DNA from: Leucoraja ocellata
Lineage: Eukaryota
Assembly: GCA_036785375.1 (NCBI GenBank)
Contig: JAWMAR010000269.1
Span: 2,418,001-2,482,000 of the forward strand
Reading direction: 5' to 3'
DNA length: 64,000 nucleotides
This document shows, in pieces, positions 1 to 64,000 of this stretch. How positions within the stretch are numbered: the first letter of the stretch is position 1; each line of letters starts with the position of its first letter. A program made the position numbers and the translations under genes. Below the pieces are notes generated by a model, which was not told the DNA's origin, searched no databases, and saw only the letters and a program-made list of their open reading frames with translations.

Positions 1-746
1 CAACTTCTTGCTTGACCAGTCCTAAGATGGAGGGAGGTCTGCCGTATGCTGGAGTTCAATAACATGGCCCGAGTGGAAGCAGGATCTACAATAGTCTAAT
101 GAGGAAATCCTGCCCCTAAACCTCCTCTTTACTTTTTGACAGCAAGCAAAGCTTTAAACAATTTTAATGTTCAGAGCTATTAAAATTGGAGTGAATCATT
201 TAAAGGAAATTAAAAATCACCTTTTTTTACAAAAACCCCACATCTGGATTAGCACAAACAGTTCTGAACATCTCATCGTGAAAAGGACACAATGGTTGAG
301 GAGAAAGTGCTCTATAGGTTTACCACTATCATAGCTGAAGTGGATTAACATGGGGGACTGCAAAATTGAGATCGCATTGACTGGATTTTAGACGGCTAAC
401 TGTTATTTAGTTGGTTTTCATACTCTATTTGAACTGATTGACATTCTAGCTCCAGTGGCCATGGTCTAAAATGAGCTAAGCCTCTTGAGAGTGATGTTAG
501 GAAACGGCAACACACAGAGAGGTTGGCAGAAATGTGAACTCTCTTCTGTGTACGAGAATTTAATCTCAGTCAGTTATTAATCTTAATACCTGAAATTGAT
601 AGAGTTTGCTCACAAAAGATATAAACCAATATTGGGAACATTGTGGCCATGTGGAGACAGGTAACACATCACCCATGACCCCACTGAGAGCGGAACAGCG
701 AGAAGAAGTTCAACACTCATATCCTCATGTCTTTTGATCTTGCATG

Positions 747-965
747 TGGGACGACAGATTACGCAATGGGCTAAGTGTTCGGCTGGCATCCGGAAGGTAG
801 CCGGTTCGAATCCCGCTTGGAGTGCATACTGTCGTTGTGTCCTTGGGGCAAGACACTTCACCCACCTTTGCCTGTGTGTAAATGTAATGTAATTATGTGA
901 AGCACTTTGGGGTCAATGCAAGTTGACTAAAAATGTGCTATATAAATAAGATTATTATATTATTA
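747..965 (+). mobile_element. tRNA-derived CORE-type SINE with an L2-like 3' tail
   Basis: B-box GGTTCGAATCC at 803-813; CORE-like gtgtccttggggcaagacacttcacc; tail tgtgaagcactttgggg...gtgctatataaataag then (ATT)n; TSD ttgcatg at 740-746 and 966-972. Confidence 0.8.
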
Positions 966-2017
966 TTGCATGCCACAGATACTGACTTATTTCCAGTAAA
1001 GTGCACCAGGTAATCATGTCTGAAGTAAACCCAGTAATACAAGTGGTTCATCGGGATATCAGAATACAGAGAGCAAACACAATATTCACATGCATGGATC
1101 AGGTACTACATAATGGTTAAATTTGTCGTTCCTGGACATCTCAGATGCCCAACATCCACCCTTAATACATTACTCCAATATCATCCCTGGCTACACTCAG
1201 CAGCATGATATAGTGGGATGAAATTTCCCAATTGGTTTGAAAGTGATCTCTGGAATGGGGGATACTAAAAAGATGAGCGATCTTCCATCAAGATCACTAT
1301 TAAAATGAGTGTAATGTTCAAATAATTTCTTTTCTGTCGCTGTTTGGCTTCCAACTGATTTCACAAATGCAGCGCTGAAGAGATATAATGGTGGTTCTTA
1401 GGTTAAACAAAACTCTGCATTTATGTTGGTTTTCGTTTCATTCTCAGCCAATTAATGCAGTATAATTAGAAACTGTTTTCTGTAATTTACAAAGTATGAT
1501 GTAGCTCCTAAAATTACTCGTTTAAATTAAATTAATGTTCTCTGTGAAGTTTCTAAAAATATGTAACTTCAAACACAAGTTGCAAGGTGAGTGTAATTAT
1601 CTGTGTGAACTTAATTTTCCAATTTGAGGGAAATGCTTTTGTCAATTTTTTTAAAAACCTGGCCCAACCTTCTTCAAATACAGAATGTCTCCCTGTGACC
1701 TCCAAGGTGCCTTCCAGGACATGTCTAGTTACAGATAAAGGTCCACGTGTGCCTGCTCAGTTTCAAGACAAGTGTACTCCAATAATGCAGCTGGCACCAG
1801 CCTGATAGCATCTGTGTTGCCCTGCAATAGGCCTGGTAATACAGGTGTTCTGGAGAAATATTGGCAATCTGTTTAGATTACCCCAACTTCAGTGTGTAGT
1901 CGGAGACTTCCTTCTTTTGGTATCAAATTCCGTGTGTTAGTTGCATTTACATAAAATATTTTTATTCTGAAGCAGGACTGTAAATGAATTATGCTTTTTC
2001 CTATCGCCCATTATAAT

Positions 2018-2064
2018 TACGATACGATACAATAGAACTTTATTCATCCCAGGAGGGAAATTGG
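2018..2064 (-). mobile_element. Short LINE 3' tail (Rex1/Babar-like)
   Basis: (TACGA)n microsatellite followed by ctttattcatcccaggagggaaattgg. Confidence 0.45.
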
Positions 2065-2375
2065 TCCATTATGGTTCAATGGTCCATTACAAAGTTCAGG
2101 GTCTCCCATTTAGATAATCAGTGACAGGCCCATGAACAGCCTGAGAACATTTGGGCAAGAATATGGTTCCCTCTCGTTTTAACTGGTTAAACTATCAGTT
2201 AAAAAAGCAGGCAGAGGGCGGGCAAATTAATTTATTGCATGGTGGATATTGAAATCATAATATGTCCATTTATTTTAATTGTGAGTATATTTGTGAAGCT
2301 TGCAGAATTTTAGAACTGTGTGAGTTTTATAAAGGGTGTAGTTATTGTTTAATTAGATGGAACAAACATTCTGTC

Positions 2376-2515
2376 ATAGACTCATAGCGTGATACAGTGT
2401 GGAAACAGGCCCTTCGACCTAACCAGCCCACATCGGCCAACATGTCCCGGCTACACTAGTCCCAAGTGCCCGTTTTTGGTCCATATCATATCCCTCCAAA
2501 CCTGTTCTATCCAGG
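2376..2515 (-). mobile_element. CR1-like LINE 3' end fragment
   Basis: Reverse complement of the tail seen at 18620-18725 (ggcaggtggaactagtgtag...gaagggtctgttcc...ctgtatgac). Confidence 0.65.
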
Positions 2516-2574
2516 ATTTGTCGAGGAGTATTTCAGTGATTAAACTAATAACAAATCCTGGTTCTATTCTTGGA

Positions 2575-3105
2575 TTTTCAACCTGAAATGTTACAATTTT
2601 CTCTTTCCGCACAGATGCTGCCTGACCAGCTGAGTTTTTCTAGCCTTTTCCATTTTTATTTCTGTTTGACAAACTAGTCCTCTTGTAACTATATAACTCT
2701 TTGCACTCCCTTCTTCTCCCTTACACCTGCCCATTCTTCCACCTCCTTCCCCTGAGCCCCACCTGGACTCACACCAAATTCACCTCTCCTCCCCCCCCCC
2801 CCCCCCTTCACCTACATTCTTTCCTCTAGCTTCACAATCCACAACTCTTCAATCCTTTTGTCTCACACCTTCTGTTTTTTTCGTCTGGCATTTGTGCAAT
2901 TATCGGCTTATCAAAAAAACCTCACCTGTAACAACCTCAGGGTTTTATCCTTCCCCTCCTCTCTTCTAGCTTTGTTTCTCACTACCCCCCGACAACCAGG
3001 CTGTCATCTATCCATGTTCTCCAGAGATGCTGCCTGAACCGGTGTTACATCAGCATTTTGTGTCTTTTTATTTTGTAAGCCTGCATCTGCAGTTCCTTGT
3101 TTCCA
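2575..3105 (+). mobile_element. Degenerate Penelope-like 3' tail / pLTR remnants
   Basis: Pyrimidine-rich tail similar to 46280-46560, ending ccagagatgctgcctgaacc...cagcattttgtgtc...gcatctgcagttcc; an older related piece lies at 2575-2662. Confidence 0.65.
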
Positions 3106-3871
3106 TTCTGTGGAATGGCAAATGGTAAACTCATTCTTTGTGATTGTATTTGCATTTTCTTAAATTGTGGATCAAATATATAGGAGATGAGATCACGTTT
3201 ACTAAAGCACACACACCAAAGCCTTGAAATTATACCATGAGAGAACAGATTCGGCTGATTAACTCTTTCTCTGCAGTTTAACAAAGTCATTAATCTGCTT
3301 AAGGAAGAAAAAAAAAGAGTCAATAAATTCCTAGCACAGCAGAGAAAATTAAACTTACAGAAAATCTGCAAATCCTACAACTTAATTTAAAAACCATCAC
3401 AAGATAACTTTGTAAAACTATTGTACAATGTTACAACAATAGGAATCGCGAGTGCACTTGTATTTGAACAGTGGACTCGCTGTCAACGGAACTCTCAATC
3501 TCTACAATGAAGAATGATGATCTGCAGTGTCACAGAATACTTGCAAACCAATCTGTTAATCCCAGGGGTAACATCACAAAATCTAAGTACTTCTAACCTT
3601 GAGGAGACCCCTACCTCCAGCCCTTATGCACAGTTAAAATCTTTCCTGAAGTTCGAAGGAATGCAATTTTGCCATGTAGCAGGAAATCAGAAAAGAGATG
3701 CAGAAACTAAATGGGAGCAAGGGGACCCTATTAAAGGGAAATGAAAGAATTGCATGGCTTGGAGCTTCAATTTGCTGACCTCTGCTGAAAATTTGTTTTT
3801 CATGTTTATACGATTGTGGAATGCTACAATACCTAACAAGACCGCTGACTTGTTATCTCGCTTAAGATGGA

Positions 3872-3958
3872 CTGGACACAAAATGCCGGAGTAACTCCAG
3901 GCAGCATTTCTGGAGACAAGGAATGGGTGATGTTTCGTGTCGAGACCCTTCTTCAGAT
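3872..3958 (-). mobile_element. Penelope-derived short element with hammerhead-like motif
   Basis: Minus strand 3928-3956 reads CTGAAGAAGGGTCTCGACACGAAACATCA, followed by the family tail. Confidence 0.8.
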
Positions 3959-4429
3959 TTTGCTTGTCTCTCTCGACATTCAGTTTGATCTGAGTCTCCT
4001 TCATTCTTTTTAATAATTTTATGCAGCGTTATAATTTTAATTTAAAGTATTTACAATAAACAATGGTTTGACCAAAGCATTGCATATGCCACCCATTGAG
4101 AATTATAATTCCCCAGTCCACCCCTCAACTTTGTAATGATTATTACATTTATGTTCTCATGTTATGTTCTCATCAAACAGTGTACATGATGAAACCCTAT
4201 CATAGTATGTCGATCTTTACTACTTTACCCTTTATCCTCCCCAGTTACAATTTTAAAAGCCCAGCCTCTTGCACCTCTGCACAACTAAAGCACTTTATTC
4301 TTGATTAGTTCCAATGGATTTACACTTTAATCTTTCCCTTGGTTTTATATTCGTCTCACAGTGCTTGAATCTCCTTTAATTCCTCTGACTTTGACCATCT
4401 TAGTCAAGCACAATCTGACAAAATCAAAT

Positions 4430-4600
4430 AGCTGCAGATGCTGAAAATCTGAAATTAAAACAGAACACGGTGGGAACACCCTGCAGGTCAAGCAGCGTCT
4501 GTGGAAAGCGAAATAGGTCAAAACTATTTGCCAGAGTTCCTTGTTGACAAATGCTGCCTGACCTGCTGAGTATTTCCAGCATTTTCTCTTTTTATTTACA
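4430..4600. mobile_element. Older fold-back Penelope-derived element
   Basis: ctgcagatgctg...ctgcaggtcaagcagcgtct is inverted relative to atgctgcctgacctgctgagtatttccagcattttct. Confidence 0.6.
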
Positions 4601-5039
4601 ATCTAACAATCTGACAAAATCTTTGCTGGATGAATAAAGCAAACCTTTACTTACACATCACAGAGCACAACTTATTCAGAAATTATATTTTAATGAGCAA
4701 TCTACATACCTACATAGTGAACCAAAGGATAATTGAGCCAATTAAACCATTAATTAGTAGTGACTTTCTTTTGTCACAATTTTTAATTACCAAAAAATAT
4801 ATGATAAGATCGCTGTTAACTTTTCATATCACAGTGTACAGCTGAAATACTTGTGAAGATATCTATTATAAGATTAGTCTTGGGTTAGCATTGTTTAATC
4901 TATTTGAAGTGATATTGCGTACGTTAAAACATGAGAATAACAGGAGCTAGAGCAGTCCTCACAAGCCTGTCTCACTATTCATTATGATCATAGCTGCTAT
5001 ACCCCAGGCCTGATCTCATCTATGCTAATTTCTCCTTGC

Positions 5040-5790
5040 TCACAATTTGGAGTTTTGTGAGCAATATTGTGGGCACCATATCTGAGGAAGGATGTGCTGC
5101 CTTTGGAGAGGATCCAGAGGAGGGTTACAAGAATAGTCCCAGGAATGATTGGGTGAACCGATGATGAACTTTGTCGGCACTGGCCCTGTGCTTGCTGGAG
5201 TTTAGAAGAGTGGGGGATCCCCATTGAAACATACAGAATAGTGAAATGCATGGATAGAGTAGAAGTGTAGAGGATGTTTCCACTAGTCTAGGACTAAAGG
5301 TCATAGCCTCAGAATTAAAGGGTGTTTTTTTAGGAAGAAGATGAGGGGAAATGTCTTTAGCCAGAGGGTGGTGAATTTGTGGAATTCTTTGGATTTGCTA
5401 TCCCTTCAGCCACTTTCTTTAAAATGCCTTGCTGAGATGCCTGCATAGAGTGGACATGGAGAGGAAGTTTCCACAAGTGGGAGAGTCTAGGATCAGAGGC
5501 CACAGCCTCAGAATAAAAGGGCGTACCTTAAGAAAGGAGATGAGAAGAAATTTCTTTAGTCAGAGGGTGGTGAATCTGTGGAATTCATTGCCACAGACAG
5601 ATGTGGAGGTCAAATCAATGGATATTTTAAGTCAGAGATTGACAGATTCTGGATTAGTAAGGGTGTCAGGGGTTATGGCAGGAGAAAGGGGTTGAGAGGG
5701 AAAGATAGATCAGCCTTGATTGAATGGCAGGTAGACTTGATGGACTGAATGACTCAATTCTGCTCCACGAACATGAACATGTGAGGTATT
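5040..5790 (+). mobile_element. Two CR1-like LINE 3' fragments
   Basis: Degenerate ORF2 C-terminus (ORF 5429-5695: RGHSLRIKG..RKEMRRNFFSQRVVNLWNSLP) present twice, plus 3' UTR. Confidence 0.85.
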
Positions 5791-5918
5791 GGAACCTTGT
5801 GCCTGCCTCCCTTCACTCTTTTTAGTTTTTTTTCCAAAGTATTGTCCCCTGTAATAGGGATTGTTTCAAGTTTTTCCCTCCCATTTGAAAATAGTCCTTC
5901 TTTTATCCTTGGGATGTA

Positions 5919-6279
5919 CAGGCACCTGGCGTTTTACATGGGGGTTACGGGCTTGAAAAGCAGCGCGTAAATCAAAAAGCGCTTAAATCAAATGTGCCAG
6001 GCACTGCTCGTGACTATGCTGCCAATTGAAATAATTGAGGGTAAATCACATCATACAACATTGCAAAGTGCGCCCTCCCATCTGTACAATGTTTTCTTTC
6101 TCTTAAGCAAGTCTGAACTTACAAGATAACTTTGAAAACTGATATGTAAGTTTGCTGGACATAAATCTGAGCGCATTATTCCGAAAATAGCACATAAATT
6201 AAATTTTGATAGGAATTAGACAAGAGCATTATTCTAATAACACGTAAATCAAGGCCGCGTAAAACGCGAGGTGCCAGTG
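5919..6279. mobile_element. Tc1/mariner (Tigger-like) MITE, degenerate
   Basis: Imperfect TIRs ca-ggcacctggcgttttac / gtaaaacgcgaggtgcc-agtg; TA at 5917-5918 on the left; internal cgtaaatcaa repeats. Confidence 0.65.
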
Positions 6280-6714
6280 TGCAGTATCGTCCATGGGGAA
6301 GATGATGCAAAGTATTAATTGTTTATATTTCCTGTTATTAAAATGCCAGGCTTATGAAGTGCAAGTCCACGCACCTATTTTGCCTATCCTTTATATATCC
6401 ATAGAAGCTCTTATTTATTTTTGTAATCATTCGCCAATTTACTCTCTTAATCATTTTTCTCCCTCCCAAGTATTTTTTTATCTTCCATTCTGGGTCCTGA
6501 AAAAATCCTGTTCTGGTCTAGCACCAGCTTTAATGGACCAATTATATTAACCACCAATGTTTCATCTTTCCAAGCAAATCTCTCACTCAGATTTGGTTGA
6601 TTTTCTGCTGAGTTCATATCTGCCATTACTCATCTACTGAACACTCTTTTTAAGCCTATTTTCTCAGTTCACTTTGTCCAACCTATACTTCATAATCATG
6701 TCATTGCCCTTACC

Positions 6715-7145
6715 AGATGGCATTTGAGCATTTGACGGCATTGGGCCTGTACTCGCTGGAGTTTAGAAGAATGAGGGGGGGGACCTCATTGAAACATACC
6801 CAATAGTTAAAGGCTTGTGGATGTGGAGAGGATGTTTCCACTAGCTGGAGAGTCTAGGACTAGCGGTCATAGCCTCAGAATTAAAGGACGTTCCTATAGG
6901 AAGGAGATGAGGAGGAATTTCTTTAGTCAGAGGGTGGTGAATCTGTGGAATTCATTGCCATTGAAGGTTGTGGAGGCCAAGTCAATGGATATTTTTAAGG
7001 CAGAAATAGATAGATTCTACAGATGTCAGGGGTTATTAGGAGAAGGCAGGGGAATGGGGTTAGGAGGGAGAGATAGATCAGCCATGATTGAATGGCGGCG
7101 TAGACTTGATGGGCCGAATGGCCTAATTCTGCTCCTATTAATGAT
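6715..7145 (+). mobile_element. CR1-like LINE 3' fragment
   Basis: ORF 6817-7230 GHSLRIKGRSYRKEMRRNFFSQRVVNLWNSLP; 3' UTR ending gatgggccgaatggcctaattctgctcct. Confidence 0.9.
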
Positions 7146-8102
7146 TACTTTATTTAAATTGAGAGCACTGGTTATGGACCTGAGGTGTTTACCCTCAAAC
7201 TCCATTTGGTATTCTTCCATGCTGTGGTAGAGTTAAAGTTGATTAATCCCAACTAATTGTGAATTAAGACATAACAAAAAAGAAAAATAAATGTCTTAAA
7301 TTCTGCTTAACTATGTTGACGCTATCCTTTCCCATTAAAATGTGTTAGTTTGTTTTAGGCAAGTCCAAAGAGAGAATAGTCCAGAAATGATTCACCTTGC
7401 ATTATTGTGCGTTTTGTGGTGAGTTATCTCCCAAAGTGGGTTCAGCTAACAATTGTCTGCGAGCTATTGTTCCTACTTTCTACTTTGATCTTTGTCACTG
7501 GTCCAAAGACTTGATTTATAATAACTATCAATCTTTCAGAGTCATTCATCAAGGTCCTGTTTCAATTCAGTAGCTCTTTGTTTTGTATTACACAGAAAAG
7601 CTGTCATTCATTACATGCAAATGATGTTTGGCCATTTTGCTTCTTTTCAGCAAAGCACAACCGCAAAAGGTTAGCTTTAAGCTGGAAAGATTGTTTGCCA
7701 CAGTAAATCCAAATCTTTTTTTATACCTATCATCATCTTGATCAGAGCAACCAAAACAAATAATCTCGTGTACACTTGATCCTGAGAATTGGCCTGTGCA
7801 GAATAACAGCATTCTCCATTGTTGCCCCTTCTCGTCTTTAAAAAATATAATGCAGTCTCATTAGCACTGAAATCTGACGGTGCAAAACCGGAAAAGCTGG
7901 CATAATGCAAGTAAAGATTTGTATCAAAAATGTTGCTGAGCAATTTTGCACTTTGGAGAATTAACACCAGTTTATAATAGTGAATGACACTTTTGATAAA
8001 GGATTTTGTCACATTGGCCACTGTTCTTCTAGTTCTATCACATCCAAATGACATCAGCAATATTGTAACACCAGAATTTGTCTCAAGCAAGATTTCCAAC
8101 TA

Positions 8103-8916
8103 CCCCGCGATGGTTTTCTCGCACATGATGTGCGGGATTGTGGATTAAAGGGTCGCTGTAAAATTGACCCTAATGTACAGGGAGTGGATGATGAATTGGA
8201 ATGACATGGAGCTAGTGTGGATGGGTGATCGATAGTCGACGTGGATAGTGTTGCCAACTGTCCCGTATTAGCCTGGATATCTCGAATATTAGGCTAAATT
8301 GGTTTGTCCCATGCGGGACCACCGTTGTCCTGTATTTGACTGCTACTTCTCGGGTTGAGAAGACTGTCGGGTCGGAGTGCAGCGTCTGGCCCCACCTCAC
8401 CCGTCCCAACACAGTGCAGCCCATGGAGTGCAGCAGCAGCACCTTGCCCATGGCCCCGTCGGTCGGCAGCCCGGCCAGCTGTCTGACCTTCGCACCTTCG
8501 CTTACCGCCTACCGCCGACACCACCACCCCTCCTTCCCATGGCCAATCATCGGTTCATGAGTTGGATGGGTTGCAGGACTTTGCGTGCAGCAGAACACAA
8601 AGCCCAGCCGGTGGGCCAGTTGAGGAGCTTTGGCCCGGGCGCTGGACTTTGCGCGCGACGTTGCATGCCCCTGGCGTCCAGGCCAAAACTCTTCAGCTGG
8701 CCCGCCGACTGGGCTTTGTGTGCAGTCCAGCACCCGGGTCAACTCACCATTCACCCAACCACGGCCGAGTCGGTCAACAAAATGCCATCGGGAATTTGTC
8801 CCTTACTTTGACCTTTTGTCCCTTATTTGGGAGTGAGAAAGTTAGCAACCCTAGGCGTTGACTTCGTGGGCGGAAGGGCAAGTATCCATGCTGCATCTCT
8901 AAACTGAAACTAAACT
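8103..8916 (+). mobile_element. V-SINE/HE1-like SINE 3' half, split by the hAT MITE
   Basis: SINE body 8103-8245 resumes at 8854 and ends in ctctaaactgaaactaaact. Confidence 0.65.
8246..8853. mobile_element. Non-autonomous hAT (Blackjack-like) MITE
   Basis: TIRs tagtgttgccaact / agttagcaacccta (12/14); 8-bp TSD gacgtgga (8238-8245) / ggcgttga (8854-8861); GC-rich interior. Confidence 0.8.
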
Positions 8917-9577
8917 ATAGAGCTCAAAGGAGGTCCTGCTTGCAAGTTGGTAAGGAACTTGAAGTCCATGTCAATGAATTCACATAGGTCAATCTCCCTT
9001 TAAATGAGGACATCTTCATCTCTGTACTGCAGGCTTGTTTTGGTGTCAGTTGTCTGCATCGTTTGGTGTGTAATGGAATACGAGATGTGTTGGCTGAGAA
9101 GCAGGTCCAAACTGTACTGGTTCACCTATTCTGATAGTTATATAGTCTCTTCTTGAATCAGAGATGCCAAAGTTAGACCTCCTTTGTATGTAGAAACTTA
9201 ACAATCATCTGCATTGGGTGTACAGGAGATAAGGAGATAAACTTTTGAGTTAGGTTTATACAAAACAATTCCATGCATAAAACAGTCCATAAGGAAGGGA
9301 GCTAAATAAATGTCCACACTATTTCACTATTGTTGAATTTACAAAACTGAGATCCTGGCATTACTTGGGTCATAAATAAATTAAAAAACTGTAAATGCAG
9401 GAAACACTGAGTAGGTTAGACCACATCTCAGTGGAGAGAGAAACAATTTATATTTGGTGACTTTTCAACAAACTGAAAAGTTGTTTTGCCTCTCAGAGAT
9501 GGATCCCACATGATCTTAGCTTTATTAAAATAATGTTCACTTTCAGATGAGTGGATTTTATGAATTTTTTGGTACTT

Positions 9578-9710
9578 TAAATGATAGGTCTATAAAGGGC
9601 AAAGGATACTGTCCCGTCGCAGGGTAATGGGATCAGTGAAGATGGGCAAGAGGTTTGGCATTGACGTGGTGGGCTAAAGGGCCTGTTTCTGTGTTGTATG
9701 ACTCTCTGAT
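9578..9710 (+). mobile_element. CR1-like LINE 3' tail
   Basis: Ends ggtgggctaaagggcctgtttctgtgttgtatgactct, the tail shared with the local SINE family. Confidence 0.6.
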
Positions 9711-10184
9711 TCTTAAAGAATGAATGGGAATCCCAGAGTGACAGCTTCAGCGAAAACAATTGTTTTCACTGTTCAGAACTTGCCTGGCTGCTTCCCACCG
9801 TGAACATAACTATCCTCAGTTATATTCCCATAGGTGTATTGCTATCTCATTGATGTCAAAGTGGAAACTATGGGAAGAGTTGATGGTACATTTTGTACAT
9901 TGAAGAGGACAGGTCACAGTCTGTGAACTAAACCATTGTAAAGATGTAATGAATTTTAAAGTCAATACAGTGTTTTGGCTATACAGTCACAGGCTGTAAA
10001 TGAAGGTGCTGTACGGCATGTTTCATTTCTAAATAGACTGGGGAAATTATATTAGTTTGGTAACATTTTTCTTGTATATTGTTTGAAGGCAAAAGTTATG
10101 AATTTCCACAGAAAAGAGGAAAATATCATCTAAAGAGCAGTTCATTTTTAAAGCATCTTAGCCCTTTATTTAAATGTTATAAAC

Positions 10185-10470
10185 TACAGTGGCACAACTT
10201 GTAGAGCTGCTGCCTCGTGGTGCCAGAGATATGGGTTTGATGCTGACCTCAGGTGCAGTCAGTGTGGAGTTTGCACGATCTCCCTACGACTGCATGGGTT
10301 TCCTCTAGGTGCTCCGGTTTCATCCCACATTCCAAAGGTTTGTAGGTTAATTGGCCTCTGTTAAAAACAATAAAAGATTCCCATAGAGTGGAGGGAGCGG
10401 ATGCAAAAGTGGAATAACATAGATCTAGTGTGCACGGGTAATTGATGGTATGTATGGACTAAACTAAACA
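10185..10470 (+). mobile_element. V-SINE/HE1-like tRNA SINE
   Basis: tRNA-like head; V-domain gtgtggagtttgcacg...ggtgctccggtttcatcccacattccaaag; (CTAAA)n tail. Confidence 0.85.
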
Positions 10471-11397
10471 TTTTTAAATGTAAGCACTGCTGCGTTTTAG
10501 ACAAAATATGGGCGACAAATTTGTACACATTATTTCGATAATTGTATGTATGGTCAGTTCCACATTGTTGTGCATTTAGATAAGAAACAGTGTCCAGGGC
10601 ATAGTCAGAACTTGCTACAAGAAGAGAGCGAGCAAGCAGGACATTTCATGCCAATTTCAACAATGAGCGTTCTCTTAATATTGGAGAATGCTAGTTCATG
10701 CATGTGAAGCGATTACTTTCTATGATAAGACCCCGGTAAATTGATGCTTGCCATTGATGTTGAACTTTTTGTTGTTTCTTGATCCAGTGGCAGCAGTTGG
10801 AAATTGGACACATTTCACTGATGAGGCTTGAAGGAAAGTGTCTGCGAGGCACTATTGCAACACTTCCAAGACTGTACTTTCCAGTGGGGGCTATTTTTCC
10901 CCCACTTCAAACTAATTCCATGCAGCTGCATTATATTACTCAAGAACCAATGGAAAGATATGGTGGGACAAGTTTCAAATTATAAAGACTGACCCTAGTC
11001 AGAATGTGCACAAAATAACTATGTGGGGAATCAATAACAGCTATTGAGTGTTCTAGTCCAGAAATCGTACGCCTGACATTAACAAATCACATCTGCTCAG
11101 TGAAATATTGTCAGCCAGTGTTTTAGAGTGAAGCCACTAAAACCAATTATTTTGTTAAGTAAATTTAATGGAATAATCATTTGGTTCCTCTTTTTTTTCA
11201 TCCTTAATGTACTAATTATTTCATAATAAAGCTCAAAAATCCTCTTGTAACTGAACCTCAAAGTATACCCATCTATCCACTGTGTTTAGGAGTTGCATTC
11301 TATGCCATGACCTCATGCTTTTGGGTCATTGCCCCATATATTTGCAAGGCCCATGGTACTAAATCAGCAAGGGTGCAAGGAAGAGTGAAGTAAAGAT

Positions 11398-11571
11398 GTG
11401 TAGGAAGGAAATGCAGATACTGGTTTACACCAAAGATAGACACACAAACCAATTAACACGGCGGGTCAGGCAGTATCTCTGGAGAAAATGAATAGGTGAC
11501 GTCACCTATTCCTTTTCTCCAGAGATGCTGCCTGACCCGCTGAGTTACTCCAGCATTTTGTGTCCATCTTC
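11398..11571. mobile_element. Fold-back Penelope-derived element
   Basis: 40-bp arms 11461-11500 / 11501-11540 with 2 mismatches and no spacer, centred on GAC|GTC. Confidence 0.9.
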
Positions 11572-11667
11572 AGTGAAGTTAGATAATGGGTGCGTAAGAT
11601 GTTGACGTGGTTAGCCTCATGGGCAGACTGAATATCAGTGGAAAGGTTTCTGCAGAGATCTGGCACG

Positions 11668-12330
11668 CAAGTCAAGTCAAATCAAGTCAAATTTATTGTC
11701 GTATGCCTAACTATGATGAGGTACAGGTAAAATGAAAATCCTTCTTGAAGCAGTAAGACATTGACTCGAACAACACACCATAACCAAATCACACACTAAT
11801 TCTACCGTGAAAAGAAAACGACTACATAAACAAGATATTACGCAAAATACAATTAGAACACAATTCCATGGTAGTGCAAGTGGTGGTCCATGGTGTTACA
11901 TTGCTGAGATAGTACTATGGTTCTACAGGTTGATTCAAGAACCTGATGATTGTAGGAAAGTAATTGTACCTGTTCCTGGTGGTGTGGCATCATCAGAATT
12001 GCCCAATGACATCAGCGAGAAGAGTCCATAGCCTAGATTTGGGGGGAGTGTGGTATCCTTGAAGATAGATGCTGCCATATTGAAGTGTGTAGATACTTTG
12101 GATGGTGGGGAGAGCTGTGCCTATTGAGGAATAGGCTCCGCTCACCACTCTGCAGCCTCTGGTGTTGCTGCACATTGGATTTGCTGTACCAGGCCTCAAC
12201 CACCAGTGTACTTTCTACAATGCATCTGCAGAAGTTTGTTTCAGTATTCGGTGACATCCGACATCACTTTACACCTCAAAGAAAGTAGAGGCACTGGCAT
12301 GCCCTTTTCATGATTACGTTCATGTCCTGA
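11668..12330 (-). mobile_element. Rex1/Babar-like LINE 3' fragment
   Basis: (CAAGT)n tail plus tttattgtc; ORF 12033-12257 TNFCRCIVESTL...AWY resembles the Rex1 RT C-terminal region. Confidence 0.75.
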
Positions 12331-12557
12331 CTTCCCAGAGAAAACTGGAAAGGGGAGAACATCAGAGGAGGGGGTGGGAGGAATGGGTGGGTGGGTGGGA
12401 GGTGGGGGTTGGAGGGGGATTAGAATGGAGATTGCAGGTGATCAAGGTTAGATTGGCAGTAAAGTGAGGGAGCAAATTAAGAACATTCAGTTTAAGGGTG
12501 CATCAGGGAGGCGCAGTCTGTTTATAGGGACGTTACTAAGGTAACTTGGTGAACTAC

Positions 12558-12830
12558 ATTTAGTTTAGTTTGGAGATACAGCAGGGAAAGATGCCCTTCC
12601 ACCCACCGATTGACCCCATATACAAACACTTTCCTACACACTAGGGACAATTCACAATTTTACCGAAGCCAATTATCCTACAAACCTGTACATCCTTGGA
12701 GTGTGGGAGAAAACCGGAGCTCCCGGAAAAAACCCACATGGTCACAGGGAGCACTCCTTACAGACAGCACCCATAGTCAGGATCCAAACTGGGTCTGATG
12801 CTGTGAGGCAGCAACTCTGCCACTGTGCCA
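12558..12830 (-). mobile_element. V-SINE/HE1-like tRNA SINE
   Basis: Reverse complement of the SINE at 16965-17270; (TTTAG)n at the left end. Confidence 0.85.
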
Positions 12831-15800
12831 TCCTCAAACTGTGGCTACATCTGTCCCATAAGAAGTGCTAGAGAAGCATTTAATTTAATTTGTCCATCCA
12901 GCAGACTTTACCTCTCTTTAGTTTCCAACGCACTGGCAAGTCAACCAAATTTGGAAGAGCGATAAAAAGACAATGAATAGCCCTTGTCCTATCGAGGGGC
13001 TCGTTAGTTCATCAATCTGCTTGCCCCAAACTTCATCTTTGTATCGTCAATAGTAGCAGCAGGTTTAAAGTGGTGCGGACTGGAGTTTAGAATGATCAAT
13101 CCATCGGTGAAACTCCCATTTTTGGAGGTTGGAATGACACCCCCATTTGTTCTCATTTAAATCTGCCTTGCTAGTTCCAATGATTCAGATGCATGTCAAA
13201 TTTGCATGACACCCTTTGAAGAATGATATAATTTCCTTGTGCACTGGTCAGCACTCTCCCTTTGGCCAACATCGCCAAAAGATTGATTAACTAGATGCTC
13301 ATTTAATTACTTTATCATCGTACATACCAACAGTCACTGCATTAGGGTAATTCATTATGTATAAATCATTTTGAACAGAAAGAGAAGGCACTAGATGGCT
13401 GACAGTTCACTTGTCTGAATACTTTTTTTTTTGCAGATTTAACAAATGTTAAATGTCTTCAATGTCTGTCCTGAATGTTATATTCAAAATTTCTTTTTTG
13501 TTTTTGCTTTTATTATACGTGATGTTCTCGGTGTAACGCCGATGTAAAAAGGATGTAGCTCCTGCCGGTAAGAATCACCATTGTTCTCCCGTTCTTCACT
13601 GGCGTTATCAGCAGTTGCCGAAGTGAAAGAGATAAATTGTGATGCTCACCTTCTTGGTCAAGCTGATTTGTGCCAACTCCCAAGACTGAAGGCACAATCA
13701 ATTGTAAAGCTTGGCTTGAGTCATACATCACTTCACAACTGTCCAATTCCATGACGTGGTGACAGACTAGTTCTTCCCAGAAACCAATACAGATAATATA
13801 GGCTTTGAGATAACTAAATCAAAGAGGTTGGTAGTTTCAAATACTTGCCATGAGGTATCTGGGTTTCGATGGTGGATTTACTGCGTTTCCGAAGCTAGTT
13901 TTTGAAACATGACCTTTTTTTCACCTAACCTCACTTCTCATCATCCACTGCTGTCCCACTGCATCGAACGGTAGACGTGGTTGAACACACAGCCTCTGAA
14001 AACAACGCCGTGCTTTGCTGGCATTCATACTGTGCACACATTCATCAGAAATCCACCTCTCCATCACTTCAGTGGGGTGCCAACCGCATGAAATAAAAAA
14101 TAGTGAAGAATTTCAGTCAAGTGTAAAGGATATCTGTACGCTCACATCCCACGTGGAACATCAATACCTACATTTTTTTTCTTCACATTAGAAATGTACT
14201 AAAAATGTAAGCATTTATCGTGTTCTCCCGATCTTTACTTTATGAAGCTACAGTGGTTTTGAGAATGCTTCGCAAGCCAGCTCTTTCTTTTAAGAGACTG
14301 AGTAGTGTTTTTTGCTGGATAAAAGACACTTTCATTCTAATACACTCCAATACATTACTTATAATGGGCATTTCTGAGGATTAAGAGCTGCAATGTTTCT
14401 GTTTTGTTGGCACTAAGACATGGTCATGCACAGTATTTCCAATAAATTATTAGCACCACGACTACATTTGTTTAAAAAAATTGAATTCTTTTACTGTCTC
14501 CTGTTTTCAAAATTTGTTATAAATATGTTTCATAGAATTTACCATTTATTTTGTTCCCCTGCATCCATAATTTAAGTGCCTCTGCCTACTATATAAATTT
14601 AAAGGGTGGATTTTCCAATAGATTTTACATCTCTCACCTGCCAATATTTCTGTTTGTCTTTTATTCATTTTCCAGGATGCCAACTGTCCTTCCTCTTATC
14701 TGTATTTTTCTCATTCATTGGTTATGGTTCAGTATTGTAAATTGTTATCTTTCTTTGGTCTTTTCCTTTTGTGCAATTTTTACTCATTCTCTCATCATTC
14801 ATCTTGATAAGCCTCCAACTGTAAACTCTTAACATGGGATTTACACAATTGCATGAATGAAAAGTCAGAGTATAAATGGTTCCACTCCTTCCACTGCACA
14901 GAATGCAGCTGGCCTCACTTCACATGACAGCATCTTATATCAAATGATAAAAACGTAATCTCCAAATGAAAATAATGCAGCTCATTATGTGGCAAAACAT
15001 CATTTAGTACTAAGACAAAAGCAAGCTATTCAACGGAAACCTAGAGAACAGCAGCATACCCTTCGCACTTCAAGAGTTAATTGATCACAGCCATTCTGGA
15101 GAGGCTAACGTGTCAGTTTAACCTTCTGCCTAGTACGGTGAATGCTTTTTAAGTGGTGGGAACAGCAGCTTTTTGTACAGAACATGAAGTGCTGAGAAAT
15201 GTTTCTTGTAATGCATTATTAAGGATGTGTTAAGGTTGTTTGAGCGGAGACACTGTGGAACAAAGTAATGCGGTTGTAAAAATGATAAACAAGAATTCAG
15301 GCTGTATTATTTTGCCCATAGCAAACTGAATGCGGCTCAGGGCAGTGTGGTAATTGGATAAAATGCTTCAGCTAAAATCTGCAGAGTTCATTTTCATTCC
15401 ACTGCATTTGAGACAGGCATGCCACAATATTTTGTTAGTTCAGTACAGAAAATGGTTTGGCAGGAAATATTCAATGAGCAACTTGGACTGCTCAGCTTAT
15501 GCACTGGTAAGTTAAGTATAGGAGGCCTGTGACAATGACATTGTGCAATGATATTTGGTATCAACAGGATTTGAGATACAGTAAGCTACCACACGGTATG
15601 CTCAATTTAATAAAGAAAAAAATCATTCATCTGTTTGGCTGCTTCCTCTAAAGGGAGCATTTTCTCAATGCATTCACCATGTGTTGTGCAATGATTGCAT
15701 ACATGGAATACTTCATGCACCATGTTCCCCCCAGACAGTTATTGAGGATTGAGGTTCTTGTCCATCTCTGAAATCCAACAACACAACCTATAAATTCGGA

Positions 15801-16529
15801 CCTTTGATGGGGCACTCTTCTGATCGTTGAAGAGGGAATCATGATCTCTCAAAAATGAATGTGTTGTGCAATTGTGAGTAATGACCACTCACAGCGCCTT
15901 CTTTCAGTTCTTTTTAAGGAAGCATATGTTAAAAGCAGCATGTCCACTGTGAAACGGATTTGATGTTGGAGCAACTTCATTAAACCGCATCTTCAGTGAT
16001 CTTCCCACTGTGACCATAGAACGCTAGTTCAACTCTCTCACACTGCCAATCTTTGTATCTCCTCCAAAGTGGTCACCCTGATTGTTATCATCAGTGCTGT
16101 TAACCTAACATCACAAAATTAAGTCAATAGGAAAAATAAACAAACAATAAAACAGATTGCATTCATCACTTCTTTCCAGGTAGGATATGGAGGCAAGCCT
16201 TCAATTAAACAACTTCAAATGAATCCTGTTAAGATGTAACTGACACTTATTATGAACACAATCCAGTTACAATTAAGTCGTGTCAGTAATTCTTGCTGAT
16301 TTCTCTCACATATCTTTGTGAAGATTTGAAAAATATGTTTAGATATTCAATACATATTTTAAATTCTTAAGTGGAGTTGGGATATCTCCTCAAATGTATA
16401 CATCTGTCTATTTTTTTAAAAATAATTTGGAAGCTGCTCTGAAATATAATGTCAAATAATTAATTTATATATAAGTATGTATAAATGAAACATGCATTAC
16501 CATTAATTACTTTCATGACTGATCCCTAT

Positions 16530-18230
16530 CCCTTTGCCATTTTCCAGCACTGTCTTCACATCCCTTGGTTCCTTTAATGCCCAGAAATCTATAAATATAC
16601 ATTTTGAACGAATGCAACAAATAAGTGTCTACAGCCCACCAGGGCAGAGAATTCTAAAAGTTTGCCAAGGCTCTCCGCCAAATAATTTCTCCTCATCTCA
16701 GTCCTTAACAGCCTACCCTGTATTCTCAAACTGTCTCCTGGTCCCAGCCACCTTAAGCAAGCAAAAATATCCTGTCTTCTAGGCCTTGATAAACGTTGTT
16801 TATTAAGTTCTCCCATTCTTCTAAACTCTAGTGAATACAGTGAATCCAACAACCCTGGAACCTGACGCATCTTTGCTGCATGACTTTTATGACAAGCATA
16901 TTTTTTATTTGGTAAGAAGACCAAAACCATACACAATACTCCAGTTGCAATCACAATGGTGGCACAGGGGCAACATAGCTGTGCAGCGGTAGAGTTGCTG
17001 GGTTTGACCCTGACTATGGGTGCTGTCTGTACGGAGTTTGCACGTTCTCCCCATGACGTGGGTGGGTTTTCTCCGGGTGCTCCGGTTTCCTTGCACATTC
17101 CAAAGACGTACAGGTTTGTAGGTTAATTGGCTAGATACAATTGTAAATTGACCCTGGTGTGTAGGATAGTGTTAGTGTGCAGGGATCACTGGTCGGCATG
17201 GACTCGGTGGGTCGAAGGGCCTGTTTCCATCCTGTTTCTCTAAGCTAAACTAAACTAGACTAGACTAGATCCTGTGCAACTACAATAATATTTCCATCTT
17301 CCTTTATTTAAATCCTTTTGTAATTAAGGCCGATATACCATTTTCTCAATTAACCGATTGCTGTTTCTGCACGTTGGTCCCCAGCAAGGTGCAAGCACAC
17401 CAAAGTCCCTTTGAACATCACCATTATCCAATTCATGCATTCCATTATTCTGTTTTATGCAATAAGGAAATAATATCAGATTTCTCCTCACATATTCCAT
17501 CTGCCAGGTTCTTAACCACCTATTCAGTTTGTCCATATATTTACATCCGCCTCCATACTCACGGTTCCACCTCGTTTAGTATCATTATCAGATTGTGAAA
17601 GACTGGGATTCAGGTACTAGTTCCAGTGTTACCTCATTAGGTTGAGCTGCCATTTATTCTCAGTCTTTGCTCTGCATCTGATAACCAATTATCAATGTCT
17701 GTCAGCATTTATCCCCAGTTCCATGTGCGCCTTGATGACCAACCTCCCGTGCCGGTCTTTATCAAATACCTTTTGAAAATCCAAGTGCACCACATGTATT
17801 GGCCCTACCCCTTATCTATTCTGCTTCATACCTCCTCACAGAACATGATTTTATTTTCACTACCCGTTGTTGACTGCACAATCTTGTTATTTATCAAGGT
17901 CTTCATTATAGATTACAGCATTTCCGTTGGGTAACAGGCCAGTAGTTTCATGTGTTTTCTCCCTCTTTCACTGAAAAGTTGGATCACCTTAGTCCTAATC
18001 CACAGGAACAATTTCAGAATCCATAGACATTTCAAAGAGGATACTATCTCAATAAACTCTGGAACTAAGATTTTAGGCATTTATCCACTTTAAAACTGCC
18101 CAACTTTTTGATTGATACTAATTCCTTCATTTCTTCTTCTGGCTATTCCCCTGGCTCTCTCAGAAGTTCTGTGTGTTCTTCTCCAAAAGCAGACGTATAG
18201 TAATTATTTAATATTTCTACCATTTTATGA
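16530..18230 (-). mobile_element. Old CR1-like LINE ORF2 remnant, interrupted by a SINE
   Basis: Minus-strand LYSLEFRRMG...LRIQGRLLRTEMRRN and DKLNRWLRTWQME...DVQRDFGVL; heavily frameshifted. Confidence 0.7.
16965..17270 (+). mobile_element. V-SINE/HE1-like tRNA SINE
   Basis: gcagcggtagagttgctg head; V-domain; tail gggcctgtttcc...(CTAAA)n(CTAGA)n. Confidence 0.9.
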
Positions 18231-18321
18231 GTAAGAGAAGTTTCATTGCTGTAATTTTCAATGATTCTTCACCAACACCAGAGGTGACATCAAGGTATGA
18301 AGAGGTGACATTCCCATTTAT

Positions 18322-18454
18322 ATTATGGTATATGGACACACTTATCTGTTTTGTAGTAAATGCCTACTATGTTCTGTGTGCTGAAGCAAAGCAAGAATTT
18401 CATTGTCCTATACAGGGACATATGACAATAAACTCACTTGAACTTGAACTTGAA
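18322..18454 (+). mobile_element. Rex1/Babar-like 3' tail
   Basis: Hairpin tgtcctatacagggaca, then tgacaataaa and (CTTGAA)3. Confidence 0.65.
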
Positions 18455-18494
18455 GGTGTGAAAGGTGGTTTCTTCTTGTATTTCTAAACACCTG

Positions 18495-18726
18495 GGGGAC
18501 AACCTTTTCACACAGAGGGTGGTGGGTATATGGAACGAGCTGCCAGAGCAGGTGGTTGAGGCAGGTACAATAACAACATTTAAAAGACGCTTGGACAGGT
18601 ACATGGACAATAAAGGTTTAGATGGATATGGGCCAAACATGGGCAGGTGGAACTAGTGTAGATGGGGTATCTTGGTTGGTATGGACAAGTTGCGATGAAG
18701 GGTCTGTTCCCATACTGTATGACAGT
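18495..18726 (+). mobile_element. CR1-like LINE 3' fragment
   Basis: LFTQRVVGIWNELPEQVVEAGTITTFKRRLDRYM followed by 3' UTR. Confidence 0.85.
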
Positions 18727-20924
18727 GTCCTCTACCTGTAGACTGAAGCAACTAAATTCCCTATAGAGGATGCGCTCCATGCAAAACTGGGAGCCAAACT
18801 AGCTGAAATACATCTGATATTTTAAGAGCACCTCTGCTTGATGGCTCATCCATTTGTTTGATGCATGATTTATGTATTTTGCATTGCTTTTTTGTTTGAG
18901 GTCATTTGGAGGATGTTCCGAGAATATGATATTGGCACATTGTCCAAGCGTTTTCATCTTGGTTTTCCAGACAAGGGAGTTAGCATTCTTGTAAGAGGCC
19001 CAATGATGCCATTGGATATGGGACCTCCCTGCTGCACACGTTTAGCCAAATGCTCAGTGGAGGAATAGATTGTTTGCAAAACCACCACTGGGAAAAATCC
19101 CTGTCAGGGCCTTAAAGACCTTAACTGATAGAATGAGCTGGGGTGTATATCCAAAATAAGGGGCAAAGAGTATCACAGGTTTAAGCCATGCACTTGTAAA
19201 GTATCTCTGTCTCTGAGGGCATTTCCAGATCAATCATCAATTTTAAGAGATTCCCGATTTACCTGGCTCTAACTGACCTGGAGTAAATAAAGAATTTACT
19301 GCATAGAATTTTACAAAACAATTACTCTGCTCATTTGTTATTATAATTATCTGTAGTTTTAAGTACTTTGGTGATTTAGAATTGCTACCTATGGTAGAGA
19401 CAGGTGTAAATGGTGACCTATGATCAGGAGATTAAATTGCATGAGATAATTCATTTCATATTCACTCTATTGCTGCAGTCTGGGCAAAAACCTCTCTCTG
19501 TGCCATTGATTAACTACACTCAGGAAATCTGTTCCTACTCATATTGATAAATGTGAGGAGGAAAACTGTTCCATTGAGATTGCACTTGGTTCTAATTGGG
19601 ATGACCTGAAGTGAATGTGATTCTTCGCACTTTTCCATTCGCATCTGTCCTCTTTCAGTTCATACACCAGACGTCAGCACAAAATCAGTGGCATTGTTTC
19701 AATGTGTCTCCACAGTGACAGCAGTGACTTTGTGTGATAAAACTACATCAAAACCCCTGGGTATTGCTTCCAAATTTATATTCTTTAAAAAAAAATGAAG
19801 CCGAACACATTAATCCTATTTGCCCAACGATGTCAATTTATGTCCAATCTATTGTTGGTATCTAAGTTTAGCATTTCCACATGCGAGTGCTCAAATATTT
19901 TGATGCAAAATTGTGCAGAAATAATAACAGGATGCTGGAACAAGGCACGCACCTAGGTGGTACAGTGAATATACCATGCACTGCTGTGTACAGTAGCAAG
20001 AACTAAATTCATAATGCAGAAATGCATTGTAAAGGGATAATTTTAAAGTTACCTTAATGCTAGTTGCTGCACTGCTAAATATATTGTTTGATAAACATTA
20101 ACTCAGATTCAAGTGGCTAAAATATTCACCACATCTGGATTGAATTGACATTGTCCTTCCGGGAAGGATAGAGAAATGTCATTGTATAGAAGCAGTAGGG
20201 GTGAAGGCATTTTATTGCCTCAAACTGATGAAACGGGTATCTATACTGCATTTAATCTTTGATTTCTTGATGCCAGTGCATTTGGAAATAAAATGTCTGC
20301 AAAGCATATCATTCCCCAGGTCTATCATGTAGTACTCGGCGAGCATAGATCATGTCCACAAATTAAACTTTAAGCAAATGCAGGAATTTAGTAGTAGCAC
20401 ATTAGCCAATAAACATTAAAAATATTTTTGAATATAGAATCTAAACAGATAACTAGGTAACTAGATAGCTCAGAGATTACATCCAATGGATGTTACATCA
20501 ACATAAAATGTTTCCTTGAGAAGGTTATCGTGTCCTCTGAAATGGTGAGGGGATGAATTTTCCTTCTGATCCCAATAAAAAGTGTAATCTAAAGGCCACA
20601 ATTTATTTCAAATACTACTCTTTTATTAAGAAGCTCATTGTGGGAAAAAGAAACAGATAGCCAGACACTAATTTCAAAGCTGAAGAATGGAAAAGCTGGA
20701 TGTCTTGCCAAACTATTGCTAAATGTAAATTATCCTTCCCCCAGCCAGGGGACCCTCTGCAGACAGAGGATAAAACCCATGATGTTAGTGGGCTCATATG
20801 TATGACTTACTAAGGCTACGTCAGGTAGTCAAGGCGTTTCCTTTGATTTACCTGACTTCAGAGGTGCAGCATCCTAATTTAAATTGCATTGCAGTGTTAT
20901 TGAAGCATCCGGTGCACTGGTTAA

Positions 20925-21370
20925 ATAGAGTCATTGAGTCAAACAACAAAGAAACTTCTTTTCAGCATAATGACATCATTCTTAAAGTACGGAGAGCAAA
21001 ACTAAACATGATACTCAAAATGCGGCCCCACCAACGTCTTGTACAGTTGTAACTTAACGTTCCAAGTTATATACATTACCCTTCATGATGAAAGCCAATG
21101 TACCAAAAGTCTTCTTTATCACTCTATCTATCCAGGGCACCACTTTCAGGAAACTATGTACCTTTATTCCCAGGCATTCCCCACGTCACCCCCCCACCCC
21201 ACCCCTCTCCCTTCCCCTTCAATTCCACAATACACCGCAAGGTCCTACCATTGTTCCTGGCCAGGCTTGACTTCCCAAAATGCAACCCCTTGCACTTATC
21301 TGCATTAAACTCTGTTAGCCATTCCTCAGCCCACTTGCCCAGGCCAGCTGATCAAGGTCCTGCTGTAATA
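20925..21370 (-). mobile_element. CR1-like LINE fragment
   Basis: Minus strand encodes degenerate WAEEWLTEFNADKCKGLHFGKSS and LYKTLVGPHFE. Confidence 0.7.
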
Positions 21371-21713
21371 TATGGCGGATGAAAAGATGTAGACTGAGAT
21401 TAATATTCCTTGAAATGTTTCAGAGCTTCTGGAGGTGTATTGGTACATTTAGTTCTACAACAATACCTTGGAATTCCCAAGTTGTGCTCCTTCTTTCTGT
21501 CCCAAGGATTTGCAGGCATCCCACCTCCTCCAACCCACATAGAGTATCTATAAATTGTACTTCCCTTCCTGGGCACTATTTTATTAGTAGCTAATTGCAA
21601 TCGTAATACGCCATCAATATTGGCATCTGTCCACCATTATGGACACTCCTTTGCTTTGGGTGGGACAACAGTTAACTCCATGGAACTGAAACATAAGGAG
21701 CTCATACCACTGG

Positions 21714-22000
21714 GGGGGCATGATGGCACAGCGGTAGAGTTTGATCCTGGGTTTGATCCTGGCTACGGGTGCTGTCTCTATGAAATGCGTGCATTTTCCC
21801 TGTGACCACGTGGGTTCTCGCTAAGTGCTCTGGCTTCCTCCCACACTCTAAAGTACAGGTTTGTAGGTTAATTGGCTTCTGTAAATTGTAAATTGTCCCT
21901 AGTGTGTACGATAGTGCTTGTGCATGGGGACTGCTGGTCGGTGTGGACACGGTGGGCCAAAGGGCCTGTTTCCGTGCTGTATCTCTAAACTAAACTAAAC
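21714..22000 (+). mobile_element. V-SINE/HE1-like tRNA SINE
   Basis: Head, V-domain and (CTAAA)n tail. Confidence 0.9.
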
Positions 22001-23317
22001 ACCGAATTCCATCTTGCTAAAATTGTCTTTGCAAGCATATTTAAAAAACCTGTAAATCATACAAGGAATGAGAGATACAGGGGAATTATGAGTTATGTAG
22101 TTACATAAAAGTGAATGAAACATATTTATTGAGCACCATATACTTACACATTTTTAATATTTTTCTGACAAATTATACAAGAGTCTTAAATGTAAATCTT
22201 ATTGTCAGGAATCCTTGAAGGATATTTTTACAGTAAAATATATACACCCACTGTGCTCTTCAATTGTTGTGTCACTAAGACAACCAATACAATTATGTCC
22301 TCACGAATATAATACAGGCTGCTTGAACATAATACCCTTTCCTCAATTCAGAAGAGGCTGAGTATAATTGTTCTGATTCAGAACATGAGAGAAAAAAGAT
22401 TACAATCACTCCTTCTAGGTTCCCTCAGCAGTCTAATTGTGCAAAACATGTGGTGTTTTACTCACAATTCCTTACTACTTTCAGAAATTGTACATTAAAA
22501 TCGGAGCTGTCGTAATTTTATTTGTTGGAGGACCATATACTCACACCATGGCGCCCAGACATCACTTTGTATTGCACTCTATGCAAATTGAGTGTTTTGT
22601 GTGCCAGCAGCATGGATCCAATGGGTTACATTGTTTACTTTGTGTCTAATAGAGATGCATCTTTATACAGCCAATCAACCTTGCATAAAATCTCCGCTTA
22701 GCCTCGGTGTTGGGTTTTCGTGGAATTTGCGTCAGTGTTTTTGGTCTTGCATGATTGATGAAGCAGGTACTCCCTGTAGCTGACCCAATGCTGAGAGTGT
22801 GAGGTACCAGGACACAGACAAACTCAGTAACACTGGGGGAGCCACTTCCAGCTGAGGAGGAAGACAGCCCAGATGTATATAAAAGAAAGCCTAGTGCTCT
22901 GCCCAGGCTATCTTTCACCAGTTAGTATGACCCATGTACTTAAACATCTCAACTTGCTACCAAGAGGGATCAGACACTTTGATTTATCCCTTGTCTCCTG
23001 TTTGAATTAAAGATGAATGTTAATAGCTAAGAGTAGAAAAAATGGATATATTAATTTTTTTAGAATAGGTGAATAAATAAACGTATTGCGTCTTACAGAG
23101 TTGCCAATTAATCAGTTTTTATAATTCAATGCAAACATTCGAAATCCCTTTCAGTTATTTTTTTTTTAATGAATTGCCTATAGATGTTTTAACCATTGAA
23201 AGATAGCCCAACAGGGATTTGTGTAGAGTAACTAATACACAATAAGTTTACTTCCATCTTGACAATGATCATAATGTAAGAACTATTTTGAAGAAGACCC
23301 AGCAGTCTTCTTATTTG

Positions 23318-23440
23318 CAGAAACAAAGAACTGCAGATGCTGGTTTTACAAAAAAAGACACAGAGTGCTGGATTAACTCAGTAGGTCAGGCAACATCTCT
23401 GGATGACATGGAGGGGTGACGTTTCGGGTCGGGATTCTCA
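23318..23440 (-). mobile_element. Penelope-derived short element, truncated inside the hammerhead motif
   Basis: gaactgcagatgctgg...ggtgacgtttcgggtcggga. Confidence 0.75.
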
Positions 23441-23734
23441 TTTCACAATTGTTACAATCATCTGTACATAAGAACATATTAATTCTACTTGTGGTACAGG
23501 AGAGCTGCATTAGATTGGAAGTTCAAAAACATGGGAACCCAAATCAAGTGACTATGGAGGCAAGGGGAAGGGATTTTTTGTTGCGCACCTTATGCAAGGA
23601 ACGTTACTTTAAAATATACTTTTAAAATATACTCTAAGATATACTTTAAAATGTAATTTCTTGCAAGCCAGGAGTTTTAGAAGAGGAACTGCCTCTTATG
23701 ATAGTAACCCTTGGTGCAACTCCAAAACCAAGAA

Positions 23735-24792
23735 TCTATATAATTAAAAGTTTCATCTTGACCACTTCCTGACTGCGCTGTATATTGATTTCAGAAAAGA
23801 CCCTACAATTTCTTGTTATGTTTTTTGGCCACCTTACTAACAGTCCTCCTCGGCTGAGCAGGCCCATTGATGACAAATAAAAAAGTTATTTGTATTTTAA
23901 AAATCTTGCGATCCTCTCGCCTGTCAATCACTGCGATGAAGATAACGCCCCTTCTGGGGGTGGGGGGGGGGGTGGGGGGGGGGCAGGACTATAAAACCCC
24001 AGATGTCACTCTGCAAGATCGCGAGGGAGAGGCCACGACTCTCATTCTAAGTTGTGAATCAACTGAACTGTGAGTTTGCAATGTACTTGCAATAAATGAT
24101 TTGTTAGCCCTTAATGACAATGCCATGAGTTGTTTGGCCTGCTGCCCTGCCTGTGCTCGAAACTGCAATGCTTTATTAGGTCTGACTGTGTTTGGAAGGA
24201 ATCAATGCTTTATTAGGTCCGACTGTGTTTGGTTCAAAAGTCCCGTTCATTTCGTGACTTCCGCTTAGTGGACAGGACGTGCTGATGGCGTAATTTCCCG
24301 TGAGTGCAGAGGTCAAGCTGATTGCGTAATTTTCAGTAAATGCAGAGGTCACGCTGATTGCGGGAGTGCCACTGACTGCGGAAACCCCAAAATAGAGAGG
24401 CCGCGCTCAGCCGTGTGAGTATTCAAGAAAGTTTACTGCCATATATATGGTGTGTGAGTCAGTGAGTGTGTGTGTGTGAGTGTCTGTTTGTGTGTGCAAG
24501 TGTATGTGTTTGTGAGTGTATGTGTGTGTGTGTGTATATGGGTGTGAGTTTGAGTGTGAGTGTGTGTGCGTGTGAGTGGTCTCAGTGACTGAGCTGCCAG
24601 CCCAAGAATCCATTTGGCCCACAATGTCCATAATAGCCCTCTGGAAACCAGTCCCTTTGGCCCACAACACCATGCTAGCGCTCCAGAACCCCCCCCCCCC
24701 ACTCCCACTCACTTGCCAGCAATATTGGAATTGGAGGAGAGGTGGAATATTGCGTTGGGGGACCAGCCCTCCCGTGTGAAGTCTTAGTCTAG
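23735..24792 (+). mobile_element. Non-autonomous Helitron-like element
   Basis: Begins a|TCTATATAATTAAAAG, ends CTAG|t, no TSD; internal tandem duplications and a GT-rich tract. Confidence 0.65.
24448..24578. repeat. Imperfect (GT)n/(GAGT)n microsatellite
   Basis: Direct reading. Confidence 0.9.
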
Positions 24793-25621
24793 TAACGGAT
24801 TATAAGCAGGATTGAGCATTCCAGGTCTCTGGACAATTGGACATCTTAGAGACACTTCTCTAGTGACACCTAGAGTAAGCATAAGAATAGTCAAGCCAAA
24901 TCTACTCTGCCTTCCAAAAAAATAAATTAAGCTTACCTCTAATATTTAGAACTCTGGTCCAAAAGTTAAAATTGCAGTTTAGATATGGACTACAATGTAA
25001 TGTGGAGCAAGCTTCCATTCTTCCATTTTTGCATTGATGTTTTATGCAGTTTCTTAATCACTTTTGTACACTTCAATCAGATATGTTTTGTGCAGCTATC
25101 ATCATCACTGGCTTGAGCCCATTTACCAGCTTCAGTACCAGTGTACATCACATACATGGAGGAGAGTGATATAATTTCACCTTAAACATTGAAGCATTTC
25201 ATTGATTTTCAGCTTCAGATCAATGAGGATGAATATAACAATGTATCCACTATCTAGTAGAATTTCTAAGCTATTAAGTGTAAGAATTAAAATGTCTGCA
25301 GATACTGCTGAAACCATCAAAGATGTTATTATATTTCCATGATGTTCTCAGCCATTGACTACTGAATATATGCTGTAAGTGAAAGATCTCTCCTGACTTG
25401 CTAATTGACTTGAGCCCAGTTGATTAAACAGATGGGTATATCTGTTGCTGAAGTTTAATGTGCTAAATGACAGAAATAATCAGATTTTGTAAAAACCAAG
25501 TTAACACACTAGGCAGTTCCACTTTTCAACAGATTTTGAACTGATGTAGGTTTAGTCGATTTTTAAGCAGAGAAATGGTACTGCTACTTCCGTAAGTAGA
25601 GAAATACACCAGAACAGCTTC

Positions 25622-25721
25622 AGGCTGAAGAAGGGTCTCGACCCGAAACGTCACCCATTCCTTCTCTCCAGAGATGCTGCCTCACCCGCTCAGTTACTCC
25701 AGCATTTTGTGTCTACCTTCG
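25622..25721 (+). mobile_element. Penelope-derived short element
   Basis: Hammerhead motif followed by cccattccttctctccagagatgctgcc...cagcattttgtgtct. Confidence 0.85.
25625..25653 (+). ncRNA. Minimal type I hammerhead ribozyme motif
   Basis: CTGAAGA-A-GGGT(CTCG)ACCC-GAAA-CG-TC; intact core and helix II, palindromic ACGT helix III; activity untested. Confidence 0.75.
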
Positions 25722-28164
25722 GGTTCAATGGATTTTGGTTGCTTAACTTGGAGGCCTGAATGTGAAAGCTACGACTTTTCAGGATTACTAGGTGGGATCA
25801 CTCGGAAAGCTTATTTTGTTGCTCAAAATGCCAAAAGACAATGGCAGGGTGCAGGGGTTGCTTGAATGTCTTGAGCATACTCTCCTGGTTGTCATGCAGT
25901 GTGCATCATTAATTGTAGCCATGGAGATTGTAGACTTGGCCATTCACCACTCCCAGCTGTATGGAAAAAAATATGTCTGTGCCCCTGGGTGAAGTGAAGG
26001 GATAAAATAGATGATGTGATAATTTTTCTATTATGAAAAAAAAATGTGTGCATTTTAATTTTAAAGAATCAGTAGCCTGCAGTATAAAATATTCAGTAGT
26101 CAGAAGAAACTAATTGTTTTGTTTGTTTCTCCACCCAGAAGGTGCCTGTTTCAAATATTATGGTTGATTCTATTTTATCAAATCTCCCCCCTTAACTCTT
26201 TTGGCAATAGCACATGTTAGTACCAGGGGCTGCTCTTTAAAACTAATTGCACAAGTACAGATCAGTAAATATTTGAGTCAATCAAGCTGCCAACTTCGGA
26301 GGGAACTTTGCAACAGAAAAAAAACCTATAGTAATTACCAAAGGTGAAAAAGTAAGGGTTAGGAAACTGTTGTGTGACAAAACTAAAGAACAAAAGTAAT
26401 TAAAATACTCATTTGTAATTAAGTAGTAATTAAAATGTTACGTGTAACTCAGAGTGCCATTTTGAAGTTTAAATAATTTAAGATTATTGTTTAATATGGG
26501 TTTATAAGCTCATTAAATCACCTTTCTTTTAATGAAGCATCCGAAAAGAATGGCAGTGCAGACTTCTGTCAAAAAAGCTAAATCTTTCCAGACTAAATTA
26601 AAAGAAAATGAGGAAGCCTAATGGCTTCTGTTTGGCAGCTTAAGCTTCTGTTTTTACTGTCACCTTCGTTTTATTCATGGTTGTCACTGTTGGGTCATGC
26701 ATTATTAATAATAATTTTAGGAACATTTAGCATAAATGCCAGTACAGTACCATGCTAGCTTTCGACACGAAGCAACAGCATATTGTTACAATTGCTGGAA
26801 ATGTTCTGAAAATGATTACACTAGAGAACTACAGCTGGCCCAAATGTCCATGAAATCTGCTGTGCTTTATTTCCCCCCCCCCCCCCCCCCCCCGTCCCCG
26901 CTTACTGCTATCGAGGTAAGTATTTCCCCATTGTGCACCATTTCTAGTTAGGAATTTACGTACACCTTTCTGTTATATTAATCTGCAAATATGAGTTAAA
27001 AGACGACAATGCAAATGTCAAACATGGCAGTTTAATAAAAAAAAGCTGAACCAAATGCAGTAAATCGGTGAGTGACTATAAGGAGTGCGATATCGGGTTT
27101 GTATTCTGTATTCACAATGGAAATACATGTTTGCCTCTGATGGTCCCATTACGTCGGCATTTTCATTTCCAATGAAGGGTCAGAACTGAAACAAGAGCCT
27201 TCTATCAGCTATGCGTGTAGGAATTAGCTATTTCCTACATTTTCTGGCTATGTTGTTTGCTGATTTTGCATATTTGCAAAACTACATTTTCTGGATTTTC
27301 AACGCACTATATCGTCCATAGAAGAAAGGATATAGTGCAGTAGAGGAAAAATGATTAGAGAAAAATACATTGAAATCAATCCTTGGGATCTCTAAGGAGG
27401 GGTATGCCCCAAATTTAATCTTCTGCCTTCCTCTCTTCAGTGTATGTCCACGATTTTGCCGTAAGGTACCAACAACTATCAACCTCTTGTGATCTGGATT
27501 TGGCAGTTTTTGAGTTGGTTCATAATGAATAGAAATCTGAACAGTTCCTGCTATCTTGTGGATTTGGAGGTGCCTGTTGCCTTCAAAAGTGATAGTTAAC
27601 TTAACTGAAGGAACAAAGTAATCCACTGCACGCACACAATACCTCTTTTATGTTGCAGCATAGATTGGCTGTCACATTAGAAGCTGATATGCAATTTTAA
27701 CACGGGACCAGGAATTTAAAATGCTCAATTAAAAAAAAGCAGTGGTTGCCCTATATGTTCCTGAAAAATATACTGATAGGGAACAATGTTGGTTGTTGGC
27801 TTTTATTTCCTGCCAAGCTCATGTAGAAATTGTGTATTCCCTGCTAGTATCATGATTAGTATGTGTGGATTTCTCAGTGGGTGTGAGAAAATCACACTGG
27901 CAGTCCAATTACTAGTGCCTATCTTAATGGATGTGTGTCTGTCCTGAAATATACTGTAATATTGCCTTTTTTGGAGCCTCACCACTCACAGATATAGATA
28001 TCTAAAAGATCTCTGGAATCCTATGGAGCTTCTGACTTTGAGCGGATCTGTGATGAATTCTTCTCAAATTTGGCTACCCTCAGAAATTCATCTTTATCCA
28101 TCATGTGCTACATGATCACAAGATCACAAGAGATAGGAGTAGAATTAAGCCATTCGACCTGATA

Positions 28165-28720
28165 TCATGCAGGGTATGATTTTAACCAAGGGGCTACAAC
28201 AGACCCAATTTGCAGCAAAGGCGAGCATCAAGCAAGGCTGTGTCGTCACTCTTAACACTTTCCTCGGTACCTTAGTACTGTGATTTATCTCCAATCAGCT
28301 TTCCACTGGAGTCAAACTAATCTGCAGGAAAATTAGGAAACTGTTGAGCCTACATCAGTAGTCAATAGTCAATAGTCAATTTAATTGTCATTTGGACCCC
28401 TGGAGGTCCAAACGAAATGCCGTTTCTGCAGCCATACATTACAAACAAATAGACCCCAGACACAACATAATTTACATTTTACATAAACATCCATCACATT
28501 GCTGTGATGGAAGGCCAAAAAAAACTTATCTCTCCACTGCACTCTCATGATTACTCCATCCTCATTCGTTGAGCTGCACTGCATAGATGGTGCTTTGGTC
28601 CATGGCCACGGGCCATTCGTACGTAGGTCACCAAAATGCACAAGGGAGTGGGCATTAAACTAAACATCTGCAACATATAGTTATTTCAAACTGCCCCATT
28701 GCACAATAGCGACTGAGCAA
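28165..28720 (+). mobile_element. Old RTE-clade LINE RT remnant, interrupted
   Basis: atcaagcaaggctgtgtc (IKQGCV), followed by GVKLICR and GKLLSL-like pieces resembling RTE RT motifs. Confidence 0.55.
28370..28546 (-). mobile_element. 3' end of the same family as 34956-35408
   Basis: Reverse-complement similarity; hairpin tttggacccctggaggtccaaa; (AGTCAAT)n tail. Confidence 0.8.
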
Positions 28721-30154
28721 GTCTCTGGAAATTGAGAATCTGTGCTTGGGTTGATGATCTAGATGCTATGGAAGCAACAGTTGAAACCTTGGGAAGAGGG
28801 AGAGAACATACATAACGTTTTTGAACTGAGTAATGTTTATAAATGGACAGGTTTTGTTTTCCGATTGTAAACGTTTGACAAATCATCAACACTACAAATA
28901 ATAAAAATGTGGACATCCCCATTTGCTCTTGCTGGGACCTCTTTGAGCAAATCACTTCAATCTTTTATTCGCTGCAGGAAGAGATTCACCTGCAGCCCCA
29001 AAGCTTGACAATAACTGGGCACTTACAGTTTCCAGACCAACTCTGACATCGACTTAAATTGGATTAATGACCTTTACTGTTTAGCTGCTTTATATAGGAA
29101 AGGATTTATCTAACTCACATTTTGCTATCGTATATCACCCACAGTGACATCTCCTGTGATTTGTCAATTGAGTAAGTACTTCAATTAACATGGAAAGAAA
29201 AATTGTTACCAGCCAAAGGTTAGAAGTGCAGCTGGCTATTTGGCTAATGCAACCGTAAACACTGGGATAATGATCTCATAAGTAATTGTACTCTATACAT
29301 TATAGTACATGACTTTCTGTTCTAACTTGTTCTTTGTGCTTATCAGAACCTTGTTTAGGTTTGCATCTTGCAATTAGAGTTGAACTTCCATGGGTTTCAC
29401 ACCAGACCAGCCCAAGATTGGACATGTGCTGTGCACCGGGCCAACAAACAAATGCATTGCAACAAATGTCTACAGCAGAATTCCAAAGCACTTTTACCAT
29501 ACACAAAGGCAGAGGAATGAAAGTAGTACTCAGTTCTTAGGTGGTTGGTACAGGGAAGGGGGCAGAGATGGGGAGTATGGAATAGGGTAGGCATAGGGAT
29601 AATGGAGTTAAGTCAGGTAGCAATCGAGATGGGGCGGATGGTCCTGGTGGAATTGGAAGCTTGTGGATCAGATCAGATCAGTACACAGAGAGACAATCAG
29701 TGAATTTGGTGTAGGATCAGCTTCTCGTTTAGCTGTGAGGTGGATCAGGATAGTAGTTGATTGCATTGGGGTGAAGATCAGGTGAAGTTGGTTGGAATTC
29801 AAGGAAGATTCACTTCAAGGTTTGTTTTTTTTACATAAAGGATCCCTACCAGCCCTTAAAGTGCCCCCTGTCTGTCACACTGGAGCAAGCCTTGCAATGA
29901 TTACTGAAGTCCTGCTTCTGCATGTACGACCCATGTACATGTATCCCAATAATATTTAACAGATGTGGTATCTGCATGCCTGTCGCTTCTGTTGGATGGG
30001 GATTTGTTTGGCTGGGGACATATGTGAGATAAGACACCATCATGTGTAGAGGAAAATTGCGGATTTTCTGAAAGACGCAGTAAGTTCGATGAACTTTTCG
30101 TAACCTTGTCGGCGCCAGAAACCTGGTGACTCTTGTGTACTGCCCAGGTGAGAT

Positions 30155-30245
30155 CTGCTGTATGATTTTACCGGGTTGTACACAAAACAAAGCATTTCAC
30201 TGCACCTAGGTACATGTTGCAGTAAATAATCATTGAATCATTGAA
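30155..30245 (+). mobile_element. Rex1/Babar-like 3' tail
   Basis: aaagcatttcactgcacctaggtacatg...taaa followed by (TCATTGAA)2. Confidence 0.5.
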
Positions 30246-30647
30246 GTCTTAGATCCAATTGAAAGATCAATTTACTGAAATGTTCTCGCATAGAACACAT
30301 TAACATGGTGCTGCATAATCACATTTCTAGATCACTAACTCATATTTGCAAATGCCCTCAATTTGAATCATTATTTGTACTGAGCTAAATCTAGAACTTT
30401 TAAATAAATACCTGAAATTCCATTTCTTTTTCTATTTTGTGCCTCTCCATTTTTGCACTTTTGATATATGTAAGCAAGGTGACGTATGCACATGTACAAT
30501 TTCCTTTTTGAGAGTTGTAAAGAGCTCAATATGTGTGCAACAGAATGAGATGATTAACTAAAAATTATTGTTTACTGTCTATTGTATTAGAGATTTGTAT
30601 TGTAGTTCCAAAATATTTGGATTTTTTGTTGTGTAAATAAATTATAG

Positions 30648-30828
30648 TTCATAGATTCATAAATGATAGGAGCATTCGGCCAATCAAGTCTATGCCTCCA
30701 TTCAATCATGGCTGATCTATATTTCTCTCCTTATCCCATTTTCCTGCCTTCTCCCCTATAACCCCTGACACCTGTACTAATCAAGAATCTATATATCTCT
30801 GCCTTAAAAATATCCATTGACTTGGCCA
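30648..30828 (-). mobile_element. CR1-like LINE 3' tail
   Basis: Reverse complement of about 6975-7140. Confidence 0.8.
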
Positions 30829-32529
30829 TTGGCTGTAGTGTAGGTTTTCCAACATACCGTGTGTACTGACTGACTGAATATATGTTTTTGATAGTTAGAT
30901 GAGCAATGCCGGATTTATGGATATTTATTTTTAATGCTGCTTAACTGATCCACTGGGATCCACATCCATTTTTCTGGAAATCCACAGAGCTAACTCCTAG
31001 CAGATATTGTTTGAATTAATTTTTATGAAATCCTCAATATCATGGCTGTCAGCCCACTCGACTAGAAAAGTGCTGAATATTTTAAGGATGGAAATTGTGC
31101 AGAAGTTAAACATAATTGTTTCTTTGGATGGTGGTCTGTGCGAATTGAGAGGCAATATCTTATTTACTAGAACATTTGGTTGGCATCAGTTGCCTAGATT
31201 GAGCTGGCATTTGTCAAACTATATGTACCACCCATTCCCTCTGGTGTTTTGTTAATAATACTAGGTTACCTCAGCAATAATCAATAAAAGTGTACCTGAG
31301 GCATGCAACTTGTTTCAAAGTAACATCATGGCAAGGGTTAACCCCAAGCAAGATCTCTGCCCCTCTAAGGCCAAAATAAATTCATTTCATTAAGATAATT
31401 GCTGCAAAAAACGACCATTTGAGGGGCTTTTTAACTGTGGTGGGAAGTCTTAGCACTTTTTACTCTTACTTCAGGAGATTGGTGTGATTTATGTTAGTTT
31501 GAATACAAAGATAACTTGGTCAATGCACCAGCAAACGTTAAGGCAGTGGGAAGTTCCAGTTTTTATGTGTGTGTGTGTGTATTACTGACTCTAATATGTT
31601 TACTGGGATCAGTTAACATGGAGGATCAAAGGTGCACTCCTAATAGAAATCTACCCGTAACTGCATCCAGATCTTTGAGAAAGTCGTGCAGCAGGATTTC
31701 TCCTGGAACAGTTCCTCACCGTGGAGTAACTTGAGAGTCTGGGACTTCTGTTGGAGAAGGAGATGGTGTTCACATCATGCCGTGTAGGAGCCCAGCCTGA
31801 GATCCCCGAACAGGGATCCAAGGTATCTTCTCAGTGCTTGCTTTGGATTGGAATAATCTCATTTTCCTATGCCCTTTGACAATTTTTTAATTTAGATGAA
31901 CCTTAATACAGACAGAAAAACTCAGCCTTTGTCCTCTTATTGAATTCAGTTGACAATTGGTGGGATTTACAAATATTATTCAGCTCGTACTTTTGGAAAT
32001 GATTAAAAAAATCATGTTTGTTTATATATTTTTGGTCTTGCCTCCTGTAAACTTTCAGAAATCTGGAGGAGAGCACATGGAAAATCCCGAGATTCTCACG
32101 TCCTGGTCACTTAAAGGTTTGGCCCTGTTATAGAATCATAGGAAACGTAGAATAAAGACATTGGCCATTTGGCCGACTGAACCTATTCTCGTGGAGAGCT
32201 ACATATTCTGGTCACAACATCTCGCTGTAGGTCAATGACTCTGCAGGTTGCAGCTGCTCAGAGGCACAGCAGAAGATGTTTTGAATGTGATTGAGGGTGT
32301 CTGCCTCTCTCACCCCCTAGGGCCATGAGAACCATATGCCTATTACCCTCTAAATGAAAAGAATGCTCCTCTAATTTTATGACTAATTATTTAAAATCTA
32401 TGCTTCAAGTCATCTAATTAACAAAATTTTACGATTTACCATCGCAGTATAATTAAACCCTTGGTCAGTAGGGATCTGTTTACATGAGAATACAATCACA
32501 CTTGACCAAAACAAATATTACTGTAGATG

Positions 32530-32758
32530 GACACAAAATACTGGAGTAACTCAGCGGGACGGGCAGCATCTCTGGAGAGAAGGAATGGGTGCGGTTCGGA
32601 TTGAGACCCTTCTTCAGACTGATGAAGTCTAAAGAAGGGTCTTGACCCAAAACACCACCCATTCCTTCTCTCCAGAGATGCTGCCTGTCAACCTGAGTTA
32701 CTCCAGCATTATGTGTCTATCTTCGGTTTAAACCAGCATCTGCAGTTTCTTCCTACAC
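32530..32758. mobile_element. Fold-back Penelope-derived element with two opposed hammerhead-like motifs
   Basis: Arms ~32530-32620 and ~32626-32717 are reverse complements around a few-nt spacer; both hammerhead copies are degenerate. Confidence 0.9.
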
Positions 32759-33149
32759 AATTATCGTGGATGGTCTCAGTCAACTGTTTTTCTATCTGTA
32801 TTAAGGTGCATCTCAATTTTAAAAATGTCCATCGGCATAGGAAAATTAAATTGCTCCAATCTAAAGCAAGCACTGATGCAGATATCGTCGATGAAATAGT
32901 CTCTCCACATCTTGAAAATTCAATGCAAAGTGATCTGCTCATTTGTTTTTCCAATAATCCTGCATGTCACCCATTTTTCGACGTCTTAATCTTTGGGAAG
33001 AAGTCTTTAAGAATAATTTACAGCTTCTGGATTTGTGTTGTTAGTCAGGGGCAGTAACAATGAGACATCATGGCCTACTGACAAATGGCTTCCAATCAAT
33101 AACTAGATAACACTTGCTTAGAGACCTGATTTTACTCCGCAGATAACAA

Positions 33150-33435
33150 GGTTAGAAATAAGGGGTAAGGCATTTAAGGGGTAAGCCATCTTTTAAGAAT
33201 AAGGGGTAAGCCATTTAGAACGGAGATGAGGAAACACTTTTTCACATGGAGAGTTGTGAGTCTGTGGAATTCTCTGCCTCAAAGGTGGAGGCCGGTTCTC
33301 TGGATACTTTCAAGAGAGAGCTTGATTGGGCTCTTGAAGTCAGTGGATATGGGGAGAAGGCAGGAACGGGGTACTGATTGTGGATGATCAGCCATGATCA
33401 CATTGAAATGTACTCCTGCACCTATTGTCTATGGT
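33150..33435 (+). mobile_element. CR1-like LINE 3' fragment
   Basis: agaataaggggtaagccatttagaacggagatgagg...; taaggggtaag occurs three times at the 5' junction. Confidence 0.8.
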
Positions 33436-33767
33436 CTTTTGTCTAAATGAATTATTATCAGTAGATTTTAAAGGAAGGTTATGCATGTTAGATATCATTT
33501 TGCTCAACGCTGTGTGACTCTTTAAATAAGAAACTAACAGTAATAACCAAGAGAAATCTGGTTAAATGCACATTTAAGACATGTGTAATATTCCAGTCTG
33601 TAATATTCCATTATGTTTCAATTCAAACAATCCATTCCCAAGTATTATATTTCTTGTTAGATGTTGGCATCTTCAGGTTTATCAGAAGAAATCATGACAT
33701 CAATCAACTTTTCTCAGGAGTCCAAAATAACACCATTCTTCAAATCTAATTAGGAATATCCTGAAAA

Positions 33768-33842
33768 TAAAACTGCTGGAGTATCTCAGCAGGTCAAGCA
33801 CCATCTCTGGAGAAGGATAGATGAAGTTTTGGGTCAGGATGG
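33768..33842 (-). mobile_element. Degenerate Penelope-derived short element
   Basis: tgctggagtatctcagcaggtcaagcaccatctctggagaagg. Confidence 0.55.
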
Positions 33843-34331
33843 GAGTCTCCTGATGCTTGCAAAATGTTCTCAGCATTATCTTACATAACTCATAAATAGT
33901 GATGTAGGATAGGTACGTTGGGACATATTTTCTGTCTGTTTAATATTCAGGCAGATTACAGATACAATTCATTTGGTTTATTCTTTTTATAGTGACCTAG
34001 TTGATGTTGATTGGTATTTTTTCTGACCCATATTTGAACTTCATTGGATGGCTAAAAAATCTTGCTTTTTTAAAGAATTTTCCACCAGAGTAATCGGGAC
34101 TTAGCTGGGATGTATTATTTTGGAGTTTGATCAGTTGAACACTTATTTATATATTGACCATGTTGGTCTAAGGTATACATGTAAGTATACACATGCAGGT
34201 ACTACTGTATATTGGGGTGGTTGAACTTTACGCAGGGATATAATAATGGTAAGAGGGACAATCACACAAGTATCGGCTGGAACTTTGCAGCCTATACAAT
34301 CAACAAAATACTACTACAATCGTGTTGTTTA

Positions 34332-34456
34332 AGTAAGAACTGCAGATGCTGGAAAAATCGAAGGTAGACAAAAATGCTGGATAAACTCAGAGGGTGAGGC
34401 AGCATCGATGGAGCGAAGGAATAGGTGACGTTTCGGGTCGAGACACTTCTTCAGAC
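34332..34456 (-). mobile_element. Penelope-derived short element with hammerhead motif
   Basis: Minus strand 34426-34454 CTGAAGAAGTGTCTCGACCCGAAACGTCA; flanking repeat aatcgtgttgttta / aattgtgttcttta. Confidence 0.85.
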
Positions 34457-34571
34457 AAAATTGTGTTCTTTAGTTTGCTTTCTGTTAAATGAGTCTTTAC
34501 ATCACATAAGTTCCTCCAGCTGGGAAATCAAGGTTTTCTGGAGCTCATTAACACCCTGCCACAGAGGTACA

Positions 34572-34700
34572 CGTATTGTTTATTGTGTATAATTTGTGTT
34601 TATTATGTGTTTTTGTCATTTTTACTATATGTGTAGGACTGCAAGGCAACAACATTTTGTGCAAGGTCTGAATGACAATAAAGGCTACTTTGACTGACTT
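34572..34700 (+). mobile_element. Rex1/Babar-like 3' tail
   Basis: tgaatgacaataaaggctactttgactgacttt. Confidence 0.55.
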
Positions 34701-34955
34701 TGTTGGGCAAGATGCAATTTCTGCCCTGTCCCATAGGTTTGTCAGGTTTTCTGTGTCATTGAGAAGATTCTTACATAATGATTAGCCTCTAATCCACTTG
34801 ATTAATACAAACTAATTATCTGTGTCCTCTTTAAATTGTGCACATATAGATTGGATTACCATATCCCTGTATGAGATTAATGCATAAAGTGCAGGACCAG
34901 TGTTTCATCCAGTACAGACGGTGCAGTACAGATGATTGCTGGTAACGGTGCAGTA

Positions 34956-35408
34956 CGGGTCCCTGCTGGGAGACCGCTTTTCGGGGCTTCCGCAACGGCA
35001 ACTTCACCCGTCCGAGTTGCGGGGTTGAAGAGTATCTGGAGCGAGGCCTTACATCATCGCCCGGCGCGGCTTGGAATGGCTGTGGGCTTTGCTAGCGCCC
35101 GCCGGGGGCTCCAACAAGACCTGGAGCGCGGCCTTGCATCACTCGGCGCGGCGTTAATGGCCGCGGGACAATTACCATCGCCCGCCGGGGGCTTTGACTC
35201 TGACATCGGGAGGGGAATGGGGAGTGCAGGGAAGAGATAAGTTTTTGCCTTCCATCACAATGAGGAGGAGATGCGCTGTGATGGATGTTTGTGTAAATTG
35301 TGTTGTGTCTTGGTTCTTTCTTGTGTGTATGACTGCAGAAACAACATTTCGTTTGAACCTCAATGGGGTTCAAATGACAAATAAATTGTATTGTATTGTA
35401 TTGTATTG
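34956..35408 (+). mobile_element. GC-rich non-coding retroposon with a Rex1/Babar-like tail
   Basis: TSD aacggtgcagta (34944-34955) / aatggtgcagta (35409-35420); hairpin tttgaacctcaatggggttcaaa; tgacaaataaa then (TTGTA)n. Confidence 0.8.
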
Positions 35409-36534
35409 AATGGTGCAGTAAATGCACAATATCACCCGACTTGGCCAATTATGCTTGCATTGCATTGCCTTGATCATTTGACACAAATGCAGCTGGAAGC
35501 ATGACCATTAATGCTATTATTTCACTTTCTGTTCTTCATTTTTGTTGTAAATTTCCAAAATACTTTGCGTGTGTGTGGGGAAAGAGAACACAAATTGGCT
35601 AAATTTGTTCCTTGGAAGGAACTGGAGAATTGCAACCTTCGGCAGTTGGTGGCTGGTTAGTGGCATTAAAGTGATTAGTGACCGTAACAGTTACCAATAA
35701 GCAAAGGAAACATTGGCATTGATGGCTTATGCTGTGGCTTCTCTTTCTCAGAACGTCCTGCAATCTCAGAAGTGTGCACAATTTATTTATAGCCGGAACG
35801 GAGCACCAGTGGTGTACAAGACGTTCTAAATGCAGATTGGCTGCTGTATCAGGATTTTTGTATTTTTTGACACCCCTGTGTATTATCATAATTGACTTCT
35901 GGACATGATATTGTGTTAAAATGAGGTGCATTTGTTTAAAGCCCTGGAGTCCCTTTCTTCGATTTTACCAAGTTTCAGCTTCATTGTCTGGGTCACATGA
36001 CCTCTTCACCAGGCCTGTCCAAAGTTATAAAAGCTGAGTGACAGGGAATGGAGATTCAGTGACAGACCAAATATATGAAAGAAATCAGACTGCCAGTTGC
36101 CCATTAGAGTGGCTGCTGTACACGGCGGCCTCATCATGTTTGCTTTCAAACTACACTGAGCACCTAAATCAGCAGAGTGAATGCAGATGGAAGTGGACAG
36201 TCGAGCTGCAAATGGCTGCAACAATGTCATCAAACTTTTTCATTCAACTGCAGGAAAGCTTATTATCACCATTGTGTTGCGTGTTTAACTGTTTCAGTGA
36301 AGCAATCCAGCCTTTGAGCTATGAGAGAAGATGATTCCTGAATTGTAACACCGATGGGAGGGTTTTACTACTAAAAAACAAAACTTTGGTGGGAATAAAA
36401 GTACAAAGTGCAAGCGGATCTGGCAGGAACTTCAGAACAATAATAAAACCTGGACATGTGAAGACCTTTTTGTAATATTGCAAAACATCCCAAGGTTCTT
36501 CACAGGAGTGTAGTTAAATACGATTTGCCACTAA

Positions 36535-36606
36535 GTAATAATAATAATAATAATAATACATTTTATTTATGGGTTTCAATAATAATACATTTTATTTATG
36601 GGTTTC
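36535..36606. repeat. (AAT)n run plus a 29-bp tandem duplication
   Basis: aataataatacattttatttatgggtttc at 36549-36577 and 36578-36606. Confidence 0.9.
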
Positions 36607-37419
36607 AAAGGTTATTTATTTATTTCAAGACTCTCAAGGACACCTTACAAAATTTAATAAACAGAATAACAAAACATGTAAGCGGAATGAAACAAAAAAA
36701 AAAAAAAAAAAAAGTAACATAAGGATATTCGGGCAGATAACTAAAAACCTGGTTAAAGAGAAATCTTCTAAGGAACATTTTTATAAAAGAAAAGCGATGT
36801 AGACAGGATAGAAATTCAACAAAGCAGTGAAGTTTACAGAAGGAATTGCCAAAGCTTAGGGTCTTGGTCAGTGAAATCATTGCACATTGAATTCTGGGAT
36901 GATTAACAAACCAGATTACCCAAGTACATATATCAGGAAGGTGACAATGCTGGAAGAGTTTACTAAGGTAGAATGAGGAAAAGAGTTAAAAGCAAATGTG
37001 AATAACTAAAATTAGGTAGCAACCACCTGGATCCATTGTGGATCGGTGTGTGCATATCAGTTGCGGATAAATGGGATTAGAGAAATGGGAAACTTGCATT
37101 GGTAAACATTTACCAATACATGAAGAGTGAAGACAGACTGAGCAATATGGAAAAGTTAAGTCTAGACATTGTAAAGGCTTCTCCAAACTGGAGCGCAATT
37201 TGGTTCAAATTTCTTTTTTTAGGATATTGCTGAGGGCATTGGGGTTAGGGTTATGGTTGTGATAAAAGGAAAGGGGCAAAAAATAGTTTTTTTATAACTA
37301 TTGGAGGTAATCGTACGTGAGCGTGAAGAGAAACCACAGTTTTTAAAGCTTTTTGTTTCCCATTTGCAAGCATTGGCAAAATTGATGGTGCAATTTAAGT
37401 GAACTGTTGAGAATTACAC

Positions 37420-37510
37420 TGAAGGCCACAAAGTACTGGAGTAACTCAGCAGGTCAGGCAGCATATCTGGGGAACATGGATGGGTGACGTTTTGGATTAG
37501 GACCCAGATT
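37420..37510 (-). mobile_element. Degenerate Penelope-derived short element
   Basis: cacaaagtactggagtaactcagcaggtcaggcagcat...gggtgacgttttgg. Confidence 0.7.
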
Positions 37511-37920
37511 TAGGCCGATTGTGTTGATTTACACTGAAATGGTTTGTGGGCCTAAGCAGTACAGTTGCTCCGTGCTGCATTGGATGTACCTAAGAAAGGA
37601 TTGGAGAGCTTAGGGTCTCCCATGCAAAAATATATATTCAATTAACGATCTGGTTTATTGCTGTGACTACACTGACGGCATCAGTTTCTTCTTGACACCC
37701 CAGCAAAGGTGAATATGAGGTATTTCTCATCACAAAGGAGCAGGTTTGTTCCCTGTATTGTACTAGTGTCCTCTCGCGGCCCATGTTACTTTTTCAGTGC
37801 ATATCCATGGTTTATTGTCGCAGAAGCAATGCATGAGGATTGCCATTTCACATGCGTATTTTAAGTCCATGAGAGCTTGTGATCAGAAGTTTCAATGTGT
37901 CCAGTAAGGTCTTGATAGTA

Positions 37921-38729
37921 CAGGTGCACAACCTTTTATCCGAAAGCCTTGGGACCAGACACTTCTCGGATTTCGGAATTTTTCGGATTTCCGAATGGAA
38001 GATTTTTAGCTTAGATTAGGTAGGTATCGCGGGCGGCTTGAAAAGTCTGGAGCGGCTGCCTCCTCCCCGGAGATCGGGGAATCGCCCGCAGCCCCAGCTC
38101 CGCGATGTTGGGAGTCGGCGGCGTCGCAGCGCTGGGATACCAGCGGGGAGCGGGCAATGCCTTACCGGGTCGCCGTGCAGTAAGCTCCGGAGTGCTGTGG
38201 CCGCTGACACACAACATCGTGGAGCTGGGGATGCGAGCGTCCGGCCGCGGGCCACGGGCCGCGCTGGATTTGGAGCACCGCGCAGCCAGGGGTAGAGTTG
38301 CTGGGGTCGGAGCTACAACCGGCACCGTCCGCGGCCGTACGCCCGCAGCCCCAGCTCCGCGATGTTGGGAGTCGGTGGCCACAGCGCTCTGCAGCTTACT
38401 GCACGGCGACCCAGTAAGGCATTGCCCGCTCCCCGCCTCTCCGACCAGGTAAGGGACTAAGAATTAAAGTCCCCCCCCCCTTCACATAAAAGCCCTCCAA
38501 ACTAACTGACTAACATTTAAGCAATGATTTACAGATGTTTAAGTGTCTCCCCGGTCTCTGGGGAGGAGGCAGCCGCTACAGTAGTACAGACCTGGGTTGA
38601 CCGTGGGTCGTTTCGGGTCAAGTTTGGCGCCAAACGCGAGTTTTGGTGTGCAGACGACATCCTGGAAAAAATGTCTGGTTTTCGGAGCTTTCCGGTTTCC
38701 AGAACTCCGGATAAAAGGTTGTGCACCTG
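37921..38729. mobile_element. Tc1/mariner (Tigger/pogo-like) MITE, young
   Basis: Perfect 22-bp TIR CAGGTGCACAACCTTTTATCCG (37921-37942 / 38708-38729); TA on both sides; CpG-rich interior; no transposase. Confidence 0.92.
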
Positions 38730-39449
38730 TATACCATGATTGATTTTGCAACTCAATTTAATCCCGTAATGAAGAAACAAAAACAAGCTATGCATTTGAA
38801 TTCCTAGGTGAGAATTTTACCTTTGATTGCGACAAACAAGTCTAAATCATAGTTCAATTGCTTGTAAAATATTCTAAATAAACTAACAACTTTAAAATAA
38901 AAATTAAACTTTAAAATTGCATTCCAAGTGCAATTCATGTTTGCACTGGAGAGCTTTTCATTGAGAGTCTGTTCCATTAGATGTTTGAAATTGTGCTTTG
39001 TGCAAGACATTTGAAGAGCATGGTTGCAAGGATGTCGCTTGCGTTTGATAATGTCTTGTGCTTGAATCCATTGATCTAACTGTGACGATTTAAAATTCTA
39101 ATGTACTTATAATTGTCCTTAAATCTCTTTACTTGTCATAATCAATACCATTTTTAATCTGGGAGTTCTTCTATAAATACAATTGCAGTAAACTACTGCA
39201 ATTGAGCAAAAATCAAATAACTGATAACACTGAAAGGCGCCAAGCAGCAGATATACTTGAGTTTGGCAAGCTGCCAGGTTGAAACCCAATCATTTCTTTC
39301 AGAGCTGGTCTAGTAATTCCCAAAATACCTGCCCTCGCAGTTGACAAAGGCTCCTGTGCTCTACCAGTAATAATATTATAGTTGTATCCTGTATTTAGTT
39401 GGTTTATATTATCTATACAAAGTAAAGAAGAATTTCACATCCACTATAT

Positions 39450-39515
39450 TTGAGTTATTCTAGCTTTTTGTGTCTATCTTCGGTTTAAACCAGTATCTGC
39501 CGTTCCTTCCTACAC
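39450..39515 (+). mobile_element. Penelope-derived tail fragment
   Basis: tgtgtctatcttcggtttaaaccagtatctgccgttccttcctacac, matching 32712-32758. Confidence 0.7.
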
Positions 39516-40965
39516 TGTTGATTGTTTGGCTGATTTCATTAATTTGGAATCAAGGTTTTTTTTAATTGCTTACCTCATTGCAAAGTCAGATTCAGCATGA
39601 ACTTTGTGCTCCAGAGTTTTCTTTATTAACCTTGTTGTAAAAATAAGTTATGAAGGAATTACCATTGGTTTGAGCTGAACACCATTTTGTAATTGCAACA
39701 GTCACATCTTTGGGTATTGCTCGACTGAAAATACAGCCTCTTAGTACTTTAATGTGACATCCAAATCCTTATTTGTCTCCAGTATTGACTCCCTTTTATC
39801 ATATTACTTTATATGGTGTTTCACATTGATTCATATTTCCTCATGCCAAACGTGCTCAATGATTAACATCCATGTTTCAATATTTTTACAATTTGTGTGT
39901 TGAGCACATAATTAATCAACTGTTAATTTATCCTTTCCTTATGTCCGATTCTCATTCTATAGTTACCCTGGTCAATAGTTACTGGTTCGGACATCCAATC
40001 CTCATCCCTTGTATACTTGTGCACCCAGTCAATACAGCAACTAATGCAACTAATTGACTAACTGCTAGCCTCATTTTGGGCCACCTCATTGTGACTAACT
40101 GTCTAGTCTGGCGTGTAACTCTGCACTTGTTGCTGTCTCCTACCATTAACAACCTCTTAACTCTTTGATTGTTTACTCAATATATTTGTATCGGATGCAC
40201 AATGCGACTTTGTCTCATGTTCCTATGATGGTGCATCAGCACCAGAGTCTGAACAACAATATGTGATGAGTGTTTAATTGAGGTGATGCAGAATTAATGA
40301 AAAGGGGTATTTTGTTTGATCCACAGTTTTAAGACAGTTTGGTGATGCAGTTTTCTCCCTTGTCTTTGATTTGGCCCAACTTTAGTTTGACCTTTCTGCA
40401 ACACACATAAACACAGTGGCCAAAGTAGCATTGTGCCTCCGTGCATAGACCCACAGATCCAAGAAGTCATTTTTGGAAGGCATCAATCCATATTTGATGT
40501 TACTGATATCTCTTCATCATTAATCAGATGCTGTAGGCACTTGCCATGCTTGTTGTTTATTAACCCCATTCCAGAATCTTCAATCACACAAATCATTACC
40601 TCCTAGCACTGTCTCTGAAGATGGCTTCTACTCTAACTGTAAGTTCCCATTAAAAAAACTCCCATTAGCAAGAATGGCACCAATACCACTGGAATGGTCC
40701 TGATCATCATCCTATCCAATCAGAATGCCATTCCCATTTAGCAAGGTCTATCTCAACTAATGTTCTCATTCCAAATGAACCATTAATGTAATTACAGTTT
40801 ATGGATATGGGAAACGCTAGTCTCATCGTCCATTATCTTGGCTTTTTAGTTAATAACCAATACAAACTCTGAATATACACTGGATTTGATGACTCTTGAA
40901 GGATTATGGTTTCCATTAGCTTAATCTTTCATTCATTGCATCCTTCCAATCTCCGCCACCAACAT

Positions 40966-41067
40966 AGATAGACATTCTGAAGAAGGGTCCTGACCCGAAA
41001 CGTCACCCATTCCTTCTATTCAGAGATGCTGCCTGCCCCGCTGAGTTACTCCAGGATTTTGTGTCTA
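40966..41067 (+). mobile_element. Penelope-derived short element with TSD
   Basis: Flanked by tccgccaccaacat (40952-40965) / tccgctaccaacat (41068-41081). Confidence 0.9.
40977..41005 (+). ncRNA. Minimal type I hammerhead ribozyme motif
   Basis: CTGAAGA-A-GGGT(CCTG)ACCC-GAAA-CG-TC. Confidence 0.75.
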
Positions 41068-41449
41068 TCCGCTACCAACATGCCAGTTGACTTGTCACCT
41101 TGTCATGTTCTAATGACGCCACAGGTTCTCACCCCCTGGTTGATCATTTTTTGCCAACAATTCAATACCTCTCATAGTGTATTTCTACATGTTATCTAAA
41201 TAAATACAGTTTCCTTCTGACATCTTGCCATTCTGTTCCTATGCATTTCTGCCAAATCTTATGCTCTTTATTACTTAGCTTCTCTGACACCTTTCTCTGC
41301 TCATATTTTGTTTCTAATTTTACAACAGCAATTCCTTTTACTAATTTAACATGAATTAATTGTAAATAGCTCCCTTGGCATTATTGTGTTGACCTATCCA
41401 AGCTCATTTTTATGGCCCCCTTGCAGAAAATCTGTTCAAGCCCATGTAA

Positions 41450-41627
41450 AGGGCAGTATGGCGGCGGAGCAGTAGAGCTGCTGCCTTGCAGCGCGTACCG
41501 TACTAGAGATCTGGTTTTGATCCCGACTATGGGTGATGTGTGTACGGAATTTGTACATTCTCCACGTGACCGCGTAGGTTTTCGTCGATTTTCTCCCACA
41601 CTCCAAAGATGTACAGATTTGTAGGTT
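41450..41627 (+). mobile_element. V-SINE/HE1-like SINE, 5' part
   Basis: Head and V-domain, truncated at tttgtaggtt. Confidence 0.8.
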
Positions 41628-42110
41628 TAGTATTTAGGATTGTCATGTGTATGGAGATGTAGTGAAAAGCTTTGATTTACATACTTTCCAATCAGATCAG
41701 ATAATACTATACACACATACAAGCAACTCAAACTCAAGTCCAGCTGGTGAAGATACAGGGTGCAGAATATAGTTCTCTCCAATGAAACGCATTAGTACCC
41801 TAGACAAAGTCCAATGTCCTCAATGATGTCGAGGTGAATTGGGCAGTGCCCTAGCTTAAGGACGATTATTCAGCATCCTGATAACAGAGGGGACAAAGCT
41901 GTTTCTCAGTCTGGTGTTTATCAGGCTGTTTCTCAGTCTTTCAAGCTTCTGTACCTTTTGCCGAACAGAAACCGGGAGAAGAAAAAAGGGACAAGTGTAG
42001 GTGGAGTCAATGGTGGGAAGTTTGGTCCATGCGATGGACACTGGGCTGCATTTCCTACTCTTCGCAATTTCTTGTGGTCTTGGGCAGAACAGTTCTCAAA
42101 CCAAGTTGAG
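41627..42110 (-). mobile_element. Rex1/Babar-like LINE 3' fragment
   Basis: ORF 41856-42041 TRLRNSFVPSVIRMLN; tail ttgtcatgtg at the left end. Confidence 0.7.
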
Positions 42111-42189
42111 AAGCAACATTTTGTAGAAATAAAGAAGATGAAAAGTAACTCCTAAATGTAACTAGTGCCCGGAATCTTAGTTCCCTTTC

Positions 42190-42498
42190 TTTTGTTTAGT
42201 TTATTTTAGTCTAGAGATACAACGCAGAAACAGGCCTCTCAGCCCACCAAGCCCGCGCCGCCCAGCGATCCCTGTACACTAGTACTATCCTACACACTAG
42301 GGACAATTTGCAGTTCTTACTGGAGCCAATTAACCAATACACCTCGTACTTCTTTGGAATGTGGGAGGAAACCAGAGCGCCTGGAGAAAACTCACAGTCA
42401 CAGTGAGTAAATACAAACCCCGTACAGACAGCATCCATAGTCAGGATCAAACCCGGGTCTCCGGTGCTGTAAGGCAGCAACTCTGCCACTGTGCCGCA
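42190..42498 (-). mobile_element. V-SINE/HE1-like tRNA SINE
   Basis: Near full-length reverse complement of the family. Confidence 0.9.
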
Positions 42499-43227
42499 GT
42501 GTGTAATGTTCTATATGGCAGACCTATCTGTTTATGAAGGCTTCAAGTGCTCTATTCAATTTTAACAAGACAAATTGAGAAATGCTTCAAGTAATGCATT
42601 TAATGCTTTTAAACTCAAAATGTCTATTACGACACTTACAAAAAAAACGTAAGATATGTGTATTTTAAATTAAATTGCATATTTAGCTACAAAGATGAAA
42701 GATGTAATAGTCTATGGGTTGTAATGCTTGGATTTGTTCCAGCTTTCTATGTGTTTGCACTTTGCACGATGAGCCCAACATGGACATTCTACCTCATCTG
42801 TGACCGTCTTGTGAGGTCTTTCAGAGGCTTTTTGTCACCTAATCCAGCGCTTGCAAGGTTACCAGTAATGTATGGTAATAAAATGCAGAGCCCAGAAACT
42901 ACTGTTCATGTTATTGGTAGACAGATATTTAATATGCATATATATCATTTTGTACACCTTTTAACACAGGTATTAAGTATTTAATAGAAGCAAGTTAACA
43001 TCAGTAGTTAAAAGATGGGAAAGAGGAATAAGAGGTCACAGATTGTAATGTTCAGTGTGATCTGATGTGTAAAACTGTATTGGAATACTAACTTCTCTGG
43101 AAAAGGATTTGGCCGTGGATCCAGACTTCTGGCCAACCTTATTTTTAAGCCAGTCGGATGTAGCAGCTCAGACTGATCAATCACAAGCACATTGACATTG
43201 TTATTGTCGACATAACCAAAATGCTTG

Positions 43228-43535
43228 TGTGGCACGGTGGTGCAGTGGTTGAGATGCTGCCTTGAAGCACTTACAGCGCCAGAGACCCGGGTTCGATCCC
43301 GACTACGGGTGCTGTCTGTTTGGAGTTTGTACGTTCTCCCTGTGACCACATGGGTTTATTCTGGGGTCTTCGGTTTCCCCCCACACTCCAAAGACGTACA
43401 GGTTTGTAGGTTAATTGGCTTGGTATAAATGTTAATTATCCCTGGTGTGTATGGGGTGGTGCTAATGTGCGGGATCGCTGGTCGGTCCGGACTCAATGGG
43501 CTGAAGAGCCTGTTTCTGCGCTGTATCTCTCAGCT
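43228..43535 (+). mobile_element. V-SINE/HE1-like tRNA SINE
   Basis: A-box ggcacggtggtgcagtgg; B-box ggttcgatccc; V-domain; LINE-derived tail. Confidence 0.9.
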
Positions 43536-43934
43536 CTATTACTCTGCCTCAAAAAATAGCATTAGTAAGTTGTTTTGGCGAGCAGATCAGGCTGTTAAAA
43601 CTAATGCGATCGTCAGTTTAGAGGCATGTAATTATAAATTGCTATCACATTCATAGAACAAGAATGATACATCAGAGGTGATTGATGCCCTTCAAAACTA
43701 GGGACAATCTCGCCACAAAGATAATAAAAGTTTCCAAATCGCATAAACATGCCCTGGATTTCATAAAGCTAAAACTATGTTCTGAAAGAAGTAAAATACA
43801 TAAATTCAAGAGAGCACACTTGCATGCCAGATCTGCAATGATTATATGACTTGCTAAAACAATGTGCCTTAATGCAGGTTATATCTCTTAATGCATTCAC
43901 AAGGTTATCTGTTTACAACAAGTATGTACATTGT

Positions 43935-45043
43935 AGTTTAAGAGGGAACTGCAGATGCTGGAGAATCGAAGGTTACACAGAAAAGCTGGAGAAACTCAGC
44001 GGGTGCAGCAGCATCTATGGAGCGAAGGAAATAGGCAACGTTTCGGGCCGAAACCCTTCTTCAGACTGATCAGGGGTGGGGGTGGGTGGGGACAAGAAAG
44101 GGAAAAGGAGGAGTAGCCGGAAGGCTGGAGGGTGGGAGGAGAAGGCTGGAGGGTGGGAGGAGACAGCAGGGGAGCTGAGGAAGGGGAGGAGACAGCAAGG
44201 ACTAACAGAATTGGGAGAAGTCGATGTTCATGCCCCCGGGGTGCAGACTCCCCAAACGGAATATGAGGTGCTGTTCCTCCAATTTCCGGTGCTGCTCGCT
44301 GTGGCCATGGAGGAGACCCAGGACAGAGAGGTCGGAGGCGGAGTGGGAGGGGGAGTTGAAGTGCTGAGCCACCGGGAGGTCAGCTAGGTTATTGCGGACC
44401 GAGCGGAGGTGTTCGGCGAAACGATCGCCCAACCTCCGCTTGGTCTCACCGATATAGATCTGCTGACATCTAGAGCAGCGGACGCAATAGATGAGGTTGG
44501 AAGAGATGCAGGTAAACCTCTGTCGCACCTGGAACGATTGCTTGGGTCCCTGAACGGAGTTGAGGGGGGAGGTAAAGGGACAAGTGTTGCATCTCCTGCG
44601 GCCGCAAGGGAAAGTGCCCGGGGAGGGGGTGGACCGAGAGGGAAGGGAAGAATTGACAAGGGAGTTATGGAGGGAGCGGTCTTTGCGGAAGGCAGATATG
44701 GGGGGAGATGGGAAGATGTGGCTAGTAGTGGGGTCACGTTGGAGGTGGCGAAACTGACGGAGGATTATTTTTTGTATGTGATGGCTGGTGGGGTGAAAGG
44801 TGAGGACTAGGGGGACTCGGCCCTTGTTGCGAGTGCGGGGATGGGGAGAGAGAGCAGTGTTGCGGGGTATGGAAGAGACCCTGGTGCGAGCCTCATTTAT
44901 GGTGGAGGAGGGGAACCCCCGTTCCCTGAATAGTGAGGACATTTCAGATGTCCTGGTGTGGAACGCCTCATCCGTGGAGCAGATGCGGCGTAGACGGAGG
45001 AATTGGGAGTAGGGGATGGAGTCCTTACAGGAAGTAGGGTGGG
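43935..45043 (-). mobile_element. 5'-truncated Penelope-like element (Neptune-type): RT C-terminus, Cys linker, GIY-YIG endonuclease and hammerhead-bearing 3' end
   Basis: ORF 44202-45137: HPTSCKDSIPYSQFLRLRRICS...CGRRRCNTC...NLIYCVRCSRCQQIYIGETKRRLGDRFAEH...VAQHF...EEQHLIFRLGSLHPGGMN; similarity is lost beyond ~45043. Confidence 0.93.
44037..44064 (-). ncRNA. Minimal hammerhead ribozyme motif in the Penelope 3' end
   Basis: Minus strand CTGAAGA-A-GGGT(TTCG)GCCC-GAAA-CG-TT. Confidence 0.75.
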
Positions 45044-45323
45044 TAGCCTCTGTCAATTGAATCCTATGTAAACGATGTGTTTGTATGTTAGTTTCTTCCA
45101 ATGATCGCTTGTCAGTCTGTGGCTGTCCCTCTTGCACTTAAAAATGCCTCGTCCATTGTAGAACTTCTCCCATTTTCATTTCCATTGAAAGCAGACAGAT
45201 TCAATACTGAGCTGCCAATGGGCAAAGCAAGTTAAATGTCTCAGCGGTTCATTCGGTGGAGCATCTCTTTAGTTTGTCAAGGAAAATAGGCTTTTCCTCA
45301 TACGGACTGTTCTGGGTGACTTA

Positions 45324-45845
45324 AGGGGCTGTCCCACGGGTGACCTAATTGGTGAGTTTAGAAGAGTTTAAAAAACTAACATGTTGAAGACCTTCTTCGA
45401 CTATGTTGAAAGCCAGCTTCGACTATCTACGACTAGCTACGACTAACTTCAGGAAAATTGGACACCGAATAGTGGAGTGTGAAGACGACCTCCTTCTATC
45501 TCCTTTGACCTCCCTTCGACTATGATGAAGACTATCTACAACTACCTTTGACTACCCTCGATTACCTACGACTAACATGCCGACCTACTACGACCTACTA
45601 AACCTACGAGTAAAAAAAGTATCGATTTTTTTCCATGACAAGCTTTTTTTACTTGCGGGCATTTTTTAACATATTGAAAAAAACGCCGCGACCTAGCTGA
45701 GGCCTTGAGTACGCGGAGACCATTCTCGAGAATGAAGGAGAGTTACGAAGACTTCCTATGACCTCGTGTCGACCATGCTGCAAGTATGAGTCGAGGGCAA
45801 ACCCGCCAGAACTCGAGATTAGGTCGCCCAAGTGGGACAGGCCCT
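45324..45845. mobile_element. PIF/Harbinger-like MITE
   Basis: TIRs aggggctgtcccac..gggtgacctaat / attaggtcgcccaagtgggacaggccct; 3-bp TSD TTA (45321-45323, 45846-45848); interior rich in cgact(a) repeats. Confidence 0.8.
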
Positions 45846-45867
45846 TTACATTTTTTTCGTGGCGACT

Positions 45868-46626
45868 CGAGGAACTGCAGATGCTGCTTTATAAAAAAGA
45901 CACCAAAGACACGGGCAGCGTCTCTGGAGAACGCTGGAGACATTTTAGATCGGGACTCTCCTTCAGGCCAATTGTAGTGGGGATGATACATGTGGAGGGG
46001 GAGAGAGGGTTGATTGGCGGATGGATGGACAAAGGCCAAAGATGAAAAGACAAAAATTGTGAGATAAGGAGATAAGAATATAAAATGTGCTAATTGTGAA
46101 GCCAGTGGAAAGAATATAGGTGGATGGGGCTGGGGGGAGTTGGAAGGGTGGCAATGGGTGCAAATCAAGGTGGGGCACAGGGAAGCGGGCAGGGGACAGC
46201 ACCTCATATTTCACTTGGATAGTTTACAGCCCAAAGGTATGTACATTAAATTCTCTAATTTGACTAACTAATCTCTATAAATGAACCTCTTTCTCCTCCC
46301 CTCCTCCTCCCTGTGCCCCATTGGGATTTGCACCCATTTCTCCCCCCCCCCCCCCCCCCCCCATCACCTTCCACCTATATTTCTTCATCTGGCATCACAA
46401 CATGTACCTCGTATATCCTTATCTCCTTATCACACACATTTGTTCTCATGCCTGGCTTTTGTCAATCAACCTCCTTCCCCCTCACCTGTATCCACCTATC
46501 ACTTGTCAGGTTTTGTCCTGCCCCCACCTTTCTTTCAGCTCTACCCCTCACTGCAATCAGTCTGAAGAAAGGCCCCAACCCAAAATGTCCGGCCTGAACC
46601 ATTGAGTTACTCCCACTCTTTGTGTA
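45868..46626. mobile_element. Penelope remnant with an inverted 5' copy of its tail
   Basis: 45868-46197 is a minus-strand tail; 46198-46626 is plus-strand, with the GIY-YIG C-terminus (HLIFHLDSLQPKGMYIKFSN), tail and a degenerate hammerhead at 46562-46590. Confidence 0.8.
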
Positions 46627-48656
46627 CAATTTTTCATGCTCTTCTATTCATTTACTTGGATTCAGTTTTTTTAATCTAACAGACCTGTGTATTTGCAGTC
46701 ATTACTCTAACAATGGGATAACGTTATTGTATTTATAAAGTGAAAAATATAATGAAAACATAAAAATTACTAATTAATGTAGATACCTTGAATTTTCTGT
46801 CTTAAAACTTATAGTTGTAGATAAATACTCTAACAAAGTCATAGAACCTTATTGCATAAAAGGAAGTCATTTGGCATATTGTGTTTACAGCCTTCCCCTC
46901 AAAGACCTATTCACTTAGTTCGATTCCTTTAACTCTCTTATATTGTTTATATTTCAAGTATTTATCCATTTTCTTTATAAACAAGATAATGATATTTTGT
47001 TTCCACCGCAGTATTTCATACAATGTTCTTTCTCTGGTCCATTAACTGTCCAGAGAAAATGTAGCCAACCTCTCCTGTTCTCCTGTTGTGATGTTGAAAT
47101 AAGTTAAACATTTCTCCTCAATTTCACACAACCTTCGATGATGGGGTATTAAAGCCAGAATCTACAGCTTACAATTGTTTTTATTTTTTAACGCACATGA
47201 AACAAATCTTGATATTTAATATGTAATATAATTAGCATGTAAAATAGGAAAATATGGGTATGAAATGTGGTTGTGTAAAATCTGATAACATATTAAAATT
47301 ATATTGTGAAATATTGATATTCCAGCTCTTTACCTGTGTGGAATATTGAAAGAAAACAGTCACTTGCGTCAATATAATTGGGTGGAACCAAAGTTACATT
47401 CCATACCAATGTAGCACTGATTGCTATTGGAATTACTCCATAAAATCATTCAACATATTTTCTTGACATATATTGGACAGCTGATTTGATTTACTTTGAA
47501 AGCTAGTTCACTTTGATAATTATCTAATGCAATTTCTCATTGTTGTATTAAATAATTGAAGAAGGATTTTGATATGGTGTTACGAAGCTCCATTAAAATA
47601 ACTCAAAATGCTCTTTCTACTTGCTAACAAAGCATTTTTATAACAAGAATATATATGTGCAAACCTACACATACTTATTCAATGAGCATTATTTTCCAGC
47701 AGAAACAATGGTGGGGTTATTGGTGTTACAATGTTGAAGCATATATTAAACGGTGAGTTATATCAACTGCATTAGCACAATAAAAATTCCAGATGAGGAG
47801 GGTACTACTGAAGTTCCTGCTCCTTGAGTGCAGAATTCAACCAACATGGTATCTTGAAGAAAGGATTAGCGTTCAAATATACAGAATGACACAAGGTTTG
47901 CTACAGTCTTGTTATGAAGAGCCATGAAACTCATTTGAAAAGATAACGACTTGTCAACTCCAGTATAGGTAATTTTCTCACAGTGCAATGTCTACATTTT
48001 TGAAAACTTAAGCTGCAGATCATTGCAATTGAATGTTTGCAAGACTAAAATCTAACTCCTCTGAATGTTATTTACTGTTAGAACGAACAAATATCGGAAA
48101 TTACATGAATGTAAATTGAAATACTCAATTTAATCTTCTCCTTCTCTCTATGTTGCTTTCTATAGTTAATTTCATATTGAATTAAACTTTCTAACTTACA
48201 CTTCCTGATTAAAATTTTGAGTTCATTGATAATTATTTAATCCAATTACTTAATGAATATCTGATTTTTTTTCCTGTCTGTAGTGGACCAACCTTTCTTG
48301 AAAAGGGATAATGGAACTTGTAGTTGTTGAAAAGTGAAAATCTGCAGGTGTTGGTAATCTGAAATAAGATCAGAGAATACTGAAAATACTCAGCAAGTCG
48401 AGCAGTAGCCACTGGAAGACAACTAATGAAGGGTCATGTAGCAGAAAAATTAACTAGCAGATTGTTGTAATTTTTGCAATGTCCTTTTGATATTTCCTCC
48501 AACATGTACCTCGGTCTTCAGCCACCTTGATTTGTGCCATGTGATAGCAAGAAATTACTGGAAATGACTGAGGGTAATGGATACTATAACTGATGCCGGA
48601 CCAGACAATATCCCCACTGCCGTATCATAATTACGCTGGAAATGTCATCAAGGAAC

Positions 48657-48862
48657 AGTTGCCTCAGAGAGTGGTGGAGGCAGGTTCTCTTGATGCTTTC
48701 AAGAGAGAGCAAGATAGGGCTCTTAAAAGTAGCGGAGTCAGGGGATATGGGGAGAAGGCAGGAACGGGGTACTGAGTGGGGATGATCACCCATGATCACA
48801 TTGAATGGCGGTGCTGGCTCGAAGGGCCAAATGGCCTACTCCTGCACCTATTGTCTATTGTC
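48657..48862 (+). mobile_element. CR1-like LINE 3' fragment
   Basis: LPQRVVEAGSLDAFKREQDRAL plus 3' UTR, same family as 33150-33435. Confidence 0.85.
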
Positions 48863-48904
48863 ACTTATGCTGAACCATCTAAATACTGACAATACTGACA
48901 TCTA

Positions 48905-49740
48905 CAGAAAAATGTGGAAAATTGACCAAATGTTTTCACAGACGGGCAAAGGTAATGTGGGTAATTACTGCCCCACCGGCTTACTCACCGGCCTACTCAC
49001 CGGCCTACTCACCGGCCTACCCACCGGCCTACTCACCAGCCTACCAAAGGAACGGATCATGGCACCAATAATGCTTTTAACTCACAATTACTTGTTAATA
49101 GTAAATGTTTACCAATGCTCAGTGTGGATTTCACCAGGTGCACTCAATACAGATTGCAATCATGCAAATGTCATTGCGCTGAAATCCAGAGGTGAGGGGA
49201 GAGCGACTGCTGCAGAATTCTAACACGCATTTGAACAAGTGCATCCTCAGAGATCCTTGATAAAGTTGAGGTCAACAGGCATCAGAGAGAAAACTCTCCA
49301 TGTGTAGTCATAACCACCACGTGATTGTCATAGATCAACTGTCCCTGCCCCAGGACATCTCTGCAGGAGACCCTCAGGGCAGTGTCTGAGACCCACCAAT
49401 GATAATGTCTCATCGGTCACTTTCCTTCCATTGTAAGGTCAGAGGTGTGGATGTTTGCTGATGACCAATGCTATTTACAGCTCCTCAGGAACCAAAGAAC
49501 TCCTGCATGCATATGAGATTGAGAGAGAATTGCAAATACTGGAGCATTCTAGGAATCACAATTAACTTGAAATTAATAGGACCATCTTCATGGATACTTT
49601 GACTATAAAACCAGCTCAGAGGCCAGGTATTATGCAATGAGTGACCCTGCTGTATCTACAGCCACTTGCACCTGAAAGTCTATGGTGGCTTAGAGAACTC
49701 AGGTTTGTAATAACTGCTGGCCCTTCCAGTAACGCTTACA
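48905..49740 (+). mobile_element. Old CR1/L2-type LINE RT remnant
   Basis: Degenerate NYCPTGLL (NYRPISLL-like), ISAGDPQGSV and MFADD motifs. Confidence 0.6.
48974..49045 (+). repeat. 12-bp minisatellite (CACCGGCCTACT) x6
   Basis: Direct reading. Confidence 0.95.
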
Positions 49741-49914
49741 TTGCATAAATAAATACAAAATAAAACTGAGTCTTTAGTATATTATTATATACTGTCCATG
49801 TTATACCCCTGCCTTTTTATATGTGAGCAGCCAAAAAACTAAGAATCTATTTTTGCCCTTAATAATTTAACATTAAATTAATATCACTAAAGATGCAAAA
49901 GGAAATCTATCAAC

Positions 49915-50246
49915 ATACAAATTAGAAACAGGTGCCAGGCATTCTGTTCCTCATGCCTACTCAGTTATTCAATAAAATTGTAGCTGGTCTGATTTTAACC
50001 TCAAACCCGCATTGCTACCTCCTGCCTTTCACCCTTTTGCTTAACAATTATCCATTTACCACTACCTTATAAATATTCACCCCCTTTAGGGATGAGAATT
50101 CCAAAGAGTCTTATTCTCCTGAGTGAAAATAAAGCAACTCATTGCTATCTTAAACGAGTGACCTTATTTTTAAGTAGTGACACCTAGTTCTACAAGAGGA
50201 AGCAATTCATCCACATCCACCCTGACAATACCCTTCAGGATTTTGT
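49915..50246 (-). mobile_element. Old CR1-like LINE 3' fragment
   Basis: Degenerate reverse tail (ttcaataaaattgtagctggtctg...gagaattccaaagagtc). Confidence 0.5.
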
Positions 50247-50400
50247 GCAAGAAAGAACTGCAGATGCTGGTTTACACTGAAGATGGACACAAAATGCTGG
50301 AGTAGCTCAACGGGTCAGGCAGCATCTCTGGATCAGCCTGATAAACGGTCTCAACCCGAAACGTCACCTATTCATTTTCTACAGAGATGCTGCTTGTCCC
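50247..50400. mobile_element. Fold-back Penelope-derived element
   Basis: Minus arm 50247-50331, then a plus-strand degenerate hammerhead at 50338-50366 and tail; flanks cccttcaggattttgt / cctttcaagattttgt. Confidence 0.8.
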
Positions 50401-51866
50401 CCTTTCAAGATTTTGTACTTTTTGAGTCATTTGTCACTATTAGTAATATCAAAATAAATATTACATTTCTGATCTTCTTGGCATGGAGTACCTTTGGATG
50501 CAGCGGGCTTACACATTTATTCTACTCTATATCTTTCAGCCACTGTATGTGGCAAGTGGAAGTCAAGAAAAATAGAATTGTTTTCATATTAATGAAACCT
50601 ATTACAGCTTTCCACTGCCTTACTCAAAATGGAAGATAACTACTAATACAAAGAAGAAATATTTCAGAGAAACAAAATTGTTTGTGCATTTGAGATAGCA
50701 GAGATTAATTCCATTCACCTAATGTCCTATGTCAGTGAATTTCAAGTATGCAGGAATAGATTTTGAAAATAGAATTTCTGCAAAATGTTTACTTATTTTG
50801 TGATTGTTCTGCTGAATTGTATAACTTGCTGCATTCTCTGGTGTCCTTCCAGGTTATTAACTGCAGTAAAGGACTTAGCACTTATATAGGTTGCCACTAA
50901 GTATGGCATCAATTTCAATATGTGTTAATGTTTAATATTGACTATTGGTCATTTAATACCTCTTCCTCAGCAGTCTGCAGTGGTTCAACTTTATCTCTAT
51001 ATAACCTATTGATAAAAGTGAAAAAAAAAACTCCAGAATGTGAGGCCAGCAGGTTAAGTCTCTAAGAGTTTTATCATTCTGTCAAACCAGTCAAGTCCTA
51101 TGCTTTTGATGTGAGGCATATATATATTTCATGGCCCAATCACAATTTCACATGTTCAAAGCATATCACAAATTCCTACAAAGTGCTATCTGGCTTTTTT
51201 TTTAATATCCATGTAAAGGTAAGTGTTCAGGATTTGTAGAAATGTGGCTCACCCCTTCACTGTGACCAAGTTCAATGGATCAGAAAGGGTTCATTGAAAA
51301 TCCACTTGAGCACAGCACAGCAACAATATAACCGTAGAATGTAAGTTTTATCACTGGGCCTTCATGGAAGTAAGGGTTGTAATAATAGTCAATGATTATT
51401 CAATAACTTGCATCCATAAAGAAACATGTACAATGTCAAAAGATATCCGAATGTGCTCAGTAACTGCAAAAGGAAGAAACGAGAATAAAGCCAATCCTTA
51501 GAAAAATATTTGGAACAGGATTTGGTCACATGCTCCGGCTCCCATTTCCTCATTAAGTACATGCATTAAATTTTAGATATATAATCCCCCCATTTAAAAG
51601 ATGGATTCAGAATTGTTTAGAAAGGTTTTAAGCTTTTGGCTGTTGATATTGCCATTGCAATTTCTGCTGAATAGACTGGACAAGGCTTGAATTTTTCACT
51701 CATTTTGGTTGTGTTAGGGGGTGTAATATCATCATCGTAACGTTGCTACAGGCAAAAGCAAAATTGTATTTCTTTAATGAACTGCAACTTAATTGGAAAT
51801 GAACAAATAATGTATACCAGCTGCCCATCCAAAGTTCCCAGTCACTTGACTGCCAGGTCCACTACA

Positions 51867-52010
51867 AAGACAGACACAAAATGCTGGAGTAACTCAGCGG
51901 GACAGGAGGAATGGGTGACGTATCAGGGTGGAGCCCCTTCTTCAGAGTTACTACAACATTTTGTGTCTGTCTTTGGTTTAAACCAGCATCTGTAATTCCC
52001 TCATACACAA
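51867..52010. mobile_element. Fold-back Penelope-derived element
   Basis: aaagacagacacaaaatgctggagtaactc is inverted as gagttactacaacattttgtgtctgtcttt; flanks gtccactaca / gtctactaca. Confidence 0.8.
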
Positions 52011-54327
52011 GTCTACTACATATGTGACTGGTCAGTGGTTAACGCATTTTAAGCACACCTGAAACAATGCTTTAGTTAACACAGTGAAACATTTTGCCAG
52101 CTCAGGGTTTTATCAATGTTAAATAATATACTTTCTAAGAAGATCTACTGGAATATTTTTTCAGTTATTACCATCAGCAAATCAAAAAAAGATTCAAACC
52201 CAAATTGTAGATGAAATAAACTCTAAAATATACAGGAATGTAACTGTTACTCTGTCCCTACTTGATGCACAAAACAGCCCTGAACAATACAGGGGTGATT
52301 GTGAGATGTCTGACAAACCTACCCACATGTACTGTGCTGACATGGAAACTCCATGTTTCTTACATTTATTCTGATCCCCAAAATGAGAAAGAAAGCTGAG
52401 AAACAGCACAACATGCAAGAGAGATTTTAAACAAAACTTTTGTTTGGGAAGAGAAAAGGAGGAAAACAGGGAATGACAGGGAAGGTATGCAGGTTGCAGG
52501 TCTGTTGTATGTTTACATGGTTGAAGTGCATATTGCACGAGGTTAGGGTTTATTTTTAAGTATTCATTGTAATGTAATTAAATGCAATTGCAGTCATAAA
52601 CTAATGTTTGAAAAGCTTTATTAATGATCGTAATGTAAAAATGACTCTTGTGTGAATAGAAAATGTAGAAATTTAATAGAAAATTATCTCTGCTGGGAAA
52701 TTTCCCTGCGCTGTGCAATCTTTTATTTTGACTAATCTTATTTAGGTTATTTTACTGGGGACAAAATTGGACTGGGGTAGTTTTGCGTGATTTGCCCGGT
52801 GCCCTGTTAATGCAGTGCTGGTCTCTCATTGTTGTGATTCCTGCAGCCATGAGCATTCTTCATGCTATTGATTTCCTGATGACCTAACCGCAGAGCTTAA
52901 TTCCATCATTGGCTGGCATCAATTTCAGCACTGATTAAAGCCAACCCACTCCTTGAAGGGGAGATGCATTGTAGCTGAAACCAGTGGGGAAATCACTTTT
53001 AACACTTGTTGGAACTGATAGCAGAACATGAGTGAGCATGGATACCCAAATGGGTCTCCACTGTGATCGATATGCGCAGCAGCTGAGGTGGGCTGGTGGT
53101 TGAGGGAATGATTATAATGACTTAATCCCGACTCCTGGTTCATTGGATTGAATCAATCCACATATAAATGCATTGGTATTGTTCGTAAAGTGCCAGGTAG
53201 TGTTTATACCAAGCAGAATCAACAGTGTAATTGTTAGACTGTTGAGTATGATATAAACTTAGCTGTTACTGTTGTAATAGATTACTTCCAGTTCCATAAA
53301 TCATTTCATGCTTAAAAGCAAAGAAAGAAATTGGAAGGGAGTAATTAATTTTCGAGACCTACTACATAATTGAGAACATGCTGTCAAATTTGTACGAGTT
53401 AATTTAATTTCTCCTTGACTCCCTAAGAATTCTATTGACATGTTTTTAAAAGAGCTTTCTACTACACCTGGCTGGGGGATCAACTTTTATGTACTTTAAT
53501 TACTGAAAAGAAATCTCTAAAGAGAGCTATTATAGCCAGGATCCGATTTGACCTGACAAATGAATAAGAATTACCCCCAAAAAGTCTTACGACAACAAGC
53601 TTTAATTGGGGATCTATTGGGAGATGTTTCAAAAAGAAAGATGAATTCTGCATAAAATCATTGCAGTTTGATTTTTTTTAAATTCAATTTGATTGCACAA
53701 TGTCATTTTTATATTCACATAAAAATATGATAGCTGGTTTGGACTTACTGCCATCTTCTCCACTGATATTTATAGCTAACACTATGACGTTTATAGGGAT
53801 GGCTGAGTTATATGATAATGCTACGTAGGCTTAATTTTTGATGTATTAAATGCAGGTCATTTTAATCTGATCCGGGAACTTTATAATGGTTTTACTCATT
53901 AAAAAATATTGTTAATGGAAGTGCTTGTTTATTGTTTAAACTCCCTGAATCATTTATAAGATCTGCATACTCAATGGGAAGATGTCACCCATTCAAGAGA
54001 GGTTGTTTTGTTCTATAGAGGGCTTTGAATATACCTAGCAAAAATATGAATAGAGCAAAATCCTATAAGGTTTATTCTATACAAGGTATGAGCAGAGGTA
54101 CTGTTTAAAAATAAACCTAACACATATTTGGCCCAAATTACAGATCGCTATGATTTGAACTTCCTTTGCGGTAATAAATCTAATTTGTACATCGAGCATG
54201 TGGGCAAATTAGTTGGAATAGTTGTGAAACAGCATCTATGGACACACCCACTCCCACCAAGAATGAGAATAGGATAGAGAGTGCACAGATTCTCATATGC
54301 AACAGTGGGGATCCTGGTGGAATAGAT

Positions 54328-54505
54328 AGGGCGACACAGTAGCACAGCAGTAGAGTTGCTGCCTCACAGCGCCAGAGAGCTAGGTTTGATCCTGAATACT
54401 GGTGCTGTCTGGACGGAGTTTGTACATTCACCCTGTGATCATGTGGGTTTTCTCCGGGTTCTCCCACACTCCCAATACGTACAGGTTTGCAGGTTAATTG
54501 GCAAT
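54328..54505 (+). mobile_element. V-SINE/HE1-like SINE, 5' part
   Basis: Head and V-domain. Confidence 0.85.
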
Positions 54506-57174
54506 TGGCAGGTTAATCCACAAAGATTTTTGCTATCTCCCGAGCTCCTTGCATGTACAATTTCAGAGGACTTTACTTCTGAACTTTTGGTTGTGACCTC
54601 CAGCATTTCTGTTAAGAACTGTGGACGATGTGGTTTGGAATACTGGTATCCCAGACCTGCTATTTACAGGGCAGTTTAATCTTAGTGACTACTCGGGGAA
54701 CAGGAGATAAACTCTCCATTTGCAATTGTAAACCCATCTTCAAACTCTCATCTTCTCCTTTATAATGAAACTCTTAGGTTGAGGAAGATTTATTTCCACT
54801 CTGACTTAGTGCATTCTGAGATGGCTGTTGAACCCAATGTGGGAACTGCAAGTTCTTCCAGAGACAGGGGATGCTTGACTGGGGCACATGGATAAGTGGT
54901 TTTTGAGATGGTTCACTCTTGCCATTGCCTATGTATGTGTGCTCCCAATGCAAGGCATCAAAGTTCCCAATACTACAGTGAATGACATTTCTTTCCTCTG
55001 AGTGGTCAAGAGGCAGGAAAATCAAGTCCAACAAGCCTTCTATCTTTTCCTTTGCATAGCTGCAAAGTCCTTCCAATGAAAGGGCTCGGGGTAGAATGTC
55101 TGTTTTTGGTGTCCTATGCCGGGCATATGAACAACATGGCCAGCACTGTATGTTGGGTCTCAAAGCTGTAATGTTAGCCGAGGAGTGGACACTGAAATTG
55201 GTTGCTAATCCATTCAGTGAATTTGTAGGATATTGCAGAAAGAACCATCATGGTATCTTTTCAACCTGCTGTTGTTAGACCAAGTTCCAGAAGCATATAG
55301 GAGGGTAGGGATCATTGCTAACTGGTAGACCATGTGTTTTCTGCCAAGTCTGAGATGTTAATCTTTAAACACCTCTTCCGACAGTCAACGAAAGACTGTG
55401 GTTTCCAAGATACGGCAAGAGGTCCTTTTTTTCTAAAGTCCTGCCTTGAACCTTTACTGCCAGCAGGCAATGTGTTGCAGCAAGGGCAGTTTAATGAAGG
55501 ACTCTTATCTTGTGAATGTTCAGTGTTACACTGGCAACTGTTGGATTTTGGGTACCTATAAAGGCCATCCACAATATTGAATGTTTCAATGCTGATTTTG
55601 GTGTCAGGGGATTTGTCAACTGCAGCCATAGTTGCAATTCATAGCTTGATACAGCCAGAAAACTAATCTTCCGACCCTTTAAATCTGCACTGACCATCAA
55701 ATGCCCATCTACAATCATGGCTTTTAAGAAAAATTCTTCTTACATTCTCAACAACTCACTTGCACTCTATGGATAATTTACAGTGGCTAATCAACTTACC
55801 ATCTTCTCCATAGTTTCATGATCTTCTTTGTAGTTCTAATGTAAAACAAATAGAGTTTTGCAGTGTTTTGCTCTAATACTGATACAATAGTAAATAATTT
55901 TGAATGATACTTAGTCGGAAATTAATAAGCCCTGTCATTTACTGGGCAAATAATACATGAAAGCAAAGATGTAGAGGGTTTTTTGAGAAAGCGTAATGAA
56001 ACATAGTAAAAATGGAAGAAAAGGCGACTCTAATCCCTATGCTCTAAATTATGAATTTACTTTTTTTATACCAGAAAATTAATCATGGTTCAGAACTAAA
56101 ATTTCTGAGGCAGTATCGCGTTTTACTGTTTTTCCAGAATATCTAGTAATTGAAAATGCAGAAGAATTGAATTTAATATATTCCATGTGTGTGCTCTCCA
56201 AATCTATTCTCTGTGGAGACTTGCAAACAAACACTAGACCACCATTCAGAGATTCAAATCCCCTTAATTCAAGACAGTTTTCTTTCCTGAGAGTCAATAG
56301 ACTGTCCATACTGCATGGGACAGAGGAAATCGTAAAGATGATTATCCTTCACATTACCGCTACTATTCTTCATGAAGAAATGGCACTACATTGAGAGTCA
56401 CTGCATATAACTTCTGAACAATGTATTGAGAAATGTTCTTCATGGTCCACAGTCTCCTTCACTTCACAACAGATGATGTCAATGCTGCAGACTGTTTTGA
56501 CTGGAGCAAATCGTTTTCCCTTGTCAAGGCAAGGTGATGGCCAATGGTAAAAAAAACAATATAGAGGTCGATGAGGCATTGGAAGTTATTTTGTGGACAT
56601 TGATCTGTCAAAGACATGGACTGAGATGTGGTGCAGAATATGTTTTATAGAATGTACTTTATCTCTGCATTTACATTTCCAATCAGTTCAAGGCAGGTAA
56701 TTCTTTCTATGAGTGCAAATGAGACGTAAAGTCTGGATAAGGTTTATCTTCTGATGTTGGTCCAGGCAGCTCCACACTCTCGCTCCGCAGCATTTAGGAG
56801 AGAGATAAGGTCATCAAAATGCTCCAGCAGTTCTTTAGGCTTTCTAGAGATCTTGGTAAAGCAATCATACTCAGTGAGACCTCTGGTATGTTAAAACAAA
56901 TGCAGCTGGAATTAAATACATTAGGTAGCTTCTTCAAAACATGTTGTGGAATTTAGCTTCTCAGGATGTGCTGCCTCCCCCTAGCTTCTGATTTTAATCT
57001 GCTCCTTTAAGCATTTCGGAAACTGGGAATTCTTAGTTATTCAAAGGAAAAATGGGCGAAATGTTGGGTTTTGATGAGAGATGGGTTATGAAGGGAAGGT
57101 GCGTGTTTGCACCATTTATGGCTTGGAGATGCAGAGGTTATGGTATGAAGAGGAAATGGGATACGAAAAGGGAA

Positions 57175-58330
57175 AGGAACACAAAATGCAGGAGTAACTC
57201 AATGGGTCAGGCACCATCCCTGGAAAAAATGGATCAGTGACATTTCGGGTCAGGTCCCTTCTTCAGACTGATTGTAGTAAGGAGAGTGGGGGGGGGGCTA
57301 AAAACAGGAGAAATCAGGGCCAGCAACAGTTGACCTCAGGCAAGACGGTTGTCTGATAGGCCAATTGTGGGCTAGAGACAAGTGTGAGCCCAAGAGGGAT
57401 ACATAGTTGTCAACTGTGGAGACTTTTACTGGAGGGGGGAGGGTGAAGAGGGAGCTGTTGATGGAAGTTACAAAAAAAGTAATATCCAACATTCATACTG
57501 CTAGGGTGTAGGCTACCCGTGAAATATGAGGTGCTGCTCCTCCAATTTGTATGTGGCCTCATTCTAGCAATGCAGGCGGTCCAGAACAGAAAGGTCATTA
57601 TGGGAATGGGAAGGGGAGTTAAAGTGGCTGCCAACTGGAAGATCCAGTAGGCCTTGGCGGACCAAACTCATGTGTTCAGCAAAACGGTCTACGCTTGGTG
57701 TCACCAATGTACAGGAGCCCACATCGGGAACACCAAATGCAGTAGATGAAGTTAGAGGAGGTATGTGTGTATCTCTGTCTCACCTGGAAGGATTGCTGGG
57801 ACCCCTGTAGGGAGTCAAGGGAGGAGGTATAAGTACAGGTGTTGCATCTCCTGTGGTTGTAGGGAAAAATATCTGGGGAGGGGGTGGTTTGAGTGGGAAG
57901 GGATGTGTGAACCAAGGAGTTGCGGAGGAAGCAGTCTCTAAGCGAGGTGGAGATAGGAAGATATGATTAGTGGTGGGATCTCGTTGGAGGTGATGGAAAT
58001 GTCAGAGGATGATATGTTGGATGCAGAGGCTGGTTGGGTGTCAGAAGACCAGAGGAACTCTGTCCTTGTTGTCTCTGGGGATAGAGGGAGTGAGTGTAGA
58101 ACTCCGAGACACAGAAGAGACATGAGTGATGGAACCATCTATGGCAACTGGGAGGGAAACCAGGTTTTCTAAAGAATGAGGAAATCTTCGATGTATGGAA
58201 AGCCTCTTCTTGGGAGCAGCTGTGGCAGAGACAGAGGAATTGAGAGTCGGGGATAGCATCTTTGCAAGAGGCAGGGTGGGAGGAGGTGTAGCCAAGATAA
58301 CTGTGGGGGTTGGTAGGTATTGTAGATCAG
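57175..58330 (-). mobile_element. Degenerate Penelope-like (Neptune-type) element with hammerhead motif
   Basis: Frameshifted ORFs 57410-58372 (RRCNTC, NFIYCIWCSRCGLLYIGDTKRR, NKDRVPLV) homologous to 44202-45043; minus strand 57238-57266 CTGAAGAAGGGACCTGACCCGAAATGTCA. Confidence 0.88.
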
Positions 58331-58549
58331 TGCATGTTCCTTTAACATAGTGACCTCACCACTACTAACCACTCCCCATTGTCTCTAGTATAATTGTAAG
58401 GTCCCCACCTCCAGCCTGCTCTCTAGCTCCAGTGATGACCACGGACAGCTATTGCATAGTGTCTGTTAGTGATTGTAATAAACAGTTAGTAAAAGACTCT
58501 GTGTAGGATCCAGCCATTTTACAGGTATGTCCACTAAGTCTAGTCCCTG

Positions 58550-58652
58550 GTAGACACAAAATGCTGAGTAACTCAGCGGGACAGGCAGCATCTCTGGAGA
58601 GAAGTAATGGGTGACGTTTCAGGTCGAGTCCCTTCTTCAGACTGGTCTCTTT
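58550..58652 (-). mobile_element. Penelope-derived short element with hammerhead-like motif and TSD
   Basis: Minus strand 58612-58640 CTGAAGAAGGGACTCGACCTGAAACGTCA; flanks gtctagtccctg (58538-58549) / gtttagtccctg (58653-58664). Confidence 0.85.
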
Positions 58653-59851
58653 GTTTAGTCCCTGTATTGTTTTATATTTTCTAATTTCCTTTGATAGGTT
58701 TGAGATACAATATTGCTCCTTTGACCCAAGAGGTAAGAATAGACCTCCCCTCCCCACACTGGGGTCTACTCTCCATATCCCAAGCTCCTCATACGTGATC
58801 CTCATAATTTATCCTTTGGTCTTTAACCTCACGGCTAAGGATTTCTTTGGTGCACAACTGAAAGTTTTGTCTATTTGGAATGTATCCAACTTCCAGTTAG
58901 CTGCTACTTCCCTCCATGTTTTATGTGAGAGATAGACAGAGATACTACAGATGTGGTGCAGTGGTTAAAATCACTCTTGTTTCATTATACCCACGTTGGG
59001 ATGGATAGTTCCTAACTTCATAGTGGACAACTATGTCCAATCTGAATATCAGAAGGAAAAGCTTCTCATACTTGTATAAAGTGCAGTCTTCTGAAAGGCT
59101 GCTCCTTGTGTACAGGAATTCATCATCATTGTTGATGAACTAGAATCGATGGATCGTGCACATGGCTGGAGAAAATTGATTTACTTACTGCTCCTCCGTA
59201 ATGTTCCAGTTTAGTGTGTGTCCCAGTTAATTGCACTCAGCTGCAAGATTTGCCTGGCCTTAATAAATTCCCTTTATGGAATTCAAAAGAGAAACAATCC
59301 CTCAGTATGAAATGGCTAGTGTGAAAAACAGGTGTAATGTTATGCATAAGCATAAAAAAACATCTATAATAAACATAATTATACCAGGCATATCACACCA
59401 GTGTAGACAGAAGATCACTACTGGCACGAAGGTTAAAGCACATGATTGCACTTGTACAGCAATACCACTAATATGCCCACAGCTATACAGTACCTGTTCA
59501 GAGAATATTTGGTGCAGATTCACGGTGATGATAGTGAATTTTTTTTTCTCCCATTGATGTCCCTCCTATTAATGAGGACAGAATTGACCAAATGTAAGCA
59601 GTGATATAATTTATTGCCTTCAATCGAACAAAACCGATTCAGTGTTGTACTTTGTCGTTCTTTTAAATACGCAATTAAAATGCTGGATGCGTCGCTATTT
59701 TAATGAGATTATGTTTGAATTGGTCTCATCTTCCATTTTGCAACCAAATCCATCATTGCGCGGTTTTAGGAATTAGGAAAGAGAAGACAACTGGCATGTA
59801 AAGTAATTGTACAGAAATCGGGAGATTGAACCTCATCAGGTTAAACATGAC

Positions 59852-59941
59852 TGGGGAAGAGAAGGGGTGGGGAGGGCAGAGGTCGGGGGGTGTGAGAGGT
59901 GGGGGGTTGGGGGGGGCGGGGGGGGGGGGGGGGGGGGGTGG
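59852..59941 (+). repeat. G-run cluster / poly-G tract
   Basis: Multiple G3-G7 runs and a long G homopolymer. Confidence 0.9.
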
Positions 59942-60004
59942 AGTCATATTTTGTGCCAATGTTGCAGATTTCTGTTCTGGTTCAATTTTTACCAATTACA
60001 ATGT

Positions 60005-60025
60005 CCGTCTTAATTTATGTTTCAG
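60005..60025 (+). promoter_or_regulatory. 3' splice acceptor of the TSHZ2 large exon
   Basis: T-rich tract ending ttatgtttcAG directly before tt-TAT-GTC-CCC-GAA-GAA, where teashirt homology begins. Confidence 0.9.
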
Positions 60026-63000
60026 TTTATGTCCCCGAAGAAGACTTAAAGACGGGAGAACTGAGAGAAGGAGAAGATGGCAACCCTTCTGCAGAGGAGT
60101 TACAAGGCAATGGTTACATGTGCACGGAGGAAGAGGAGGAGGAAGAGGAAGACAGCAAAGGCAGCTACAGTTACCAGAATTCCCCAATTAGTGCAATGTC
60201 CAACCAAGATGCAGAGTGCGAGTCGCACATAAGTGATACCAGTGATAGGTTGGCTGATTTTAAAAGTATTTCTTCCCGGGACGGGCAAGAAAAGGAAGAG
60301 CAGTCGAATGGAGAGACGAAGAATGGCCAACAGAACAGTTTGGGGGCAATGAGAGCCGTTTATGCTAGCTTTCTCTCCGATTCGTATTGGTCAAGTCTAG
60401 GCTTTGACCTCAAACAATCAAAGGCTGAAAGGACGAGCTGCAAAAGCAGCAATGAGAGCACCAAAAGTAGCTTTGATTGGCACCAAGATGCATTATCCAA
60501 AACATTTCAACAGACCTCCTCTTGCAGACCCATGCCGAAACCAAATCTTTTCAGTTCGGTGCAGTTGTACAGGCAAAATAACAAGTTGTTTGGGACTGTT
60601 TTCACAGGCGCCAGTAGGTTTCGCTGCAAAGAATGCAGTGCAGCATATGACACTTTGGTAGAACTAACCGTGCACATGAATGACACAGGCCATTACCAAG
60701 ACAATAACCACAAAAAAAAATTGGACCACAACACCAGTTGGACAAAGTCACGGAAACGAGCCTTGCAGGATATGGATGGTATGCATGATGCCCAGAAAGT
60801 GTTAAAGTGCATGTACTGTGGTCATTCTTTTGAGTCCCTTCAAGATTTGAGCGTTCATATGATTAAAACAAAACATTACCAGAAAGTGCCTCTGAAGGAA
60901 CCAATGCCACCAATCGGATCAAAGTTAGTCCCTCCCACTAAAAAGCGGGCCCAGCATGAAGTCAATCAGCCTTGTTCACCGGATTCAACCACTGGAGTTG
61001 CAGGGACATTCACAGGCGAAGCACACAAGAATTCAAACCCCTACGTGTCGTCTAACAATCGGTACGGTTATCAAAATGGCGCCAGCTACACCTGGCAATT
61101 TGAAGCCTGCAAGTCGCAAATTCTGAAGTGCATGGAATGCGGAAGCTCTCATGATACCCTGCAGCAACTCACAGCCCACATGATGGTGACGGGGCACTTC
61201 CTTAAGGTAACAAACTCTGCATCGAAAAAGGGAAAGCAGATTGTTTTTGACCCTTTGGCCATGGACAAAGCCCAGTCCATCACAGAAGCACCGTCAAACG
61301 AGATCCAGCCTCTGGCACCAGTCAGCAAATTGCCGCCAGATTCCTTAACTCCACCCGCGGTTGAAGATAACAAAGGTGAAGAAAAGCAAGAGATAACAGA
61401 GAACGTGGAGAAATCACCTCAAGACAAAGACGATTGCAAGGGGGACAATCCAGAGAAGATGTTTGGCTCCACGCTTCAATATCAATACATAAGAGAAGAA
61501 GATCTGGAGGAGAGCTCGAAAGGAGGTGGTGACATTCTCAAGTCACTTGAAAACACTGTTGCTTCAGCCATCAACAAAGCCCAAACTGGGAGTCCCAGCT
61601 GGAGTGCATATCCCAGCATCCATGCTGCCTACCAGCTTCCAGGAATCATTAAGCCTATGCAACTTGGTACTCAGATATTGCAAGTTAAGCCAAACCTGAA
61701 ACCTATAGCTCCAAAAGTCAGGTATTTCTCTGTAATTACAAGCAGCCAAAACCAAGGGCTTCAGTCCAACAATGACCAAATCAAGGAGGAGCCAATTAGC
61801 CCGGTTCACGAACAGATTTCATCCAAGCTGGAAGAAAGCAATATCGAGAAAAAGGATCCAAAGTTAAACCTCCAGTCTGCGCTGCTTTTGTCATGTAAAA
61901 AGGAAAGTGAGAGCCCAATAAAGTCAGAGACCCTCACTGATCTCCCAAAGGCAGACTCGCCTTGTTTGAAAGAAGCTGAAGAAGTGAAGCAAATCTTCAA
62001 GAACGAGCCTGTAAAGAGTGAAGCAGGATCTCCAAATTTTTCTTTAACCAATGGATGTTCTGGACTAACAGTCATCACAGATCACCCATCTGAACACCTT
62101 TCAGTCAGCCCACTTAGTGCACTGCAGTCGATAATGAATACTCACCTTGGCAAAGCGGCCAAGCCCCTGACCTCAAACCTAGACCCTGTAACGATGCTTT
62201 GTAGACTCAATAAGAGCCTGCTGGAGAAATCAGCTTCACCGCCAAGTTTAATAAAGCCATCCAATATTGCTAATAGTTATTACTACGAAAGCAGTGATCA
62301 GCCAATAGATCTCACCAAATCGAAGAGTGGCAAGGCCATCCACTCAAACGCTATCAAACCCTTTACTTCGTTACCTTCCAAACACGTGCTATCTGATATT
62401 GCTGATATGGTAAAGGTCCTCCCAAAAGGTACGACACCAAAACCTTCTACCTCATCAAAGATGTCAGCGGAAAGGTTAGAGACCGACGTGAGGAGCTTTG
62501 AAGATGTGTCAATGGATTTTTTACCTGTTCAGAAACGAAAAGGTAGGCAGTCAAACTGGAATCCACAACATCTTCTTATTCTGCAGGCCCAATTTGCTGC
62601 CAGTCTGTGGCAAACAGGAGAAGGCAAATATTTATTATCTGATCTAGGTCCACAAGACCGAATGCATATTTCAAAGTTTACTGGACTCACCATGACCACC
62701 ATAAGTCACTGGCTTGCCAATGTAAAATATCAATTGAGAAAGACAGGTGGAACGAAGTTCCTTAAGAACTTAGATACAGGGCATCCAATTTTCTACTGCA
62801 ATGATTGTGCCTCCCAGTTTAGGACTCCTTCCAGTTATATTGGTCATTTGGAATTCCATTTGGGCTTCACTATGAAAGATATGGCAAAGATTTCTGTACA
62901 GCATGCAAGAGGGGAGCAAGAAGTTTCAAAGGTGTCATCTGAGAAGTCAGTGAGACCAACTGTAGCAGATGAGGACACAGGCAGCAAGTTCCAGTGTAAT

Positions 63001-63114
63001 CTGTGCAAACGAACTTTTGCTAGCAAGCATGCAGTAAAACTGCATCTCAGCAAAACACATGGGAAATCACCAGAGAATCATTCGCAGTATGTAACTGAAA
63101 TAGAGGAAGAGTAG
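60026..63114 (+). CDS. TSHZ2: Teashirt zinc-finger homeobox 2, large coding exon (1028 full codons plus a split first codon; the short N-terminal exon is not identified in the window)
   Basis: The ORF 59899-63114 has three teashirt-type C2H2 fingers (FRCKECSAAYDTLVELTVHMNDTGH, LKCMYCGHSFESLQDLSVHMIKTKH, LKCMECGSSHDTLQQLTAHMMVTGH), a PIDLT CtBP-type motif (62302-62316), an atypical homeodomain (RKGRQSNWNPQHLLILQAQF...HWLANVKYQLRK) and two C-terminal C2H2 fingers. FDWHQDALSK, GASRFRC, SYTWQFEACKSQ and the HSQYVTEIEEE end fit TSHZ2 better than TSHZ1/3 as I recall them. The exon starts after tttcag (AG 60024-60025) in phase 1, then YVPEE. Confidence 0.95.
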
Positions 63115-63120
63115 CATCTC

Positions 63121-63129
63121 CAGGTGAGC
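63121..63129 (+). promoter_or_regulatory. 5' splice donor in the 3' UTR, 9 nt after the TSHZ2 stop
   Basis: TAG-catctc-CAG|GTGAGC; GT at 63124-63125, near-consensus donor. Confidence 0.7.
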
Positions 63130-64000
63130 ATCAAAACTGTTTCCATTATCTTCAGTCATTTAAATGTCACATTATGAAGGTGAGTCACTCAAACGTGTGT
63201 TGAGCAAAAAACATATTCCATAAAATTGCAGTAAGCAAGAGAAGTAGGTAGCTTTTCTAAAAGTTATTTTGCTTTTTAAATTTGGAGCATATTTCCAATG
63301 ACCATGGTATCATGATAGACAGTGGTTTGCTGTACTTTAAATTGATTATATTCTGGTGTGTTTGTGAAATTCTATGCAATGTTCTTGATTGTTAGTTTCT
63401 CAGAATGAAGTGCCCTTCATCCCATTCTTACTGTTAACGACATTCTATCTTGTCAACTTCTATCATAGTTTCAGCTATTTACAAAGGTATTTATTCTGAC
63501 TTTTAATGGTCTCCCAGGCAGTTTGGACATAGAAGAGCCAAAACCTACTAGTAATTCTGAGAATGTGTTCACGAGCAAGTCAATCAAACAATAGCAGAGA
63601 AACAGACTGATACCAAATAAACAGTCCATTTAGTACAGTGCCAGGTTTACTTTTCCATTAAAATCAATGTTAAAGGAAATTGGGCGCAGTGTAAAAGGCA
63701 CTGCTCATTCATTCAGGGTCCATTTTGTGCTACTGGCTTTGACAACTTTCACCATAAAAATGTATTTCCACTGCAAACAGTGTTTCAGAATCAGCTGACT
63801 AACAGCACGTGCAACACATTTGTCTCTAATATTACATTTTTAAAATCTGCTTTTTGCTGTTATTCCATAAATATTCTCAAATAAAAAAATAGGTTTATAT
63901 AAATGGGCATAATTGTTTATATCATTAAATAATTCCTAAGTACAGAAATTAATATTTGATGCCTGGTGCTTCTCAGAATAAAAATCTCTGTAAATAATAT

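Follow-up and report, generated by a model that had tools for sequence, protein, structure and literature searches.

Fixed-length pseudo-LTR-end insertions carrying a minimal hammerhead motif in Leucoraja ocellata, likely by-products of a Neptune-type Penelope reverse transcriptase

Template jumping or repeat synthesis is found in the R2 reverse transcriptase (RT) and in telomerase. For DRT2 and DRT10, the parts of the reports available to us describe tandem DNA made by copying a single RNA template again and again (PMC12039810, PMC12632851). Insertions of EN+ Penelope-like elements (PLEs) are known to contain partial tandems, an inverted 5'-truncated copy and a 30-40-bp tail (available parts of PMC8557442, PMC2377424 and PMC3846280), and the last of these papers, in the same part, proposes that the inverted copies arise by self-priming on an antisense template. 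In the anole Poseidon element PAc (Frangieh et al. 2024, PMC11167929), two internal RT starts bound the tail and both strands are extended; about 55-60 nt of downstream RNA, at the start of the ORF, are required for priming in vitro; uncut RNA is dominant, and reads ending at the cut site are absent. The origin of the tandem and inverted structures of Penelope, the role of the hammerhead and the source of animal retrozymes are listed as open questions in PMC2377424, PMC8557442 and bioRxiv 10.64898/2026.07.22.740005.

We analysed a window of 64,000 nucleotides of the genome of Leucoraja ocellata, for which a preliminary description had listed 13 copies of a hammerhead motif, each located by the start of CUGA on the plus strand and by the end of GUC on the minus strand. 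At each of the 13 positions the motif is present, intact or decayed, with the common tail behind it, and only five satisfy the descriptor of a minimal hammerhead (cores 25625, 40977, 44064, 57266 and 58640). The density, given as one copy per 5 kb, is actually about one per 2.5 kb by profile matches: a profile built from eight window copies has 28 matches in the window, against 0-2 weak ones (E at least 0.25) in each of 10 shuffles, and a longer profile has 25. Below, +1 is the C of CUGA, and the first in-frame ATG is at +165. The features are the following, those marked (new) being absent from the earlier list.

2578..3101, plus strand: two older partial copies, 2578-2649 and 3003-3101 (new)
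3872..3959, minus strand: short decayed copy, core 3956
4429..4587, no strand assigned: very old head-to-head pair (new)
11397..11576, no strand assigned: head-to-head pair, its junction an ACGT palindrome that lies upstream of the predicted cut site (new)
23320..23442, minus strand: copy beginning within helix II, full tail
25620..25728, plus strand: short copy, intact minimal hammerhead core 25625; convincing TSD (target-site duplication) not found
32520..32761, no strand assigned: head-to-head pair, junction just upstream of CUGA; one arm stops at about +100, while the tail of the other is full
33767..33839, minus strand: older partial copy (new)
34325..34456, minus strand: short copy, full tail, mismatch in helix II
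37411..37515, minus strand: older decayed copy (new)
39451..39516, plus strand: tail-only fragment (new)
40973..41072, plus strand: short copy, intact core 40977, TSD of 14 bp with 1 mismatch
43936..45043, minus strand: 5'-truncated young autonomous PLE copy (L096), with the end of the GIY-YIG ORF (stop 44202), 3' UTR, hammerhead (C of CUGA at 44064) and a tail ending at +129
45870..46629, no strand assigned: old insertion, probably head-to-head, with UTR and ORF-end remnant and decayed hammerheads at 46562 (plus) and about 45968 (minus)
50242..50403, no strand assigned: head-to-head pair, TSD of 13 bp with 1 mismatch (by eye)
51856..52011, no strand assigned: head-to-head pair with internal deletions
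57174..58317, minus strand: older PLE copy with a broken ORF remnant (57470-58317), UTR and hammerhead at 57266
58548..58644, minus strand: short copy, core 58640, TSD of 12 bp with 1 mismatch

That most copies are non-coding holds in the main, except that three of the 13 (44037, 57238 and 46562) are joined to ORF or UTR remnants. The listed positions 32590/32629, 50338 and 51916 are arms of head-to-head pairs, and the window copies as a whole are monomers or such pairs, never head-to-tail tandems.

The window copies are the pseudo-LTR (pLTR) end of an intact, very young Neptune-type element and of its older subfamilies. The last 172 amino acids of the young truncated copy are 100% identical in 150 of 150 scored genome matches, and the intact parent, L101, has an open frame of 1,254 codons and two pLTRs, its tail being 36 nt and its TSD 14 bp long. 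Its RT and GIY-YIG domains (RVT_1, E 1.9e-6; GIY-YIG, E 0.013) fall just short of the Pfam cut-offs, and the motifs YIDD and LIY..YIG are seen in its translation. The parent is an EN+ PLE, with a single ORF encoding an RT plus, at its C terminus, GIY-YIG, pLTRs formed by partial tandem, an optional 30-40-bp tail and an inverted 5' copy. Its translations contain C-X4-C-XX-C plus CxxC inside the core, by which the Neptune/Nematis clades are defined (PMC8557442); Neptune rather than Nematis is assumed from its occurrence in vertebrates (bioRxiv preprint).

The motif is, as had been proposed, that of a minimal type I hammerhead of Penelope pLTR origin, with CUGANGA, helix II, GAAA, a palindromic NN and UH. 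Exact motifs number 85,071 in the genome, and the descriptor matches 46 times in 564 kb, against 0-1 in five shuffles; no Rfam hammerhead model matches the copies at E up to 5, nor does any Rfam tRNA-, 5S- or 7SL-type model. Matches of miRNA type on head-to-head hairpins were set down as chance, and an HDV-like 5' ribozyme was set aside, no consistent P1 helix being found by eye. Helix II is kept, as claimed, and compensatory double changes are absent: 186 copies, a low-power sample of one lineage, have just one-sided wobble changes at subfamily level, and A-T at pair II-1 occurs in five of them, about chance. In helix I, which has 4-5 bp in this class of hammerhead, -1:29 of 33 UTR-linked copies is paired in 31 and -2:30 in 30, -3 and -4 are mismatched, and the distal pairs -5:33 and -6:34 form in 26 and 19; copies beginning at -3 or later are without this distal part.

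When five window copies were folded, the hammerhead was the predicted monomer MFE fold solely in the copy at 57174..58317, a competing hairpin appearing in the other four. In predicted dimers the active fold ranges from -5.9 to +7.3 kcal/mol, whereas the best fold reaches -21 to -34 kcal/mol; such predictions disfavour self-cleavage as a dimer. There is no fossil trace of cutting after GUC either, since ends do not pile up at the predicted ribozyme cut site: in a set of 3,094 genome matches without A at +22, +29 joins were counted by eye in about 18 of the first 100 listed, a share similar to that of neighbouring positions, while -5 to 0 receives thousands per base, and the cut site is joined directly to the CUGA start in only seven genome copies.

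The ends of the copies are defined on both sides. Among young copies, 12 of 29 begin within 3 nt upstream of CUGA, where 0.8% would be expected (p=3e-18); 5' ends are heaped at -5 to +3: the excess within a window of 6 nt is more than 50-fold, and the stretch 4-61 nt upstream has no ends. The same pattern is found in old subfamilies, about half of 34,488 genome matches end within about 6 nt upstream (judged by eye among 100 matches listed each), and two related organisms have reads or contigs with loose ends at -2 to -6. The 3' ends cluster at +89-97 or +123-136. TSDs of at least 8 bp directly flank 32 of 52 short copies, three of these being false calls caused by inverted arms, against 32 of 300 random sites. 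The TSDs, together with 3' ends that are the two end sites of the element, bear out the claim that Neptune-type machinery inserted the copies.

The 5' boundary has a conserved TCAGT, for which membership in helix I, as its distal strand, is an equally good explanation (-5 pairs with +33 in 26 of 33 copies). An extra G of the kind derived from a cap is not apparent. In a relative, RNA reads from poly(A) and single-cell libraries show no heap of molecule starts and leave the ORF start almost uncovered. Among the sequencing runs listed as carriers, none is registered as RNA. A pyrimidine tract, CAG|TCTGA and, at the stop codon, a donor-like site had suggested an intron, as in D. virilis; this reading was set aside: the branch-like word varies among variants, short copies have no common upstream exon, and the expected joint is absent among the 15 matches listed of a longer set (119 more).

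A new observation concerns insertions of the young subfamily that contain the tail-ORF junction: 33 of 70 are mini-tandems made in a single event, of the form (a..Y)(X..Y)n(X..94/130) inside a single TSD (TSDs were found in 29 of 37 minis). Y lies at 195-293 in 30 of the 33, at 151-153 in two and at 587 in one, positions below about +190 being made detectable by a search pattern that ended at about +141. Junctions are repeated in 17, often over 2-5 laps. One Y is reached from different X in L209 and L188; in L188, X is -117 and the start +95, and the 5' end of L388 is at +84. Both passes end at the same X in L198, L206, L212, L213, L283, L291 and L299. In one of 33 jump products X falls on the -5 to +3 edge, where 12 of 29 simple insertions begin (p=3e-4 for the difference), and a second, differently ascertained set holds more such cases (L193, L206, L212, L213, L209, L279, L283). 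The long copy L287 starts at +5. Both arms of the head-to-head pairs L262, L272, L293 and L402 have X and Y in common. This favours two priming events on a single RNA over the antisense self-priming proposed in the available part of PMC3846280.

We consider it likely that the short copies are fixed-length pLTR-end insertions, by-products of a Neptune-type Penelope RT that starts synthesis within its own RNA and then runs off at a nearby RNA 5' end. The protein would bind the RNA just past the tail, to about +200-290, and nick the target; priming would follow at about +94 or +130, and priming on both target strands would give the head-to-head pairs. On an RNA starting at about -3, synthesis would run off after 95-135 nt, leaving copies of the type seen in the window. 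This RNA end is, by a narrow preference, an internal transcription start; it may otherwise be a nuclease edge, the edge of a protein footprint, or a block. On trimmed fragments the RT would jump from the RNA 5' end to the 3' end and lap again, producing retrozyme-like arrays. Where the template has no such end at -3, as on circular RNA, with read-through of a tandem or when transfer to the 3' pLTR is efficient, long and partial-tandem copies would result. The hammerhead would be carried uncut in the templates, any cutting being likely protein-assisted. The binding region downstream of the tail is postulated by analogy with a Poseidon-clade element; short copies do not contain it, and are probably dead on arrival.

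Ordinary 5' truncations make up about half of the young copies (mean about 760 nt), and the core is uncovered in 125 of 268 sampled copies, mostly through a start inside the module; in rotifers, solo pLTRs without TSDs were put down to recombination, according to the available part of PMC3846280. Yet it is very improbable that the short copies are full-length elements with plain random 5' truncations, or solo pLTRs that recombination or deletion left behind, since their 5' ends are sharply clustered and TSDs bound them; for the copies of the spike, truncation is refuted by the end distribution. Randomly spread ends, which the preliminary description had named as evidence against an independent SINE- or retrozyme-like family, were thus not found. 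Such a family, whose short copies would have transcripts starting at about -3 and be mobilised anew, in trans, by Penelope protein, would account for the SINE-type traits (fixed ends, TSDs, a 3' end common with the partner element) and for the excess of short plus head-to-head over UTR-linked copies, 105 against 38 with a UTR library in which two entries were dropped and one trimmed for inverted copies. Its promoter may sit within the unit, and the available text of PMC3846280 reports that pLTRs sufficed to trans-mobilise host DNA in rotifers. It is unlikely all the same: short and UTR/ORF-linked copies are interleaved on a tree (27 changes against 28.2 when shuffled, 161 of 500 shuffles being as low) whose 95 columns leave 70 of 112 forks open, so that small short-only lineages might escape. 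At this resolution there is no short-only lineage, and a master lineage distinct from the partner element is not supported; the 3' variants of young short copies occur in long copies too, the main old subfamilies include ORF-linked members, and short copies stop before the downstream ORF-start region, with no tandem arrangement in the window.

A further reading keeps the by-product origin and takes the -5 to +3 edge for the limit of 5'-3' decay, or for a polymerase stall at a protein-bound hammerhead domain. The boundary falls where helix I starts, spreads raggedly over about 8 nt and has no cap-G; the scatter of other RNA 5' ends, -32 to -266, fits decay, and the protein of the anole element helps its hammerhead to cut (PMC11167929). 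However, none of 30 long copies reaching the upstream hammerhead stops at the edge on this second pass, which rejects a general polymerase stall, and trimmed cores should abound in jump products, where the edge is rare; we regard this reading as rather doubtful. About equally doubtful is an origin of the mini-tandems from covalently closed small circular RNAs copied by rolling circle (circles were proposed earlier for PLEs, PMC4209133), or from later DNA duplication, instead of end-to-end jumps. Arrays with identical junctions could come from DNA-level duplication or covalent mini-circles: most multi-lap arrays repeat one junction, up to five times, and a 2.5-unit full-length array lies inside one 12-bp TSD, its units 99.9% alike against 97-98% to other copies. 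Against this origin, junctions almost never fall at the ribozyme site (X=+29 once, in L292), and different X with the same Y, like the exact stops at X, call for a linear template whose ends are free. More tentatively than for the short copies, and slightly short of an even chance, we propose that a Penelope RT tethered to a 200-290-nt RNA domain yields all product classes by internal priming and repeated 5'- to 3'-end jumps, with no ribozyme cut. If so, one activity gives strong-stop-like short copies (on the order of a million here), pseudo-LTR tandems and twin-primed head-to-head pairs, and new retrozyme arrays arise in one insertion event.

In a genome with a very young and very abundant element, rare insertions provide base-level coordinates of RT starts, RNA ends and jump points, which translate directly into predictions for the in vitro PLE assay already in use. 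Internal priming followed by run-off or jumps could explain both Penelope tandems and the birth of retrozymes. Annotators are warned that a repeat with fixed ends and TSDs need not be a SINE, and that counting motifs overestimates how many ribozymes are active.

The insertion geometry agrees with the in vitro data on anole PAc (PMC11167929). Contrary to that Poseidon element, ours is Neptune-type and has its hammerhead about 165 nt ahead of the ATG, and the evidence is genomic, not biochemical; the main text of PMC11167929 describes neither a run-off class nor repeated jumps. The insertion structures of described EN+ PLEs are all found in L101 and its relatives, with TSDs of 8-17 bp, whereas the dominant product here, compared with the available descriptions, is a 95-135-bp module. 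Going by the available part of their description, the minimal hammerheads known from PLEs share CUGANGA, one bulged base, a helix II opening with G-C, GAAA, palindromic 15.2-16.2 and UH; they too are mostly single dispersed motifs, which their authors put down to truncated PLEs, and form opposite-strand pairs. They differ from the copies studied here, which have a helix II of 4 bp, a helix I of 2 bp plus an internal loop, a fixed start of single copies that this part does not report, and motifs in the tens to hundreds of thousands, where coelacanth and Xenopus have 4,000-9,000. The mini-arrays, with PLE-derived units of about 190-510 bp and a hammerhead in most units, fit the definition of non-LTR retrozymes (PMC7229834; bioRxiv 10.64898/2026.07.22.740005): head-to-tail hammerhead units, absent among the window copies, are present in these rare arrays elsewhere. 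Each is a single TSD-bounded event, nearly always with its own junction, while the preprint suggests that arrays expand later, through unequal crossover; their hammerhead is minimal instead of canonical, and they are read from genomic DNA. Compared with R2, telomerase and, as far as the available reports go, DRT2/DRT10, the repeated copying is read here from fossils that a telomerase-related RT of a eukaryotic transposon left in the genome, and is taken for a mishap of transposition.

All 13 hammerhead copies that the preliminary description placed in the window proved real on sequence inspection, five of them satisfying a minimal-hammerhead descriptor, and profile searches of the window give 25-28 matches versus 0-2 weak ones per shuffle. 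The descriptor matches 46 times in 564 kb, against 0, 0, 1, 0 and 0 in five shuffles, and the genome holds the exact degenerate motif at 85,071 places (reversed control: 0); no Rfam hammerhead model matching the copies was found. The density had been put at one copy per ~5 kb: stretches chosen at arbitrary positions on large contigs yield 333 profile matches in 680 kb, one per 2.0 kb, or roughly 1.7 million copies when extrapolated to the 3.44-Gb assembly. Genome counts include haplotype duplicates, since one window locus has a near-identical counterpart on contig C131. The repeats are thus real, their reading as a SINE is unsupported, and their interest lies in the mechanism recorded in the insertion ends. 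The window also holds the following features:

59896-63114 (+): frame of 1,072 codons that encodes several C2H2 zinc fingers, which we take to be teashirt (TSHZ)-like; the repeats upstream probably lie within its large intron
10230, 16998, 21746, 41511, 43286, 54379 and others: another abundant repeat, its head tRNA-like (families D7-D9), presumably of the shark HE1/V-SINE type
5285-5592, 6811-7230, 33216-33278: LINE 3' fragments (families D16, D20), assumed from resemblance to be CR1-like; no Pfam match for 6811-7227
~45325-45845: terminal inverted repeats with TTAA-like flanks, likely a non-autonomous DNA transposon, which we suppose to be Kolobok-like; at locus L032 these ends also break up a hammerhead copy
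38143-38436 and 8595-8721: GC-rich inverted repeats, one with 108-nt arms (89%), the other a smaller hairpin
32520-32761: one of the head-to-head pairs, about a third of core-bearing copies, giving 60-100-bp hairpins if transcribed and thus possible double-stranded RNA or editing substrates; in a relative's reads no editing signal was separable for them

The copy at 44037 is the end of a 5'-truncated element, 1.1 kb long, with a GIY-YIG frame. The parent family is very young, since all 150 scored genome matches to the last 172 amino acids of this frame are 100% identical. We number positions in element sense: +1 is the C of CUGA, the predicted cut falls between +28 and +29, and an ATG in frame first occurs at +165. 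Locus L101 is complete, with a 5' pLTR (-390..+94), a 36-nt tail, a 1,254-codon RT and GIY-YIG frame and a 3' pLTR to +94, all flanked by a 14-bp target-site duplication (TSD); it carries the CX4CxxC linker by which PMC8557442 defines Neptune/Nematis elements. Before the RT, about residues 185-520 form a long proline-rich low-complexity region whose length differs between copies, and which resembles the N-rich inserts of rotifer Penelope ORFs. ORF-linked members occur in older subfamilies too, including the one dominant in the window; their 3'UTRs vary in sequence and run from about 85 to 400 nt, but all reach CUGA through the same few bases. Full-length tandem arrays with a period of about 3,950-3,985 (G000:C1:8660001-8680000; C8, 5.61 Mb; C265, 1.70 Mb; C300, 1.14 Mb) are candidate source loci for the long copies.

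Short copies have fixed ends. At the 3' side these are concentrated near +87-101 and near +120-133, which is the optional tail already known for PLEs. Thirty young loci were taken in sequence from C1. The start lies 0-3 nt upstream of CUGA in 13 (one by eye) and at 62 to >1,500 nt in 17, with two pairs of these long loci each being arms of one insertion; none starts at 4-61 nt. With one duplicated locus removed, 12/29 lie at the CUGA edge, where the upstream rate predicts 0.8% (p = 3e-18): the ends are not spread as random 5' truncations, the outcome that the preliminary description had named as fatal to its reading. On the same contig, ~0.37-0.42 Mb and 2.66-2.72 Mb form a large inverted duplication, several loci being doubled with the same flanks. 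TSDs of at least 8 bp surround 32/52 short young copies versus 32/300 random sites (3 of the 32 are false, from inverted arms), and loose ends at -2 to -6, +88-92 and +130 appear in reads of one related organism and contigs of another. The UTR's C at -11 is missing from 13,587 matches across the genome and present in 20,901; by eye, at least 90 of the 100 listed without it are short, as are about 20 of the 100 listed with it, so that about half of all matches are short. The arbitrary sample contains 268 copies, of which 143 include the core; these divide into 59 short, 46 head-to-head, 35 UTR- or ORF-linked and 3 unresolved (null for the long/short classification, 1/200).

An independent SINE- or retrozyme-like family finds no support here. 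Of these 143 copies, 115 fill at least 85 of 95 columns, and on a tree of those 115 the long ones are intermixed with the short ones, the labels needing 27 changes against 28.2 in shuffles (161/500 as low); at the tree's low resolution, this excludes only large short-only clades. Short copies stop at the tail or before it and, by analogy with the anole PLE, where priming requires the first 172 nt of the ORF and starts at 111-118 (PMC11167929), would be unable to prime again.

At non-CpG core positions, 3-9% of 186 copies carry a letter other than the commonest one, a rate similar to that of invariant tail positions. The earlier claim of a variable loop on a conserved helix II holds: loop II differs by subfamily, and helix II, like helix I, changes by wobble only, with no compensatory pairs above chance in either. 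Helix I comprises 2 bp, an internal loop and 1-3 bp reaching -5 to -7; an RNA starting at -3 thus lacks its distal part. Predicted monomers fold no better than shuffles, a competing hairpin being preferred in 4/5, and the active dimer is predicted far higher in energy than the best dimer. Templates were mostly uncut, as those of the anole PLE are in vitro (PMC11167929), since starts at +29 are not enriched, the cut site is joined to a CUGA start in only 7 genome copies, and the joint of the window pair 11397-11576 falls at ACGT, which is upstream of the predicted cut. This does not imply an inactive ribozyme: related motifs cut weakly as dimers (PMC4209133) or only with protein (PMC11167929).

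What produces the edge at -3? A general polymerase stall is rejected: of 30 long copies that extend to the upstream hammerhead, none begins at -5 to +3, and in an overlapping set 1/13 starts at +5. One 12-bp TSD encloses a 2.5-unit array whose units are 99.9% alike versus 97-98% to other copies. Long-copy templates therefore have no end at -3, which could reflect a circle, read-through of a tandem, or transfer to the 3' pLTR that is efficient. We favour a transcription start site, because two studies place an internal promoter in the D. virilis Penelope pLTR (PMC2377424) and an initiator-like word in a rotifer pLTR (PMC3846280), and because edge-started RNAs are rare among the jump products described below (1/33 versus 12/29 simple insertions), as expected if intact mRNAs from a start site have a distant 3' end. 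Against it, edge-started jumps are commoner in other locus sets, no cap-G was found at the edge, and three RNA runs of a relative, which are not start-site libraries, show no pile-up of molecule starts in the 1-5% of each that was read. Depth in the relative's RNA, at most a few tens of reads at the ORF start versus thousands over the hammerhead, also counts against it, and indicates passive transcription of short copies.

Three pattern searches for a tail-ORF junction gave 23, 1,163 and 177 matches. In the last set, the first 100 places correspond to 70 insertions, 33 continuing into the ORF and 37 short, 29 of these with a TSD. The form (a..Y)(X..Y)n(X..94 or 130), with X the point jumped from and Y the point of restart, fits 33/70. 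Y lies at 195-293 in 30 (11 at 262-267), at 151 and 153 in two and at 587 in one, values below 195 being significantly under-represented (p = 1.5e-4); X lies at -32 to -266 in 30 (L188 corrected), and otherwise at +1, +22 and +46. The junction is repeated in 17/33, up to five times, and overlaps by 0-3 nt in most of 13 examined. Arrays with identical junctions could stem from covalent mini-circles or from DNA duplicated later, but both explanations fail for L209, which restarts at +227 from +1, +45 and +139 successively, and for L188, which behaves alike; for seven loci where the same X ends both passes; and for four head-to-head loci with identical X and Y in both arms. These cases suggest that the template was a linear piece of RNA whose ends were free, and that it was copied again and again, starting from both target strands. 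The predicted fold of RNA -6 to +257, a candidate binding domain, beats shuffles (z -2.8) and has hairpins around the ATG and at ~+200-235. Position +45/+46, close to the base of a helix that is predicted to form with the tail, is a recurrent stop or jump point in L188, L209, L291 and L346. L183 and L200 are separate insertions whose junctions almost coincide (+210 to -47/-48), as either a hot spot or a mini-element that propagates would give.

In literature with limited coverage of subscription journals, searches turned up neither a PLE run-off class with a fixed start nor a PLE that jumps repeatedly from end to end. Much of the setting is already known from earlier work: minimal hammerheads as dispersed PLE remnants (PMC4209133), PLE tails and inverted copies (PMC8557442), and PLE-derived retrozymes (PMC7229834; bioRxiv 10.64898/2026.07.22.740005), the last source including one chondrichthyan genome.

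Follow-up and report, generated by a model that had tools for sequence, protein, structure and literature searches.

What is the palindrome?

How does a palindrome with no spacer at all come to be folded exactly on the ACGT word of a hammerhead ribozyme, and does the ribozyme have anything to do with it? The short answer is that the palindrome at 11384-11584 of the window (by which we mean the whole 64-kb stretch of DNA analysed) is two short pLTR ends of one Penelope-like retrotransposon (PLE), inserted head to head, and that it represents a rare variant of a structure that is itself very common. The locus is an old, probably inert transposon remnant of a described type.

Re-measurement bore out the description in an earlier note on this DNA, with 40-bp arms (11461-11500 and 11501-11540) that carry two mismatches, meet without a spacer at GGTGAC|GTCACC and both lack the CTGA..GAAA core. 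The ungapped inverted repeat reaches 47 nt at 91% identity with 0 nt separating its arms, a gapped alignment takes the left arm over 11398-11500 and the right arm over 11501 to about 11575, and the palindrome is the top-scoring short-loop inverted repeat among the three detected in the window. Its DNA fold of -52.4 kcal/mol (z -10.6) was equalled by none of 200 shuffles.

We number from the AC|GT boundary as 0, with its G at +1, the predicted hammerhead cut after +3 and the first C of CUGA at -25. On this scale the long and more diverged arm (11398..11500, minus strand) is the 3' end of the pLTR from +1 to about +105, including a tail of some 35 nt (about 11398-11430), and the short arm (11501..11575, plus strand) is the same pLTR end from +1 to about +72, without the tail. 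Both 5' ends face the centre, in head-to-head orientation, and the self-complementary ACGT word (11499..11502) is common to the two arms as a 4-nt overlap, as expected from the earlier suggestion that it works as a microhomology. The hammerhead consensus, with no core present in cis, places the predicted scissile bond after GUC at 11503..11504 on the plus strand, mirrored at 11498/11497 on the minus strand. A target-site duplication (TSD) of 13-14 nt surrounds the whole, its left copy AGTGAAGTAAAGAT at 11384..11397 and its right copy AGTGAAGTTAGAT at 11572..11584 (both plus strand), the latter overlapped by the last bases of the short arm. These flanks read as first reported, and the pair scores 8, which 2.6% of 3000 mismatched flank pairs also reach.

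To which element do the arms belong?

The repeat is abundant in the window, where a tight pattern finds seven cores of the element's type (CTGAAGA..CCCGAAACGT), and intact copies carry this core just upstream of ACGT, in agreement with the earlier claim that the element encodes a minimal hammerhead. The best comparator is a 5'-truncated PLE at 43961..45137 (minus strand), which holds the end of a 311-aa ORF with a GIY-YIG-type endonuclease (44202-45137, minus), a pyrimidine-rich spacer, an intact hammerhead core (44038-44064, minus) and a related pLTR end with a tail. Pfam gave no match for the 311-aa fragment alone; longer relatives of the ORF match PF00078 and, in some cases, also PF01541. 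A 61% hit in a shark accords with a host that looks like a cartilaginous fish. A core lies at most 420 nt downstream in 39 of 48 matches to the ORF end (one locus being entered twice), several of them with the subfamily sequence of the palindrome. Since the core repeat follows ORF ends whose relatives carry RT and GIY-YIG domains, the arms are, as judged by homology, PLE pLTR ends, that is, the 3' terminal repeat of an element whose ORF is predicted to encode an RT with a C-terminal GIY-YIG domain.

The locus has the further marks of an EN+ PLE pLTR: the tail is at one end only (+105 vs +72), and an inverted, 5'-truncated copy adjoins at the 5' end, with a TSD. Neighbouring arms in 1.91 Mb of sampled sequence are head to head in 247 cases (74 of them targeted) vs 26 tail to tail. 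The hammerhead motif in the pLTR is present family-wide and deleted at the palindrome. Between RT and EN the ORF shows a C-x4-C-x2-C linker, and this Cys-rich linker may point to the Neptune clade. Neptune elements are described with a Zn-finger-like linker between RT and EN in the portion of PMC8557442 available to us.

Another PLE ORF end, followed by its pLTR but in a more decayed state, lies at 57174-57976 (minus), where ACTGAT after GUC can pair with an upstream ATCAGT into a 6-bp helix I. An intron-like stretch separates the ORF end from the hammerhead at 44065-44202 (minus) and at many other loci. The stop codon is overlapped by a GT that resembles a splice donor (many copies read AG|GTAG or AA|GTAA), after which come 95-240 pyrimidine-rich nucleotides and then CAG|TCTGAAG at -27/-26. 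The stretch is absent from no ORF-linked copy seen, and most short copies start at this point, at -25..-30. The TCAGT at that boundary resembles an initiator, and a cDNA would become G-rich just upstream of it.

Is the palindrome real, and how old is it?

Fold-back reads can produce spacer-less palindromes, and a sequencing or assembly artefact therefore has to be considered. We regard this as exceedingly improbable, because the arms differ from each other, end unequally and are bounded by a TSD, and because a second copy in the assembly (C131, L197) has an identical junction with private substitutions. In addition, contigs running from flank to arm were found on both sides in four of four sequencing runs labelled as four other organisms, although none listed in those runs spans the centre. 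Since these runs carry other organism labels, the insertion is old. No empty site was found; in the assembly the flank has a single further copy, which is filled, as are all four runs. No RNA data set was among those listed as containing the sequence.

Compared with the window (11431-11499 region), the C131 copy differs at seven positions of the 103-nt left arm, four of which lie no more than 12 nt from the centre; its right arm is unchanged, and 134 nt of left flank show one difference. This lopsided distribution would reflect uneven erosion or repair of a perfect hairpin. Many matches in this assembly are doubled, on the same contig or on two, and near-identical (for example on C9, C29, C31, C64, C148 and C191), and the genome counts given below include such duplicates.

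How common are such junctions?

The window holds further head-to-head pairs (32520-32760, 50244-50403, 51867-52020 and about 4464-4597), whose junctions differ. The first (32520..32760), which serves as a comparator, keeps both hammerhead cores, with the short arm on the left and the tail arm on the right. The exact 22-nt centre of the palindrome occurs at 63 places in the genome (control, 0), and we ruled out one master palindrome copied as a unit, since the flanks are distinct at 14 of the 15 loci retrieved and the ACGT junction is found in at least three subfamily sequence types.

Searching genome-wide for two fixed 14-nt anchors separated by 0-74 nt gave 8507 anchored pairs, 176 with spacers of 0-19, 1246 of 20-44 and 7085 of 45-74. 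A spacer of 32, the length of the ACGT junction, was found at 118 places vs about 47 for each of the 24 remaining lengths in that bin; by eye, 27 of the 50 matches listed were ACGT-centred, four of them apparent duplicates. Scaled from these, about 64 pairs, or at most 0.75% of the 8507, are ACGT-centred, an upper bound because spacers above 74 nt are uncounted. At spacer 66 there are 760 places, and 41 of the 50 listed join -27 to -10 through GAC (about 620 when scaled), so that this 3-nt join upstream is roughly tenfold commoner than the ACGT join. In the GAC class the arm that reaches -27 is tail-less in 9 of 11 pairs, tailed in one and ambiguous in one. The -27/-10 GAC join is also the commonest single junction that we saw (L105, L106, L029 and L066 are examples).

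A sample of 1.91 Mb, made up of the window, 75 targeted loci and 120 evenly spaced 10-kb stretches of large contigs, contains 1167 arms and 247 pairs, of which 170 are unselected once the 74 targeted pairs and three others (a duplicated locus or an overlap of more than 40 nt) are set aside. None of the 170 is ACGT-centred. Their centres concentrate at -36..-15, and in 104 of them the further arm ends at -34..-23. The ACGT junction is thus a real but minor peak among PLE pairs. The earlier note had proposed a histogram of fold-back centres, with a peak at GAC|GTC as support for a mechanistic link; the distribution is indeed non-uniform and has a small local ACGT peak, but its bulk lies at -36..-15. 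The even grid alone contains 92 clean pairs in 1.2 Mb, which scales to about 260,000 in an assembly that seems to contain many loci twice.

Other self-complementary words likewise give spacer-less or near-perfect palindromes, GGAA|TTCC in 5 of 50 listed anchored pairs (by eye) and a 15-nt quasi-palindrome in 4 of the 170. In a second subfamily, near-perfect palindromes are repeatedly built on the 15-nt quasi-palindrome of helix II (L071:144, L071:4546 and L049:2300), and a single palindrome, L023:288, sits on a CAG-N-CTG word where the core begins.

What do the ends of the arms tell us?

The 3' ends of the arms are bimodal, at +66..73 and +101..105, and the two classes are combined in a regular manner. 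Among the 170 unselected pairs, 131 have one long arm, 37 have none and two have two, where about 27 with two would be expected under independence (Fisher P 1e-17); put otherwise, exactly one tail is found in 131 of the 133 pairs with any long arm. TSDs, mostly of 11-17 nt, score at least 8 in 21 of 36 ACGT pairs, 19 of 37 other anchored pairs and 71 of 170 unselected pairs (null, 2.6%), so that by TSD the ACGT class looks like the remaining pairs, with 15 of its 36 falling short of the threshold.

Extra bases rather than an overlap lie between the arms in 88 of the 170 pairs. The 82 direct joins overlap by at least 3 nt in 50 cases (vs 41% of blunt-join controls) and by at least 5 nt in 40 (vs 28%), the null at 1 nt or more being already high (71%). 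Both 5' polarities occur, the tail-less arm reaching further in 71 pairs and the tail arm in 38; strict filters leave 37 vs 19 (P 0.02), and requiring a TSD leaves 24 vs 15 (P 0.2). Subfamily marks agree within pairs at 35/35, 29/31, 23/27 and 26/26 sites, where shuffles average 20.9, 16.2, 6.8 and 14.9, a concordance that fits one RNA, subfamilies active at different times, or self-priming.

How might the two arms have been joined?

We think it probable that the palindrome arose in one PLE insertion, in which two cDNAs were primed from the opposite strands of a staggered cut and joined through ACGT. The endonuclease would nick both target strands, with about 11-17 nt between the nicks; one 3' end would prime RT at about +105 and the other at about +70, with uncleaved RNA as template; both cDNAs would extend 5'-ward, usually to -25..-33; and the 3' end of one would anneal to a complementary word in the other, after which each would be filled in. 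Joins would therefore fall where the element has inverted microhomology, and two cDNAs that both stopped at, or were trimmed to, ACGT would give a spacer-less product with both cores gone. This mechanism is read from end products, no intermediate having been observed, and it starts from observed features, namely the identity and orientation of the arms, the tail beside a short arm, the TSD, the 4-nt overlap, the recurrence across subfamilies and the minority status of the class. Two opposite-strand cDNAs with microhomology would fit all of the tails, TSDs, overlaps, joins at self-complementary words and both polarities.

A competing reading is self-priming, in which one strand, the first cDNA or an antisense RNA template, folds back on 1-2 bp and a non-templated base closes the ACGT loop. 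The shared subfamily marks, far above shuffles, are what it would predict, as is the asymmetry of most junctions, with a loop left over, and it is how junction palindromes are interpreted in the part of PMC3846280 that we could consult. Two cDNAs copied from a single RNA, or subfamilies that were active at different times, would produce the same concordance, and in the ACGT class the arms differ at the C/T +7 site in 4 of 20 pairs. Either form of self-priming predicts a single polarity, yet 71 and 38 pairs of the two polarities are seen. The earlier suggestion of a simple cDNA snap-back fails at this point, since a target-primed snap-back cannot add a tail that is missing from its template arm, and 71 of the 109 unequal pairs would demand just that. 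Two fixed 3' ends plus a TSD would also need an added cut. A zero-loop 4-bp fold is sterically impossible within one strand and possible between two, and the loop-free 4-nt ACGT overlap therefore favours two strands. All told, we consider self-priming unlikely.

We are equally sceptical of later deletion, in which the insertion had both cores and slippage or repair between the direct-repeat ACGT words flanking the inner hairpin removed the centre. Hairpins stimulate deletion between short direct repeats, so the process is an established one, and possible precursors exist, ACGT being kept on both arms in 106 of the 170 unselected pairs, with a precursor-like example at 32520-32760. Against this, ACGT pairs are not older, their pooled arm-to-arm mismatch being 0.087 (n=36) vs 0.100 (n=37) in other anchored pairs, in sets that are imperfectly matched because 15 of the 36 were picked by a different pattern. 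The second assembly copy has the identical junction, and the commonest junction class is polarised by the tail arm, which points to joining at insertion: later deletion would not favour the tail-less arm at -27 in 9 of 11 GAC-class pairs, a test that is silent on the ACGT class because that class is symmetric. The loss of both cores from a double-hammerhead unit by later deletion, one of two routes offered in the earlier note, lacks positive support and seems to us unlikely.

To return to the two cDNAs, we would tentatively go further and picture PLE integration as coordinated twin priming, a possibility to which we give somewhat less than even weight. Here a dimeric RT-endonuclease would use one RNA, start sites 35 nt apart and two nicked strands, with a leading, tail-less cDNA that extends to a set 5' limit immediately upstream of the hammerhead, a lagging, tailed cDNA made by strand displacement, and a microhomology join. 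If this were true, the zero-loop ACGT palindromes would be direct proof of two cDNAs, as opposed to the published self-priming, and the mechanism could be read out naturally from the roughly 10^5 pairs in the genome.

Does the ribozyme matter?

It is very unlikely that cDNA stops, and with them the joins, are positioned by the hammerhead cleavage site or by an ACGU:ACGU dimer of the ribozyme. The excess at spacer 32 (118 vs about 47 per length) is a local ACGT peak of the kind that this idea calls for, and minimal hammerheads have been proposed to dimerise via the ACGU palindrome (PMC4209133, seen in part). However, the palindrome is centred on the ACGT axis, as the earlier note had it, and not on the cleavage point, the bond after GUC lying 3 nt further 3' on each strand. 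Cleaved RNA would begin at +4 and so could not template the GAC of GAC|GTC. For a palindrome with the cut at its centre there is one match, with one mismatch, vs 48 for ACGT at equal length and tolerance; the proposed link between cleavage site and integration is not supported. Anchored arms have their 5' ends at +4 in 2 of 163 cases and at +3 in 4, vs 69 at -25..-30; the identity profile has no step at +3/+4; neighbouring microhomology joins are as common as ACGT or commoner; and ribozyme mutants insert normally in vitro (PMC11167929, seen in part), so that cleavage is dispensable there. The cleavage form of the idea is largely refuted, and its variant, an effect of the hammerhead dimer on RT pausing, seems to us improbable. 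This removes an attractive but unsupported tie between ribozyme cleavage and integration, and we infer that the ribozyme is relevant only through helix III, which supplies the ACGT word.

An active ribozyme, with a CUGANGA...GAAA core and helices I-III, is not to be had at the locus, where the core is absent, and Rfam found no hammerhead there, only sub-threshold miRNA hairpins. A microRNA precursor was rejected on its scores (43.5 and 37 bits vs thresholds of 140 and 184) and a loop length of 0, these being generic hairpin matches. Minimum-energy folds of three intact monomers were all non-hammerhead, with z near 0, a result that carries little information because the motif is proposed to function as a dimer.

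How does this compare with known systems?

The head-to-head structure is already known. In the sections of PMC3846280 that we could consult, Adineta Pen2a and Pen3a have inverted pLTRs with a 15-bp overlap and 18- and 38-bp palindromes at the junctions, a 30-40 bp tail (31 bp is given) on one arm and TSDs of 8-10 bp, and the junction palindromes are ascribed to self-priming on an antisense template; the portion of PMC8557442 available to us gives a general head-to-head pLTR scheme and calls the origin of the inversion undefined. The skate pairs resemble Pen2a/Pen3a in their head-to-head pLTRs, junction palindrome or overlap, one-arm tail and TSD, and differ in having very short arms, no ORF between them and TSDs mostly of 11-17 nt. 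They also number on the order of 10^5, so that junction classes can be counted, and these counts favour two cDNAs over the self-priming of PMC3846280.

For Poseidon from Anolis, PMC11167929, in the text open to us, reports in vitro that two RT start sites bound the tail, that both target strands are cut and extended, that the start site is equal on the two strands and that uncleaved RNA is used, with a hammerhead in the pLTR. Our bimodal 3' ends resemble its two start sites, and our ORF differs in its Cys-rich linker. The parts of that text available to us contain neither an origin for inverted junctions nor a one-long-one-short rule, which identical start sites on both strands leave unexplained.

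In L1 twin priming two cDNAs are primed by the target, an inversion results, the join shows microhomology and a TSD is made, all of which have counterparts in our reading. The arms of L1 copy different parts of the RNA, whereas here both copy +1..+70, which would require either a pair of RNA templates or strand displacement along a single one.

Minimal type I PLE hammerheads have palindromic positions 15.2-16.2 in helix III, and dual opposite-strand motifs are mentioned, in the portion of PMC4209133 that we saw; our intact copies match these with CUGANGA, an extra base before helix II, GAAA, ACGU and GUC, unlike the palindrome, which is coreless on both arms and has no ribozyme in cis. Non-LTR retrozymes, which in the accessible part of 10.64898/2026.07.22.740005 are head-to-tail tandem units with complete hammerheads, are also short repeats that derive from PLEs and carry a type I hammerhead, and were rejected as an identity for the locus, which has no tandem array and whose arms are inverted and coreless.

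In the open texts of the main articles, supplements aside, we found no count of PLE junction classes and no twin priming invoked for PLE inversions, and neither our junction-class count nor the one-tail rule was found in print. The rule narrows down how PLE inversions could form, and together with both polarities and the zero-loop joins it favours two coordinated cDNAs, which is testable in the existing in vitro system. The locus is valuable because it gives access to a large natural dataset on PLE insertion.

What else lies in the window?

A 1072-aa open frame with C2H2 zinc fingers occupies 59896-63114 (plus strand) and resembles the large exon of genes of the teashirt family; if it is one, the long first intron of that gene may contain the palindrome. 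Two other GC-rich inverted repeats, at 8595-8721 (51-nt arms, 25-nt loop) and 38143-38436 (108-nt arms, 78-nt spacer), are unrelated to the PLE, as judged by an inverted-repeat and element pattern search of the window.

Follow-up and report, generated by a model that had tools for sequence, protein, structure and literature searches.

In LINE-1 twin priming the element RNA is primed by both target overhangs, and the resulting pair of cDNAs is joined head to head within one target-site duplication (TSD). Ambisense ribozyme RNAs are non-coding and carry hammerheads. Insertions of EN+ Penelope-like elements (PLEs), as described in the available portions of PMC3846280 and PMC8557442, contain inverted pLTR copies with a tail of 30-40 bp at one end and one enclosing TSD; the available text of PMC8557442 and PMC11167929 calls the origin of the inverted ends and of the one-sided tail open. 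For Poseidon PAc of Anolis, the accessible part of PMC11167929 reports that the protein of this related PLE nicks and extends both target strands in vitro, and that reverse transcription starts at two internal RNA sites delimiting the tail. In the accessible part of PMC4209133, Schistosoma presents dual hammerhead motifs on opposite strands, 100-700 bp apart, so that from these sources both the combination of inverted pLTR, one-sided tail and TSD (PMC3846280, PMC8557442) and opposite-strand hammerhead pairs (PMC4209133) are already known. No description of two-sided priming in PLEs, or of the present family, was found in the literature searched, which lay outside subscription papers, supplements, Repbase and Dfam.

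We analysed a window of 64,000 nt from Leucoraja ocellata (contig JAWMAR010000269.1, positions 2,418,001 to 2,482,000 of the forward strand), in which a palindromic unit occupies 32517..32773. With a probability of about 0.8, the unit represents an old and minimal Neptune-type PLE insertion with mutated hammerheads, which arose when each of two target overhangs served as primer for a short cDNA on the 5' end of the element RNA, and these two cDNAs were then fused head to head. The element endonuclease would cut the target about 14 nt apart, leaving 3' overhangs, one of which would prime at an internal RNA site near +97, the second of them near +135. From there the cDNAs would both extend towards the 5' end of the RNA, placed at the A of a TCAGTC motif, and would be joined head to head by microhomology or end joining. 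The template could be one RNA or two sister RNAs from the same source, and the hammerhead would have no role after insertion. The two cDNAs of LINE-1 twin priming copy different parts of the RNA, whereas here the same part would be copied from two fixed sites, yielding a palindrome.

The reverse-complement arms extend over 32520-32620 and 32626-32727 (77 nt at 86% and 26 nt at 81%, 5 nt apart), with an arm-to-arm identity of 84.5% over 97 nt. The palindrome region folds at a predicted −163 kcal/mol compared with −75 ± 5 for 200 shuffles, none of which was as good (z = −18). These data bear out an earlier note on this DNA, which had described ~90-bp reverse-complement arms around a spacer of a few nt and had expected a long hairpin from either strand. 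In pLTR terms, the short arm (32525..32620, minus strand, profile positions 2-103) runs from +1 to about +97 and has no tail, and the long arm (32626..32759, plus strand, profile positions 2-136) runs from +1 to about +135. They are separated by a 5-nt junction (32621..32625) that in its exact form is unique to the locus and of which four bases match the native minus-strand sequence just upstream of +1. The note had called the unit a head-to-head palindrome; the mirror arms are real but not the symmetry, since a 37-nt tail (32723..32759, plus strand) sits on the right arm only. Such one-sided tails are typical of Penelope-like insertions in the available portions of PMC3846280, PMC8557442 and PMC11167929.

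The two 14-mers flanking the palindrome, at 32517..32530 and 32760..32773 (plus strand), are identical at 11 of 14 positions, as the note had stated. Their TSD score of 6.5 is a level reached by 15.6% of 1000 mismatched-flank controls; this TSD is weak taken alone, and it is credible because the insertion class to which the unit belongs has TSDs. The left copy shares its last 6 nt with the short arm's 3' end; five of the six match the family sequence, and the sixth would form a G-U pair with the RNA. The window arms differ at 8 of 87 non-CpG positions. The unit is an old, minimal (~235 bp, non-coding) insertion, and the locus is dead. A 91-nt inverted repeat of 85% identity (31831-31921 and 32786-32876; 864 nt in all) encloses the palindrome and may be an older inverted-repeat element that received the stub.

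Hammerhead-like boxes adjoin the centre of the palindrome, one on each strand, and both are degenerate, in line with what had been seen at first. On the minus strand (32590..32617) CUGAAGA is intact, GAAC stands in place of the GAAA box, and the cleavage site lacks its preceding U. On the plus strand (32629..32656) the boxes read CUAAAGA and AAAA (G5 to A and G12 to A, in the established core numbering) and the GUC site is absent. Neither window arm has therefore the active core of intact CUGANGA, GAAA and NUH, all three of which the intact parent element carries, with a helix I of ~2 bp and no helix III loop. Using Rfam, no hammerhead was obtained at gathering score in the whole window and none at E<=10 in 32400-32900; generic miRNA-like hairpin matches (E<=10) were rejected, being far under their thresholds. 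Within the full hairpin the predicted probability of helix II is 0 on both strands. When two parent copies were cofolded without constraints, the active dimer was not obtained. According to the accessible part of PMC4209133, minimal hammerheads of this kind depend on dimers and are weak in vitro, and the minimal type I hammerheads of metazoan PLEs have the same core boxes, the same bulged base before helix II, the same absence of a helix III loop and the same palindromic ACGU. The present family differs from them in its helix I of about 2 bp, and both window copies are mutated.

The arm is the pLTR segment that directly precedes the ORF of a Neptune-type Penelope-like parent, and it matches 21 places within the window. 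RT and GIY-YIG frames have left remnants directly upstream of arms, at 45068-44223 and 58317-57697 of the window and at sampled loci; arms of the subfamily type to which the window unit belongs also have GIY-YIG remnants upstream. A 5'-truncated copy of a sister subfamily (43935..45137, minus strand) carries an RT-thumb/GIY-YIG frame (44202-45137) directly upstream of its arm (44067-43935). Intact copies were found by searching with one RT remnant. In 7 of the 12 stretches fetched, an arm, an open frame of 1233 codons, a 116-nt UTR and a second arm follow each other, and because of this order the arm forms the 3' pLTR end and, equally, the initial ~135 nt before the ORF. Some of these units stand in tandem with a period of 3946 bp, giving the pLTRs a tandem or partial-tandem arrangement.

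The predicted parent protein (P0001), 1221 aa long from the first Met, presents a long proline-rich insert before the RT, DKG and YIDD motifs, a CX4CxxC linker and a GIY-YIG domain with two cysteines; these motifs were read by eye, the Pfam RVT_1 and GIY-YIG matches being weak and under cut-off. Judged by its sequence, the parent qualifies as an EN+ PLE, with RT and, at the C terminus, a GIY-YIG of the CCHH type in one ORF. Its features, e.g. the linker, assign it to the Neptune/Nematis type, of which a CX2-5CxxC linker between RT and endonuclease is a feature in the available part of PMC8557442. Poseidon PAc likewise has a hammerhead about 100-140 nt upstream of two tail-delimiting 3' ends (PMC11167929, available part); compared with it, the parent here has the Neptune/Nematis CX4CxxC linker and a start codon after the tail. 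Intact full-length parents (L240:5728-9807, L242-L247) occur in many near-identical copies, which suggests recent activity. They form a younger sister subfamily, the window arms belonging to an older one. Another Penelope family, found via Pfam GIY-YIG (L111-L114, L120), has a 759-codon RT + GIY-YIG frame (759 aa), tandem arrays and a different hammerhead of its own, and is not the parent. Some of its units have an upstream frame and some copies adjoin telomere-like repeats.

The frequency of such pairs was determined by a profile search for the arm in 130 arbitrarily placed 10-kb stretches and the window, i.e. 1,364,000 bases. This sample contained 693 arm matches (~500 per Mb); a reversed-sequence control of the first 764 kb gave 0. 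Neighbours within 60 nt were arranged head to head in 119 cases, in tandem in 38 and tail to tail in 9, and the first 764 kb held 65 head-to-head pairs where chance would give about 3 for each orientation. Extrapolation leads to ~300,000 pairs per genome, of the order of 10^5; since some blocks are duplicated in the assembly, this is an upper figure. The small size (~235 bp), the lack of coding sequence and this copy number set the units apart from the EN+ PLE insertions described in the available parts of PMC3846280 and PMC8557442. The window itself contains four further pairs of this family that are likewise arranged head to head, at 11397-11575, 50243-50403, 51856-52010 and 4425-4589, the first of which turns on the palindromic ACGT of helix III.

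Within the pairs, the 3' ends of the arms cluster near +97 and +135, these ends being profile-HMM boundaries and therefore fuzzy. A long and a short arm are combined in 80 of 97 scorable pairs against 48.5 expected (p = 3e-11; 22 pairs were unscorable), the other 17 being long-long or short-short. A TSD score of at least 8 was obtained for 49 of 96 pairs compared with 3.9% of 1000 controls, the TSDs being mostly 10-16 nt long. The window unit and its class thus share the PLE insertion signature, i.e. an inverted 5'-truncated copy, a 30-40-bp tail at one end and a TSD. One TSD around both arms, the TSDs of the whole class and the long + short coupling support the claim that the unit was inserted as one piece. 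Two independent back-to-back insertions, or a later inverted duplication, would be favoured by the density of the repeat and by the weakness of the window's own TSD. However, the excess of head-to-head over tail-to-tail neighbours and over chance, together with the coupling of arm lengths, the subfamily match between arms and the TSDs around the pairs, makes such an origin very unlikely.

The divergence between the arms of a pair is 14.8%, against 22.0% with shuffled partners (84 of the 119 pairs). Subfamily columns agree between the arms (58 of 64 at one column, 34 being expected), and at CpG columns the agreement is near chance; the arms were therefore matched at insertion and then decayed apart. 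Ongoing gene conversion between them was rejected, as CpG decay is near independent. Rare variants are common to both arms in 18 of 464 cases, a modest enrichment over shuffles (1.2%, maximum 2.8%), and a few pairs look discordant between arms. A 7.4-kb inverted insertion has the same long and short ends and a 15-nt TSD, and the stub is therefore the short extreme of one process. Multi-kilobase head-to-head insertions of the parent were observed at L250:2488-9024 and L251:2139-9498, with TSDs of 13 and 15 nt.

Priming from both target nicks predicts long and short arms, a matched subfamily, independent decay and variable junctions, all of which are seen. The matched subfamily would also be expected if a single insertion of the same family had acquired its mirror arm by self-priming, a cDNA or antisense transcript folding back and copying itself, as proposed for rotifer Penelope elements in the available part of PMC3846280. 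Some junctions are perfect palindromes or overlap, and the short arm is not further 5' than the long one in 46 of the 80 long + short pairs, both of which self-priming would accommodate. In the other 34, the short arm lies further 5' by at least 8 nt (including 12 of the 25 least diverged pairs), and the reverse holds for 18 of the 80 (p = 0.04; deletions at palindrome centres could blur this comparison). Fold-back of a long cDNA cannot give the 34 pairs, because its short arm would never reach further 5'. Moreover, short arms stop at the same ~+97 as solo copies, which points to a priming site and not to the stop of second-strand synthesis. We consider self-priming unlikely; judged by the pair statistics, two-ended priming is preferable to the process set out in PMC3846280, as far as the available text describes it. 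The bias in 5' extent is also a weak hint of a long-arm enzyme trailing a short-arm enzyme on a single RNA. As a counterpoint, the available part of PMC11167929 reports no difference between the strands in the start site of PAc in vitro, whereas the genomic pairs here couple the two sites to opposite strands.

The RNA 5' end assumed by two-sided priming can be located on solo copies. In 117 solo copies without upstream UTR, conservation drops from +1 (A 62%) to −1 (C 30%), and the family sequence starts sharply at the A of TCAGTC; the 78 UTR-bearing copies give 81% at both positions, 35 intermediate copies being left out of this comparison. We take TCAGTC to be an initiator-like motif, and the element RNA probably starts at its A, to judge from the ends of genomic copies. 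The pLTRs of EN+ PLEs likewise contain an initiator-like motif in the available parts of PMC3846280 and PMC8557442, the former describing it in a rotifer pLTR. An origin of this 5' end at a splice acceptor was rejected, as it predicts loss of the AG, yet most stubs keep it. Hammerhead cleavage as the source of the 5' ends was also rejected, no peak being present at the cleavage site among 386 matches; that few copies start there agrees with cleavage being dispensable in vitro for PAc (PMC11167929, available part). A test for an extra G at the 5' end, as for capped RNA, gave no excess.

The exact 27-nt junction of the window unit has 2 matches in 3.44 Gb, its own locus and a duplicate with the same flanks, in an exact search that could miss decayed copies. 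It is absent from the 30 loci of the best similarity matches, whose junctions differ, barring the duplicates of one locus. Window 23783-33953 recurs on contig C131 (L227) with 98.5-99.5% identity over the 10 kb fetched, and this duplicate is likely a second haplotype. Differences between the copies include the minus-strand hammerhead, the duplicate having an intact GAAA box and U and having lost the first G-C pair of helix II. No dispersed copies sharing the central junction of the window unit were thus found. The earlier note had named a unique junction in every fold-back copy as evidence against its proposal; uniqueness holds for the window copy (one locus and its duplicate), but junctions recur elsewhere. 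The commonest one accounts for 1,496 of 3,369 exact matches to a pattern with both arms complete, and it falls on CAGTCTG, a quasi-palindrome of 7 nt that could allow the ends of two cDNAs to anneal. The 21 copies inspected belong to several subfamilies, and their central base faces the tail both ways (11 against 9, two of the nine being duplicates, and one unclear). Fourteen of them have distinct TSDs of 13-22 nt. This junction looks repeatedly re-made.

A different, fixed junction gave 2,046 exact matches, regionally clustered, and is borne by 3 of the 119 sampled pairs. The 14 loci inspected (L252-L265) contain a tandem derivative of 66-bp pLTR pieces with a short internal inversion, in which the GAAAC half of the hammerhead is present and no CUGA box lies at the junction. 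This derivative is a separate family that does copy a fixed junction. It also occurs at L183:3593, L184:1970, L185:8981 and L119:2959-3494, with clusters in C1 and C5 among those listed; L259/L260 show a higher-order repeat of ~555 bp, and 66-bp joints matching the derivative were observed in poly(A) reads of run X22.

The 2,046 recurrences in this other derivative would be in keeping with a non-autonomous palindromic element of which a master hairpin makes whole copies, possibly via an ambisense RNA with a hammerhead per strand. One TSD enclosing both arms would fit as well, and so would family-like reads on both strands in the poly(A) RNA of a related organism. For the window copy, however, such copying is largely refuted by a junction unique to one locus, and the mutated cores and a helix II that, by prediction, cannot form in the hairpin on either strand argue in the same direction. 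In addition, transcription always passes through the complement before it reaches the sense hammerhead. Both cores are intact in only 2 of the 119 sampled pairs, 12 of which span both motifs, and the share of intact cores among pairs (15 of 80) does not exceed that among solos (50 of 221); selection for a double ribozyme left no sign across the sampled pairs and solos. In 6% of one poly(A) run of one related organism, no locus-specific RNA was seen, the unique flanks having near-zero depth, and the reads on the arms derive from other copies, on both strands; this single library says little about other tissues. Altogether, we regard copying from a master hairpin as extremely unlikely.

The window unit is therefore a one-piece insertion but no self-propagating ambisense ribozyme, because its junction is unique, its two hammerhead cores carry mutations and are trapped in the hairpin, and no locus-specific RNA was seen in the one library. 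Transcription of both strands together with a ribozyme fold, which would define an ambisense RNA, was not observed here, given the zero probability of helix II and no locus reads in the one library, and the self-contained ambisense ribozyme element proposed in the note is not supported. Its fallback, an extreme case of the inverted Penelope pLTR, is the reading that stands, since an inverted pLTR, a one-sided tail and a TSD are the published PLE signature. No sign of copying of the window unit as a whole was detected. Non-LTR retrozymes (bioRxiv 10.64898/2026.07.22.740005, available part) are also PLE-derived, non-coding and hammerhead-bearing, but they are head-to-tail tandems with intact cores, whereas the window unit consists of one head-to-head pair whose cores are broken. 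Contigs from four further organisms yielded no empty site; in them the unique flank runs into the element, 20-34 letters past the TSD, on both sides in two organisms and on the right side only in two, only one junction meeting the 31-letter rule for bridging.

More tentatively, and at a little short of an even chance, PLE integration may be intrinsically two-sided, one complex priming both overhangs at two fixed sites of the same RNA, the 5'-nearer first. The ~10^5 stubs would then be a natural read-out of the reaction and of the RNA start, and one inverted junction would have become frozen in a tandem, hammerhead-less derivative spread to >2,000 places. The class is mildly informative on mechanism, and this genome supplies, in its intact parents and its thousands of young stubs, material for weighing two-sided priming against self-priming. 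Speculatively, ~10^5 short palindromes could represent a large passive source of dsRNA in introns.
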